64,000 bases of DNA, from assembly GCF_964204645.1 (NCBI RefSeq), contig NC_134029.1:9884850-9948849 (forward strand), given 5' to 3'. Within the stretch, counting starts at the first letter, position 1, and each line of letters opens with the position of its first letter. The stretch is from Tubulanus polymorphus. Taxonomy: Eukaryota; Animalia; Nemertea. The translations under genes were made by a program, and so were the position numbers. Positions 1-64,000 of the stretch are shown here, piece after piece. The notes under the pieces were generated by a model. It saw only the letters and a program-made list of their open reading frames with translations, made no database searches and was not told where the DNA came from.

Positions 1-1285
1 TTACTTCATCCGCTTATGAGGTTATGTTTTGCCCTCGTTCATCTGTAAGCAAAATCTTATCCGTGTTGGCAAAATAACTCAAAAAGTTATAAACGTGTGA
101 AATCTTCTTCAAGAATTTCTCTTTACACGTCAAGTCTAAATCGGGATTTTGAATAAAAGATGCACCTCGTCATAATCTATATCTTTATGTCACTAAATCA
201 GGATTCCACTTGAATAAGATATTCCATTTTCAAGTGATTGCCCTTAATTAGATAGTAGTTTGATTCTACACACTGACTTTGAATCATCAAATTCAATCAT
301 CCAACTCGTATCCCTGGGAATTAAAATGTTGTCGCTAGAGTATGTATTCCTTCTTATGCTTTTGGTGATCACTGGCATAAGGAAGTAGCATTAGAATTGT
401 GAAATCGAATTCTTTCATGATCAACACGAGAATACTGACAAATTTTGTTGTGAAATTTAACTTTTTCTTACTTTTTTCCCTACATTCCTTAGAAAAGACT
501 CGGTGTAACCTACTGCAGTGTCCAGTCTTTGTTCTAAAGCTTCTAAAAATTTCAAGATTTTAGTATCGAACTTAAATTAAACGTATTTATTAAGTTCGGT
601 CTTTGGCGTGGATTTAAGCCGACCTGTGCGCTTCCGACCGCGGCGTGAACACCGAATCTGAATGATGGTAAAAATCCCCAAATCCGACAAAGACTGCCTT
701 GGATAGACCAAAGACCTACCAACGAAGTAGGTTATACTGAGCTTGTTCTTAATGGCACCTGTAATTTTTGCTCGTCGAGTTAAAAGGAATTTTCACGGTA
801 TCGGAAGGAAATGCCATCAATAACAAAACCGATGAGTACACTACAAAGGTTTCGTTTTTCTGGACGATTTGAGTGATTGATGTCGGTGCAAGTGTGTTCC
901 ATGCCGATTACGCAGAAACCAATTAAAACACCGTTAAAACTGCACTCTTAGACATTCCGAAGTTAATGAAGAAAACACCATAGAATACACGTGGGTTTTA
1001 ATTGTTGCAGGGTTATTTTCGTCGACAAATTCCTTATTCGAACAGGTTATCGAAAGGTAAACTAAGGAGATGAACAAACGTTTTATCAAGTAACCGGTAT
1101 ATGTAGGAATTAGACACCGGCATTTTATACAAATATATCTGGACCGACCCCACTATCGAATATGTATTATGTCAGCTATTCTAATAAATGTCTTAAAACT
1201 CCCGAATCAATTTTATCCCTTTAAAATATTCTTTTCTGAATTTGCATTATTTTATACCAATCCTTTAAATCTCATATATCTATAG

Positions 1286-4200
1286 CGGATGAACCAAGAG
1301 CTGCTGCAAAGCCTACTGACGGAAATTTGGGGCCACCTGGACCACCTGGCCCTCCGGGTCCACCAGGTGCTCCTGGCATAAAGGGTACGTGCAATAGACG
1401 CGTGTAAATGCGATAATCGGTCCTGACTTACGTCCTTTTTAGCAACCACTAATTGCATTATATTATATCATATAAACGAAATTAGGCCTAATGAGATCGT
1501 AGTCCAGTATAGTATTCGCTTTCTCTGACATTGTGCCGGTATGAGAATAAAATGCGCACGGATTTGCTGCCGAGCACAATGTGGATTCTCAACAGTAAGT
1601 CATACCCAATCTATCACGATATAGCCGTTGGTACCATAGCTAGTAATTCTAACGACTAGCTACGTTACTTCGAACCGGTCTCAGGAAAAGTCATTTTCTT
1701 CTACCTTAAATTAATCAGGCGACGACGGAGTACAAGGACCGATGGGTGCGAATGGTATCGATGGATTACCAGGACCAGTCGGACCGAAAGGCGAGCGAGG
1801 CGCAACCGGACGGCAAGGCAAACGAGGTGTGTATATAGACTGTTCCAAATAAGCGTGAGATTTTCAGCTTTGAAGATTTTTGGCTATGCCTTTAAACAGT
1901 ATTTATCATTAAGGCATGGCCCGAGACGTTCGATGATTTTATCTAGCATAGATGATGTGAATCTTCTTCTCAGCATGGAGCATTTTTGAGAATTTTGAAA
2001 ACTAAAAAGCATGAAATTTACTGTTTTCAATACTAATGCAGGTTCGCAAGGGCGGAAAGGCGAAAAAGGGCATCGCGGAATGAGAGGCTTAATAGGTTTC
2101 GAAGGACCAAGAGGTGTGGCATGTTAGAATTAGCTATGTATTAAGATGCACGCATTTAATCAAATAGATAAAAAAACGTAATTTAATTTGATATTGGATG
2201 GTTTTAAAGATTCTCAAAATTTAGTTCAAATTACAACTTTTCGAATACATTTCAAAATGTTCTTCATATCAAAGGTCATTCATTTCTTTTCAAATTCAAT
2301 TGACTATATTTGCCTGTAATATTCTAGGAACTGATGGTAAACCAGGTCCACTTGGTCCAGTGGGACATATGGGTTTGATGGGGCCACAGGGAAAACGAGG
2401 TCCGAGAGGACCACCAGGTACGTAGATCTCAATATCTTTTAGGGATGAATTTAGTAGAATCTCTACCTCTCATATCTAAATCATAATGAAAAATGTCTGG
2501 CCCTGAAATCTGAAATACGCTGATAGCCTGATACATAGTTGAAAGAAGTCAAACTGATGGTCATAGTGCATTTTATTGCTTGTTACATTTTTTATAACTG
2601 CAGAAGAAAGTTCGTAAAAATTACTGTATTTCTATTACCTCAAAGATTGTACATCTTAAAGCCCAAATGGAAGAATATACATTTTGCAAGGAAAATGACG
2701 TAAGACTAATGTATTTTATTTTCTACGTAACGAGCTTGAAAATATTGCGAAGCAGGAAAAATGTGAAGAATACGAATACTAATATTTATTGCGCTCCAAC
2801 CATTTCCATGGTATAATGGAGGAAAAAACATAATTTAGAATTAATGACATAAACGGTAGTAAAAGCTTTTAAAACTTGATAAACTGGGCTCATACTTATA
2901 TACATAATAAACTATTTTCAATACATATTACAACAAATATACTACCTGAGGGATTTATATACATCTAGACCTTGTTTGATAAATTAAGCCAAATTCAAAG
3001 TTGGATTTTAATAGATCTAAGTTCCGTAATGTATTTATATGAAAGTAGTTTCCATGGAATTCGGTAAGCAAATTACAATCGAAAATAAAAGGTAGTTCGT
3101 CTCCTAAAACGTTTCAGGCGGGGCATAGTCCATCGGTTCTGGGCAAATGAAGGTTTGATAATCTATTTACAGGTAGAAGATAAGATCCAATCCTTAATTG
3201 GAATAAACTGGTCACTAAATCGTCAACAAGCTGATTAATATATTTTTCAATTTTAATATTCTTCTTATATTGCCTAAAATTAATGTATAGCCAATAATTA
3301 TTCAACTTAAAAAATCTGTCGCTAGTACGTGCTGGTCACGGAGTATACATTTTCATTTCTTTGAGAATGTCATATAGTGTAAACTATTAATTGCTGAGTC
3401 CAAATATATGACAAACCGCATCAAAACCGTCATGAAAAAATGTGGCAGTCGAACGGTATTGTATAAAATAGCCATCATTACAGGATTTGACGTTTCACTA
3501 AGGGATTTTGACGGCCCATATGCATATGGTTGTAGAGCTTATAGTCAACGTTGCCGTTATACATGCTTGGGTTGAGTATCATTCTGGATTTGCTGGATTT
3601 TACTGGTTTGCCATCTAGGAACTGAAATCGAATCAGCACCGCACTATGGTCATCAATGGTCCTGAAATATTGGAAAGATTTTAACTACGGAAGCGTCCTG
3701 GGTCATAATTTAGGAAAAATAAAATTTTAATTTTTCGTCACGATACATCACATCATCTGAAATAAATATATTTTGATAGTTTCCCCCATTTTATGTCGAT
3801 TCATTATCTCAACATTAATTAATTTACGTTTGATAACAAATTTTGCCGATATTGTTTCGAGTTATCATCACGACATTAAATTCATTAACGATGAATAAAG
3901 TTTTGCTGATTTTATGTCGTTATTATCTCGAATTTTTATTTTCTATTTTTCGTAAATTATTGTATATCGATATAATAACTCAACACAAAATCCGGAACAG
4001 TTTTGATGAATCATAAATAATTTTGTGTTGAGATATATCTTAACGCAAAATCTGCAAAACTGTTTATCAATCATGAATGAAATTATGTCGAGATAATAAC
4101 TTGATAATAAATGAAACCTTTTTATTTTTCGTAAATGATGTACCCTAGACAGCAGTGAATCTAAATAAAAAATCGGATTTTGAGTTAAACAAGAACATTT

Positions 4201-7200
4201 CTGATTTAATGCCGATATTAATAACTCAATATGTGAAAGAATTGAAATTGAATGGTCACGTTTCCAATCGGACGAGGGGTCATATAATTCTGGTTCGGTT
4301 CGAGTTATTAGGTTATATCGAAGTTTCTCAATCGCGTGGAGTCATTATGCGCTGTGGAAACTTATGTAGAACGTATTTTTTTAAACTTCTTGGCTGTAAC
4401 CAGGACCCGATTCCATAGTTCTTGCTTAACGTTCGGGTTAACGCTCAAACTTTTTGACAATTTTGGAACTGAGCCCTGAGCGTAATTGATGTCATTACAA
4501 AATATGCAGGCACCAGTATAAACATACAATACCTTGCAATTTTGAATATTCTACTGCGATATTAATTCAAGTATTCATAAACCGCACTGCAAAATTTTCG
4601 TCCCCATCAGGCAGATTTAACAGTTACATAGTTAATGATTCCGTGAAAGTGACCATGTGCAATTACAAAATGTGCAAGGGTTACTAACACTAAAAATAAA
4701 GGAACTTAAAGAGATTAAAATCAAGTTAGCCTACATCCATCGAATCTAATGTTCATTCAGGATTCAACGGCACCGACGGCCTGCCTGGTCCGGTCGGTCG
4801 AATGGGTGACGTCGGCGAGCCAGGACAAATTGGACCCCCAGGACCATTGGGCCCGAAAGGGATGACCGGTAAACCAGGGCCTAGAGGACTTAAAGGTGAC
4901 CCAGGAACCTCGGCAAGTTCGTCTGGGTACTTTGCTGATATGCCGAACTGTACATGTAAGTTAGCGTGCTTGAAAAAAACAACAGCAACAATGAAATTGT
5001 TAGAAATTTGTTACCAATATTATTTTCTAAACATATCTATCAGGTAAAAAAGGCGAAAAAGGGCAACGTGGACTCATAGGATTTCGGGGATATCCCGGAA
5101 AAGAAGGTTTTTGCTTAAGATAAAAGCTTTCGATGTTGTCACCATATTTCCCCTGCATTAATCGATGTGAACAAATATGTATTAGAAATTAAATTCAAAT
5201 CTGACCATGACTGACAAAAGCTGTGAACGTACCCCGGTTTATGGACTTTTATAGGGTTCACTGATATAACTATAAGTTCATTGAGTTAACCCTATAGGAA
5301 TAAAATTAAAGCCGGTCTAGAAAACTGATCGTAGGAAACAAATACGAGTTCGTTATAACAGGGTCTACAGTATTTTTATAGTTCGTAGAACGTTGAGAGA
5401 AACCTGTAGAAGGGAGTGTGCGTGCTCAAAAAACCAAAATGATACAGCTTTGATTGTTCAGACTATAAACGTGATACATCTAGTTGTAACGGACTCGAAT
5501 CATCGCATGTTGCCAACAAAATCCTCGGATGATACAGATAAATGGTTCTAGAGTCTACTCTATAACAAGTCATTGCTAAAAATGTGTGTTGCACACTTCA
5601 ACCAAAACAAAAGTAAATTTTGTTATACGTTGTGCGTAGTTTAAAGAAACAGTTAATTCATCTAATGTTGTCCATTGTATCTATTTTGCATATCCATTTA
5701 TCATATTATTATCTATTTTCTATGTATCTATTTCATATTATCAATTTTGTTCAACTATCGTTACTTTTACAGGTCCCCCAGGCCCACCTGGACCTCCAGG
5801 TACGTAAACATTTAGATGATAATCTCACAGCATCTTGGCATTACAAGTTGGAAAGTCCCTTAACTAGGACTGAATAAAACAGAGAACATTGTTATTAATA
5901 TTCATATAGGGCCAGTGACGCATGGTTTGCCAGGAACGCGAGGGCCACGTGGTCACAAGGGTGAGAAGGGCGACAGAGGCCTCGACTGTAAGTAGGATAC
6001 ACGGTCATCAACGTTTCTGTTCGGTAGCATTCTAGATTCAGAGTTATTAATATACATATATTTCTAAGAAATGTTTTTCCTGTTCACGCGGCAGCGGTTC
6101 GAATCCCGCTAAAAATGAATGGATCAGCAAATAGGACATCGCCGTATCTGCACATTTATTTAATGTTTTTATGTTTGGTATGGTCATAAATGCAGGTAAA
6201 ATACGTATAAAAGTGTGTGTATGTTAATTGCCATCTTTCAAAACCAGTTTCAATTTTCAACGTTAAGTGTCGTAGGTCTAATTTTTGGTTCAGTATGTGT
6301 GTTTTTACCCCACAATACGTAGAGGAGATAAATGTGATATTGCCTAAATGAGCAATAAATGACCAAGTTCAAGCAAATTCATTCTCTATCAGGGGTTGAT
6401 TGTATATGAAAATTTTAAGCAAGTTATAATTCGACTCGGGTGTACCACCTTTTCTGGATTTTATATGACCACGTTTGTACTTAACATGTTTAATGTTTTC
6501 GTGACTGCTACGAAGACTTTGCGACTTCTCATCCGATTTCGATACTCCCCTTCTTAATTTAGCACGTTATATTTTACGTTCGTCATATGTTTTAATTTTT
6601 TCAAATGTTCGTTTTCGGCGTTATGGTACGATTTTGTACAGGTGGATTGGGTTTTTTAACTGAAAAATGCTAATCGTTTATTGGTACACGGTCACCGGTG
6701 ACTAGCATTTCCAGAGAATTTTCATAATATCCATGCGCCATCTATCGCACAACCTTCTTAGTATTTACGCTACTTTGTACTAAGTTGTTTCGAAATATAT
6801 TTTGTGGGTCAGTATTAATTGTTCTCTAATTGTGCGGGCTACCTAATTGCTACCTAAATCCATAATTTCTTTTATCCATGGGAATTTTACCATCAAATTC
6901 TCAGATAATCATCAGAACATACTGCAGAATTGAAAAGCAGGCTTTGTTAGGATTTCTGTATTTTATGAGATTTCTTTAAAATGAAAAACCATATAAATTA
7001 TGCTAATTAGGTCACGTGACGGACATAATTAGCGTGACAATTAATTTTTGAACACCAAAATGTTTGGCCACTTCGTTGCCCTCTCTGGGTTCAGTAACCT
7101 TTTCATAACTCTTATGGTATCTTTATACCAGGGGTTTTAGAAAATTCACCAACAATTTCTTCTGACTTCTGGCTCAGTACGGTGAGCGGGTATATGGCCA

Positions 7201-9053
7201 GTACTGAAAGGGTTAATGTTCAATCGTAAGAAAAAAACTGAGTTAAAATTGGAAACTACATGTAATTTATGTATAAGGATTTCACGATACATCAGTCTAC
7301 GAGTCCTGTACTTCTCCGTCCAGCTATACGTGTAGGCCTATAAGACTGCATTTTTCTACGGCCAATACGACGATAACTCAACTTTCAGCTCGTAAAAACG
7401 AGCTTTTGTATGACTTACCAAAAAGGCAACAAAAACGTGGGTCACACGTTAATCTTTGGACTCTTCTGTGATTCTATCGTGCAGAAACATACAAAAATAT
7501 CACTATAATGCATCAATTATTTTTTAGTGTTGACCATTAAACTTAGATGAATAATGTTTGATTTAAAAACTTTTTATATAATCTTTTTAATAGTTTGGTT
7601 ATTATTGGCAGATTGTCGTAGATGTATATGTCGGTTGAAAATTGAAACCTAAGCCAACAAAAATGATACCTTATTTCTCCTAATCGGCCGGGTCATCTTG
7701 TAAAATGCAACAAAATTTGTGATCAGTTCATTTCTAAAGCTGCCCGGTATGTTATGGTAAAATCGATCATTAAAAAACATTAATGTACAGGGTAGATGGG
7801 CGGCCGGCCGGGTGAATTTTCAAGCCAAGCAGAAATGAGAATCAAGGTATCAATTCTTCTTCCCTAAAATATTTTTCTGTCTGTAACTATACCAGAAAAT
7901 GGTTAGAAAAAATTTTCAATAAAAAATTACACAAGAAATTATTATATCAATATGTCCCAAGGATTGTCCGTTTGATGTGAGATGACCTAACATTCCAAAA
8001 TTATTTTCAGGTGGATCGACAGTAGCCCCTTACACAACCACAAGCGGTAAGCGAAAATAAATTCCAGCGTTTCCATAAAAACTGAAAAACTAGACAGGGC
8101 ACAAGTCACTTAGTTACTGTTAATGAGGAGTGAATATTCGATATTTTCATATTCTTTGCAGTTCCATTGACAACGACCATACCACCGACACTTGCTCCAA
8201 GAAAGAGAGGTAACAAATCTACGATATCTCATTTCAATCGTACATGCCTAAATGATCGATACGTATATACATGTACGCATGATCGATATTTTCAGAATGT
8301 AGAATACAACTAGTAGGAAAGCCCGTTTTTCAACGATACACGGGAATTTACTGGGGAGCCTGGATGAAAGACGCATCTCCGCCAAATGTGGCCGCGGCCA
8401 GTAAAGTATGGCTGACCAAACACTTTCACGGGCGATTTTTGCATGAATACAAAAATATGAATGACTTCATCGAAGATGAAGCTAGTAAAACATTTTCACT
8501 GCGGCATCGTTACCTCGGTACCGGCCACGTAGTGCACCGCGGTTCATTTTATTATCAAAGTTTCGGCGCGAACGTCGTGATCAAATTCAACTTGACCAGC
8601 GAAACGACCAGCGAAGTCGTAATACCGGATGCCGCCTATCGCAATCAAAAGTTCTTGTACAAAATGGAATACAACTATTTCGATTTTGCAATTGACGATA
8701 ACGGTTTATTCGTCATCTACGGCAGCAAAAGGAAAGAAAAGACGATGAAGGTGGTACAGCTTGATCCGGACACCCTTCAAATACTGGCCACTTGGAAACT
8801 GCGGCTGGATCACCGTCGCTACGGTAACGGTTTTGTAGTCTGCGGCATCCTGTATTTGATCAGAGACACGGAAACGCAGGACACTCAAATCAGCTACGCA
8901 TATGATTTGTATAAGAACGAAGAAATAACTGTCGACGTTCCGTTCTCAAATCCATTTGGCAAAAACAACATGGTGTCCTATTCGTACAGAGAAAATCGCA
9001 TTTACGCGTGGGACTTAGGAAATCAGTTGACCTATCCGTTACTGCTCGTCTGA
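1286..9053 (+). CDS. GLDN: Gliomedin/colmedin-like protein (collagen Gly-X-Y repeats + C-terminal olfactomedin domain), multi-exon, 5' end not identified
   Basis: AG/GT-bounded phase-1 exons at 1286-1384, 1719-1826, 2042-2113, 2328-2417, 4761-4955, 5044-5106, 5773-5799, 5910-5987, 8011-8046, 8162-8209 and 8296-9053 splice into one frame: Gly-X-Y repeats ([16 protein letters not shown]..), a Thr/Pro linker, then the OLF domain. The symbol is a family-level call, not proven orthology. Confidence 0.85.
3780..4125. repeat. Degenerate fold-back repeat built of ~60-bp subunits (intronic MITE-like)
   Basis: ttttg(c)..gat..tat(c)tc(g/a)a units at 3785-3935 are mirrored by tcgatataataact../gttgagatat..aaaatctgcaaaa units at 3965-4110. 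Confidence 0.45.
4761..4955 (+). CDS. Collagen exon of the gliomedin-like gene
   Basis: cag|GA..T|gtaagt; [34 protein letters not shown]...MPNCT. Confidence 0.9.
8296..9053 (+). CDS. Terminal exon encoding the olfactomedin domain
   Basis: Hallmark OLF motifs [68 protein letters not shown]. Acceptor tttcag ends at 8295. Confidence 0.93.
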
Positions 9054-9455
9054 TCCTCGCTTCCCAGCAACTTGTATTAAATACTTGGGCTGACCAGTTG
9101 TTTATAACTAGGTTTAAACTCAAATAGTTACTTATGACAATTGCGCACCAGCTGTCAATTTAAGAAGATAAGGTACTCAAGTAACAACATTGTCTTCAGG
9201 TGGTTTGAGGCGGCAAGCGAACCCATGCAATTGTTCGATGACACATGCTTTACAGAGACATAGTTTTTTTGTAGAAGCAAATTTGTTGATAGAGTACCGC
9301 CTTAACCTCCTTATTGCGCCGGAATATACAGGATCATAAAAAATCACTAGAGAAGTCTGTGATTGAAAATAACTGAAACATTTGATATATTGGCAAAGAC
9401 CAACAAGGATCACGCGGTTAAACTACGCAATGAATCGCGAGAGACGAGTAAAACA

Positions 9456-9750
9456 TAAATCCCACAATTACGAGATCGAAAAAGTTTTTAAAATATCGTA
9501 TTAAAATTTATTTAGGACCCGAATTTTCGGGCCCTATATTATATCTATCAACAAGAACGACCCACTATTGCCTCTCTGGTCACTTTTAGTTTTATATGCA
9601 ATAGTGTGTGTCGTTCTGGTTGATATTGTCATACTTGCAGTTATTCCTTGGAAAAGGTTTTTAATGTAAAACCGAAAATTCGGGTTCTCAATAAATTTGA
9701 ATAGTTTCGATATTTCAAAAGCTTTTTCGATCTCGTGATTGTGGGATTTA
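9456..9750. repeat. Long imperfect inverted repeat (MITE/fold-back)
   Basis: taaatcccacaattacgagatcgaaaaag...cccgaattttcgg (9457-9530) is the reverse complement of ccgaaaattcggg...ctttttcgatctcgtgattgtgggattta (9671-9750). Confidence 0.75.
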
Positions 9751-9890
9751 TATATTACCAACAAGGGTTAATTTTCGCCGGATAAAAACTCAATTCTTTC
9801 TAATGATATTCATGTGATGACAACTAATCATTACTACGATTGCCCCCATTGACTTCACTTGCCTCAGACGAAATCAATGTGCGCCGTTAC

Positions 9891-10627
9891 CAGGGGCGGA
9901 TCCAGGGTCCAATTATGGCTGCCCTAAGAAAAAGGGCACATTATAGGAATAACCCCAACGACCAGTAGCAGTCATTTTAAACGATTTTTTTTTTGTAAAC
10001 GACCGGACTGTAACATGATGCCATTTGCATTTCACTTTTTTTTCTGTGACTTTTTCAACGCGCCCGTAGCTACGAGTTTCACATGACAGGCACAAACTTT
10101 GCCAGAAAAGGGCACATTCCTGCGCAAAAAATTAAAGCAGAAAACAGATGCTCTATTTTGCCCACTTACAGTAAAAGTAAGATTCAGACAGCAAATTCTT
10201 TTCTGACAGCGAATTGCCTTTTTATTTGAAAGCTACCTTTTTCGGCATACTCTCTGAATGAATGTGCTTCAAGGCAGGAAAATTCTAAAGGTTCTTGAGA
10301 TGTTCTTACTTTTCTTCAATTTTGATGCCTTCAATTTTCAACACATCATATTCAGTACCAATATATTCTATTCTTATATGCCCTTTTCACACATTTAGGC
10401 TGCTCTTTCCAGAAAATACTCAATACGTGCGATTGAATAGTCGAAACACCATTCAGGACCCTAAAGAAACAATTGTTTGAGGCACACCCTCAGGACCATG
10501 TGCCTGAAAAGACATTTGAAAAGTTTTCAAATTCATCTCGAATGTTTTCTCCCTTGATCCAAGATGGGCATTGCGGATTTTTGAGAGCCTCACGTGAGGC
10601 ATGTGAGGTACCCTAAATCCGCCACTG
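9891..10627. mobile_element. Non-autonomous hAT-like MITE with 5-bp TSD
   Basis: TIRs CAGGGGCGGATCCAGG / CCCTAAATCCGCCACTG; GTTAC duplicated at 9886-9890 and 10628-10632. Confidence 0.75.
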
Positions 10628-11922
10628 GTTACAACCGAGGCAAGCGTAGTCCAATGTCCATAACTAAACCTGAAACCTGAAACAGGGCAACCCCTGTAGA
10701 GTGTAGACAGCTTTTGAGTTATGATGTAAATCTTTGGCAATAATCCGTCAATTCCTTCCATGCACGGAAATATAGTAAGTAGTAGGGATACTAATTAAAA
10801 TATTATTAAAAAGGTTTATTGTTACTATTACATGATCATTGTACGTAGAAAGTTGATAATTGTACAGAAAAATTACTTTTATAAATACAAGAATGCCTTC
10901 GGGATATAATAATCCCAGGACTGAAATATATCAGATTTCGCTTGATAACTGTAGACAATCATTTCAGATGGATGGAATAGTGGAGTACAGACATAGGAAC
11001 AGTGGCAAATATTCATTTTTGGAAAAGTGCCTCATTAAACACACTGATTTCACGATTTGAACGTCTTAAAAACGTACATGAAAAAATTGATCTTAAATAT
11101 GTAAAAGTTGTAAATTTTCCTCAGTGCAAGAGAACTCACAATTGTTCCCTACTAGATATACGGCTGCTCCAATCCAAATCATTTCCTATGGCCCTGGATC
11201 ACGACCAAGTACAATATACATACATACTTACAATCATATCCAAGATTTATGACACTGCAGTCAGATCCGCCTAATTCAGATCATTTATATCTGGATTTTC
11301 ATTCGGATATTATTTACAGCCCATTGATACATGAAAAATATGTATGTAAAATATGATCTTCAAACCAGATTTCTCATAAAATATAAATTGAATCAGTCCT
11401 AACTGACCCAAATTATCGTAAGCGGGTGATTTTCACCAAGTGTCGTGGTGATAGAACATCTACAGCCTGGCATTTGTAGACAAATTTTCTAATATCGAAT
11501 CCCTAGTTCATTTCCTAGTGATTTATAAATTAAAATGCAATACGTGAAATTGTGAACCCGAATAGATAAGAAAATCGGAAGAATATTGATATTAAGTATT
11601 GAACATCATAGGGAATCGTTCCGGGTAGCATGTGATTGATGGATGCCTACCACTACATAAAGACAGTCAGATAATTTCAACTAACTTGAACTCGAATTCC
11701 CAATGGATGACAAAAAAAAGAACTTTTACAAGTTTCAACATAATAAAATTTATTCTGTCTTTATATTCTTCATGCACTATCTCTGAGACATCAGAAGCGA
11801 TATGAAACAACGCATCTCTCATACCAGATCAGCTGTGAAGTTGATTCGCTACTTTTCCGAGGACCACTTTGGTACAGTTCTCATTCTCGTAGATAATCCC
11901 GATGTAATTTAACAATTTCCTA

Positions 11923-12136
11923 TCAATCTTCCTCATCACGTCTGCGTATATTCCGAGAACCGGCCATTTTGCGTTTTTTAAAACTAACCGGCTCTGTGAT
12001 AGCTTTAGCATTTTTTGATAAAGTTACTATTTTCTCTTTAAATTTGAATTTTGGAATATCTGGAGGTGAAGCCGACTGTTGAGGTGGGGCATTTACTTCA
12101 TAATTCGATTTTGGTAGCTGTAAATCTGGTAATTTC
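11923..12136 (-). CDS. WBP4: WBP4 terminal exon
   Basis: KLPDLQLP..FKFKEK..VSFKKRK..RNIRRRDEED*; AATAAA on - near 11749-11754. Confidence 0.85.
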
Positions 12137-15100
12137 CTACAAGAAATCAAACAACTAATGTTATGCTTTTAGAAATTCTATTTCATAGACAGCAGACTTT
12201 CTTATCTCAAATGCTTTCAGAACAAATCATCACTTTAGCAATGTGAACTAAGTTCTATTGTCCAACTTAAATTGGAATTCACCTTACTCAAATGAAAATC
12301 ACTGTTTCCAATTGATTCAAGTTAGGAGTCTACTGTATATATTTGACATTGGACTGGTATGAGCAGTAGACAAATTGGGCAAGCACTGGGCCATCCCACT
12401 AGCAACAAAAAATAATTTTTTTATAATGTTCAGTGAGTATGGTTTGCTCACAGTAGTAACTGTAAGTCACAAGCAGTGATACTTGACAAATTCCGACATA
12501 CATGTAGATTCATTTGAAATTTAAGCTTTGAATCATCTAGTTTATTCTAGTTTATTTATGGGAATACAAATCTAAACCACATGGTCATTTACTGCTGCAT
12601 ACCGAATAAATAAACTGCATGTTTGATGTCCAGCTCAAGTGCTCTCAGATGCATTCAGGTATTTTTGAATGTGTAAATAAGTAAAACCATATAAGAAGAA
12701 AACAAGAAAACTAAGAACTTTTTGGCCCAAAAATCACGTGGCAGTTTCCAGATCAAGTTTTTAACAAGTGGAACCGGAGATAGAAATGTTGCCCTGGTTA
12801 ACCCTTTTAAGCTCAAGTTTTTTACACTGCGACTACCCTAGAAATTCAATTATTTTCGGTCATTGTTGCGCTTTTCGACAACTCATATTTGAAGCCATTA
12901 AGTTAAAAAACAATCAGTCCTATGGCTTAGCAGTGACATAAACAATTGTAGACAATATTATGACCTTTCATATGATACCAGGTTTGAGTATTTTAGTTAC
13001 ATAGCATTGGTCAGTATTTGCCAGATTCATCAGAGGCGGGGCCAGGACTTGGCCTTGAGAAGTGTTTGATTTTCGTTGTCTATATCATAAATATCATCTG
13101 CACTTTTTTATAAAGTCATTGGATTCACTGTCTATTAGTTCTAAATCATCGTCTCCAAACTCATCATAAGCAATGATTTATAATAAAACTTGATCTATAT
13201 TCATGATTTTACCTTACTTATTTCGAAAAAATGACAAATTTTGACTCAAAAACAATGAATTGCAACCATCAGAAATTTTTACGGCGAATAATAGACAGAA
13301 ACGCCATCTACCGACTAATGATGTGCTATGATGAAAACCTGTAGGTGAAACGACAATAATTTACACTTTTAACAGCGCACCTAGGGTCAAGCATGAACTT
13401 AAAAGAGTTAAGGTTGGCACTTCTTGTAAATTGGCACCTGAAAAAATTTTGCCTCTTTGTATTCTGAGCATACTATCACCCATTGGCTGTTGTGGTAAAT
13501 GACAAAGGATCATTGTTTCCCATAGTAATTGTAATGTTTGCAGGCGCAAAATATTTGAATTTTTTGTCGCAAAAGTTTGAATCATCGAGAGCCCGGGATA
13601 CAAAGAGACAAAATTCTTCTGGAATTGGAATTATCGGTGCATCTCATTACAGGATAAAGATTGATACTGAACCAATTTCAGAAATTGCCAGTAGTCCCGA
13701 ATTTTCGGGGTATATTTAAGAAGTATGGAGAAAGGTGTGTTTATCGCCTTTCTTTATAATATAGAATAGACAAGTGAAGCCCGTTGCATCATGAGTAAAT
13801 TCATTATGAAACATGGCAGATGATTGAAGTAGGGATAACATATCGTTGGAGAATTATTAAGCACTTCTCCATTATCAAAGCCCATATTCAAATGCCTGTG
13901 CAACGTTTTATGGAAATCCCATCAAAAATTGCAAGCCATATTGTGCTAACTAGAAATTCAAGGTGGCTGCACTGGTAGCCATTCCAGATGGCTGATAACC
14001 CCCACTTTCAATTAGGATGGACATCACACCTGTTCCAATCCTCGCTCCAAATTTCAGGAAAACCCATCAAGAATTGTGAATGTATCCTGTGGGATCTCAA
14101 GGAGATGGCAGACGCACATTTACTAATAAAAGATGGCTCTCCCAACCAATTTTGAACAAATATTTAACTGATCTAGATCATGGTTTTTTATTTCTTAGAA
14201 ACGTGTTATCCAGTTTATGTTCCTACATAATCAATTTTTCACTTGTGAAGGCCTTGATATCTCATTTCTCATAATATCGCTTTCTTTATAATATAGAATA
14301 GACAAGTGATGCCCGTTGCATCATGAGTAAATTCATTATGAAACATGGCAGATGATTGAAGTAGGGATAACATATCGTTGGAGAATTATTAAGCACTTCT
14401 CCATTATCAAAGCCCATATTCAAATGCCTGTGCAACGTTTTATGGAAATCCCATCAAAAATTGCAAGCCATATTGTGCTAACTAGAAATTCAAGGTGGCT
14501 GCACTGGTAGCCATTCCAGATGGCTGATAACCCCTACTTTCAATTAGGATGGACATCACACCTGTTCCAATCCTCGCTCCAAATTTCAGGAAAACCCATC
14601 AAGAATTGTGAATGTATCCTGTGGGATCTCAAGGAGATGGCAGACGCACATTTACTAATAAAAGATGGCTCTCCCAACCAATTTTGAACAAATATTTAAC
14701 TGATCTAGATCATGGTTTTTTATTTCTTAGAAACGTGTTATCCAGTTTATGTTCCTACATAATCAATTTTTCACTTGTGAAGGCCTTGATATCTCATTTC
14801 TCATAATATCGCTAAGCCGCCTGCATCACTCCCGAAAGACAAAATAAAAAGAAAATAAAGGCCAATGGTCCAGTAGCTCGCTAAACTAATGTAAAATAAA
14901 AAATTTGTCATGGAGGCTACTAGTAAGCAAAAATTCATTTCATTGAAAATTTAAAAAAAAGAAAAAATAAATCAAATAGGAATTTTGGTCAGTGATAACT
15001 GACTTTTTAACGAGAATGAAATCTTCGAAAAATTGATTATGGGAATTTTGTCTCAACAAATTAATGTTTATTGTAATACATCCCCGGAATGACAACAACT

Positions 15101-18100
15101 AAAACTATGAGTGACCAAGTTTATGCAAATTTGAGGCCAGTGCCAGTTACTAACGAAATAAAGTTTATTGACTGCCATTTTTTAGAATAATTTCACGATA
15201 GGATTGCTTTTAGTAGGCAGGCAAGCTTACATCTTCACTCAAGACAAATCATTGTTACGCGCGATATACACCGTAGCGCGCATTGACTGATACATACACG
15301 CAGTGAACAAGAGAGTATAAGGCGATATCGTATACGCGACTGTACACGACTGTTTTCAACGCAAACGCTCATCACTGTACTACGATTTACAAACTAATAC
15401 AAATAATCAGGCTCCAAAACGGATCGTCAATGCGAACGTCAATAAAATGACTTCAATGATGATAAAACAATTATTCCAGTCGTGTAAATATCAGACTCAT
15501 CTTAAAAAATTTGATGCTAACAGCTGATCAGTATCATCAGTGAATCAGCCGTGTGGCAAACACGGAAGTAAATTTCCGCAATTTGAAACCAGAATTTCGT
15601 CAGATATCTTGATGCAACGTTACCTTGTGAACGTGATTTCAAAACTAGATGAATCATTGAACACATCGCACACAATAAATCGTTATATCATACGCCTTGA
15701 GTATCAGTATTCATGAAACATTTTCATCAAATTACTTACACTTTCGGTTTCTGAACAGTAACCCAAGATCCATATGCACTGGACCGACTTTTTTTCGGAA
15801 CTGGTTCTGCAGTTTGTGTGGGAGTGACTTCGGCAGGAGAGGGTGTGACTGCTGGCATCTCTCCAGGAATCGGAATATCTTTTATTGATATCTCAACACC
15901 GATGATAGCTGCAGTAGCGCTGGCAACACTACTTTCTTCACTTCGCTCTTTTAAATCCACAGTAGGAGCAGTGTCTTCAACTTTTTCATCTCCATTGTCT
16001 TCCTAGAAAAAGGATCAGAACAATTAATATGCTCAGAGTTAGTATCATTCATGGCTTCATGGACATGTAGAATTACTTCAATGATTCAGTTTACCGTAGC
16101 TTTTGAATATGAGGTTTTATAGCAATCAAACACATCCTTATCTCAAGGTCAAGAATTAGTTATAAAGACAGCTCAACTGAGATTGTTTCAATAAAAGCAT
16201 AAAATATGCGTTCACAACATAAGTAGCTAGCCTCGACTAAGTGTCGGTGTACGTGGAGGGGGTACAGAGTTGACATTGACGGCTACATAAGGGCACCACC
16301 ATATCAACAGAGCTGATGGAGGCTAGACGCTGGGACCATCAATGAGCTGTCTACAGAAACTCCAGCCACAGCTTCCTGAAGCTTGCTTACTCGAGCCATG
16401 GATGTTCTAGAGCTCATAGCCCATACCCAGGTAAGTGAATTAGTGTGCCCACATCAGCTGAGACTTACTGAGACTCAGCTTACATGGAACCCTAAGTAGT
16501 GAATTAGGCCCTACGTCCATAGCTGAGGCATTTGCCTCCCAACATTCTTGAGCTGAGTTTGCTACTACTAATCAGTCGTCCAGGTAAACAAACAGATGAA
16601 TCCCCTGGACCGAAGCAGTGGCGTTGGGGGAACCTACCCTGGTAAGACTATCCAGGATAGATGTCACAGCAACAACAGCAGATTTAGGCAGACTGTCCTA
16701 ATCCGGTATCTGGGCAAATATGTGTGAACTCTGTGCATCCAGGCAACTGTGACTATAGCCGCCTTCTAACGACAACTAGTTAGACCGGTCTAAATGGGTC
16801 TGTACCTGGTCCAGTCCAAATTTAGACCAGACCAGAACACTTGTTGATAAAATCACTTGTCACCGGGCTCACAAGATGTCGCCATGTGCTAAAATATTAA
16901 CTAGGCCTGGATAAAGTCTTACTTCCAGATTCCAAGTAGAGCGAGGCATTCTTCATTTGACCAATTCGTTCCTCTGTTGGGTTAAGACATTTTTGACAAT
17001 TCGATATTATTCTATCACACCAAAACTCAGTGTCGTTTAAACACGATTCAAAACACGGAAATAAAACGGATGATGATTGCGACATACGAATACGAATATT
17101 TGTTACGCTCCGAACATTTCCGTGGTATAGGAGGAAAATACAGTACTTAAAATTAATTAATTACATAAAACCATTTAAAACTTAATAAACTGGACTCACA
17201 CTCTACCGCAGAAGTCGCGACATCGACCGCTGAGATTCAGAATTACGATTTAGACTGGACCTGGTACCAGTTTCTGTCCACACACATAGATTTAGACCAG
17301 TCCAAAATTTTGACAGGACCTGGTTCGCTCTTTTAGACCGTGCTAAATTAGACCGTCTAAACTAGAATCTTATTTGGAACAATATTTTTTCCCGTGTGAA
17401 TGCTTGGTCCGGTCTAAATTTCGTCGTGTGAACCCACCTTATGATCCACATGACATGGCGTTGCATGATAAGATGAGCTGAAGAGGGCTTAGCACTTGTT
17501 GCCCCATGCATAACAAAGAACTCATCAATCAGTGATGTAAACAACATATTACCTACAGGCTCAGTGAGTACCAAGTGGGATGGTGAATTAGAATGTCGTA
17601 GCTTACAGAAGTATAGGGGAGCTCCTGCAGTAGGAGGTAACCCATGAGGGGTTGAGACAGGAACGTCGCCTAATGAATTTCTTTTGCCCTCTGGAACAAG
17701 TTCTTCATTGAAATTTGAAACTACTTTAGCATCCAGAACATCATCAAGTCGGCCACCTTGATTGGAGCAGTTTTTGGGCTGTAGATGTTTCAAGGGCAAA
17801 AATGTATGATCCAAATATCAAGATAATCCACTGAAGTTTCTTCAAAAATTCTCAGGATAACTGAATTTCATATACGGACAGACAACAAAGAGTGAAGGCA
17901 ATAGCCCGGGGTTAAAATTTTTTGGAGCAATTTTTCCAAATTGTCAAGAAGTTTAAGTAAGCAGCATTATATTTGTGATAGTAGATTCCCGATACTTACT
18001 AATTCAGCAATTGAACTGTCTCTGTCTGTCTCCTGAATTGTTGACGATGGATTGTCTTCAGTAGCTGTTATATTTTCAATTCCTGGACTTTCAGTCTCGG

Positions 18101-21100
18101 CTGCTATCGAATCCAACATATGAACTATGCCACTTGTAGGTCTCTCCCATGTTGACTCTAAAACAGTAAAAATCACAAACAACTGTATTTTAGGTCCCTG
18201 CTAGAAAAGGGTGGCTCTAAATGCTTTCAAATTAACCATTGGTAATAAAAAATTGATGAGAATTAATTGATTATTAAATCATGTTGACAATTCAAAATCA
18301 TAAAATATAATTGATTACCAATTACAGTTTTCAAGAAGATTGATTGTTCATGAAACAAATCTCTCAACTTGCCGCACCCTAAAGCTATCAGTTGAAGGCT
18401 CACAAGAAATCTTAACGATGAGCATGAACTATTGGTGTTATCATTATCTAAAAATTATCAATTGGTGCAAGAACATCATGCCCACTCGGTGAAAAAGTCA
18501 ATATTCAACGCACCCTGGTGAACAAGTACAGTAATCAGTAACCTTGAAACTCATTGCAATCATGAATTTGTCATAGGCTGCAATTTTGAAATGTATTGTG
18601 GTTACAAGATATGCCTGGGTACCAACATACGTATATGGAAATACCATGTTATACTGTTTTTCATTACCCCCTGGTGAACATATACAGAAACTCATGTCCT
18701 TGGAGACCCTCACCCCCCTTTTTTCAACGGATTTCCATTGATCTGAGGAATGACAAGAGCCCCATGGGGCTTGACGCGGCAGCTTCAAAAATTATTAAAG
18801 ATCTCAAAGACCTGGGCTTCAATCATAATTTCATACTTCAAATGCTCGACGAACAGGCTTTTAAATCATTTCCAAGACTTTTTTGCCGAACCTTGAATTA
18901 AATGGAAATATCAAGATAAAGATTGCTCTTTACAAAATTATGTATGAATGATTTTTTTCAACGTGGTGTTTTGGCGGAATTTCAGAGGGAATCTGTGCTT
19001 CAAGTACATGTAGTTAAAAGCCTGTCTCCACTTAAACCAAGAAATTTTTTTCCGGGAAAGTTTTACGAAAATCCGTCAAATGAAACAATCTCAACGCACA
19101 TTACATCATGGAACTCATGAGTTCTATAATTAGATGTAAAAATCACACGACTCATCATCCCTAGAATCCTGATGAAGGAATCTAAGACTGAGATTGTTTC
19201 TGAACAGTCACGCACCAGTAGAGGAGAACCTCAAACCACAAAACGCGCGTAGATCTTCAAACAGTACCAAATTCAGAGCGTTCAGTACGAATACCGACAA
19301 TTCAAATTTTCGTTCTTTCCTAGAACTGCCACCCAGTGGAATCAGAGTACTAACGACGAGATCGACCTTACCTGTGCCACACCCCGTTGCACCGCTGAAC
19401 AATAAGCACCCACTCCCTGTGTCACCAATACGTGGTCAACGCAGTATCATAATCAATATCAAGAATATACGTGGTAGTTGGATTTCCCCAATGACTCTAA
19501 TAGACATCTTCAATCTGTACAATGTACGCCACCAGGATGCTGAACGATTTCATTTATTACATACACTGTGTATGAAATTGAAATGAAATCTGTTAGATGA
19601 TTCATTATAATTAATTAAACAATTATCACGATTCATTGCCCCTTTTTGATTTCAACATATTTGTTCATCAAGCCAATCAGTGCGCATTAAAAATATGTAG
19701 CCCGGGCGCGCTTGGTGGCTTCACACTTCACAGAGGTTCACGCACGGAGAAAATAGGCTGCCCCAATATTTCATCTATCGACGATTTTTTTTCCCTTTCA
19801 CATGTGAAACCTGGGCAATTTTACCTCCAATAACCATGGTCGGGCCTACCCAACCAATGTTTGCTACCGATGTGTCTGTTAGATGCGTGTTCTTTGATCA
19901 CAGGTGCTTCGACATGTATCACATTTACATTTACACGTTTGACATGTACATGTTACAGGATAAAAACCACCATGTTACAGGATAAAAACCACTTGCAGTG
20001 AAAAAACTGCAATTTTTGCTAATTTTTAGAATTGCATAAACGTGACTCATTGATCGAGCTTATCGACTTGGGGCAAAACTTTTGTCGAAAGATTTAAAGG
20101 ACAACTAGTTAATGACGATAATGCGTGTTTGAAATTAAATTTCAGTGGTTTTAGCAGCAGCTTAGCGAAATTTCGCTGATAGCATTTTATTATTGTGCAA
20201 AGCCATTGCAATGTACAAGCGGAGCTGCCGCTAATAAAAACTGATTGAAAAGGTGGAAATCCACTGATCGGCTGAAAATTATCATCCCTGCACTATTCAG
20301 AACTGGAAATTGGAAGCTATATCCGCTGTGTTTAGTTCATTAGGGCTTTCTGCTCCTTTTGCAGAAACCCTAGTGTTATTCTGCAGATTACGATTATTAC
20401 GGTTTTCTGTTGCAACCAAGGAAGATCCTTATTTACAGCTATATATATATAACAAACATGATATGTTTGGACAGCATGCGTGTTACCTTCCATTTTAAAA
20501 GTTTCAGCCCTATTCACCATAACGTTAGTCACGTGATCATGTGTTTATTAAGGAATTAACACATCGTGAGGTCGGTGTATAGTGCACCTTGAAATTAACT
20601 ATTCAATATCGATTCACCTGTACGGTGTGATATATGCAAATTAGTTATGCAAATCTTTTCCTGCAATTTTATGAATGTGATGATATCAACCTGAATGATT
20701 ATAGCAACAGCCCACTGGATATGCCACAAGTAGGCCAAAAACCATGCGTATTAAAGGTGAGAATGTAAATTTCCTCTAATATGAGCAAGGCACATATTTA
20801 CCAAAATTTTGGTGTGTAGCATGAGAGACCTAAGGTTGAATGATCGAATATTTGGAAATTCATGGCGATTGGTTGTAATTTATTACAAACCTGCGGAGAC
20901 ACTATTCCAGTAATAACTATAGCCTTCTTCAGTCTTAGCTTCAAACCATTCTTCCTGAACTTCCGGTGGCTTTGGAGCGGGGCCAAATAATTCATGTTTT
21001 TTCGGTTTTTTTGGTGGAGCTTGCGGTTTTTTAGGTGGAGCTGTCAGTGGTGCTTTTGCTGAAAATAAGACACAGACACAGTGGTTTAAAGTACTGCTAA

Positions 21101-22881
21101 CTGATAATGTTGAACCTGATAAAAGAGAATGTTGAAGTAACGCAGCAAGTTCTAAATCATTAAAAATCAAAAAATTCAAAACTGGAAATGTTACTGATTT
21201 ATTATTTTCTTTTCAAAATAGGACCGATTTGGTATGAAGAATAAAAGAGAGTGTGAAAGTGTAAAAGGCACACTGTGCAGTGTATTTGATGTCATAGGGC
21301 ATACATGGACTGAATCTTAAAACTCATTCCATGAGTAAATTTGAATTGGAAGTTTATATAATATGGTGCGGTTATCTGGAAACCCGGACTGAAAAAACAT
21401 ATAGATAATCTCAAGAGGGTCCATCACCATTTTACTAAGCTGCTTCCTGGCATGAGAAACCTGGCCTATAAACATCCGTATATTGAATCTCCCTACACTT
21501 AGCTACTGCCGTCGGAGGCGACATGATCAATGTCTAGAAATATTGCAAGAGATTGATGTTTCTATCCTCCTTACTTTAGACAACAATTACAGGCAACTGC
21601 GAGGCAACAGCCTAAAGCTGGTAAAACTGAAATGCAGGACTACTCGAATATTCTCCCGGATGATGTCCTAACCTCAACAACTGTGGATTGTTTCAAAGCT
21701 CACTTCGACTGTCATGCTAAGGCGACCAGCCATATTTTTGCTGTCTGATAGATACATCGCTTGCCACCAGACACCAATTGACAGTAAACTTGTAAAGTGT
21801 CAAATCTGGGAGTTGTTCTAGTTCTGATAAAATCACCAAGAGCTCAAAGCCCTGCGTCATTAGTGTTTGACCAATTAGAGCAAAATCATTTGTTCTGGGT
21901 CTATGGAAAAATCAGTTCCACTTGTGATTTCCCACAGGAAAATCTACATGGAATAAAATATTTGAATAAAATAGTGTGATGAAATAATTATTGGTCTACT
22001 ACAGTGAAGTGAGCCGAAAAAGGTAGAATTCCATGTATCCTGCGATGCCAATATTGAGAAAACCGTTTTCTGGTTTGATAGCCAGATCACTCTCAATAGG
22101 CTTAACAGTACAACAAATTATCACTATCAGGGGGGATATTTGAGCCATAAAATTCGATGAGATATGATACTGCCTGACAGCCGATAACTCAAGCGATTTG
22201 TTGAAAATACAATCAATCACATGAGAACAATTAAGAAATCGAAACTGAAGTGGTCTATTTTCAATTATTCCTAAAAATATCCTGCTTTAACACTGGGAAC
22301 TTTCATTTGTTTTTCATATGAACGCTAAGCAAGGAACCTCCAATACCTTTATACTTATCACGATACTTTGCAGCATTTTCTGGATCTTTTATCTTCACTC
22401 CATATAAAGCTGCCATTGATGGATCATTCACGACATCCCTCTTAAAGGCCGCCATAGCTGCCTAGAAAATTCATGAAATCTCATAAAAACTTAAAACATA
22501 TACGTCAACTCATCTTGTACAACAATTACAACAATTGTTGTTCCCATCAGATTATAAATAAGTACGCTTCACTCGTAGATGTGTGAGCGACAGTGGCGCT
22601 GTAATAAGACATTTTCACATAATCCCTAACCTTTTCCATAGCTTTAAAATCATCAGACTCTTGTTGCTTCTTTTTCTCAGTTTCCCCGCCTCTCTTTCGA
22701 ACCTGAGAGAAAAGATGAAATTTGATGATGAAGTTGTGCAGTAATTTGATTAATGACACGCTATTTCAAAAGAATATTAAACTGACTGCTGTTTGACATT
22801 TCAAAATCAATCATTTACCTCAGAAATTCTTTTACTGACATTTTCTTGATGTCTTTTGCCCTTCTCATGGAAATCAACACT
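11923..22881 (-). CDS. WBP4: WW domain-binding protein 4 (FBP21), spliceosomal; 5' exon(s) not found in window
   Basis: Phase-consistent exons on -: 22819-22881 (SVDFHEKGKRHQENVSKRISE, second half of U1 zinc finger), 22631-22702, 22347-22461 (AAMAAFKRD), 20891-21058 (WFEAKTEEGYSYYWN, WW), 18000-18157 (ESTWERP), 15740-16002 (AYGSW), 11923-12136 (FKKRK..SRNIRRRDEED*). These follow the order of known WBP4 motifs. Confidence 0.9.
12802..13407. mobile_element. Non-autonomous piggyBac MITE in a WBP4 intron
   Basis: TTAA|CCCTTTTAAGCTCA ... TGAACTTAAAAGAG|TTAA. Confidence 0.75.
13742..14811. repeat. Near-perfect tandem duplication, ~532-bp unit x2
   Basis: Identical 64-aa ORFs at 14080 and 14612 (offset 532). 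I see about three differences between copies, with TATCGC at the junctions. Confidence 0.95.
19140..19420 (+). mobile_element. CR1/L2-group LINE ORF2 3' fragment
   Basis: aaattttcgttctttcctagaactgccacccagtggaat encodes KFSFFPRTATQWN, the conserved LINE C-terminal motif. Confidence 0.6.
20891..21058 (-). CDS. WBP4: WBP4 exon with N-terminal part of the WW domain
   Basis: EWFEAKTEEGYSYYWNSVSA joined across a phase-1 intron to ESTWERP in exon 18000-18157. Confidence 0.88.
21350..21720 (+). mobile_element. CR1 LINE 3' fragment (decayed)
   Basis: RV..HHFTKLLPGMRNLAY..LNLPTLSYCRRR.DMI..LRGNSLKL, typical of the CR1 ORF2 tail. Confidence 0.65.
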
Positions 22882-23034
22882 CTACAAGGAAAAATCTATA
22901 TACTTATTGTTTAAGGATTATAATGCTCTACACCATCACATAAAAAGTAGTTGTTCAAACTACTCACTTGAATCAGGTATCATTCGATTCGGACAACTCT
23001 TGCATTATTATTTTATATTATATGTTTCATCTAT

Positions 23035-23192
23035 GAGAATATTCGTAGTGTTAACCTGGTTTAAAATAAGTGACGAGATGAGTAGTACTACATAGGTTAA
23101 CTATTTATTTGACGCACGAGCTTTCGCTTCTAATGTATAGAAGCTTCATCAGGTGAATGAGTCACCTATATAGTACTACTCGTCTCGTTACT
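23035..23192 (-). mobile_element. Penelope-type pLTR fragment with inverted ends and 14-bp TSD
   Basis: Inverted repeat 23066-23097 / 23164-23195; TATGTTTCATCTAT duplicated at 23021-23034 and 23193-23206; contains a hammerhead core. Confidence 0.7.
23115..23155 (-). ncRNA. Minimal type I hammerhead ribozyme (Penelope-type)
   Basis: Minus strand reads CAC-CUGAUGA-A-GCUUCUA-UACAU-UAGAAGC-GAAA-GC-UC-GUG: intact core, 7-bp stem II, palindromic AGCU in place of stem III, CAC/GUG stem I, AAUAAA downstream. Confidence 0.7.
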
Positions 23193-23335
23193 TATGTTTC
23201 ATCTATTAAAGAGCAAATGCCATTAAAATAGAATATTGTGTAAAAGTCATTTTCAAATGTGATGTATTCACAAATGTCAAATATGCTACTGGTTTGAATT
23301 TAAGTTCAGACATTACTGAGAAATACGACTTTTAA

Positions 23336-26259
23336 CCCTTTCACGACCTATCCGGTATGACATACCGGATACAGAAAACACGAAACTGCCCAGTCCGGTA
23401 TGACATACTGGATAGAGATATACTGTTCAAATCACCCGCTATTTTGGTTACTGTATGGTGCTGCCACTCGCAAAGTGATGTTGCACCAATGAGACACCGT
23501 ACTTCACAAAAACGAAAGTAAAAATGGCTGCGCCCAGTAAAAAAGGCAGCGGTAACAGAAAATTATCAGCAAATGAAGTTTTAGATCGAATTTTAGCTGA
23601 CTCTGATTCTGATGACCAGGACATTGATGTCGGCGATGATTTAGAGTTCAGCAGGAACGAAAATGCAAGTGATGAGTACGATTCTGATTCAGATGAATTA
23701 TATGATGACAGTCTTTTAGATGATAGTTCACTTAGTGCCTATCCAGTTGCCATGGTTACGCATGAACACTCATCTGATGAAAGTAATGATTCTGTTGCTC
23801 AGCCTATAGCGAGAGGGCGTCCAAGACAGAGAACTGCAGGCCCAATTAGGCTCGTGGTATGGGACGTGGACGTGGCCGTGGTCAGGGACGTGGCAGTGGT
23901 GGAAATGTCGTTGTGCAACATGTAAGGCCTAATCCTTGGAACTGGACTGACACTGTGACTGGATATGCACCTAAAAATATTCCAGTTACAGCTGTAGAAC
24001 GTGTAAGGCATCGTTTTAACGAAAATGATAACCCTAAACCCATCGATTTTTACAATCTTTTCGTTACGGATGAACTTTTATATCTGATTATACGGGAAAC
24101 AAACCGGTACGCGCGTCAATACATAGCGGCCAACGGTGAAGAAGTGCCATTTGAATGGAAAGATGTGGATTTGCCAGAAATCAAACATTTATCGGTCTAA
24201 TGCTGATGGGAATAGACAATTTTCCGTCGATGCGGATGAATTGGAGTGCAAATGAACTTTTCCATACACCAATTTTTAGCCAAACAATGACGAGGAACAG
24301 GTTCGAACTCGTACTACGTTTCTTGCATTTCAATGATAATGATCAGATGCCAGACCAAGCAGATGCTAATCGCGACCGTCTATATAAAGTTCGCTCTCTA
24401 ATAGATTTCTTTCGACGCAAATTTCGTGCGATGCTTGAGCCCGGCCCAGATGTTTGTATCGATGAATCCTTGCTCCTCTATAAAGGTCGTTTACACTTCA
24501 AAGTTTATATTTAAAAAAAAACGAGCGCGTTTTGGGATGAAACTGTACAAGTTATGTACACCAAATGGTTACACAATTGACTTTTTGGTTTACTGTGGCT
24601 CTCCAGAGCCAAATGAGACATCAGGTTTTGAGGAACTTTCTGCAACTGAGAAAATTGTCGGTACTCTGATGGAACCACATCACCATATGGGTCGCTGTCT
24701 TATTGTGGACAATTATTATACCTCACCGCACTTGGCTAAATGGTTGTTAGATCAAGGAACTTACATTGTCGGAACTTGTAGGAACAATCGTAAGATGTTT
24801 CCAGCAGATTTGAAACTGTTGCCTGTGGACAAAGGTAAAACGGCATTCTCTGTTGAGAAGACGCGTCAAGTTTTAGCTATAAGGTTTCGAGGTATCAACG
24901 ATAAAGCTAGTGGTAAACCCAAAATTGTACATTTGCTATCAACAAAACACATGCCAGTTACAGAATTTGTAAAGTTTGACCACAAAAATAGAGAAATTAT
25001 AAAGCCAAAAGCGGTAATTGATTACAATCATAAGATGGGAGGTGTAGATCAAACCGACCAACAGCCCCACTCAATTCATACTGTTTGGAAAACGTACAAA
25101 TGGAGCACTAAACTAGCCGTTCACTTACTTATGCTAGCAGCCTTGAATGCTCACAAAGTTTGTAAGATGTCGTACCCGAGAAATGAGTTTCTTGGATTTC
25201 TCAAAGATGTTATAGCTATTCTGTTGACATCATCTCCGCGTCTCAGTGCCAATGTACTTCGGGATACTACCGTAACTCGTTTAACCGGACGCCACTTCCC
25301 GAGAGCTCGAGGCAACATCCCATCAGGTGCGAGGCGCAAAACTAAGATTTGTAGGGTTTGCTATGCCCGTGGATTTCGAACGGCTAATGGAAAACCAAAG
25401 GAAACTGTATTCATTTGTGTCAACTGCCCAGATCATCCTGGATTACACGTAGAGTCCGACTGTTTCTATGTCTATCACAATGTGCTGGACTATGGAGTAG
25501 AACCCGTGGACAATACAGACTATTGAATGGATTATTGTGTAAGAATACAACTAAATAACATGAAAAAAGAACTGATAAGGTAGGATCTAACTTTTATTTC
25601 ACATTCAATAGGATAACAAAGTATGTATATAAGTTTTACAGATAAATTGCGCTTTTCGGTCAAACTTGAAAATCAGCTTACCTATGGTATAAGGGTATAA
25701 AAAGAAAACATAAAGAGATATTTATAAGGCATACCAAAGGTTCTTCTTCAATTCTAGGGGATTTATAGTGTTATTTCACTATTCTAAGATTAAAAGCTGT
25801 TAAATTTTGTGTGGGGTTCTATGTTTATTGTGATTTTCAGGTTTGACCCAGAAATAAGGGGGCGCGAAAAATATTTTCTTTTCAGTAAAAACTGAAATTG
25901 TTGATTTTTCCCATGTTTGATAGTTACAGTGCTGCTAGTAGACCAGTTGATGTTCAAAATAAAGTTTGTTTTATGTTGCTATAATTTTTTTTAGTTGTGA
26001 AGTGGTCGTTTCCGTATAATTTTAGTCGAAAAATGTTGCTTCCGCAGCCATATTGGATCACGTGACCTTGACCTGGGGGGTCAAGGTCACTAATTTTTTT
26101 GCAGGAAACGATAGCCCCATATGTTTTCTATGTAGATAGTATGTTCATACTAGCTGTCTGTAAGTCATTTCTTTTTCCTGGGATCATTATGTATACAGGT
26201 CAAATATGGGCAAAATACCTCCGGGCCATTAGAGAACATATAGTGCGGTCACGAAAGGG
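23336..26259 (+). mobile_element. Full-length piggyBac element #1 (PGBD4-like), transposase frameshifted
   Basis: TTAA TSDs; TIR CCCTTTCACGACC / GGTCACGAAAGGG; subterminal repeat TCCGGTATGACATAC(C/T)GGATA x2. Confidence 0.93.
23524..25526 (+). pseudogene. piggyBac transposase pseudogene
   Basis: Acidic N-terminus, CIDES / IVDNYYTS / MGGVDQTD catalytic motifs, C-terminal Cys-rich domain; split over 4 ORFs by frameshifts. Confidence 0.92.
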
Positions 26260-26899
26260 TTAAATTGGCAATTTCAGGACGTGCTCACTATTATTGTTTA
26301 TGTAGGCAGGTGCATATTTCTGACGTCATCTCTGACAATAAGATCATAAATAGCGCCACAGCAGGTTGTACGTGAACTATATGCACAGAGTGAAAGATAA
26401 ATAAATGACACAATTTACGGCTAATTCGAGCAACTTTTTTCGATAAGTCAGATCTCAGGTCATTATATTTATACTCAAGTTTCTTCTGGTTAAGAAATCC
26501 CGTAAAGTTGCATTTGCCAGCATTTGCCCTTTAAGTGATTATCATTGGATATATTGGTGAAGTTTTAATGCTGGGTATTAATAGAGTTTTCTGACCTTCC
26601 CCAGAAAAGCCTCTTGTCTTTACTATTTCTTTTCCCCTTTCCGGCCAGAAAAATTTCATAAAATGTAACCTCTCTCAAATTCCACTACTAATCGGTAATA
26701 AGCGCTCTAATCAATGCGGTGATCATTATAGAGTTCTGAAAGCATGGGCTAAAATTAATTTCTAATCCCTAAATTCCGAATTTTACCTGACGGACGTGAC
26801 TTCTGGTTATGGATACTTGAAGTCCAAAATGCTCTTACAAACTGAAACCTCTTATGACCTTTATAAAATGTATTCGATCATGCATTCCAATGTCCACTA

Positions 26900-28080
26900 C
26901 TGGTTCACCAAATTTACAGATATCTACCACAAAGAATCACGAGAGTACTGAGATAGATAAAGCTGCTGAAAGAGCTATTTTACTGAAGAGTGGCGGAAGT
27001 AATGGTACTGATTGTGACACTGATTGACGAGGACAATTGTGAAATGTTAGCTTGTTCTATCTCTGATTATGATTTATTCCTTTTTCAAACTGTGTATATG
27101 ATTGCCAAGGAGCAGATGCCAAACGAAAAGATTAACCCAACTCTTCAATTACAAAAATTGAATTGAGTGAAAATTGACAATCAGAATATCTCTTTGCACA
27201 CAATCAGCGATATTGAAAATTGTCATTCTGATTCTTTAAAAGGTGACCTTGTTAAGTGTTTCAAAAAATCTCCAGCATTCGTTATGATGTTAGATGAATC
27301 TGATGATATATCTGTGAATACGAAATTGGCCATGTGTATCAGATATGTTGATAATAAAGGCAGTCCAGTGACTAAGTATTTGAGCACATGGATAAACATA
27401 CAACATTGTTAATAACGTAAAAGAGATCTTTGACCGCCTAAAATTATCAGAGTGCATGGGGAAGATACAGATGGCGCATCTACAATGGTTGGCCGTAAGA
27501 CATGTGTTGGTGTAGAGATGATAACGAAGTACTGCCCATTTTCTTTACAGACCCATTGCCTTGCACACTGACTAGCCTTAACTTGTGCAGACTCTTTTAA
27601 CCCTTTCATTGCTGACTAATCAATACCCTATAGTGCTAGAGATAATTTGAAAATTTTGAAAAATTCCACCCTAGCGTGTTGAATAATGGAAATACCACTA
27701 TAGTGCATCTACACCACTGCGCAGTGTGTTGTTAGTTACTAATATTTCACTATGTTTGACAGGTGCTAATATCTTTCAGTAGAGATAAAAACTAATTACT
27801 AATTCTATCAATACAACACAGTGGTCTAGACACACTGAAAAGGTTAAAGGAATGAAAGTATTGGAAACATTTCAGACCAATTTTTATTGTCTCTATAGAT
27901 TTTTAACAACTTATCTGTATGATCAGCCAACCTTGATAAAATGCAGGCAGTTTTGGATGACCCTTCTTTGAAATTAGAGGAAACTGCTTTTACTGGCTGG
28001 CTTAGAATGAGAAATGTGGCAAGGGCAATGAATAAAATCTACCCGTCTGTGTTAGATAATTGCGAGCACCAGGCATGCCT
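26900..28080 (+). pseudogene. hAT transposase (ZNF862-like) remnant, N-terminal/catalytic part
   Basis: MMLDESDDIS..LAMCIRYV, DTDGASTMVG, THCLAH.LALTCADSF; the frame resumes after the MITE at 27601-27843. Confidence 0.8.
27601..27843. mobile_element. piggyBac MITE inserted in the hAT transposase
   Basis: TTAA|CCCTTTCA...TGAAAAGG|TTAA; same family as 45554-45840 in opposite orientation. Confidence 0.85.
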
Positions 28081-28084
28081 ACTT

Positions 28085-30647
28085 TACCCCGATGTTTCAG
28101 TGTAACCTGCGCCGGATTTTAGCTGCCACCACCTGTGTATGCAAGTAAAGGTTCAATGCATCCCATTGAAACTATTGGAACGGTATGTTGCTACTCAAGA
28201 ATTTTGCGAAAATTGAAGTTGAAGCGAATTGCAGTTTTTGGAATTTTATCGCTAAATTTGAAGTAAATGTGACATTTCCGGCACTGTTTTTGGAGAAAGG
28301 AACGTTCATAAAATGTCACGCAGGTTTAGTGATCATGAAATAAGAGAGATATTTGCTGACAGTGACTCTAATGACTCAAACGCTGAAAGTGGTTCAGAAA
28401 GCGATTTTGAACCCGGAAATGAAACCGAAAGTGAACCCGGAAGTGATTTAGATGCGGAAGTAAGTGACAATAATGGTGAAAATAGTCCTGTAAGTGACGA
28501 TAATACTCCTGATAGTGATGATAATCAGTCTGCTGATAGTGACAGTACTGATAATGACAACCCCAACCCCCAGCAGTACCTGTCGTCCGTGGTCGGGGAC
28601 GTGGACGTGGTCGAGCTACTGCTGCTTTTAGAGGCAGGCAGGGTCGTGGAACTGGGAGAGGTCATGCCCCAGTGCGTGGTCGTGGTGGACGTGCACAAGG
28701 TGCCAACATTGATCAGGATCCTGATTGGGCTGAAGATAGAAACCACCCCCCTCCTAACTGGTTGCCGCAGTACAACTGTCTGAATCCAGGTGAGTCCAAG
28801 TTCGATACAACGGACTACACGCCAATTGACTTTTTCATAAAAGCTTTTCCGGACACTATTATAGACATGCTAGTGACTGAAACAAATCGTTATTTTCAAC
28901 AATAGCAAAACAGTGGAAATACTACTGATAGTGTTCTAGAAACCTGGTATAATGTCACTAGTGACGAAATGAAAGCATTCCTGGCATTGTTGTTACTGAC
29001 GGGATATGAAGATCGGGGATCTTTTCGTGCACATTGGTCTACTGATCGTCGGACTGATAAACCAGGATTCCGAGCCGTAATGAGCTGCAATCGGTTTTTG
29101 ATGCTATTACGATTCTTGCACCCTGTGAATAACGAAACACAAATTCAAAGAGGGCAGCCTGGTTATGACAGGACATTCAAGGTCAAGTCTTTGATTGAAT
29201 AGCTAGTTCGCGCATGGAATGACGCCTTCCATATGGAAAAGTTTCTGTCCGTGGATGAAGGCATGATAGCCTTCAAGGGTCGAACTTCTATGTTGCAATA
29301 CATCAAGAGTAAGCCTGTCAAGTGGGGCATGAAAGCATGGATACTGGCTGGGTCGAAACTGGTTACGCCCACAATTGGACGCTGTACAAAGGAGCGGACG
29401 GTAGTCAAGTTGACCTTGGGTATCGAGTTGTTATGGACGCATCGCAGAATGTTCGGGCTGGCCAGGTCATAACATGTGACAATTTCTTCACTAGTGTGAA
29501 ACTATTTGTGGACCTAACAGATCGAAACATTGGTGCCTGTGGCACAGTTAGGGCGAATCGTGCAGGAAATCCACTAAAACTGAAGCAATTCACGGCCCGC
29601 ACCAACAAACGACAATTGCAGGACATGTCGCCTTTGATGTTATGGCATAACGCGTCAGACATGTTAGCAATTGGTTGGTATGACAAACGCCCAGTTTGTG
29701 TATTGTCTACTGTTAGCAATGCAGGTGTCACTGTGAAGCGTATTCGTTCACTTGAAGGAGAGGATGGTTACAGACAAATCGAAAAACCAAATGCAATTGA
29801 GGACTACAACACGTATATGGGTGGAGTTGATTTGAATGATCAATACAACTCCTATTTCAGCATACTACATCGTTCAGTGAAATGGTGGAAAAAGGTTTTT
29901 TGACACCTGCTTATCACAGCAGTAACAAATGCATACATAATGCACAAGGTGTCCAATGCTGCTGATGCAATGACCAGTAGACAGTTTCGTTTGAAGTTAT
30001 GCCATGAACTTATTGCTGACTACCAACGTGCACCTCATCAACCTGGTCGTCAGATTCGGCATAACGATGCACCACAGCGTTTGAATGGAGGAGCACATTT
30101 TATGGAAAAAACTAATGGCAGGCCTGATTGTGGTGTGTGCACACTTAGAGAGAACAAAAAGTATGTTCGCCGGCATCAGACACAAAGGCAGTGTAAAACA
30201 TGTGTACCTCCTGTACCTTTGTGTGACGTTCCATGCTTTGAGATTTATCATCGTTTTGTGGATTATAAGCTGTATTGGAGGCAGAATCACATGAATAATC
30301 AGTAAAGTGAGACAAATCATGTTTATTTCAGTCTCTAATATACTTTTATGCTTTATTTCTTGAACAGCTAATGATTTTGAGACAAAAAAGACAATATTCG
30401 TCAGAATTTGTATGTTTTTCATGAATTTTCCATAATTTATCCCAAAAATGTTTCAAAATATGACAAATTTGGTATCATTAGAAAGCTTATAAAGAACTGT
30501 GCAAACGTTTCCCATACACCAAAGCTGTATCTCTAATAGGCTGGGAGCTACAAGCATTTGAATATAGGACGTTTTCGCCTTGCAATTACCTTAAATTAAT
30601 CTGGGACTGGGATAGCATGTGTAATAATTAATCCGGGTCTCAAAGGG
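28085..30647 (+). mobile_element. piggyBac element #2 (PGBD4-like), decayed transposase 28313-30305, left TIR not found
   Basis: SVDEGM, TCDNFFTS, MGGVDLND motifs and Cys-rich tail; right end GGGTCTCAAAGGG|TTAA at 30647. Confidence 0.88.
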
Positions 30648-30829
30648 TTAAAGGGAAGCAAACCAAAGGGTAATTATAAACAACAATAGTGAGTATGAAT
30701 ATAAATTGAAACTTAAAATCAGTAGTAAAGAGACAAACTAGGGGGCACTTAAATTAAAACAATGGTGAATACAAGATGAGAGACTAAAATTATTGATGAG
30801 TGACAAATAACAAAGGATCAAAGGGGAAA

Positions 30830-31066
30830 TCAAGTGTTGAGTTTAACCAGTTTACAGGAGAATTTTGATATAGGTTTACTAAAGTGTGAAAAACCATTGT
30901 TAAGATTTACAACGTTGTTCCAATGCTCAATTATTAATGCAGATTCCAAAATATGTCTTTTAGTTTTATCGCTGCAAGGGTAAATTAATTCAGCATTAGC
31001 GAAATCAAAATTCTGTGAGGTCTGAAATACATGACTAGCAACTCCGCTTTTCAGGTTTAAAGGCAT
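30830..31066 (-). mobile_element. Penelope-like element GIY-YIG endonuclease C-terminal fragment
   Basis: SGVASHVFQTSQNFDFANAELI..KRHILESALI..NLNNG matches the PLE GIY-YIG tail pattern. Confidence 0.7.
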
Positions 31067-31599
31067 GAAAGGATGGCTCCGACGATATCCAAATCACTAG
31101 AACATGTTCAGTCTCAAGAGGAGCCCCTATCTATAACTTTCCCATCTATCACTCAAGTTAAGCGTATTGCGCCTGAATTAAATCATTGACTACTTTTATT
31201 GAGCACGTAGGTTATGCTTTTTTGGATGAATTGAAGCCCGCGACCACAGATTTTATATATAGATTTCCCACGCAGCGCTATTGCATGTATATATATTACC
31301 GATCTGCAGTGGTTCTAGACAACAGCGGTGTTTCGCAATGATGTTGTAAAAAAAGATTTCAGAGATCGTAGCACCGGTTTTATGAGACGCTTTTCCGGTT
31401 TGTTCTTTAAGTACGCTTACGATCTAACATCAACTTTCCCCCAAGACCCTAACCCCCTATCATTTTCTCAACGGATCTACATCGATCTTAAGAATGATAA
31501 AAAAAACCTCCAACCGCCGAAAACTGCGGATCCGCGGAAGATTTTCATCCCTGTATATATTTAATAGGTTCTGTGTGAATTCCAATTGATGGGCTATTC

Positions 31600-32649
31600 T
31601 GTGGAACTGGCAGGTCAAAGGTGGCCGCATACGATGATGAAACTGTAGAATAGATGATGAAAGATTTCAAACATATCTCAGATGTAAGTATGGTGAAAAT
31701 ATATGGTCCAGTGCACTGTTTGTAAGATTGTAGTAGCTATGGAAGATGGAAATTCGCCTTCGCAGTATCTCATTCAGACTGCTCAAAACTTGTTTGAAAT
31801 GGAGGGAGATCTAAAAGATGCTGTCATTAAACTTATAGCGTTGTATTTCATAAGTGACATATACTATCCGCAGTGTTATTTCCAGCTATTGGGAATTCTA
31901 CAACGTGTAATTCTTCAAGAGAATATTGAACTGGGAAGGAGAGCCTATAAACTGCTGCAGCTGTTGACCTGCGAGTAGATAAGTGAAAAAATCGCCAATG
32001 ATCTCAAACTTTGAAGATAACCTTTTCACAGTTCTGTATGTGAGAACATTCTGTAATTTTAGTTTTCAACCCACTTGGGAATTGCATCCTAGCAAGCCAT
32101 TGCATTCACCTTTCATTCGTCTGTTTGCCTATCCCTAGACAGAGCGTGTTTGAAAGAGAGGGCGATCTGAAAGATTGAACTATGAAGATGGGAACTTGCC
32201 GTCGAAGTATCTAATTCATACTGCTCAAAACCTGTTTGAAATAGGGGAGATCTTAAACATGCTGCAATAAAACTCTTAATATTGCATTTCATATGTAATA
32301 ATAAGAGATGGGTACTTGCCATCAAAGCATCTAACTCAAGTGAATTTTGCAATAAGCACATTAAAAGTGTTTTGTATTTTGTGGAGGATGTGATTACTTT
32401 TTGAAATATTGGTTATTTAGATTTCATTAAATTATTTTGTAAATTAGGAGAGATGCCGAGGAGCCATGTTTACCTGGTGATGTTTACCTGGTGTTGATTC
32501 AGTAAATGTGATCAGTTTGTAAATAGTTTTGGTGATTCATTTATCGGATGAAGCTTATATAAAAAATATTGTGTTTAGTGTTCCAAATCATGTTTCATTT
32601 GAAAACGTTCCAAAATTTGTTCAGATATATGTTCCCAGTTTTTGCAGTG
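31600..32649 (+). mobile_element. CACTA/EnSpm-like 3' remnant with SAMD3-like ORF2 tail
   Basis: LIALYFISDIYYP..QLLGILQ motif (31703-31978), partly duplicated at ~32180-32290; terminus TTTTTGCAGTG at 32649, right where the hAT frame resumes. Confidence 0.55.
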
Positions 32650-32650
32650 T

Positions 32651-32880
32651 AGTGTGGTATGTGAATGTGCTTTAAGCACACAAAATAGAATAAAATCAAA
32701 ATACAGGGCATCACTCAAGGCCCAACAATTAGATGTGTTAATGAGGATTGCTATGATTGGACCGGCTTTTGACGCTTTTGATGTAAAACTTGTTATTATT
32801 TTGTGGCATAAATGAAAAGCGAGGAGAATGAGAAGGCTGGCATCAACATATATGCCAAGGGCTAAGAAAGCAAAAAAACT
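32651..32880 (+). pseudogene. hAT transposase C-terminal dimerisation domain (probable continuation of 26900-28080)
   Basis: SVVCECALSTQNRIKSKYRASLKAQQLDVLMRIAMIGPAFDAFD. Confidence 0.8.
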
Positions 32881-33649
32881 AAGTGTTGTGCAAATGTATG
32901 AATTCAGCTTGTGTTAGGAGAAATAAACAATTACTGTGGTTCCGTTAACATTAACTTCAATGTTTTAGATTTAGAAGGGTCAATATTCTATTCGAAAACT
33001 GGGTGATGAAACTCATATAGGGACATTGTTCCATTTAGTCTTTACTGATTAAGGAAAAAATTGTTATCAAATACTGTTTGACTAAAGTCTTTATCTGGAG
33101 CACTGAATGTAGCACAACAATCGCGCCTGAGAACAACACTGTATCATGCGAATCAACGTCACTACCAGGGATATAATCACCGGAGTCATTATCGTAAAAG
33201 TGCTTCCTACAGGTTGCCTTCTGATGTTAGATACCTATATTTGATACTAAGCTTAGTAAAGGGAAATCTTCTTTTATCAGCTAGGAGACATGTTGAGATC
33301 TATTTGGTAGTAAATGATCGTGTCCATAGAATGTGTCTGTATTGCGAATCTTCGTATATATATCTGTGCTGTGTCCATTATCCAATTCATTTTGCTTAAG
33401 TGAAGTGAGATTTCAAATACATTACGTGTTATCCAAACTTTATTGACCAATCTATAGATTCATTCTAAAACTTGCTACTATCATTATCTTATTAGTATAT
33501 TCCATATAAGTCTATTGGTTTGTTATTTTGTGTATACTAGTATCGTTACTACGGCATTTTTTGACAGTATAATTATTAAGATTATTACTTAGCATCTATA
33601 TTTGATAGTATTCCTCATGTCAAGTGAATTATGTGCTTAATAAATGTGC

Positions 33650-33722
33650 TTATATGCATGTATCTGTGTATATGTATGTGTCTATTTATGGATGTGTGTG
33701 TATGTGTGTATGTATATGTATA
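33650..33722. repeat. Degenerate (TG/TA)n microsatellite
   Basis: tatgcatgtatctgtgtatatgtatgtg...gtgtgtatgtgtgtatgtatatgta. Confidence 0.7.
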
Positions 33723-33789
33723 TTGAAGTTCATCAATAAGCTTAACTTTTCTGCTGTTTTGTGGACTTCAAATCAGCATTTGACTAACC

Positions 33790-34480
33790 TCAAGGCCCTG
33801 TTCTATAAACTTTTACAATCTAATGTTGCGGGTAACTTTTCAGGTATACTTCAAGATATGTATGCTCATGTACTCTCTCTTCAAAAGATTACTTAAGGTT
33901 CAGCAAACCATTTTATTTGACCTTGGGTTTGAAACAGGGATATGTTTTGAGCCCTTAACTATTTAATCTTTTCATACATGACCCCCTGGCCCTGACAGTC
34001 ACTGCAACCCAGTTGAGCTTCACGATACTTATGAACTCTGTTTCCTATATGCTGATGACCTTGTTATTATTTCAAAATCTTAAACTGATCTCCAAAACGT
34101 CCTTCATTCTTTAACTGTCTACTGTAAGAAATCAGGTCTCAGTGTAAATGAGCTCAAAACCAGTTATTATTTTCCGCCGAAGTGGAAGGTTCTCGCCAAA
34201 TGTAGCTTTCTTTCTTTGAAAATGAATCTATTGATATTGTAAAGGAATATAGTTATTTGGGAATTATTTTTTGTTTTAATGATAATTTTAAGAAGGCATG
34301 TGACAGACTCGTTGAGCATGCCCATAAAGCCCCTTTCAAATCAAAAAGAATTGCTGTGCAGAATCATGTAAAATCTGCTCTGATTCTGTTCGATAGTTTG
34401 ATTATCCCTATAATTACATAATACTGTGAATAGGATGCTTCTTATATAAATAACTTCGATCCATCCAACTTCTATAATGT
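33790..34480 (+). mobile_element. Non-LTR retrotransposon reverse transcriptase fragment
   Basis: GLKQGYVLSP.LFNLFIHD and FLYADDLVII motifs, later EYSYLGIIF. Confidence 0.8.
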
Positions 34481-34879
34481 TTGTGAATCTCCAGCAGCTC
34501 AAGCGCACCAACGAGCTGCCCAGCCACCTGGTCAGGCATCATTTGGGGCAGAGGGCGTTCCTCAGTGGCAACCTCCCTAACGTAGCTCAATGCAGCAAAT
34601 GCCAAAGCGCCGCAGTTGATCGAAACACTTCACCAATCCATGGAGGCAGCCAATGTGCATTTAGGTGAGGAACAGGTCGTCTGTTCGACCTCACCCTCCG
34701 ATTTTGAGCCATCCACAGAGTTCACCCACCATTCGGATCCATCCACAGCCTGTACATGACTTTCCAATCCACCCACCGTACTGAGCCAGAAATTCTTAGC
34801 GCTCTAAAAATCTGGTCGCAAAAAGACCCAAGAAGTGCTTTTAGAAGTGACGATAGGTCAATGAACTCCGCCCAAACAG

Positions 34880-35188
34880 CATTCCTGGTTCTATGTAGGA
34901 CATCTAGTGTCCCTGCATAGCAGGGCCTAGTATGTAGTTTTACCCAATTTTTGACTTAGAATATAGACTATGTATGTTGTATCAAAGGATGCTTATGTCT
35001 TCTTTTCTACGTAGGTCAAAATGGCACGACGTGAGAGATTTACTGTAACAAATGTGTTGAGTATGGTAGATGGTAATGATAGTGACCTTGGAGATGGCGA
35101 TTTTGAAAGCGATGATGAATCAGAGGTCCGTGTTGATGACTTGACTTCTGGCGACAGTAGTGATGAACAGACAGAAGATGAAGAAAAA

Positions 35189-35222
<34 letters not shown>

Positions 35223-37112
35223 CATTAGTAAACCTGGCTAGTCCTTCATATTTACAAAAGAGAAAGAGCCAGAAGAAAACCTATAAGTGGGAAAAAATAA
35301 ACTTTCGTGCACCAATAAAAAACTTTAGCGGTGTAATGCCAGATGTGCCTGATAATGTGGGAACGCCATTGGAGTACTTTCGACGGTATATTTCTGAAGA
35401 TATGCTCCACAATGTTGCATTCAATACAAGTCTCTACAACATGCAAAAGTTTGGCCGTCCATTGGAAACAACTGTCAAATATATTGAGCAAGTTATAGGG
35501 ATATTCTTTACTATGGGGCTCGTGAAGATGTCAGGTATTAGCCCTTACTGGGAGTTAGATACTCATTATCCAAAGATGGCTGATGTGATGTCGAGAAATC
35601 GATTTCAGAAATTACGTGCCACAATGCATTTTGTTGACAATGAAGCGATAGGTGATGAAGAAAAGAAGGGTGACAGACTGTGGAAACTAAGACCTTGGCT
35701 GAAAAAACTTTGTGAACATTGCTTAGCTGTGACTCCAGAAGCATGTAACTCTAGCGATGAAATGATGGTTCCTTATAAAGGGAGCCAAAGTACAGTAAAG
35801 CAGTATGTGAAAGGGAAACCCCATCCTTGGGGATTCAAGATTTGGTGTCGGTGTGGAATAAGTGGTCTACTTTATGACTGATTTTTATCAGGGGTCTCAG
35901 TCAGAAAAGCATCCACTTGGACATGAGGCTTCAGTTGTTTTGAATCTGTGTAAAACTCTAGAAAAACACAAAAACTACACTATATTTGCAGATAACTATT
36001 TCACAGGTGTTTCACTGGTTGAAGAACTAGATAAAGTTGGAATCATTTTTATCGGAACTGTTCGACAGAACCGCATAGGAAAATGTCCACTTGATTCCGA
36101 AAAAATACTGAAAAAGAAAGGGCCCGGGGCCTTCGATTGTCGTGTGACCCAACTAGAAAATGATAGTAAAGTTGTAGCAGTGCCTTGGTTCGATAATAGA
36201 GCGGTAAATCTTTTATCAAATCAATATGGTTGTTTCCCCTTAGATAAAGCTCGCCGGTGGGACAAATAAAAAAAAGAATATATTGAAGTCGACCGCCCAA
36301 ATATTATTCAGGTGTACAACTCTAACATGGGGGGTGTTGATTTGATTGACAGTTGTATCCAAAGGTATAAGCATGTTGTAAAAGCTCGTAGATGGTATAT
36401 GTACATTTTCTGGCATTCTCTCATGGTTGCTCCAGTAAATGCATGGTTTTTGTACAGGCAGCACTGTGCATCACTCCGAATTCCAAAGAAAGAAATACTT
36501 ATTGAACGAAAGTTTCTTGCCATATTGGCAAACAGTCTAATGAAAGTAGATGTCACTAATACTGATAATCAGAGACCAATCAAAAGGGCAAGACTTCAGG
36601 AAAATCCAGCACTAGATGTTCGTAAAGATTGTGTCAGTCATTGGCCCATAAAATATGTCAAAAGAGGACGAGTAAGAACTGCAAAACAAATAAAACAAAC
36701 ACATATTGATATGTCATGTATTTCTCTGTTTTACCGATGGAAAAAACTGTTTCCGTGAATATCATGTGTAAAGTTTGCACACATAGAGGCTAATGGCTTT
36801 TCTGTACACATTTTAACGATGAATGAAAATATAACATTTTGCCTGTATAAGTTCAAAGATGAGTTATTTTTTGATTTTCTATCATTTTCAATTACGAAGC
36901 TTATGATTTTTTCAAATTGGGATAAATCAATTTTTCAGAGACTGATGATATTTCATAACCATTGGGACACCGGTGACCCGGGCCAAAACTTACCCATAAA
37001 TTTGGCCAAGTGTAAAAACAAGTATTGGGGGTCATTTTAGAGGCCAAAGACATCTAGAATCTGAATTTTCATCGATTTTCACCCACGTCTTGATAGCTTG
37101 GCTTTTATAGGG
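34880..37112 (+). mobile_element. piggyBac element #3 (PGBD2/3-like), decayed transposase ~35021-36770
   Basis: SSDEMMVPYKG, FADNYFT, MGGVDLID; right end TTTTATAGGG|TTAA; left TIR not found, so the start is approximate; (GAT)10 poly-Asp at 35189-35220. Confidence 0.88.
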
Positions 37113-37116
37113 TTAA

Positions 37117-37860
37117 GGCATTATCACCCAGCAGTCCCTAAGTATCCTAGGACTTTGTTATCCACTCCAGTTGCATATGATATAACCCAGTATCTGGAGG
37201 ACAGTATCATATTTTGTCTTAAAAAAGGTATTTCCATGAAGTTTTCTCAACTCAATGTGCCTAGTTTTACAAGGAATATAAGTTCATACCTTTAAATCAA
37301 TATTGATGGTTTACATATATTTAATTCGTAGCAACAATTTCATGGTGATCCATTTATCATTGGAACGCTTTATGGCCACCAGAAACCCTGTATTACTGCT
37401 TTCCAAGGCAGCGTTATGTCTAAAATACAAGAATTCAAAGATGATTTTCCTTATCAAAATTTTACGATTTCTCTGGAATTGCATTCATTCATTTTTGATG
37501 CACCTGCTCAAGCATGCGTGAAGGGAATTAAGCCGCATTAGGGTTATGATGGCTGTCCTCGAGGTGTGTATGCTGATGGCAAAATTGTATTCTCTGAATT
37601 AAATGATCCATTGATGAACTGATGAAGACTTCCATGTCAATGAAGATGGTGATAATCATATATTCAAAGAAAGGGAATTAAAATGTTAGTCACTCGGAAT
37701 GGTTAGTCAGTTTTCTCTTAATTATATGTATCAAGTTTGTCTTGGTGTTGTGCAGAAGTAAATCGTCATATGTCTCAAAGGTCCATACTTATAAACTCGC
37801 ATTGGAAGTAATGCTGTACACAGGTTTCTGAAAAGTTTTTATTCATTATGTACACAAGTT
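37117..37860 (+). pseudogene. CACTA/EnSpm-type transposase remnant
   Basis: HPAVPKYPRTLLSTP, DAPAQACVKGIKPH.GYDGCPR, NYMYQVCLGVV motifs. Confidence 0.7.
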
Positions 37861-37899
37861 TTCACCAAACGCAGCTGCAACAAGCTAATGTAGAGTTAG

Positions 37900-38264
37900 A
37901 ACAAGAGCCCCAAGGGGCACTATGGCCTGTCAGCTTTTCATAAAATGGCAAATGATGATGCATTCTGTGGGTTAAATTTGTCAGAATACACTCCCAGCTT
38001 AGAGTCAATAACTAATAATTTACACAATACAATTGTAGAATACAAAAGTAGCACAGACAGCGACTGGATCTGGCAGGAACAAATACCTCAGATAAATCTT
38101 TTCCCTTGGTCTTATTGATTTTAATGCGGAATAGAATAGAATTTTCTGAAATCTGCTTAATATATGCTCACTTGCACAGTAAAAGAGCCTTTGCTCTGGA
38201 AACCATGTCATTTAAATTCGCTCCATTTGTACAGTAATAGGCTCAGCCTACGGCTGGCCTATAA
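37900..38264 (-). mobile_element. Helentron-associated (HINE/DINE-like) non-autonomous element
   Basis: On -: 5' TATAGGCCAGCCGTAGGCTGAGCCTAT fold-back, 3' hairpin GCCCCTTGGGGC followed by TCTTGTT. A similar terminus lies at ~18753. Confidence 0.55.
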
Positions 38265-38989
38265 AACTACCACCTTGGATAACAAATCACACTTACAACA
38301 TTCTATATACACAAAAGTCATCTATCAGCTGCCAAACATGTAAACACTTGAAATAATTACCTAAACAATTCCTATAGACATACAGACACGTAGTACTCAC
38401 ACATGAGGTCATGACTTTGTTGATTATTGAAAGCTAGCTCCGACACACGTTGACCCATTTTCGTTCGGTTAAACAATGACAAGCAGTTCGGTAAAACAAC
38501 CGGTCTATTGTGGAGTCATTCTCAGGTAAATGTGGAGTCATTATTTAGATGAATGCAGATTTAAAATCAAGATGCCATTCATAGTTTGCCAAATTAGAAG
38601 TTGCAGCAAGACACCCAGACCATGGTTTGGCATCACAGGGATGGATGTTCTGGAGAAGAGACGTACACATGCATTCACACCAAATTGATCCCCTGTGCAT
38701 TGTAGCCTATGCTCCGTATATGGACAGAAAAATTAAGACTTGTTTGAGTTTTACAGTGACCCTTGAGTTCAGAATTTAGTTAAGAATTTTAGATTTTGTA
38801 TTCCAGACATGTGCGAGACAATATATGACAGATTTTAATCCTATATTCTTTTAGTTTCAATGTTTTTTACCTATTGAAGCTACAATTATATATGAACATA
38901 GCAAGCTAGTCTTCATATATCATTAGAGCTCAGGGAATATTTTGTATAAAATATAAACCCCCCTCCTCAATGATTTTTTTTCACAACTT

Positions 38990-41900
38990 CTGATGAGAAT
39001 CAAGTAATCTATTTTATATGGCCTTAAAAGAAATTGATGCTATCACTATCGCTCGAGTCATATTTCATAAAATAGTTTCAATACATTCGTGTTATAAAAC
39101 TTTGTTAACAGATCAAGGTGCAGATTTTAATGCAAAATTAATACTTGAATAATGCAAATTATACAATGCGACTTAAGTCAGGACATCTGCATATAATCAA
39201 GCGGATGGTCTAGTTGAGTGAGGGAACAAAGATATTTGCAATAGTCTGTTTCAATATACGGATGTATTTGCGAATCTACTGGTTATTCGCCATTTGAATT
39301 GATTCAAGGTAGGAAGGCGGTTCTACCGATTGATGTAACCTTGCTCTCTACTACATCTGATTTGACAGGTTCCTATAAAGAATATTATGAAGATGAAGAT
39401 CGGGAAAAACCAAGGTCGTCCACGAGATAGCCAGGCAGAATATCAATAAAGCACAAGCGCGTATGAAAGGCGATTATGATCGGGGATGTAAGGAACCAGA
39501 TTTTCAAGTCAATTAGTTTGGCCTTGCAATCTTTTTGTCCGAAATGGTCTCATAAGAAATTTGTGCACCACTATTTACGACCCTATAAAATATTACAGCA
39601 AACCAAGCCAGTGAATTATAAAGTCGTTCATACGAGAAAGAGTAATTATGTTCCCAAAATAGTTCATTACAATCAAATGAAATTGTATGTTGACCTAAGG
39701 GACAGACCCGTCGATTTATCATACGATAAGAACAAATCGTTACCTGACCCCAAAGTGGATGAAAGGAATCAGTCCCATTCCGATGATAATTTGGAACATG
39801 AATATTATATTTATACAGTAGAAAAGATTTTGAAAGCGCGCTATAATAAGGGGGGGAAAGAACAATTCTTAGTCAAATGGAAGAGTTATGGAATGAAAGA
39901 TTGCGCATGGGAGTTCAAAGATATTTCCATTGTAAAAATGCCCTTGGAGATATTTCGGAAGCAGAAGGAAGCAAAACGTCGGGTGTAACATGATTTTCCA
40001 TTTGAAATTTTAACTCACTATGTGTCCTGTACATTTTCAGGGACAAGACTTGTCATAATGATTCTTATACAGGGATCATTGGCGAGTGACACTGTAATAC
40101 GGCCAGGATATGGCGTGTTACTCCACAAAATTGGTGTGGTGGAGAATGGTGCAAGCATGTAGAAGCATACTTTTGTAGTCCCCTTTTTACAAGTACCCGA
40201 ATATAAGGCTTTAATCCGGACTGTGATTATCACAATGGCGGGGATGAACTTTGTAAAGTCGGTAGCGACTTGATGGCCTCTATGAGGACGCACCATAATG
40301 TCTTGGTTGACCAGATAGTGAAGGATATTAATACCATAAGAGATCTGATTCCAGTTACTATAACCAAAGCAGAAATAGCCAAGTCGAAGCGCCTGAAGAG
40401 AGCCTTAGGTCCATCATGGGAAAGTTCATGGAGAATTTCATTGGCCTAGCGACTGATGAGAATCTCCCTAAGCTCTCAAAATGCGTCACTGATGTGGAAA
40501 ATGTGGCTAAACTAAAGACGAAGCAAATGAAAACAATTTCAGACGAACTAACATAATAATCTGCCAAATAATTCTAGGAATATGGATCAGTTGGCGAAAG
40601 ATGTTGCTACTAATTTTCAAAACCAAAGTTATTATAATAGATGAATTCTACTAGTTGTCAAACAACTAATATTTGAGCATCAGTCAATGTTCTGGCTAAA
40701 AGTACACACGTTCTTCTCACCCTACTCTCCTCCCAGGGTTGCATCAGTACTGAACTCTGTATGACTCTTACAGGTACCACGTGATTATACCTAAAATAAA
40801 ATCGTTACAGTTCTCTGCTCTGAACCGAAAGAATGCATTATTGTTTGATCATTTTATAATCGTTGATAATCGAGGAACTCAGTAGTGTCGGGTGACATCG
40901 CCGGAACAACCAATGATAGACTTAACAAGTACCACGCAACAATGGCTTTTAGCCACTCAAAATCTTTTGGAGGGCTATCCCATGAAGTTTGTATCCCCAA
41001 TAGATTTGAAGAGGGTCTTCCAACACGTGTAAGAGTAACAGGCTAAGTTTGTTGGTTTCAACATCAATCATAATGAGTTAGGCTTTAACTATCAGGTTCA
41101 AGATATCGTGTTTACAAAGATAAACAACAATTTCTATATTACAGTTTTCATCCCATTATCCTCTACCAACGCCTTCTTCGGCTTATACAACATGATGGCT
41201 TTTCCTGTTCCTTGCGATTCTTTGTCAACTCACAGTACGTTTTTAAACAGGGTTACCCGATTATTTTGGTATTATGGACGATGGCAAGTTTTTACACTGA
41301 ACTTTGTCCAAATTCTATTTATCATGTTCAGGAAAAGATAACTAAAATCTTGCTCGACTGCAATGTAGATGACATTGCAAAATATTTCTAGCTGGGCATT
41401 GGCAATTTATAGTTAGTCGCAATTGTGCAATATCAGGTAGGACGTCTGCATTGTTCAAAGGCCCTGTGCCGGTTAAAGAAAGTTTGTATTTCATGTCGGG
41501 AAAGCCAGGGACATGGGATTGGATATGTCCACGGAAACCGGTACAAGCAATTAAAAGTGGCTTATTATGTTTATTGTTAGCGCCGATTAACGTCTTATAC
41601 TTTTGATCTTTGCCCACGAATAACGGCTTGTGCGGATGATGTGGCGCCTGTTAATTACTATAACATGAATCATCCGGTGGCATCACAAATTTATAACCAG
41701 GAACAGCTGGACGATATTTTTGGGGGACTGCAGTTACAAATTCTATGAAAATGGAACTTCCTAATTGTAAGTTGAAAATGGTTAACTGGTCCGGCCTGGT
41801 TGATTAGAACAAAAAGTTTTCATTGGATTTTAACAGGATGATAAATTACATCAAGAACGACGCTGCTATGTATGCGTCAAAGGCGGATGCTTTGGCCTCA

Positions 41901-43070
41901 AAATCAGACAAGTATCTTTCCTGACACGACGGGTGTCTTGAATATCGTGACCATCGCTCTGTCTTCGGATAGCACACTCTTGTCTCTTTATATCTTTATC
42001 AAAACTAGGAAGGTTTTCCGTATGATGGCGGTGGCAACATCGCTGCCTCTAGCGGAGGCGCTTACTGTCATTTGAAATAAACCCTATGAACGTACGTTAG
42101 TTTCTATCGACAGGGGTACCAATGAAACAGTTTTGGTTAAGATAGTTACAGAACCTTCAGATCTTTCAGACATTCCAATTTTGGAGGCCATACTCGTTTT
42201 GGGGTCCTTTTTAGTCTTACCGGTTTTGATCATGGATATCGTTCGGTTGACTATTCTGAAATGCTGCTCGCCATGGAGTAGTGTTTACCGATCTGATTTA
42301 CATTGTGTCATTTATCTAGAAAATTGTAATCTTAACGAGTCGCTTATGATACTGTTGGGCGATTGTCCATATCATCCGACAGAAATTGATAACTCTTGTC
42401 TTATGTAGCCAGATCCGGAAAGAGTGGGGTTGTATGGTCTTTATTCGCTATTGCTTACATTTTCATTGTACAGCAAGGTTACGGTAGATGGCCAGAAGGT
42501 GATGGATTTGCATTCAACAGAGCCTAGCTGAGGAATTTTGCAAGTTCTTCTGGTTACAGTTCAATGGGAAGACGATCCCAGTCAAAGGCATTGCAGATTT
42601 CTTTAAGGATTCTGCCGTGAAAAGGGTGCGGTGCCTTGGAAACTCGGCAAGAACGATGATATTGATTGGGAGGCCGAAATGCTAGAGGGGCATCAATCTA
42701 TTGTATCCCTCATTGTTGTCGAGACCTTGAGGTAGATTTCGAGAAGTTCATTCCATTAAATATTGATGGGAGGGGGGATGATTTCGATATTATAGGCGAA
42801 AAAGTCTATGCGTTCGGAATCTTTTCTACAGTTCACTTGCGTCGTCATCCCCATTCTGCCATAGGTCTCATTAAGTACGGTCGAGCGTCCAAAACCTTGC
42901 GTGATTGGCAATTTTATGAGCAGAATTTTTGCGCACTCCATTCAGCTTCAGATGTCACCGTCAGGTGGGACGCCACCAACTGGGAGCTTTGGTTGGAAGC
43001 CAAAACCCGTAATTATTACATGAAGCGGCCCTTTCATCATTCCGATTCGACCTGTGAAAATTCACCGTGA
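38990..43070 (+). mobile_element. Gypsy LTR retroelement A remnant: integrase, chromodomain, env-like ORF, extra 3' ORF
   Basis: LLTDQGADF integrase core, GPY/F-like region, chromodomain YTVEKILK..FLVKWKSY (~39810-39915); env with RLKR|ALG at 40390-40410. Confidence 0.82.
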
Positions 43071-43784
43071 CGACTGGGTAGGAAAAAAACAAATTCCATC
43101 GCAAATATCCTGATGTCCCAAAATTTTTTTCAAAATATAACCATTTAAAACTTCCTCATGTCCCGATATTGTCTATGAAATTTACAAAATCAAATAGATT
43201 TGTTGGAAAAATACAGTTATGGAAAAGAAGTCGCAGTATCAAAAACTATTGGTCCAAAATGTATTTATTAGGCTAGTATCTAGTAGGTGATGCCTATTTA
43301 CTTAGATGTTGATGTTTTTAGTTTTACAGGGTGACATTGACATATTTGTTAGGTGGGACGATGAAACGATAAACACAGCATCAAGATTGTCAAATTACTG
43401 ACATGAAATATGGCTTCAAAAAGGGCGCAAGAATTAAAATGTGGTGTTAACCTGAAAATTCATGGTACTTCGGTACTAACGTCGACAGTGAATTGCAAAT
43501 TTCAGATGATTCTGATGATGACATGCCATTAAACCAATTGAAGAAGGATGTAATCTATGAAGCAATAAAAATACGAATGCCACACTCAGGGTTTCAGGCC
43601 AGGGTCATTTCAACATCCCCAATGACCTTAATTCCGTGCAACCCATGGACCTAGATGGGATTCACATCGGAGATCGAATAATTGTGTTTCCGGAACAAAT
43701 AAGTGAAGCACAGAGCTATATAGTAGATGTATTTACGGCTTGTGTGAAATGTATGCGGCTGATGTGACATGAACATTTTCTGCT

Positions 43785-46700
43785 ATGCCCCATCTGTTAT
43801 CCTCCAGAATCAATAACCACAATAGCCCCGATATCATAGTTCTATCGGATTCTACACCGACCGAAACAGATCACGATGCCTCCGATTCTGAAACGGTCAT
43901 GCTTATATATCCTGAAACAGCCACCGATGAGCTCGATATTGATATTGATCAACCCAAGAGTTACTCCAAGGGAAAGGCGAGAAAATTTGGCTGGTCAGGA
44001 AAACTTGAAACAGATCAAAGCCAGGCACCTTATTGTGAAAAACAACCGCAATCAGGAGAAACATTATGAGACAGAGAAATCAAGTCCATCCACAAACTTC
44101 AGCCTCGCTGGTGCTAAGAGAGATGCCAACTGGTAGACTCTTAATGTCATCTTAATGACCACCAAAGGGAAAAAATTTTCCTGGAATATTATAGCTGAGG
44201 CGTTCTAAAAACTCAGCGCCAATTGATCCAGCGCAACATTGAAGCAACAACTTTCAAACACCCTATAGAACGCAAAACAGTTCCCTTCCTCTTTTTCTTC
44301 CTGGCAAAAATGGTAACCTTTTGAAAGTGTATAGGCGCATGTTTTTGAATACAGAAAAAGCTGTAAGGACCGTAATACAGGAGACAAATGAAATTTCCAG
44401 ATAAGATAAGAGTTTAATTTGTGGGGGAGGGGGGGGGGGAGAGTTAAGTGCTGGCCGCTTTATCCATGTACTTAAAAGGGCGTGTCAGAGAGTACTTTAA
44501 TGATCTAAGATCGAATCCTCTGCTTGATGCGGAAAATAAGGTAATGGAAAGATCTTTGGAAGAAGTTTCTAACCTTTAAAGAAAATTCAAAAATAAGGAC
44601 ATGCAATTTGTTACACAGCAACAATTCTATATGTTGAAAATGAACAAAGGTGAGTCACTTGACTCGTACATTCGGAGGTTACTTTACTTGGCTGGTAAAC
44701 TTGAAAAAGTAAACTTGAAGAAGTCAGGTGAGGACCTGTTACAACCATTTCTTCATGGTGTATTACCCAAAGGCTTTCGTAATTGGGAAATGCCCAATAG
44801 ATTTTAATCAGGCGATCACTTACGCCAGACTATAACAGGAGATAGAAAAAATATCTCCGGCACGGGCATCAATTAGATCTTTAGATTTAGACTATTCACA
44901 CCAGGTAGCGCTAGAACAGGAAGTAAAGGGTCTGAATGAAAAGTTAACTGAGTTATTAAAATTACAGAAAATGGGCATGAGGCCATCAGCTGATAATCGA
45001 TTTGATCGTTTCAGAGAGTGTTCAGTCTATCAAAATAATATACGTGAACCACCCACCAGGAAATAGAACGCACGCAATGAACAGTGTATATGAATTTTAA
45101 GCCAATGGTTATGTAAATGAAAGTAAAATTACGGTGTTACTTTTTTCCAGATATCTTACGTATTTCATTTAATTCAAAATCCGGGAAATGTTTTTCCATA
45201 ACGTTTAAATGAATATCATTTCTTACACGAATTAAAGTCATCATATTGTTCATTTACTTGCTTTTTCGGTAAATCACGCCAGAATTAATTTTCAACAATC
45301 TTTGGCGGAACACTGACTGCTTTGTGGCCTGCTATTTTGAAGTTCTATCAGCTAACGCCATCTATGTAGAATCGAAAATGGCGTCTGGTGTGGATAATTC
45401 TGTGATGTCTGATGCCGAGTTTTCTTCAGATCCATCATCTCAATCTGAGCCTAGTGACACGCACCATTCTGAACTTGAGACAACGTACAGGAGGTCCCGC
45501 CAAAAAAACATTTGATTTTGATAGATGAAATTTTGATGTTTGTGTATTGTTAACCCTTTCAGTGCGTCTACACCGCAGTGTGGTGTATAAATCGGTGATG
45601 GATTTTGCTAGTACACCGCACGGTGGTGTATTGATTTAATTAGTAATTAGTAATTATCTCTCTTGAAAGATGGCAGCAACTGTCAAACATAGTGAAATAC
45701 TAGTAACTAACGATACACTGCGCTGCGGTGTAGACACACTATAGTGGTACGCCCGTTATTCAACACACTAGGGTGGAATTTCCCAAATTTTCACATTTTC
45801 ATAAGCACTATAGGGTATTAATTAGTCAGCACGGAAAGGGTTAAGGAAACTACCAATTTTTCATGAAGATTACCAGTTAAAAGGTTGGTTCCTTAGAAAT
45901 TTCTGAAAATACTTAAAATTTAGATATGTGTTACTTGGAAAAAAAAGTTCAGGGTTGGCAGGTCTGCATAAGTGATGGAGATATACATAATGAAAGTGTT
46001 TCTAGTTTAAGCTCATACTCTGAAGAGGAAATAATCTTAAGATTCTAAAGTCAAATAAGGAATTAGAACAAAAGTTTATACGAAATGAATGTGAACTTGG
46101 AACTAAGAAAATTGAAAAAAATGCAAGATTCGATAAAATGTCCGAAACAAATGCAAAGGTCCAAAACGCCTCTAAGATAACTCATGAACCAAAATTGTGG
46201 AATCCAGGAGAATAGTTTAAAGGGTTTGATGAATATTTAAAAGGAGCATGTACACGAAAGCAATGTGAAATCAAACCTGCGAGAATTGAAAAAACATGTA
46301 AAGCTTTAGGTCTGGAAATGAAATCCTAAATGATAATTCTCAATTTTTGATTGATGTTTCTGCCAGAACTGTTGCCTAGCTTCTAGCCATCCCAGGTTAG
46401 AGTTTCGAAATAAATGCTAGGCAGCTGTTACTGACCATCAACTAGTCGAGTGTGAAGATTCTCAAGCCGTAATAGGCAAGGTTACCAAATCTTTACAGGA
46501 ACAGTTATTTACCTATAACTACGCTGCAATCCATACTTATTCCAGTAAGGAGTGATAACCATCCAATCATATCAGCACCTGTAGCCAGTACTGTTAATGG
46601 GAAAACAGAGAACACCCCCTACTATGTTTTGATTGACAGCGGAACCATGATCTGGGTAATGGACAGCGAATGGAAGCAAATGGAAGCCCTATATCTTTAG

Positions 46701-47640
46701 AAGGTACGGTAGATATACCTTTAAGATAAACAGTTATTTTGGCAAGCCCTATACAACAGACTTTGATATTAGGATTTGATTTCATGAATGAGAAAAGGGT
46801 TGTATTAGATTTCGGTTCAGGAAGTATGTCAATATATAATGGTCACCCAATAAGACTACAAAATTAAGTTGGCTTAGGTCATCAAGCAAGGGTGAGAACA
46901 GTTAATGAAATAATAGTACCACCAAAATCACAGTATGATATCAGAGGTAAACTCTAGAATTATCTATCTGATAGTAGTCACGTTCTTTTAGTACCAGAAT
47001 GCTATCTTGGATCGCGGTATGATCTTCACAGTGGTGAGTCAGTAGTCAAAGTAGGCAATAAGTACCGTTAACACTATACAACTTTACCGGATGAAATGAA
47101 GGAATAACAAGAGCAAAGGTACCCTGGGAACATACAATACACACTGGTTCAGCTTCCCCAGTTAGATTGAAACCATATAGACCCGCTATTGCATTAAGAG
47201 AAGTTGAAGATAATTTAATCAGAGAGTAAGCCAACTAAGGAATCATTCAGGAATCAACTTCCCAAATGGACATCTCGCTTTCCTTATATACTAGTACGAA
47301 AAACTTCAGTGAACGCTGATAATACGCCAGCATACCATTTGGTTCATGACTACCGTCAGCTCAATCAAGTAACAAAAATTGACTTATTCCCTGGACCTAC
47401 ATTGAATGAAATATTTACTAATATCGGAAAAAGAAAAGGCAAAATATTTACAAGTCTAGATTTACATTCGGTATATTTGCAGATTCCTATTCATTCAGAT
47501 TCTATAGATAAGACTGCTTTTGTTTGCAATAGTGAAAAATGGGAATATTTAATGATGCCACAAGGGTTAGGAGCACCGGCTACATTTTGGCGGAATATTA
47601 AATGAGTTTTATTTTTGTAGAGAATGAAATATTTTGTGAG
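43785..47640 (+). mobile_element. Gypsy LTR retroelement B remnant: gag, protease, RT 5' half
   Basis: gag MNKGESLDSYIRRL..FLHG; protease VLIDSG; RT PYRP..LVHDYRQLN..FTSLDLHSVYLQIP..MPQGL; truncated just before YxDD. Confidence 0.85.
45554..45840. mobile_element. piggyBac MITE (same family as 27601-27843)
   Basis: TTAA|CCCTTTCAGTG...CACGGAAAGGG|TTAA; shares the internal CACTATAGTGG / CACTATAGGGTATT blocks. Confidence 0.88.
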
Positions 47641-47644
47641 ATCA

Positions 47645-49390
47645 TGCGGAGTCACGTGTTACTTATCAGTTGTCAGTTACTCCTTGCCTCCTCCCCTCTT
47701 GACAACGTGGTTTAGCATTCGGTCGCGATCCTAGAGAGCGTAGAGGCATGTGTAGGATACTTCGTTATTTTCACTGACTTCAATTCATTATTTTCATTGA
47801 CTGCAATTTGTTTTACTGAATTCATTTCGTTTACCTTTATTTCAATCATTCAAGGTTAGTGCATAAATTTGAAGTCGATTATGCTGATTGACGTACTTAT
47901 TATGGGTCTCTCCATTGTGCATCGTCTCAAGACCTTCGAGCAGGAGCGCTTTTCCAATCTAGGTCTAGACCCAGGTGTGGTAAAATTGCATTTTTTAGGT
48001 TTTGGAGGCGCCACAGTTTTACCGGATGTAAAATCAATCCAACGGTGCCCGCCGAGTTTTTGGTTCAAAATTTGACGTAGTATTCCTCCACTTAGGCGGA
48101 AACGATTTAGCCCGTTCAGACCCAAAAAGCTTGGCCTTTTCTTTGGTTGCATTGAGCAATTTTCTGTGCAGCACGTACAGCCTCACACACTTCTTAATTG
48201 GTCAGTTGCTCATGCGAAGCTAATAGTATTCAACAAAACCGCAAAACGTTTAATGTGTGAATCCTCAAATATAACTTTTTGGCAACACAGGGGCTTTTGT
48301 GCTGATATCCGGCCTTTTCTTCTGAGAGATGGTGTACATTTAAATGCAAAAGGCATGAAAAAATATGCTTTTAGCGTGAAGGCAGCTATTGGCCACGCCA
48401 CAAAGAAATACTTCTAATAGCTTGGTTTGAAGCAAGATACATCGTCTATTTGTCATCAATAAGTCTATACATTTATTTCAATTTGATTATGAATTTTTCT
48501 TTTTAAACATCTGACATGCATTTATGCAATTTTTCTATACATGTGTTTTGGATTTTTTTACTTCAACGTACCCTCTGTTCTCAGGGGGTGGCATGTACTT
48601 TACCTATACACGTGTTTTGGGGTTTTTACCTCAACATACAGGGGGTGGCATGTATTCTATACATACTACATATAAATATACATACTCCATCTATGTAACG
48701 TGTTTTTCTCTCAAAGGACGTTATTTCATGATATACGCTTTCGGCCAAGATGCTGTTCAATTTTCTGTTTTTTTCTCTATTTGCTTATCTTTTAGATGCC
48801 GAGAGCCACGAGAGCTAAGCGCGCAGTCATCAATAGACAAAAAGCCCTCGTTTTGCTCTGCTTACTGTTGAAGCGGTTGCCACCCCCGTCAACCCCAGGG
48901 ACCAACCAACTAACAACTAACCAACCAACATTCAACCAGATGCAAATGCCGTCGCGGATATCCTCATACAAAGCCTCATCGATAGTCATGTGCTACCTAC
49001 ACGCGACGCCACACAGAGCCACTTCCCCCCCCGACACAGGTAGAGAATCCTTCCAATCCTGGCGACGTCAAACAGAACTTCTTCTCGACACCTGTGGAGA
49101 ATCCTCCCAATCCTGGATGCCAGGCAGTATGCACCATGGCTGAACAGACTGCCAACTATACCACCAGCCAGCTACAAAATATAGTACAATTCCTGTTCAC
49201 CAGGTCCGTCGCTCCTTCCACCAGGGCAGCATATCGTCGCGCGGTTGAGCATTTTCAGAAATTCTTGGTGAACGTCGGCCACCAGGAGCCCTACTTTCCA
49301 ACTTCTGAAGATACTATATCTCAATTTATAGCGCATCTGTTTCTGTCAGGTTACAGCAATCCCTCTATTTTGTCATACATTTCAATAATT
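47645..49390 (+). mobile_element. Ngaro/DIRS-related element: SGNH hydrolase + small ORF + tyrosine recombinase N-terminus
   Basis: SGNH motifs IMGLSIVHRL and FWQHRGF..RDGVHLN (47880-48417); YR N-terminal domain SVAPSTRAAYRRA..ISQFIAHL..SILSYIS (49136-49390). Confidence 0.72.
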
Positions 49391-52300
49391 CAGAGTTAAC
49401 TGATTCGAATCTGAATAGGAATTTTAGGGTAGCAGATAATAAAATAATCTTCAGCACTGAGGGTACTTCCAGTAAAGAGTTGTATACTAAGGATGAACAA
49501 AGTAAAACTATAATTGATTCGTACAAAAAAGACACAAATTCCTTCATCAATAATGATAGTATTCGAAAATTTTCTACAAATGATGCTGAGGCTGATCTTG
49601 CCTAAAAATGAACAGGGAACCTGTTAAATTTGACCCCGGGGAGGATATTCAAGGGCTCTGCAGATGGGCAGCTAAAAGAAACTGAGATATATTAAATGTG
49701 CACGTCAGAACCAAATAATTGAAAACTGTTGGGGTGAGAAAAAAGAGGTCGCCTGTATGCCAAAGGTCTGGAGAGAAAATACTTCATGATTTGGCTAACT
49801 TTTTAGATTGCGTGACTAAGGTTAATACAGGACATTTAATTGACAATTCTACCCTAGATTTTGAAAATAAATGTAGAATTTTCATTAAGGAACTGACGAC
49901 TGTTGAGTGTGCGGACCCTTTTGACCAAAATATTTTGAAGGAACTAAACACACTGTTAGAACGGTTAGTGAAATTGGGTAAAAATGATAAAAGTATGGAG
50001 CAAGCAAATGAACAGAACACCACCATACTAGCTTCCGTTGCCAGCACTGTTCCGGCAAAAATTACTAATGGCTGTTATAATGTTCTGATAGACAGTGGAG
50101 CTATGATTTTCGTTATGGATAGCCAAATTTATCATAAATCCCCATCATTGAAAACTATTCTGATTAAAGAAGGACAACTTAGGGTCGCTCACTCTGCAAA
50201 CGGTTCTCCTAATTAGAGGGAACTGTAGAAATTCCGATTCAGATAGGTCAAGAAAAGTTTAGACAGATGGTTTATTTAGCAACTCCACTACAACAAAAGT
50301 TTATATTGGGCCTAGATTTTAGGAACGAAAAAAGAATTCAGTTAGATTTTTGAACAGGGACAATGTCCTTAGATAATGGTTATCCAATACAGCTACAAAA
50401 ACAGGTTGGCCTCGGTCATCAGGCCAAGGTTACGGCAATTAGCGATATCACAATCACAATGTAACATAAGCGGCAAACTAAGTGAGTATCATGCAGATCA
50501 TAACTATGTTCTCTTCGAACCGGATGTATATTTGAAAACCCACTACAATATCAACAGTGACAAATGTATTGTGGAAGTTCATAAGAAACAAGTACCACTA
50601 AAATTATACAATACTACCAAGATACCTCTGAATATTAGGAAGGGTACAGCCATAGGTTTTGTAACATTGGACTATTCGGCGGTTTCACAAGATTTATTCG
50701 ACCAAATACATCAATTAAATGAACAATCTTATATCAAAGATAATAGTCCCTTAGCAGATAATAACTTAGACATTGACGTGACCAATTCCGACCTGAGTCT
50801 GAATGGTAGAGAGAAATTGAAAGCTTTACTCGAGGAATATTGAGACATTTTTGCAAAAGATAGTGGGGAGCTTACACGAGCTAATGTGCCATGGCAACAC
50901 CGGATCCATACCGGTGTAACACCACCTATCAGGCTTAGACCTTATAGACCTCCAGTTGCACTGAGGGAGGTCGAAGATAAAGATAAACTAGTTAAAAATT
51001 TGGCTGAACAAGGCATCGTCAGGGAGTCCACGTCTGAATGGGCATCTCTGTGTATATTAGTACGCAAGGGGGGCAAAACAAATCCTGATGGCTCACCGTC
51101 TTATCGGTTGGTTCATGATTATCGCCAATTGAATAAGGCAACTAAAATTGATACGATTCCTGGACCAACTATAGCACAGATATTTACAAATATAGGAAAA
51201 AGGAAGGGTCGAATATTTACGACTCTTGATCTACATTCAGGGTACTTCCAAATACCCATGCACCCTGATTCAATAGAGAAAACAATGTGCAATAGTGGTA
51301 CGTGGGAGTATTTGAAAATGGCTCAAGGTCTGGCAGGAGCACCAGGCACCTTTTGGAGAAATATTACATATGTTCTTAGGGATGTGTTACACGATATTTG
51401 CGAGGTTTTCCTCAGGGTTTTACAGATCGTTCATCAAGGATTATGGAACTATATCTAAACCTTTAACTGCACTTTTGCAGAAAGATATTAAATTTGTGTG
51501 GTCAAAAGAGTGTCAAACAGCTTTTGAAACGCTTAAGGCTTCTCTTCAAACTCCGCCCATTCTCAAGTTCCCAGACTTGAAAACCATTTATTCTACAAAC
51601 TGATGCAAGTAATTTCGCATGTGTATGGTATTGAGTTAAGTCGCTGAGGATGGAAAGGAACACCCAATCGAGTGCGCCTCAAAACAGTTTAATAAAGCAG
51701 AATTGAAATGCAACACCACACGCAAAGAATTGGCTGCTATATTATATGGAGTTCGTCATTTTAGACCATTCTTATACGGTCGACAATTCATTATACAAAC
51801 TGACCACATAAGTTAATCGTTTCTACAGAGGATGAAGAATCCTACTCCACAACTGTTGCGTATCCTTGATGAATTATCCAAATATGATTTTCAAATTAAA
51901 TATAAATCTGGTCGCATTCATGGAAATGCCGATGGTTTTAGTAGAATGAAGTTTGACGATCCTATAGATGATTTTGCCGTCGTATCTGAAGTAGACGTGG
52001 ATTCAGTTCTCAAAGAACAAATGGAAGACAGACATTTCGCTGACATCATTAGCTACTTGACTAGCGGTATATTACCGATTGATAACATGGACGACGCAAG
52101 AACTGTTCTACTGTCAGCCGATCAATATACACTGAATGATAAAGAGGTATTGTATCATATTCCAAGGCCCGCTAAGAACCAGAATGGCGATTACTTCCTA
52201 CAGCTTGTCGTCCCAGAGTCACTTAAATTAGACATTCTGAAATTCATGCATAATGAGCGTATTTCAGGTAATTTCGGAATACCTAAAACTTACTCAAGAA

Positions 52301-52834
52301 TATCCAAATTATTATTGGAAGAATATGTGTAGAGATGTAAAACACTTTGTTTACAGTTGCTTGCAACCAACGTAAGAAACCTAGTAAACCTGTACGTGCT
52401 CCAGTCCAGCCTCAGGATATCCCTGAAGGACCATTTGTAAAAATTTCAGTAGATTGTGTTGGACCTATTACGAAGATGGTATGACGCAAATTGCAGTTTT
52501 CGTTTGTAACTTCACACGATACCGTGAGGCATTCGCTGTTCCGGATACCACAGCACCTACAATAGCCAGGGTCATGTATGACCAAATTCTTCTCAGATAT
52601 GGCTTCTCGCCGGGTGAATTATTAAGTGACCGGGGAAGCAATTTTCTTAGTGAAATGGTCGAAGAAATTTTGAAGCGAGCAAAGATTAAACATAAAAGAA
52701 CTGCGTCATTTAAACCAAAATGCAATGGTCTGTGTGAAGTGACAAACAAAACTATAAAAACGCTCCTTTCCATGATGATTTCTGAGAAACATACCGATTG
52801 GACCAAATATCTAAGGGCCGCAATATTTGCGTAT

Positions 52835-55800
52835 CGTCTACGGACCCCCAGTACAGCCCTCTGTATCATTGGTTTTTTTTAAAAATCTACCTGAATTTTG
52901 TCGTTTAGTGAGAAATAACCTATGGTACACCGTTCTGTATAAGCTCCTGCTGCCATCTACCAGTAGTAGTAAAAGTCATTACAGTCGTTGACACTACATT
53001 CTTCTTTCAAAATGGCCACTCCCATGCAGGATGTTACTGGACGCAAAAAGCCAGGTAATTTTTCACTTTATTTTTCATCAAGACCATGTGATTGTAGTGT
53101 TGACAAACAGATGATACCTTTCACCGGTAAATGTGCCGTCCGACAATTTGTTAAGAACAAGCCTAACCCAACTGGTCTAAAGAACTTTACTCTGGCTAGT
53201 CCAAGTGGTCTTGTCCTGGATTTCGAAATTTTTCAGGCAAAAATACCCTTCCAGGTGCAGCAGCAGATTGTCGTCATCCGCGAAAACTGGGAATAGGGGG
53301 ATTAGTTGTATTAAGACTTGCAGAAAGCTTGACCGTGGGTAATTCAATCTATTTTCAGAGATATTTTACAAGTACTATTCTTCTTGAAAAGCTACTTGAG
53401 CGTGGAATTTACAGGTACCATGATGAAGAAAAATAGGCCTTTTATAGTGAAATTACCAACCAAAGTTGATGGTCCACGTGGATCATACTATGCTACTAAT
53501 CGTCGTGATGCAAAAATCAGTTGTCTAGTGTGGATGGACAATAAACCCGTAATAATGGGCTCTACACGTCATTGTGGCATCCCAAATGATAACTGTCAAA
53601 GGTATTGTTCAGAGTTGCCACTTATGTGAAGCTAAAAATCCGGAAAATAAGTCGGGGTCTGGGAAAAATTTTTTAAATTAGAACGTCAGGAGATGCGTTC
53701 TGGCACAATATGCGTTATAGGCCTCACTTTCATTACCGGAAGTGTGCAGTGCTTCATCTAGCATTAAAAAAGGGCAGGGTGCTGATTTCAAATAAGGGCA
53801 TTTTTGTGCGTGATTCCATTGGAGCAAGGGCACATAATAATGCACTCACGTCTGTTTTAGGGGCAAACTGCAATGTTCCCTATTGCATAGAATCGAGGTA
53901 CCCCCTACTACGATTGAGGACTAGAAACTATGTTTAACTCTGATTTTGCCATGAGTGACACACTTGACCACAGTACATCCTTACACCTATGCCTGTCAAT
54001 GAACAAAACCAGTTGCAGACAAAAAAATAGCAGAAAAAAGCAATCTCAAAAACCAAATGATGCAGCGAAAAAGAGCCAGCAATAGTGTATAGGCCTACAT
54101 GAAATTGCATATTTTTTATCTTAGAAATATCAAATTAATTGATTTAAATTGATAGTGTTAGTGATTGGCAAGTAACTGTTGATAATTGGTAATGAGCCAG
54201 CTTAAGAACACATTATTGATATTAGGCTACTCAAACTAATTGTCTCTGCGAGTCTCTCTGTGAGTTCACCGAACAAAGTTTTTCACCTTGTATATATAAA
54301 ATTTGTCTAATAGTCTAGATAAAAAGATCTAGAGCATCACGATGTGTTCAAAAGGAATCGAATATACACTACCAGCTTTACAACGGCAGTCGCTAGAATG
54401 ATTGGCAGTAGTTTGGAAGTCAGCCAATTTCCTGGAAACTTAAACTAGGCCACGCATCTGAGGCACGTTTTCACACGATGCACACTGACTGCAGTACATT
54501 TAAATATAACCACTGATCACATGAGCTACTATCGTTGATATCATACAAGATATTTCATAGCCGTCGCAGGATACTTACTAACAGTCGGATGCGTCAGCTT
54601 ATTTTGAAAGCCCTGACTCATTACTTGTGACTGACAAGGGAAGGAAGGTGGAAGTGATGAGGGCACAAGGGCGAGCATGGGACACATCTGAAGGGCACAA
54701 GGGCGGCTATTTTCGGGGGCGTGGCAGACCGCTCCTCTATTTTTGGCTAGATGAAGCACTGAGTGTGTATCAATTTTCACGTCTGTCAATTACAATCCAA
54801 TGAAAATCTGTCGCTTCAAACTTTCAGTAAGCATTTTCTCAAAGGTTATACACTCACTCACTCCAAGATATGTCAATAACAACAATGTGTATAGATCATT
54901 TTTTCAAATAGCGATTGGTTCCGTCAAATACACCTCATATATAAACCAGAGCCAAAAACAAACGAAACGCCGGTCGATTTCGATCGTCACGTCATCATGT
55001 TTAATCGTGTACTGCGGGGTTGTTCCCACTACGTGGCAGCACAATACGGCTTTTTCCAACCCTCTACGGAGCCGTTACGTTATGATGTTTAGGGTCAAAT
55101 CCTGAATTGATTTTATTTTTTTCGCGATGTTTTCTTTTTTGGTTATTTGACTTCTCCCGAAAATCCAGAAATGAAATTGGATTTTTTTTAAATCCGGAAT
55201 TCCGGAGAAATCCGGAGAAGTGGCAACTCTGATTGTTACAAAGGACAAAGCGTATAAAGTTGTTCCACGCCCAGCCGTTGTAAAAGCATACAATGAAAAC
55301 ATGGGCGGGGTAGACTTGAAGGATAGGATGTTATCATTTTATCGTATTGCCGCTAAGTCTAGGAAATGCACTCTGCGCACAATCATGCATTTCTTAGATT
55401 TAGTTTCGGTTAATACATGGATTGAATGGAAAGCAGCAGAAATACAAAATGGAGAGGGCAGGAAACATAGATTACAGTATCTGAAATTCAAGATCGCGCT
55501 GGTCGATTTCTACTTGCTATCGATGAAGATGATGATTCCGATGATGATCATGAAATTCATAATCGTTACAATCCATTACCCGCAGAGCCTCAAAGGTATG
55601 TTAAGGCACGACACTTGCCAAGATGTGTTGACATTAGAAATTATGCGAAGTGCCGCAATCCAACATGCAAGATGAGAACACGAATTATGTGCATTTTCTG
55701 TCGAGTTTTCTTGTGTTGTAATCCAGACCGTAACTGTTTCGAAGACTTTCATAAGAAATAATTTTTTGTTTAAAGTGATTCCACATCAAAACTGTTATTA

Positions 55801-56057
55801 TGGTGAATCTAAATTGGTGAATCTATTATGCTTAATCTAAGCATTTTCAGGCAAAAATAAAGAGTTATGATTTGTATAATATTTGGTGTTTTTTAATGAC
55901 TTGAATCTCAAGGTTCAGAGTACTGTACCATTTTTGGGGGCCAAACCAGGCCAGATTTTCAAAATTTCTCCTAGGATATTGTTTATGCTCTAAAATGAGC
56001 ATGTATACCAAAAATGATCAAAATCCATAAAAAATTTACCCTTGGGTCTGTAGAGGG
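52835..56057 (+). mobile_element. piggyBac element #4, internally deleted, inserted in Gypsy C integrase
   Basis: Ends CGTCTACGGACCC / GGGTCTGTAGAGGG; [28 protein letters not shown] motifs and Cys-rich tail. Confidence 0.85.
53610..55231. mobile_element. Non-autonomous hAT-like element nested in piggyBac #4
   Basis: Perfect 14-bp TIR CAGAGTTGCCACTT / AAGTGGCAACTCTG; ATTGTT duplicated at 53604-53609 and 55232-55237. Confidence 0.85.
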
Positions 56058-56735
56058 TATGATACGAGTCCAATGAAATCGATTGCGAATTTCAGTCCGT
56101 TTTTTACCTAATGTTCCTTAGACATCCCAACACTCCGTTGGATAATGCATTATTGGAGCCAACTATAAACCCTAATGATTTGAATGAACACGTGCGTTTA
56201 GCTCAGAACAAATTAGAATACATGTATAAAGTAGCTAGAGATGCACTAGGGAATGCACAATCCGATTTTAAGAGACAGTATGAAAAATGGCCTCTGCACC
56301 TGACTATAGGTTACTAGGAAATTACAGAAAAGATTCATGTATTCAGGTAAATACATGAAAAATCCAGTAGCTGCGGATCGTCTGAAGCCATTTATACACC
56401 GTGACATTCTACCCATTGGCACTCAGCCTGACGACCCTGGATTATGATCTCGCAACTACCGATGACGATTTAGTTGATATTCCAGATGACGTGTATATCA
56501 TCAAAGAACTATTAGGCGATAAAATTATTGATGGGAAGCGTCACTTTAAAATATGGTGGGAACGCTATACTAGACAAGAAGCTACATTTGAACCTGAGGA
56601 AAATATCTTGAATCCTAAATTGATTGAGGACTATTTTAAGTTGAGAAAAAAAACAAAAAAATAAGTAAAGTTAAATTTGGGGGTAAATTAGTGAGGTGTA
56701 CAGAGTTTTGTTTTCCTTCTTCTTTTAGACCGGAT

Positions 56736-59323
56736 ATGAAGGTTCAAATGTTTCTCATTGGTATGGTGATGGCGGTTATGACGCACCAGACAGGCGCATC
56801 CTCTAATTCAGTCGTGATGCTTAATTGGGGGTGGTTTTTAATAAGTTTACTGCAATTTTGAAAGGGTGTCCTAGTATAGGCACGCGTTTTGTATTCCGTG
56901 GCCCAAGTTCGATTTAGATAATATTGCCGAATTACCCTGTCCTCGTCAGCCTGGGAACTCGCCCTATGATGGCTGCGATATTTTAAACTTCGTTTTAAGG
57001 AAGTTGAACCTACAGATTGGTGAAACTCGAAAAGAACTTAATGCGAACATCGCTATCATAAAATCTCTGATACCCGTTAAGGCAAATAATAAACGGAAAC
57101 GAGCTTTAGGATTTTTTGGCAGCATTGCAAAATCACTTTTTGGCTTGGCTTCCGACGATGAGGTTCAAGCCTTGAAACAGCATGTAGGGAAGATGGAATC
57201 GGGTTTAGTGGGGATGACGGATCAGATTGTCCAGCAAGGGAAAACTTTAAATTCATTCATGAACACAACGAACAAACGAATTGAAAATGCTATGGATGGG
57301 ATTGAACAAAATTATAAGTTACTACAACAATTCGCTGACACTTATAAGCGACAGACAGCAATCTTTCGTGAATCTCAAAAAACTATCTAGGCTAAATATA
57401 TCCGTTTCTTTCTTGTCTGTTCTCATTGGCAATATGGTAGATTAACAATATCGATTTGGAATAGTAGTTCGACACTCCGATGAACTGTTACAGGCAACGC
57501 AACTTCTTTTAGATGGGTTCCTGCCCATAACAATGGTGGGTCCGGAGAAGATTATAACAGTGGTGAACCACGTTGAGAATCTTTTGAGTGATCACTATCC
57601 GAGCTTTAAGGTCACCCATAATCACCCTAGTTTTTACTATCAAATGCGTGACATCGCTTTTACGCAAACCGATCAATATCTATACGATACTATTGCGGTT
57701 CCGATACACAGTATAGCTGGGTTCATGGACGCATATCACATCGATGCCCTAGCAGTTCCGTCTAATGCTACCAGCGCAAATACTACGAAGATTGTAGGGC
57801 TACCTCAGTATATAGCGATTACTAAAGATAGCGAGTATTATACCGAGTTTGATAGTGATAGTTATTGTCATGTACAGGACGGGACCTTTAGTTCTGTTCG
57901 ACGACTAGGTCCCTTAATTCTAGAAACAAATTGTCATGAGCGTCTGCCCTTTTCTGGGATCAGCCGGACGAAGTGATGAAGCGATGTGACATCCGCTATG
58001 AGGAGGCATTGCTATTTGAGGGCAGCTACAAATTAGCTGATGGACGTTACCTTCTTTCTTCGGACGATCAGGTCTGGATGATGCATTGCTCTGACAGGCA
58101 GGTTAAATCTTTCACCGGCTGTAGGCTATGTGTGATGACTGTACCATATTTTTGCTCGATAATTGCTTCGACTTTTAGGATTCCATACAAATTGACTGGT
58201 TGTCAGCTTGGAAAGGTTGACAAGACAGCACTTCACGTCATTAACCTGCCTGTCTTACATTCATTGTTTTCAGACAAGGCCGCTCTGAGGAAAATCCGCG
58301 GGAATGAATTAGCTACAGCTCCTTTAGTTCAATTACCAGAGTTTAAATTAGCGAAGGGGGATTGGGACTCCTTAGCAAGTAAAGAAGCTGCATATTCCAC
58401 GGATCTTAAGAAGTTGACAAAAGCCCATAAAGAAAACATTCAACTGTTTGCTTCGAAAGCTAAAGCCCTAAAGCAGGACCTAGCCTTGGATAACATCCAT
58501 AGCTACCTGTTGTCATCGCCGACGTCACTTGGTATCTTATCAGTGCCTACCATTCTCAGCATAATTGCTATAGCCATTTCTTTATATATGTTCTTAACTG
58601 CGCGGTTTAACCTAGCGTCATTATTTCCGGTCGCAGCACTTCTTGAGTCCCAAAATGTTCCTCTGGTGGAGTCAAATAAGACTCTCACGTTTGTTGACTC
58701 CTTTAAAGGTGTACAAGATTCTCTTTGATATGTAGAGTATGATATACTTTTATGCTGGATACTTTTATGCTTGTAGCCGTACTGTATTGTTTGGCCCATT
58801 ATATCTATGATGATGTCCGACATCTTATTCATTTGATTCGCGGTTCAAGATGCGGGGTTAATCGCTGCCATTCTCAGGTCACAGCAGAAATTTCAGATGG
58901 GGTATCTTGCATCTTATTGCCGTTGTTAGACATTACAGCGTGTCCCGGAGAGATACAGCTTTTAGGTTGCCGACTCTCCGTGGGGTTATCTGTTATTCGC
59001 GTTATCTGAAGCTGGACATTCACCTTAATTGGATTTCAGATCTTAAGCTTGTTTTCGGTAATGTTGAAATACTAGTGTCTGATAAGGTACGCATCACACC
59101 ATCTGTGTATAGACAGGTTGACCAAATCAAGAAGTCGAAGTTTTGCTTAAGCCTGTACCTTAAGCATCATGACCTCTTGATGCCTATCATTGCTAAGGCC
59201 AAAGATAATCCTGCTGTTTTGGTCCTTGATTCTAGTGGTCGGGGCAGTAAGAGTGATGGGTTCACTCCACTTTTGAGGGGGGAAAATACTATCTATCCTC
59301 CCTTGCCGAGCTACAGGCCATGA
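56736..59323 (+). pseudogene. env-like class I (F-type) fusion glycoprotein of Gypsy C
   Basis: Signal peptide MKVQMFLIGMVMAVMTHQTGA, furin site KRKR|ALGFFGSIAKSLFGLAS fusion peptide, heptad region, Cys-rich block, TM segments; several frameshifts/stops. Confidence 0.82.
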
Positions 59324-59512
59324 CCTTCTCATTGAGATGATGTAATTCTTCTATAAGAAATATTAACTTATTATTTATTTATACACTCATCTATTTACGA
59401 GTAAGTTCATTCGTAGTCTTTACTTACCGACTTCCGATAGTATTCTGGGTTAGTGTTATTATTATTATTATCATCATATACATGTATATTGTTTTTTCTT
59501 TATTGATTAAAA

Positions 59513-62373
59513 CCCTATGTTGCATATTGGTTACTGAAGTAACTATAGGATAAATTTGGCCTTAATAACCAATGGCTTAATATTTTCCACCAATGCATAG
59601 ATGTACACTTTATTTACCTAGCTTAGTACAATATATGTTGGATAGGTGGCTCTACGTGAGAGTTTCATAGTTCCAAGATGGCGGCCTCCAGGCCAGCAAG
59701 GTGAGTTTTCAATTTTTTTTAGAAAGACAGTCAGTATACCTCAGTGAGGCCTTGCATTCATGAAACTAAGTGTTAGATATATGATATATGTTGCATAGAA
59801 CATGCTAACATCAAAGAGTTTTCATGGAAAAGTGAACTCAAAAAATAAATGATGATTTTGTATCATGGTTACTGTAGTGTACATTGCGCATCAATGGTAA
59901 ATCTTGTCTGGTCACTTGAGTAACCATCATGCATTCACGGATGAAATGTCATTTTTATTTCAGGAGTAAAAGAACACTCCTAAATGTTTCTGAGGTGATG
60001 GAGAGGGTGCTAGAGGATGATAATGAATTATCTGAGATTGAAAGTGTTTCTGGTGACGATATGGAAGATGACAACTATCCTTCTGGAAGTGACAATAATA
60101 GATTTTCAGCATCAGACGGTGATGATGAGTCAGAGTATGAACCAGGCGCCGCTAGTGGTAATGGAACAGAATCAGAGGATGCACCTGAAACTGACTCGGA
60201 GGATGAAATTGATCCCGATAGTCATGGAGACGGGCCGCCACAAAATAAAAAGAGTCACCCTAATGATAAGAAAGGAAAAGCAAAGACAAACTCCGAAAAA
60301 AAGTAAGATATTACAGGTTTCAGGATTTGAGTGGTTCCTTGAATTACTGCTGCTGACAAAAGTATTGGAAACTTATGTAGATGCTTCTCCCATAGACTGA
60401 AGGGGTTGACCTAATACTAAATGTCTTTTTTTATGGATTTCAGTGGTAGAAAAGAATGGAAATGGGTGCACGCTGACTTGAGTGTACACGTGTCAACTGA
60501 GAACAAATTAGAACCGAGAAATGAAGCAGCAACTACACTTACGGCCATTGAAATGTTCTTAGTGATGGTCGGCGGTGATAAAACATTTGAACTGTTGGCT
60601 CAGGAGGCAAACCGTCTGAAGTTTCAGTTAGACAAACAGAAAATCAAAAGTATTACACCAATAGAAATGAAAAGATTTTTTGGAATAGTTTTATATATGT
60701 CCGTGGTTCACCTCCCCCGTAGGAGGATGTATTGGTCCAAAAACACCAAACAACCCGTAGTTTCAAATTCAATGTCCGTAAACAGGTTTGACCTGATAAT
60801 GTATCTTTTACATGTCAGCGACAACGAGCTGCAGAAGCAAAAAGGTGAGCGAGGTTACGATAGGCTTTACAAAGTGCGGCCATTACTTGACATTTCTTCA
60901 AAATCATTTGCTAGATATGCAAAATTTGAGGCACATTATTCGATAGATGAGCAGATTGTACCCTTCAAGAGCCAAAGCTCATTGAAGACATACAACAAAA
61001 ACAAACCAAATAAATGGGTTTACAAAGTTTGGGCCCTGGCCGGGCAATCCGGTTTCATACATAAGTTCTACTTTTATGGGGATAATCAGGTACCTGAATT
61101 AGAGACACAACCTGGTGCAGGTAAAAGCGGAGCTGTGGTATTGTATCTGGTGAATGGGTTACCAGCAGAAACCTATTTCTATTTTGACAACTACTTTGCG
61201 TCTCCGCAATTACTTTTAGAGTTGAGTTCGCATAACGCATATGGTACATGTACTCTCAGAAAAGGTAGAGATGGGAAATGCCCTTTGAAATCTGAAAAAG
61301 AATTACGAAAATTAGGTCGTGGCTCTGTAGATTATAAAAGCAGTGATGGAGTTATAATTTGCAAGTGGTTTGATAATAAAGTGGTAACAGTTGGCTCAAA
61401 CAAACATTCTGTAGAGCCGATGAAACTTTCTAAGAGATGGGATAAGAAGAACAAGAAGTATATTGAAATACCCTGTTCTTATATAATAAAAGCTTACAAC
61501 AAATGTATGGGTGGGGTTGATCGATGTGATTAGCTCATGTCATTGTATAGGACGAAACTCAAAACAAGAAAGTGGTATAAGAGGATTATATTCCATCTAG
61601 TAGATCTCTGTATTTGTAATGCCTGGACATTGCTTCAAGCTAAAGTCCCAAAAGTAAAGCAGTTGGCGTACTTCAAAATAGATGTAGCTAATTGCCTGAT
61701 GACTTCTGATGAAGGTACATGTAATTTGAATGAGGAGAATGGAAATCAAGGTCCTGATAATCCTGCAGACACCACTTCTGTTAGGGCTATTGATATCCCC
61801 GATTATGTACGCTTTCACGGAATGCACCTTCCCAAACAGGAAGCTTCAATCCCAAAATGGTGCAAATTTCCTGGTTGCCACAGACGTACAAAGTATCTGT
61901 GCATGAAATGTAGAATCTATTTATGCATTGACAAACTGACTAACTGTTTCTATAATTTTCATGTGAAATAAAAATGTTCAAGGGACCACTGTTATGGAGA
62001 GTAAATTTGTGAGCATCAGAATGTCCTGTAAAATGTGAAATTACTGTTTCGTGAATTTTCTAATAAGAAATAAAAGAATTTGTTGAGTTCATTTAGAAAA
62101 AAGTTAGTTTTATTTCCTTTATATCTTTTATGGAGCTATTCTAACTGAAAAAAGGAGAAAAATTGTTGTGAATGCATGTATCCTATATTGGTTACTCAAG
62201 TTGCCAAACGTTACTGATGCATGATGGTTACTAGAGTAACCATGGGCCACAGAGTAGATTTTGGCAAATTTGGAAAAAAAAATTGTGATATATTGCCTAA
62301 AGGACTCCTAACAACCCCACTCATGCAAAGGCAAGCCAATATGAGTACTAAAAGTGCTTCATGCAACAAAGGG
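59513..62373 (+). mobile_element. Full-length piggyBac element #5 (PGBD3-like)
   Basis: TIR CCCTATGTTGCAT / ATGCAACAAAGGG; right TTAA, left flank TTAAAA. Confidence 0.92.
59678..61971 (+). pseudogene. Three-exon piggyBac transposase with a single premature stop
   Basis: Exons 59678-59700, 59964-60302, 60444-61971 (phase-2 GT-AG introns) total 1890 nt; SIDEQ / FDNYF / GGVDRCD; TAG at 61531-61533; Cys-rich tail. Confidence 0.85.
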
Positions 62374-63227
62374 TTAAGTGTTAGGAACTGAGGGTGCATT
62401 GTTTGTCCTTGTTGTGTTCTTTTAATTACTATAATTGTAGACACAGCATTGGGAGTAATTTGATTTAGTATAGGATGCATTAGTAGTATATTAGGTTTTG
62501 TTTAGATTTATATTTGTTATTTATACGATCGAATTGGGGGTACTTTTCGCTAAGACTGAATATTTTACGTCTGAATTTGAGTTGCACTGTTTGTTATCTG
62601 GTCATTGATATTTTGATCTATACATTCATTTGAGTCTTTTTCCTGGCGATAACTGCGACCTTGCAAAGATTTTGTAGAGTTGCTGCCTGTTCGTCAACCT
62701 CGTCTGGACAGTGCTAAGGCCAGAATGTGATCGTCTCCGGTACATGCTACTATTCATCCAGAGCTACTTGCCAAGATACTGTAACTTGCGTTGAGTTACG
62801 AACAGATTCATCGAACGGGGGACAATTGTATTTGCGCGGTGAGAGACTGATGACTGTGCGGTAGCGCCATCTAACTTGTAAGTAACGCAATCCAATCCGA
62901 CCCTTCCCCTTTTGTCTTTTCTTTCTCTTTGTAGACAACCATCTAAAGAGGTAGACGTGTTTGATCTTTGATCCGTAGAAATCATTTGTATTCGCACCTT
63001 TTGTTATATCGCAGGCTTTGTTCAATGACTAAGTAAACAGTCAACTATACGAGTAACCGCATAGGCCTCCTTAGGTTTCCCCGGTCATTTTAGATAGACA
63101 TTTAATAGAACACAGCGGTAACTTAGTTAGTGGGCCAAGAACAGAACACGCTACGGTCGCTAATCCACAGTCTCGCGTGTTCAAATACTACAAAGCAGCG
63201 TATTCAGTTAGTCTATACATAACGATT

Positions 63228-63854
63228 ATGGATCCGGCCTTGGCAGCGGTTGTTTTAGGAGATAGCTATATCCGGCGACTGGAAACATTCCTATGGACCC
63301 AGTCATATCTGTTCCCAGCAGCTTCAAGAGGCTGGAACATGTCTGAACATAACTTTCATGACCCCCTGATGATAGGGTTAAGAGGGGGTACAGTTACGGT
63401 TATAAGCCACCCAACCTTTTTTAAAGAACAGGTCAGGCCCCTAGAGCCGCCGCTGGTGGTTTTAAAGATAGGGGGTAATGATTTGGACAACCCAGCGGTT
63501 AAACCTGCAGAGGTAGGCTACAGAGTCTATGACCTGGCAAAGGCTTTCCTAGCCCAAGCGAATTGTAATATCATCATTTGCCAGGTCTAAAACCGTCAGA
63601 AATGGCGTAATTTCACGGCCTGTGAGGGCAATAAGAGGGTTCAGGAGATGATTTTCTTCCTCCAGTTCGTTTGCCAGGGGCTACCAAGGCTTATATTTTG
63701 GAAACACAAGGGTCTCTGGCAGTCAAAACAAAATCTGTATGCAAAGGACGGGGTCCATCTTTACGGTTTGGGCCATTTCAAGCTTTTTAGAAGTATTAGA
63801 GGTGCCATTATCTATGGTGCTAAAAGCCTCCCCAAGGCTGAGAAAGGGCAGTAG
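63228..63854 (+). pseudogene. SGNH hydrolase of a Ngaro-like element, one in-frame stop
   Basis: VVLGDSYIRRL (block I), KIGGNDLD (block III), KDGVHL (block V); TAA at 63588-63590 with the same frame continuing. Confidence 0.8.
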
Positions 63855-64000
63855 TCCACCACTAGATAGCTTAAAAGGGGCTGTAGCCCAATAGATGATT
63901 TGAAAAGGGATGGGTAGTCCACCCTAGATAGGCCTATATTACTTGATTCGAAAAGGGTCTGTAGTCCACTCAATGTTTTATTTGAGACGGGTCGGTAGTC

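Follow-up and report, generated by a model that had tools for sequence, protein, structure and literature searches.

The locus described here raises the question why coding transposon remnants, stacked in what a gene model gives as an intron of the conserved WBP4 gene of a ribbon worm, all show their coding strand against this gene, and whether such a stack could act as a source of piRNAs. The window, i.e. the whole stretch of 64,000 nucleotides that was analyzed, matches Tubulanus polymorphus (Nemertea). A sequence-only reading had proposed a flamenco-like uni-strand piRNA cluster antisense to WBP4. Its observations that WBP4 is on the minus strand, that the coding remnants are polarized, that families are present in one copy each and inactivated, and that the stack lies within the WBP4 transcription unit (per RefSeq model) were all recovered and give its antisense interpretation a basis, but the denomination flamenco-like is not supported in its strict sense.

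A tblastn search with the 375-residue WBP4 protein (XP_074649801.1) gave matches of 96–100% over seven minus-strand exons, including the WW domain and ending with the stop at ~11923. These exons are separated by six introns of approximately 116, 170, 1287, 2732, 1997 and 3603 bp. Residues 1–25 have no tblastn match anywhere in the 64-kb window, and the stack is therefore placed in a single further WBP4 intron that, according to the RefSeq gene model, should be longer than 41 kb, compared with 0.1–3.6 kb for the other six. The 5′ end of this intron and the exon(s) for residues 1–25 would lie beyond the window if the gene model is followed. Among 145 open reading frames (ORFs) from 1–22 kb none has a Pfam match to a transposon family. 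By motif recognition alone, two LINE-tail-like scraps in the ordinary WBP4 introns are apparently also on the plus strand.

The polarity was determined with all stop-free ORFs of at least 50 amino acids in 22–64 kb, 138 on the plus and 149 on the minus strand. Plus-strand frames match piggyBac DDE, reverse transcriptase (RT), RNase H, integrase, chromo, gag, env (Baculo_F) and YR-SAM profiles, and 0 of the 149 minus-strand frames match a transposon family at E ≤ 0.05 (best Pfam match of any kind, E = 0.01). An annotation-free count of ORFs of at least 120 amino acids in the array gives 27 on the plus and four on the minus strand. If support at E < 1e-4 from a profile or a homologue is demanded, 11 separate coding elements are well supported, namely five piggyBac, a LINE RT, a CACTA, three Gypsy and a YR element, and all 11 are on the plus strand. 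Four weaker remnants (hAT-like, E = 0.0014; the second SGNH-like piece, E = 0.0036; 31697–31975; 42666–43067) have the same orientation. Against a 50:50 background the two-sided P for 11/11 is 0.00098. This value rises to P = 0.012 at an assumed antisense background of 0.67 and to P = 0.086 if 0.8 is taken as the intronic antisense share (P = 0.035 for 15/15), so intronic selection is a possible cause of the polarity. Among the well-supported set of 11, six are DNA transposons, which are equally polarized, and three are Gypsy elements. Every coding element is truncated or split across several ORFs, and about 82% of the 41 kb can be attributed to elements with approximate limits (Table 1). A Penelope scrap that had been reported on the minus strand was not located by Pfam on ORFs, by motif scans or by read-through of 32.9–33.7 kb and of three stretches in 47.6–49.8 kb, which a short decayed scrap could escape.

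Table 1. Features of the WBP4 locus and its transposon stack (positions within the 64-kb window)
Feature	Position	Strand	Description
WBP4 (FBP21), 3′ part	11923..22881	-	7 coding exons, residues 26-375; WW domain match
WBP4 exons (approximate)	22881-22819, 22702-22631, 22460-22347, 21059-20891, 18158-18000, 16002-15739, 12135-11923	-	
WBP4 intron, 3′ 41 kb	22882..64000	-	according to the gene model; before exon for residues 26-46; AG acceptor at 22882
piggyBac-1	23332..26263	+	complete element with terminal inverted repeats and TTAA on either side; transposase broken across frames
hAT-like (ZNF862/C17orf113 type) transposase, 5′ part	26821..28102	+	DUF4371 E=0.0014, zf-C17orf113 E=0.019
Short non-coding TTAA-flanked element (piggyBac-type MITE)	27597..27847	.	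very repetitive
piggyBac-2	28262..30651	+	Pfam; right-end TTAA at 30651; right end alone delimited
Remnant matching unnamed eukaryotic protein clusters	31697..31975	+	Atlas score 0.97, low recognition value
LINE-type reverse transcriptase remnant	33784..34440	+	RVT_1 E=4.8e-8 and 3.7e-4
piggyBac-3	35015..36755	+	transposase in three pieces; Pfam; coordinates are those of the transposase, not element ends
CACTA/EnSpm-type transposase remnant	36954..37875	+	homologue search
Gypsy-1, 3′ part	39000..41800 (outer limits approximate)	+	decayed integrase; Chromo E=4.5e-11; env-like frame
Possible tyrosine-recombinase retroelement ORF1 remnant, weak	42666..43067	+	
Gypsy-2, 5′ part	44580..47602	+	gag-like, protease region, RT; ends abruptly at ~47600; holds second MITE copy
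MITE, second copy	45550-45844	opposite to first copy	85% inverted match
SGNH-like frame, then tyrosine-recombinase N-terminal domain	47860..49396	+	Phage_int_SAM_1 E=1.1e-5; counted as one insertion
Gypsy-3	49719..58725	+	RT, RNase H, integrase, chromodomain, env-like frame; stops and frameshifts; split by piggyBac-4
piggyBac-4	52831..56056	+	nested in Gypsy-3; GTAT target duplication
piggyBac-5	59909..62242	+	26-bp inverted ends; one stop in transposase
Second SGNH/GDSL-like retroelement remnant	63075..63851	+	Lipase_GDSL_2 E=0.0036; 33% to first SGNH piece

The five piggyBac copies are mutually 29–41% identical, and a repetitive non-coding element with CAGAGTTGCCA ends divides the fourth of them at ~53609–55232. 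A short element also interrupts the hAT-like remnant. By their motif, positions 32603–32812 are probably a C-terminal piece of this hAT-like transposase; they have no Pfam match, and a profile scan of 32.5–32.85 kb gave no family. Two CACTA remnants had been claimed. One of them, at 36954..37875, stands: it has 393 relatives at E ≤ 0.001, and 148 of the 150 retrieved from these have a match that starts within 37.0–37.5 kb on the plus strand; DUF4218 or DUF4806, which we take as CACTA markers, occur in 4 of 12 scanned relatives. The sub-query 37332–37538 returned nothing in the homologue search. The other, at 31.7–32.0 kb, for which CACTA-accessory is a tentative label, retains solely its match to unnamed Atlas clusters, with no Pfam match and no homologue in the sequence search.

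Concerning the retroelements, the LINE RT region has no RVT_1 match on the minus strand. The env piece of Gypsy-1 is 33% identical to that of Gypsy-3, the RT of Gypsy-2 is 65% identical to the Gypsy-3 RT, and self-BLAST of the stack reveals no LTR pairs, Gypsy-3 included. That Gypsy-1 and Gypsy-2 are parts of one element is unlikely: the 3′ part precedes the 5′ part, and the integrase end and chromodomain of Gypsy-1 lack a BLAST match to Gypsy-3, in contrast with the 65% for the Gypsy-2 RT. The frame at 42666–43067 may, by its motif, be an ORF1 remnant of a tyrosine-recombinase retroelement, a weak assignment with neither a Pfam match nor Atlas support, and a profile scan of 43.1–44.3 kb gave no family on either strand.

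Relatives elsewhere in the genome were followed in three sequencing runs kept as contigs, the depth of which is a rough guide and not a copy number. These runs were treated as DNA because no WBP4 splice joint occurs among the listed joints and contigs span introns. Copies of Gypsy-3 elsewhere join 52830 directly to 56057, and single contigs of run X1 cross both piggyBac-4/Gypsy-3 junctions with no differences; therefore these joins are not assembly artefacts. Four captured copies have relatives that are about 1–10% diverged, in each case from deeper contigs: piggyBac-2 (~1%; 16 substitutions and 1 gap in 1722 nt), piggyBac-5 (~1.5%; 27 substitutions in 1797 nt), SGNH/YR (~5%; 44 substitutions in 871 nt) and the env region of Gypsy-3 (~9.5%; 93 substitutions in 979 nt). 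Two others, piggyBac-4 and the hAT piece, are apparently unique; Gypsy-2 at 45.9–46.8 kb, 62.9–64 kb and the junctions between elements are further unique stretches. The deeper contig of the piggyBac-2 family is without the three stops of the window copy, so that this family probably includes a target whose frame is open. One copy per family, nesting and mixed ages are consistent with repeated capture.

The explanation towards which we lean, by a little, is that the stack may be a one-strand piRNA source that is fed by the WBP4 promoter and antisense to the captured elements. RNA polymerase II would read the minus strand across the stack at each transcription of WBP4, and some of the transcripts in germ cells or stem cells would retain the intron or terminate inside it and exit the nucleus. 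Such intron-bearing transcripts would be processed to antisense piRNAs against each captured family, and these would silence relatives elsewhere in the genome. Antisense insertions would be retained owing to this immunity, sense insertions would be lost since they confer none and can disrupt WBP4, and repeated capture would enlarge one WBP4 intron more than tenfold. We count in favour of this piRNA source that the polarity spans retrotransposon and DNA-transposon classes, that elements cover so much of this one long intron, that its copies are nested and of mixed age, and that a piggyBac-2 relative without the stops probably offers a target. In the parts of the slug studies that were covered (PMC11615739; PMC12506671), clusters of these lophotrochozoans are mostly uni-strand, and one of the top clusters produces minus-strand piRNAs from dense plus-strand fragments; nemerteans possess piwi genes, as far as the covered text of PMC7764242 reports. 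Against it, the covered parts of two sources describe host-gene-driven piRNAs of flies whose source insertions lie in exons (3′ UTRs) of exported transcripts (bioRxiv 2025.07.28.667215) and hamster C12orf45 piRNAs that come from exons, not introns (PMC11615739). This means that a spliced-out intron would be a poor substrate unless it is retained. A bolder version, which we hold as tentative, is that WBP4 as a conserved single-copy splicing-factor gene might double as a master locus of transposon immunity: its promoter would drive an intron, either retained or terminated within, as an antisense archive of DNA transposons, LINEs, LTR and tyrosine-recombinase elements, and the choice between splicing and termination would set the piRNA output. 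If true, the ribbon worm would have a uni-strand cluster housed in an intron.

The same arrangement could have been produced by selection on WBP4 and local silencing alone, with no meaningful piRNA output, an explanation that we regard as possible but rather doubtful. Here, sense insertions would disturb splicing or termination and be removed, and antisense ones would survive and could nucleate heterochromatin, with later insertions accumulating in a tolerated zone. The nesting suits such a zone, the gene model places the stack in an intron, and 11/11 is hardly exceptional at the 0.8 background, although it is at 0.67. Mammalian introns show a general antisense bias of LINE and LTR copies (PMC3088655, text covered in part), and antisense intronic copia copies nucleate local heterochromatin in fly ovarian somatic cells (PMC13371464, likewise in part). 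The signals within the stack are mixed. AATAAA occurs 30 times on the plus and 27 times on the minus strand, i.e. the WBP4 strand, and ATTAAA 23 and 24 times; as AATAAA is not depleted on the WBP4 strand, the antisense facing has not cut this load, which counts against simple selection. In the ordinary WBP4 introns the numbers are 29 on the plus versus 12 on the minus strand, a weak contrast because the neighbouring plus-strand gene shows no such depletion. A strong donor motif is found five times on the plus and never on the minus strand of the stack (P = 0.06), in the direction predicted by selection, and GGTAAG goes in the opposite direction (0 versus 4). Furthermore, the DNA transposons are completely polarized, and avoidance of harm alone leaves unexplained why one of seven introns holds all long coding copies.

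It is improbable, in our estimation, that the stack, as a piRNA cluster or long non-coding locus, has a transcription unit of its own and overlaps WBP4 only by chance or through an error in the gene model (5′ exons elsewhere, or a promoter next to 22.9 kb). Such independence would fit the exon for residues 1–25 being outside the visible coordinates, a second RefSeq isoform (XP_074649800.1, 308 amino acids) beginning only at residue 68, and human piC-9, which overlaps CHD1L and yet is interpreted as an independent unit in the covered part of PMC11615739. Nevertheless, the 375-residue isoform has a complete N-terminus with its zinc knuckle, both isoforms are recorded on the same 24.9-Mb contig, the exon at 22881 opens mid-domain behind an AG acceptor, and the contigs crossing both piggyBac-4/Gypsy-3 junctions argue against an assembly artefact at these joins.

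Returning to the WBP4-driven source, its nearest counterparts among lophotrochozoans are the uni-strand clusters of the slugs Arion vulgaris (PMC11615739) and Deroceras laeve (PMC12506671), which share dense one-strand fragments with piRNAs expected from the other strand; close relatives elsewhere as possible targets, which are expected of a uni-strand cluster, are present for several of the WBP4 copies. Such a cluster is further marked by phased, 1U-biased piRNAs that map uniquely to one strand, and by transcription opposite to the fragments, which the RefSeq model would imply for the stack. The slug clusters are defined by small-RNA reads, whereas the WBP4 stack is known from DNA alone, and they are not placed inside a housekeeping-gene intron in the text covered, though tables could hold intronic cases. 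Drosophila flam-like loci are characterized by one-strand orientation, Gypsy-specific enrichment and bias, sizes of hundreds of kb and gonadal somatic expression. The stack resembles them (PMC10643416, covered in part) in its strong one-strand orientation antisense to inferred transcription and its env-bearing Gypsy remnants. It differs in having 3/11 Gypsy elements and a majority of equally polarized DNA transposons (6/11), whereas the Drosophila bias is Gypsy-only, and this is why flamenco-like does not describe it in the strict sense. Moreover, the quoted syntenic loci span 227–1085 kb, compared with 41 kb seen here in an intronic stack that is open at the right end of the window. Gene-driven clusters, i.e. 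mammalian piC-DoGs (PMC11615739), antisense tirant in fly 3′ UTRs (bioRxiv 2025.07.28.667215) and mosquito read-through clusters (bioRxiv 2022.08.22.504762), share with the proposal for WBP4 an antisense transcript that comes from the promoter of a host gene. In the covered parts of these papers they are located past the end of the gene or within its final exon, whereas the WBP4 stack sits in an early intron, 5′ of the exon for residues 26–46 and not downstream of the host polyA site. The nearest precedents are the human TMEM181 and CHD1L clusters, which take in intronic space (PMC11615739, in the part covered). With mammalian intronic bias the stack shares copies facing against the host gene; the covered text of PMC3088655 presents that bias as a statistical excess of LINE and LTR copies, with DNA transposons excluded from the analysis, and describes no single intron packed with long copies from many families.

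A literature search for intronic piRNA clusters with transposons and antisense orientation found no paper, and the papers retrieved on the Tubulanus genome and transposable elements include, judged by title in part of the literature, none on the WBP4 locus. No piRNA-cluster map of a nemertean was found among the titles and abstract beginnings of part of the matches. If piRNAs are made here, an intron of a spliced housekeeping gene can harbour a broad-spectrum trap, which would contradict the current picture of gene-driven piRNAs from exons or downstream read-through; the stack also offers a concrete locus for the trap model of DNA transposons. If they are not, it is still a case of extreme intronic orientation bias and warns that polarity alone overcalls clusters.

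The non-coding elements break the polarity, since two copies of the short TTAA-flanked MITE are found in opposite orientations. Self-tblastx of the stack gave numerous short pairs attributable to chance, the summed E-values of which we do not trust, and the MITE is the sole opposite-strand pair that is also present at the DNA level. Its contig depth, again as a rough guide, reaches tens of thousands versus ~40 for unique DNA.

The stack, a pile of broken transposon copies between about 22.9 and 64 kb that lies antisense to WBP4 (minus strand), is a real feature, both strong and well delimited. A Pfam scan of every stop-free open reading frame (ORF) of at least 50 aa found, among 138 plus-strand ORFs of 22-64 kb, five piggyBac transposases, two reverse transcriptases (RTs), RNase H, an integrase, two chromodomains, gag-like and env-like families and a tyrosine-recombinase SAM domain; translation that reads through stops as X also revealed a LINE RT on the same strand. 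No transposon family was matched by the 149 minus-strand ORFs of this region or by the 145 ORFs on either strand of 1-22 kb. A search with a piece at 37.3 kb yielded 393 relatives. Of 150 retrieved, 148 match from a start at 37.0-37.5 kb, every window match being on the plus strand. DUF4218 or DUF4806, which we take to be CACTA markers, occurs in 4 of 12 scanned relatives, and the piece is presumably a CACTA element. With fragments of a single element counted once, all 11 well-supported coding insertions lie on the plus strand (P=0.00098 under 50:50 orientation), as do four weaker remnants, and ORFs of at least 120 aa number 27 on plus versus 4 on minus. The polarity claimed by the sequence-only reading is thus borne out, and the minus-strand Penelope scrap that it reported was not found in the stack by Pfam on minus-strand ORFs, motif scans or read-through of selected stretches. 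The rule applies to coding elements, since a short non-coding element flanked by TTAA is present in two copies of opposite orientation. Between remnants, the 1.2 kb at 43100-44300 matched no Pfam family on either strand.

Elements cover approximately 82% of the 41 kb, their limits being approximate. The five piggyBacs share 29-41% protein identity and therefore represent five distinct families. PiggyBac-1 retains its full length between two TTAA sites, and piggyBac-4 is nested in Gypsy-3 with the target duplication GTAT instead of the usual TTAA. Contigs of other Gypsy-3 copies link 52830 to 56057 without piggyBac-4, which is itself interrupted by a repetitive non-coding element. In a hAT-like remnant, the short TTAA-flanked element forms one break and piggyBac-2 probably another. 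Two different Gypsy remnants each combine an env-like frame with a chromodomain that follows the integrase; their env pieces are 33% identical and one matches Baculo_F.

Features of the window and their positions
Feature	Position	Strand	Remarks
Collagen-repeat and olfactomedin-domain gene, multi-exon	1240-9053	+	Convergent with WBP4
Short fold-back element	9448-9758		Between collagen/olfactomedin gene and WBP4
Short fold-back element	23063-23198		Just within the long intron
piggyBac-2	28668-30302	+	
Gypsy remnant	39989-41800	+	
piggyBac-4	52831-56056	+	
Repetitive non-coding element, 1.6 kb	53609-55232		Inverted ends CAGAGTTGCCA; internally deleted forms among contigs
Gypsy remnant	56640-58725	+	

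The window is of animal origin. The last WBP4 exon returned a single protein, 100% identical and from the ribbon worm Tubulanus polymorphus, whose cluster holds two RefSeq isoforms (308 and 375 aa) of LOC141905008. RefSeq labels it uncharacterised, with a WW domain, and we take it, as did the sequence-only reading, to be WBP4/FBP21. Residues 26-375 of the longer isoform map to seven minus-strand exons from 22881 to 11926, an AG acceptor precedes the exon at 22881, and no match in the window was found for residues 1-25, which include the first half of the zinc knuckle; the shorter isoform begins at residue 68. If the RefSeq model is right, 22882-64000 therefore belongs to a single intron, longer than 41 kb, of which it is the 3' part; the remaining six measure about 116-3603 bp.

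From its layout the stack is a good candidate for a putative intron-housed uni-strand piRNA source, and an antisense source driven by the WBP4 promoter is the most likely reading, held with slightly better than even confidence. This promoter would transcribe the stack on the minus strand, some WBP4 RNA would retain the intron or terminate inside it, and the piRNA pathway would cut such RNA into antisense guides against relatives elsewhere; we infer every step beyond the DNA layout. Mosquito read-through clusters reportedly lie downstream of a host gene, unlike the stack. The same position is described for piC-DoGs (PMC11615739), whereas the stack is not downstream of WBP4. The stack would work like the uni-strand clusters of slugs (PMC11615739; PMC12506671). 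The label "flamenco-like" does not fit, because the Drosophila definition (PMC10643416) confines strand bias to Gypsy and the polarity of the stack spans other families too. Literature searches, supplements aside, gave no paper on an intronic piRNA cluster and, among those listed on Tubulanus and nemertean piRNAs, nothing on this locus.

The main difficulty for intron-derived piRNAs is that gene-driven piRNAs of flies arise from exonic insertions (bioRxiv 2025.07.28.667215) and introns of hamster C12orf45 gave none (PMC11615739); the latter also describes human TMEM181 and CHD1L clusters that take in intronic space. An intronic graveyard shaped by selection and local silencing is possible, with clearly less than even probability, and both readings can hold together. 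At an antisense background of 0.8, which is assumed and unmeasured, 11 of 11 on plus has P=0.086. Moreover, scraps at 19150-19330 and 21400-21750, without a Pfam match but presumably LINE 3' ends by their motifs, lie in ordinary WBP4 introns and are apparently on plus, antisense to WBP4. The graveyard reading draws on PMC3088655 and PMC13371464. If antisense copies were kept only to spare WBP4 polyadenylation signals, however, the minus strand should hold fewer, and it is not depleted: AATAAA occurs 30 times on plus and 27 on minus (shuffles expect 38 and 34) and ATTAAA 23 and 24 times. Splice-donor motifs are mixed (one 5 versus 0, another 0 versus 4). A test by hexamer counts is crude, because the promoter and terminator carried by a transposon itself weigh more. 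An independent transcription unit, or an error in the RefSeq model on which the intron depends, appears improbable.

Three public runs were compared over 11-31 kb and two of them over 44-64 kb; they were treated as DNA, given that contigs run across introns and the listed joints include no splice joint. Contig depth is a rough guide only, unique DNA in run X1 having about 30-45, and in this run matches were found for piggyBac-2 (depth 175, 16 substitutions/1722 nt), piggyBac-5 (77-85, 27/1797), the SGNH piece (176, 44/871) and the Gypsy-3 env region (105, 93/979). PiggyBac-4, the hAT piece, part of Gypsy-2 and 62.9-64 kb showed single-copy depth and zero differences. Among 40 of the 99 differences, 15 coding substitutions of piggyBac-2 are listed: 11 are missense, 1 is silent and 3 give the window copy a stop; the stops (0.6 expected, P about 0.02) were noticed after the fact. 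On these substitutions, the window copy is a product of neutral decay from a family with other copies free of those stops, and this family, with relatives about 1% away, may have been recently active elsewhere in the genome.

The collagen/olfactomedin gene within the first 9 kb has a CpG observed/expected ratio of 1.14; for WBP4 and the stack it is about 0.7, and a difference in methylation may lie behind this contrast. The last WBP4 intron contains a 532-bp tandem duplication (13742-14813, 99.4% identical), either recent or an assembly artefact. The segments 18704-18756 and 31444-31500 are 77% identical in the same orientation.
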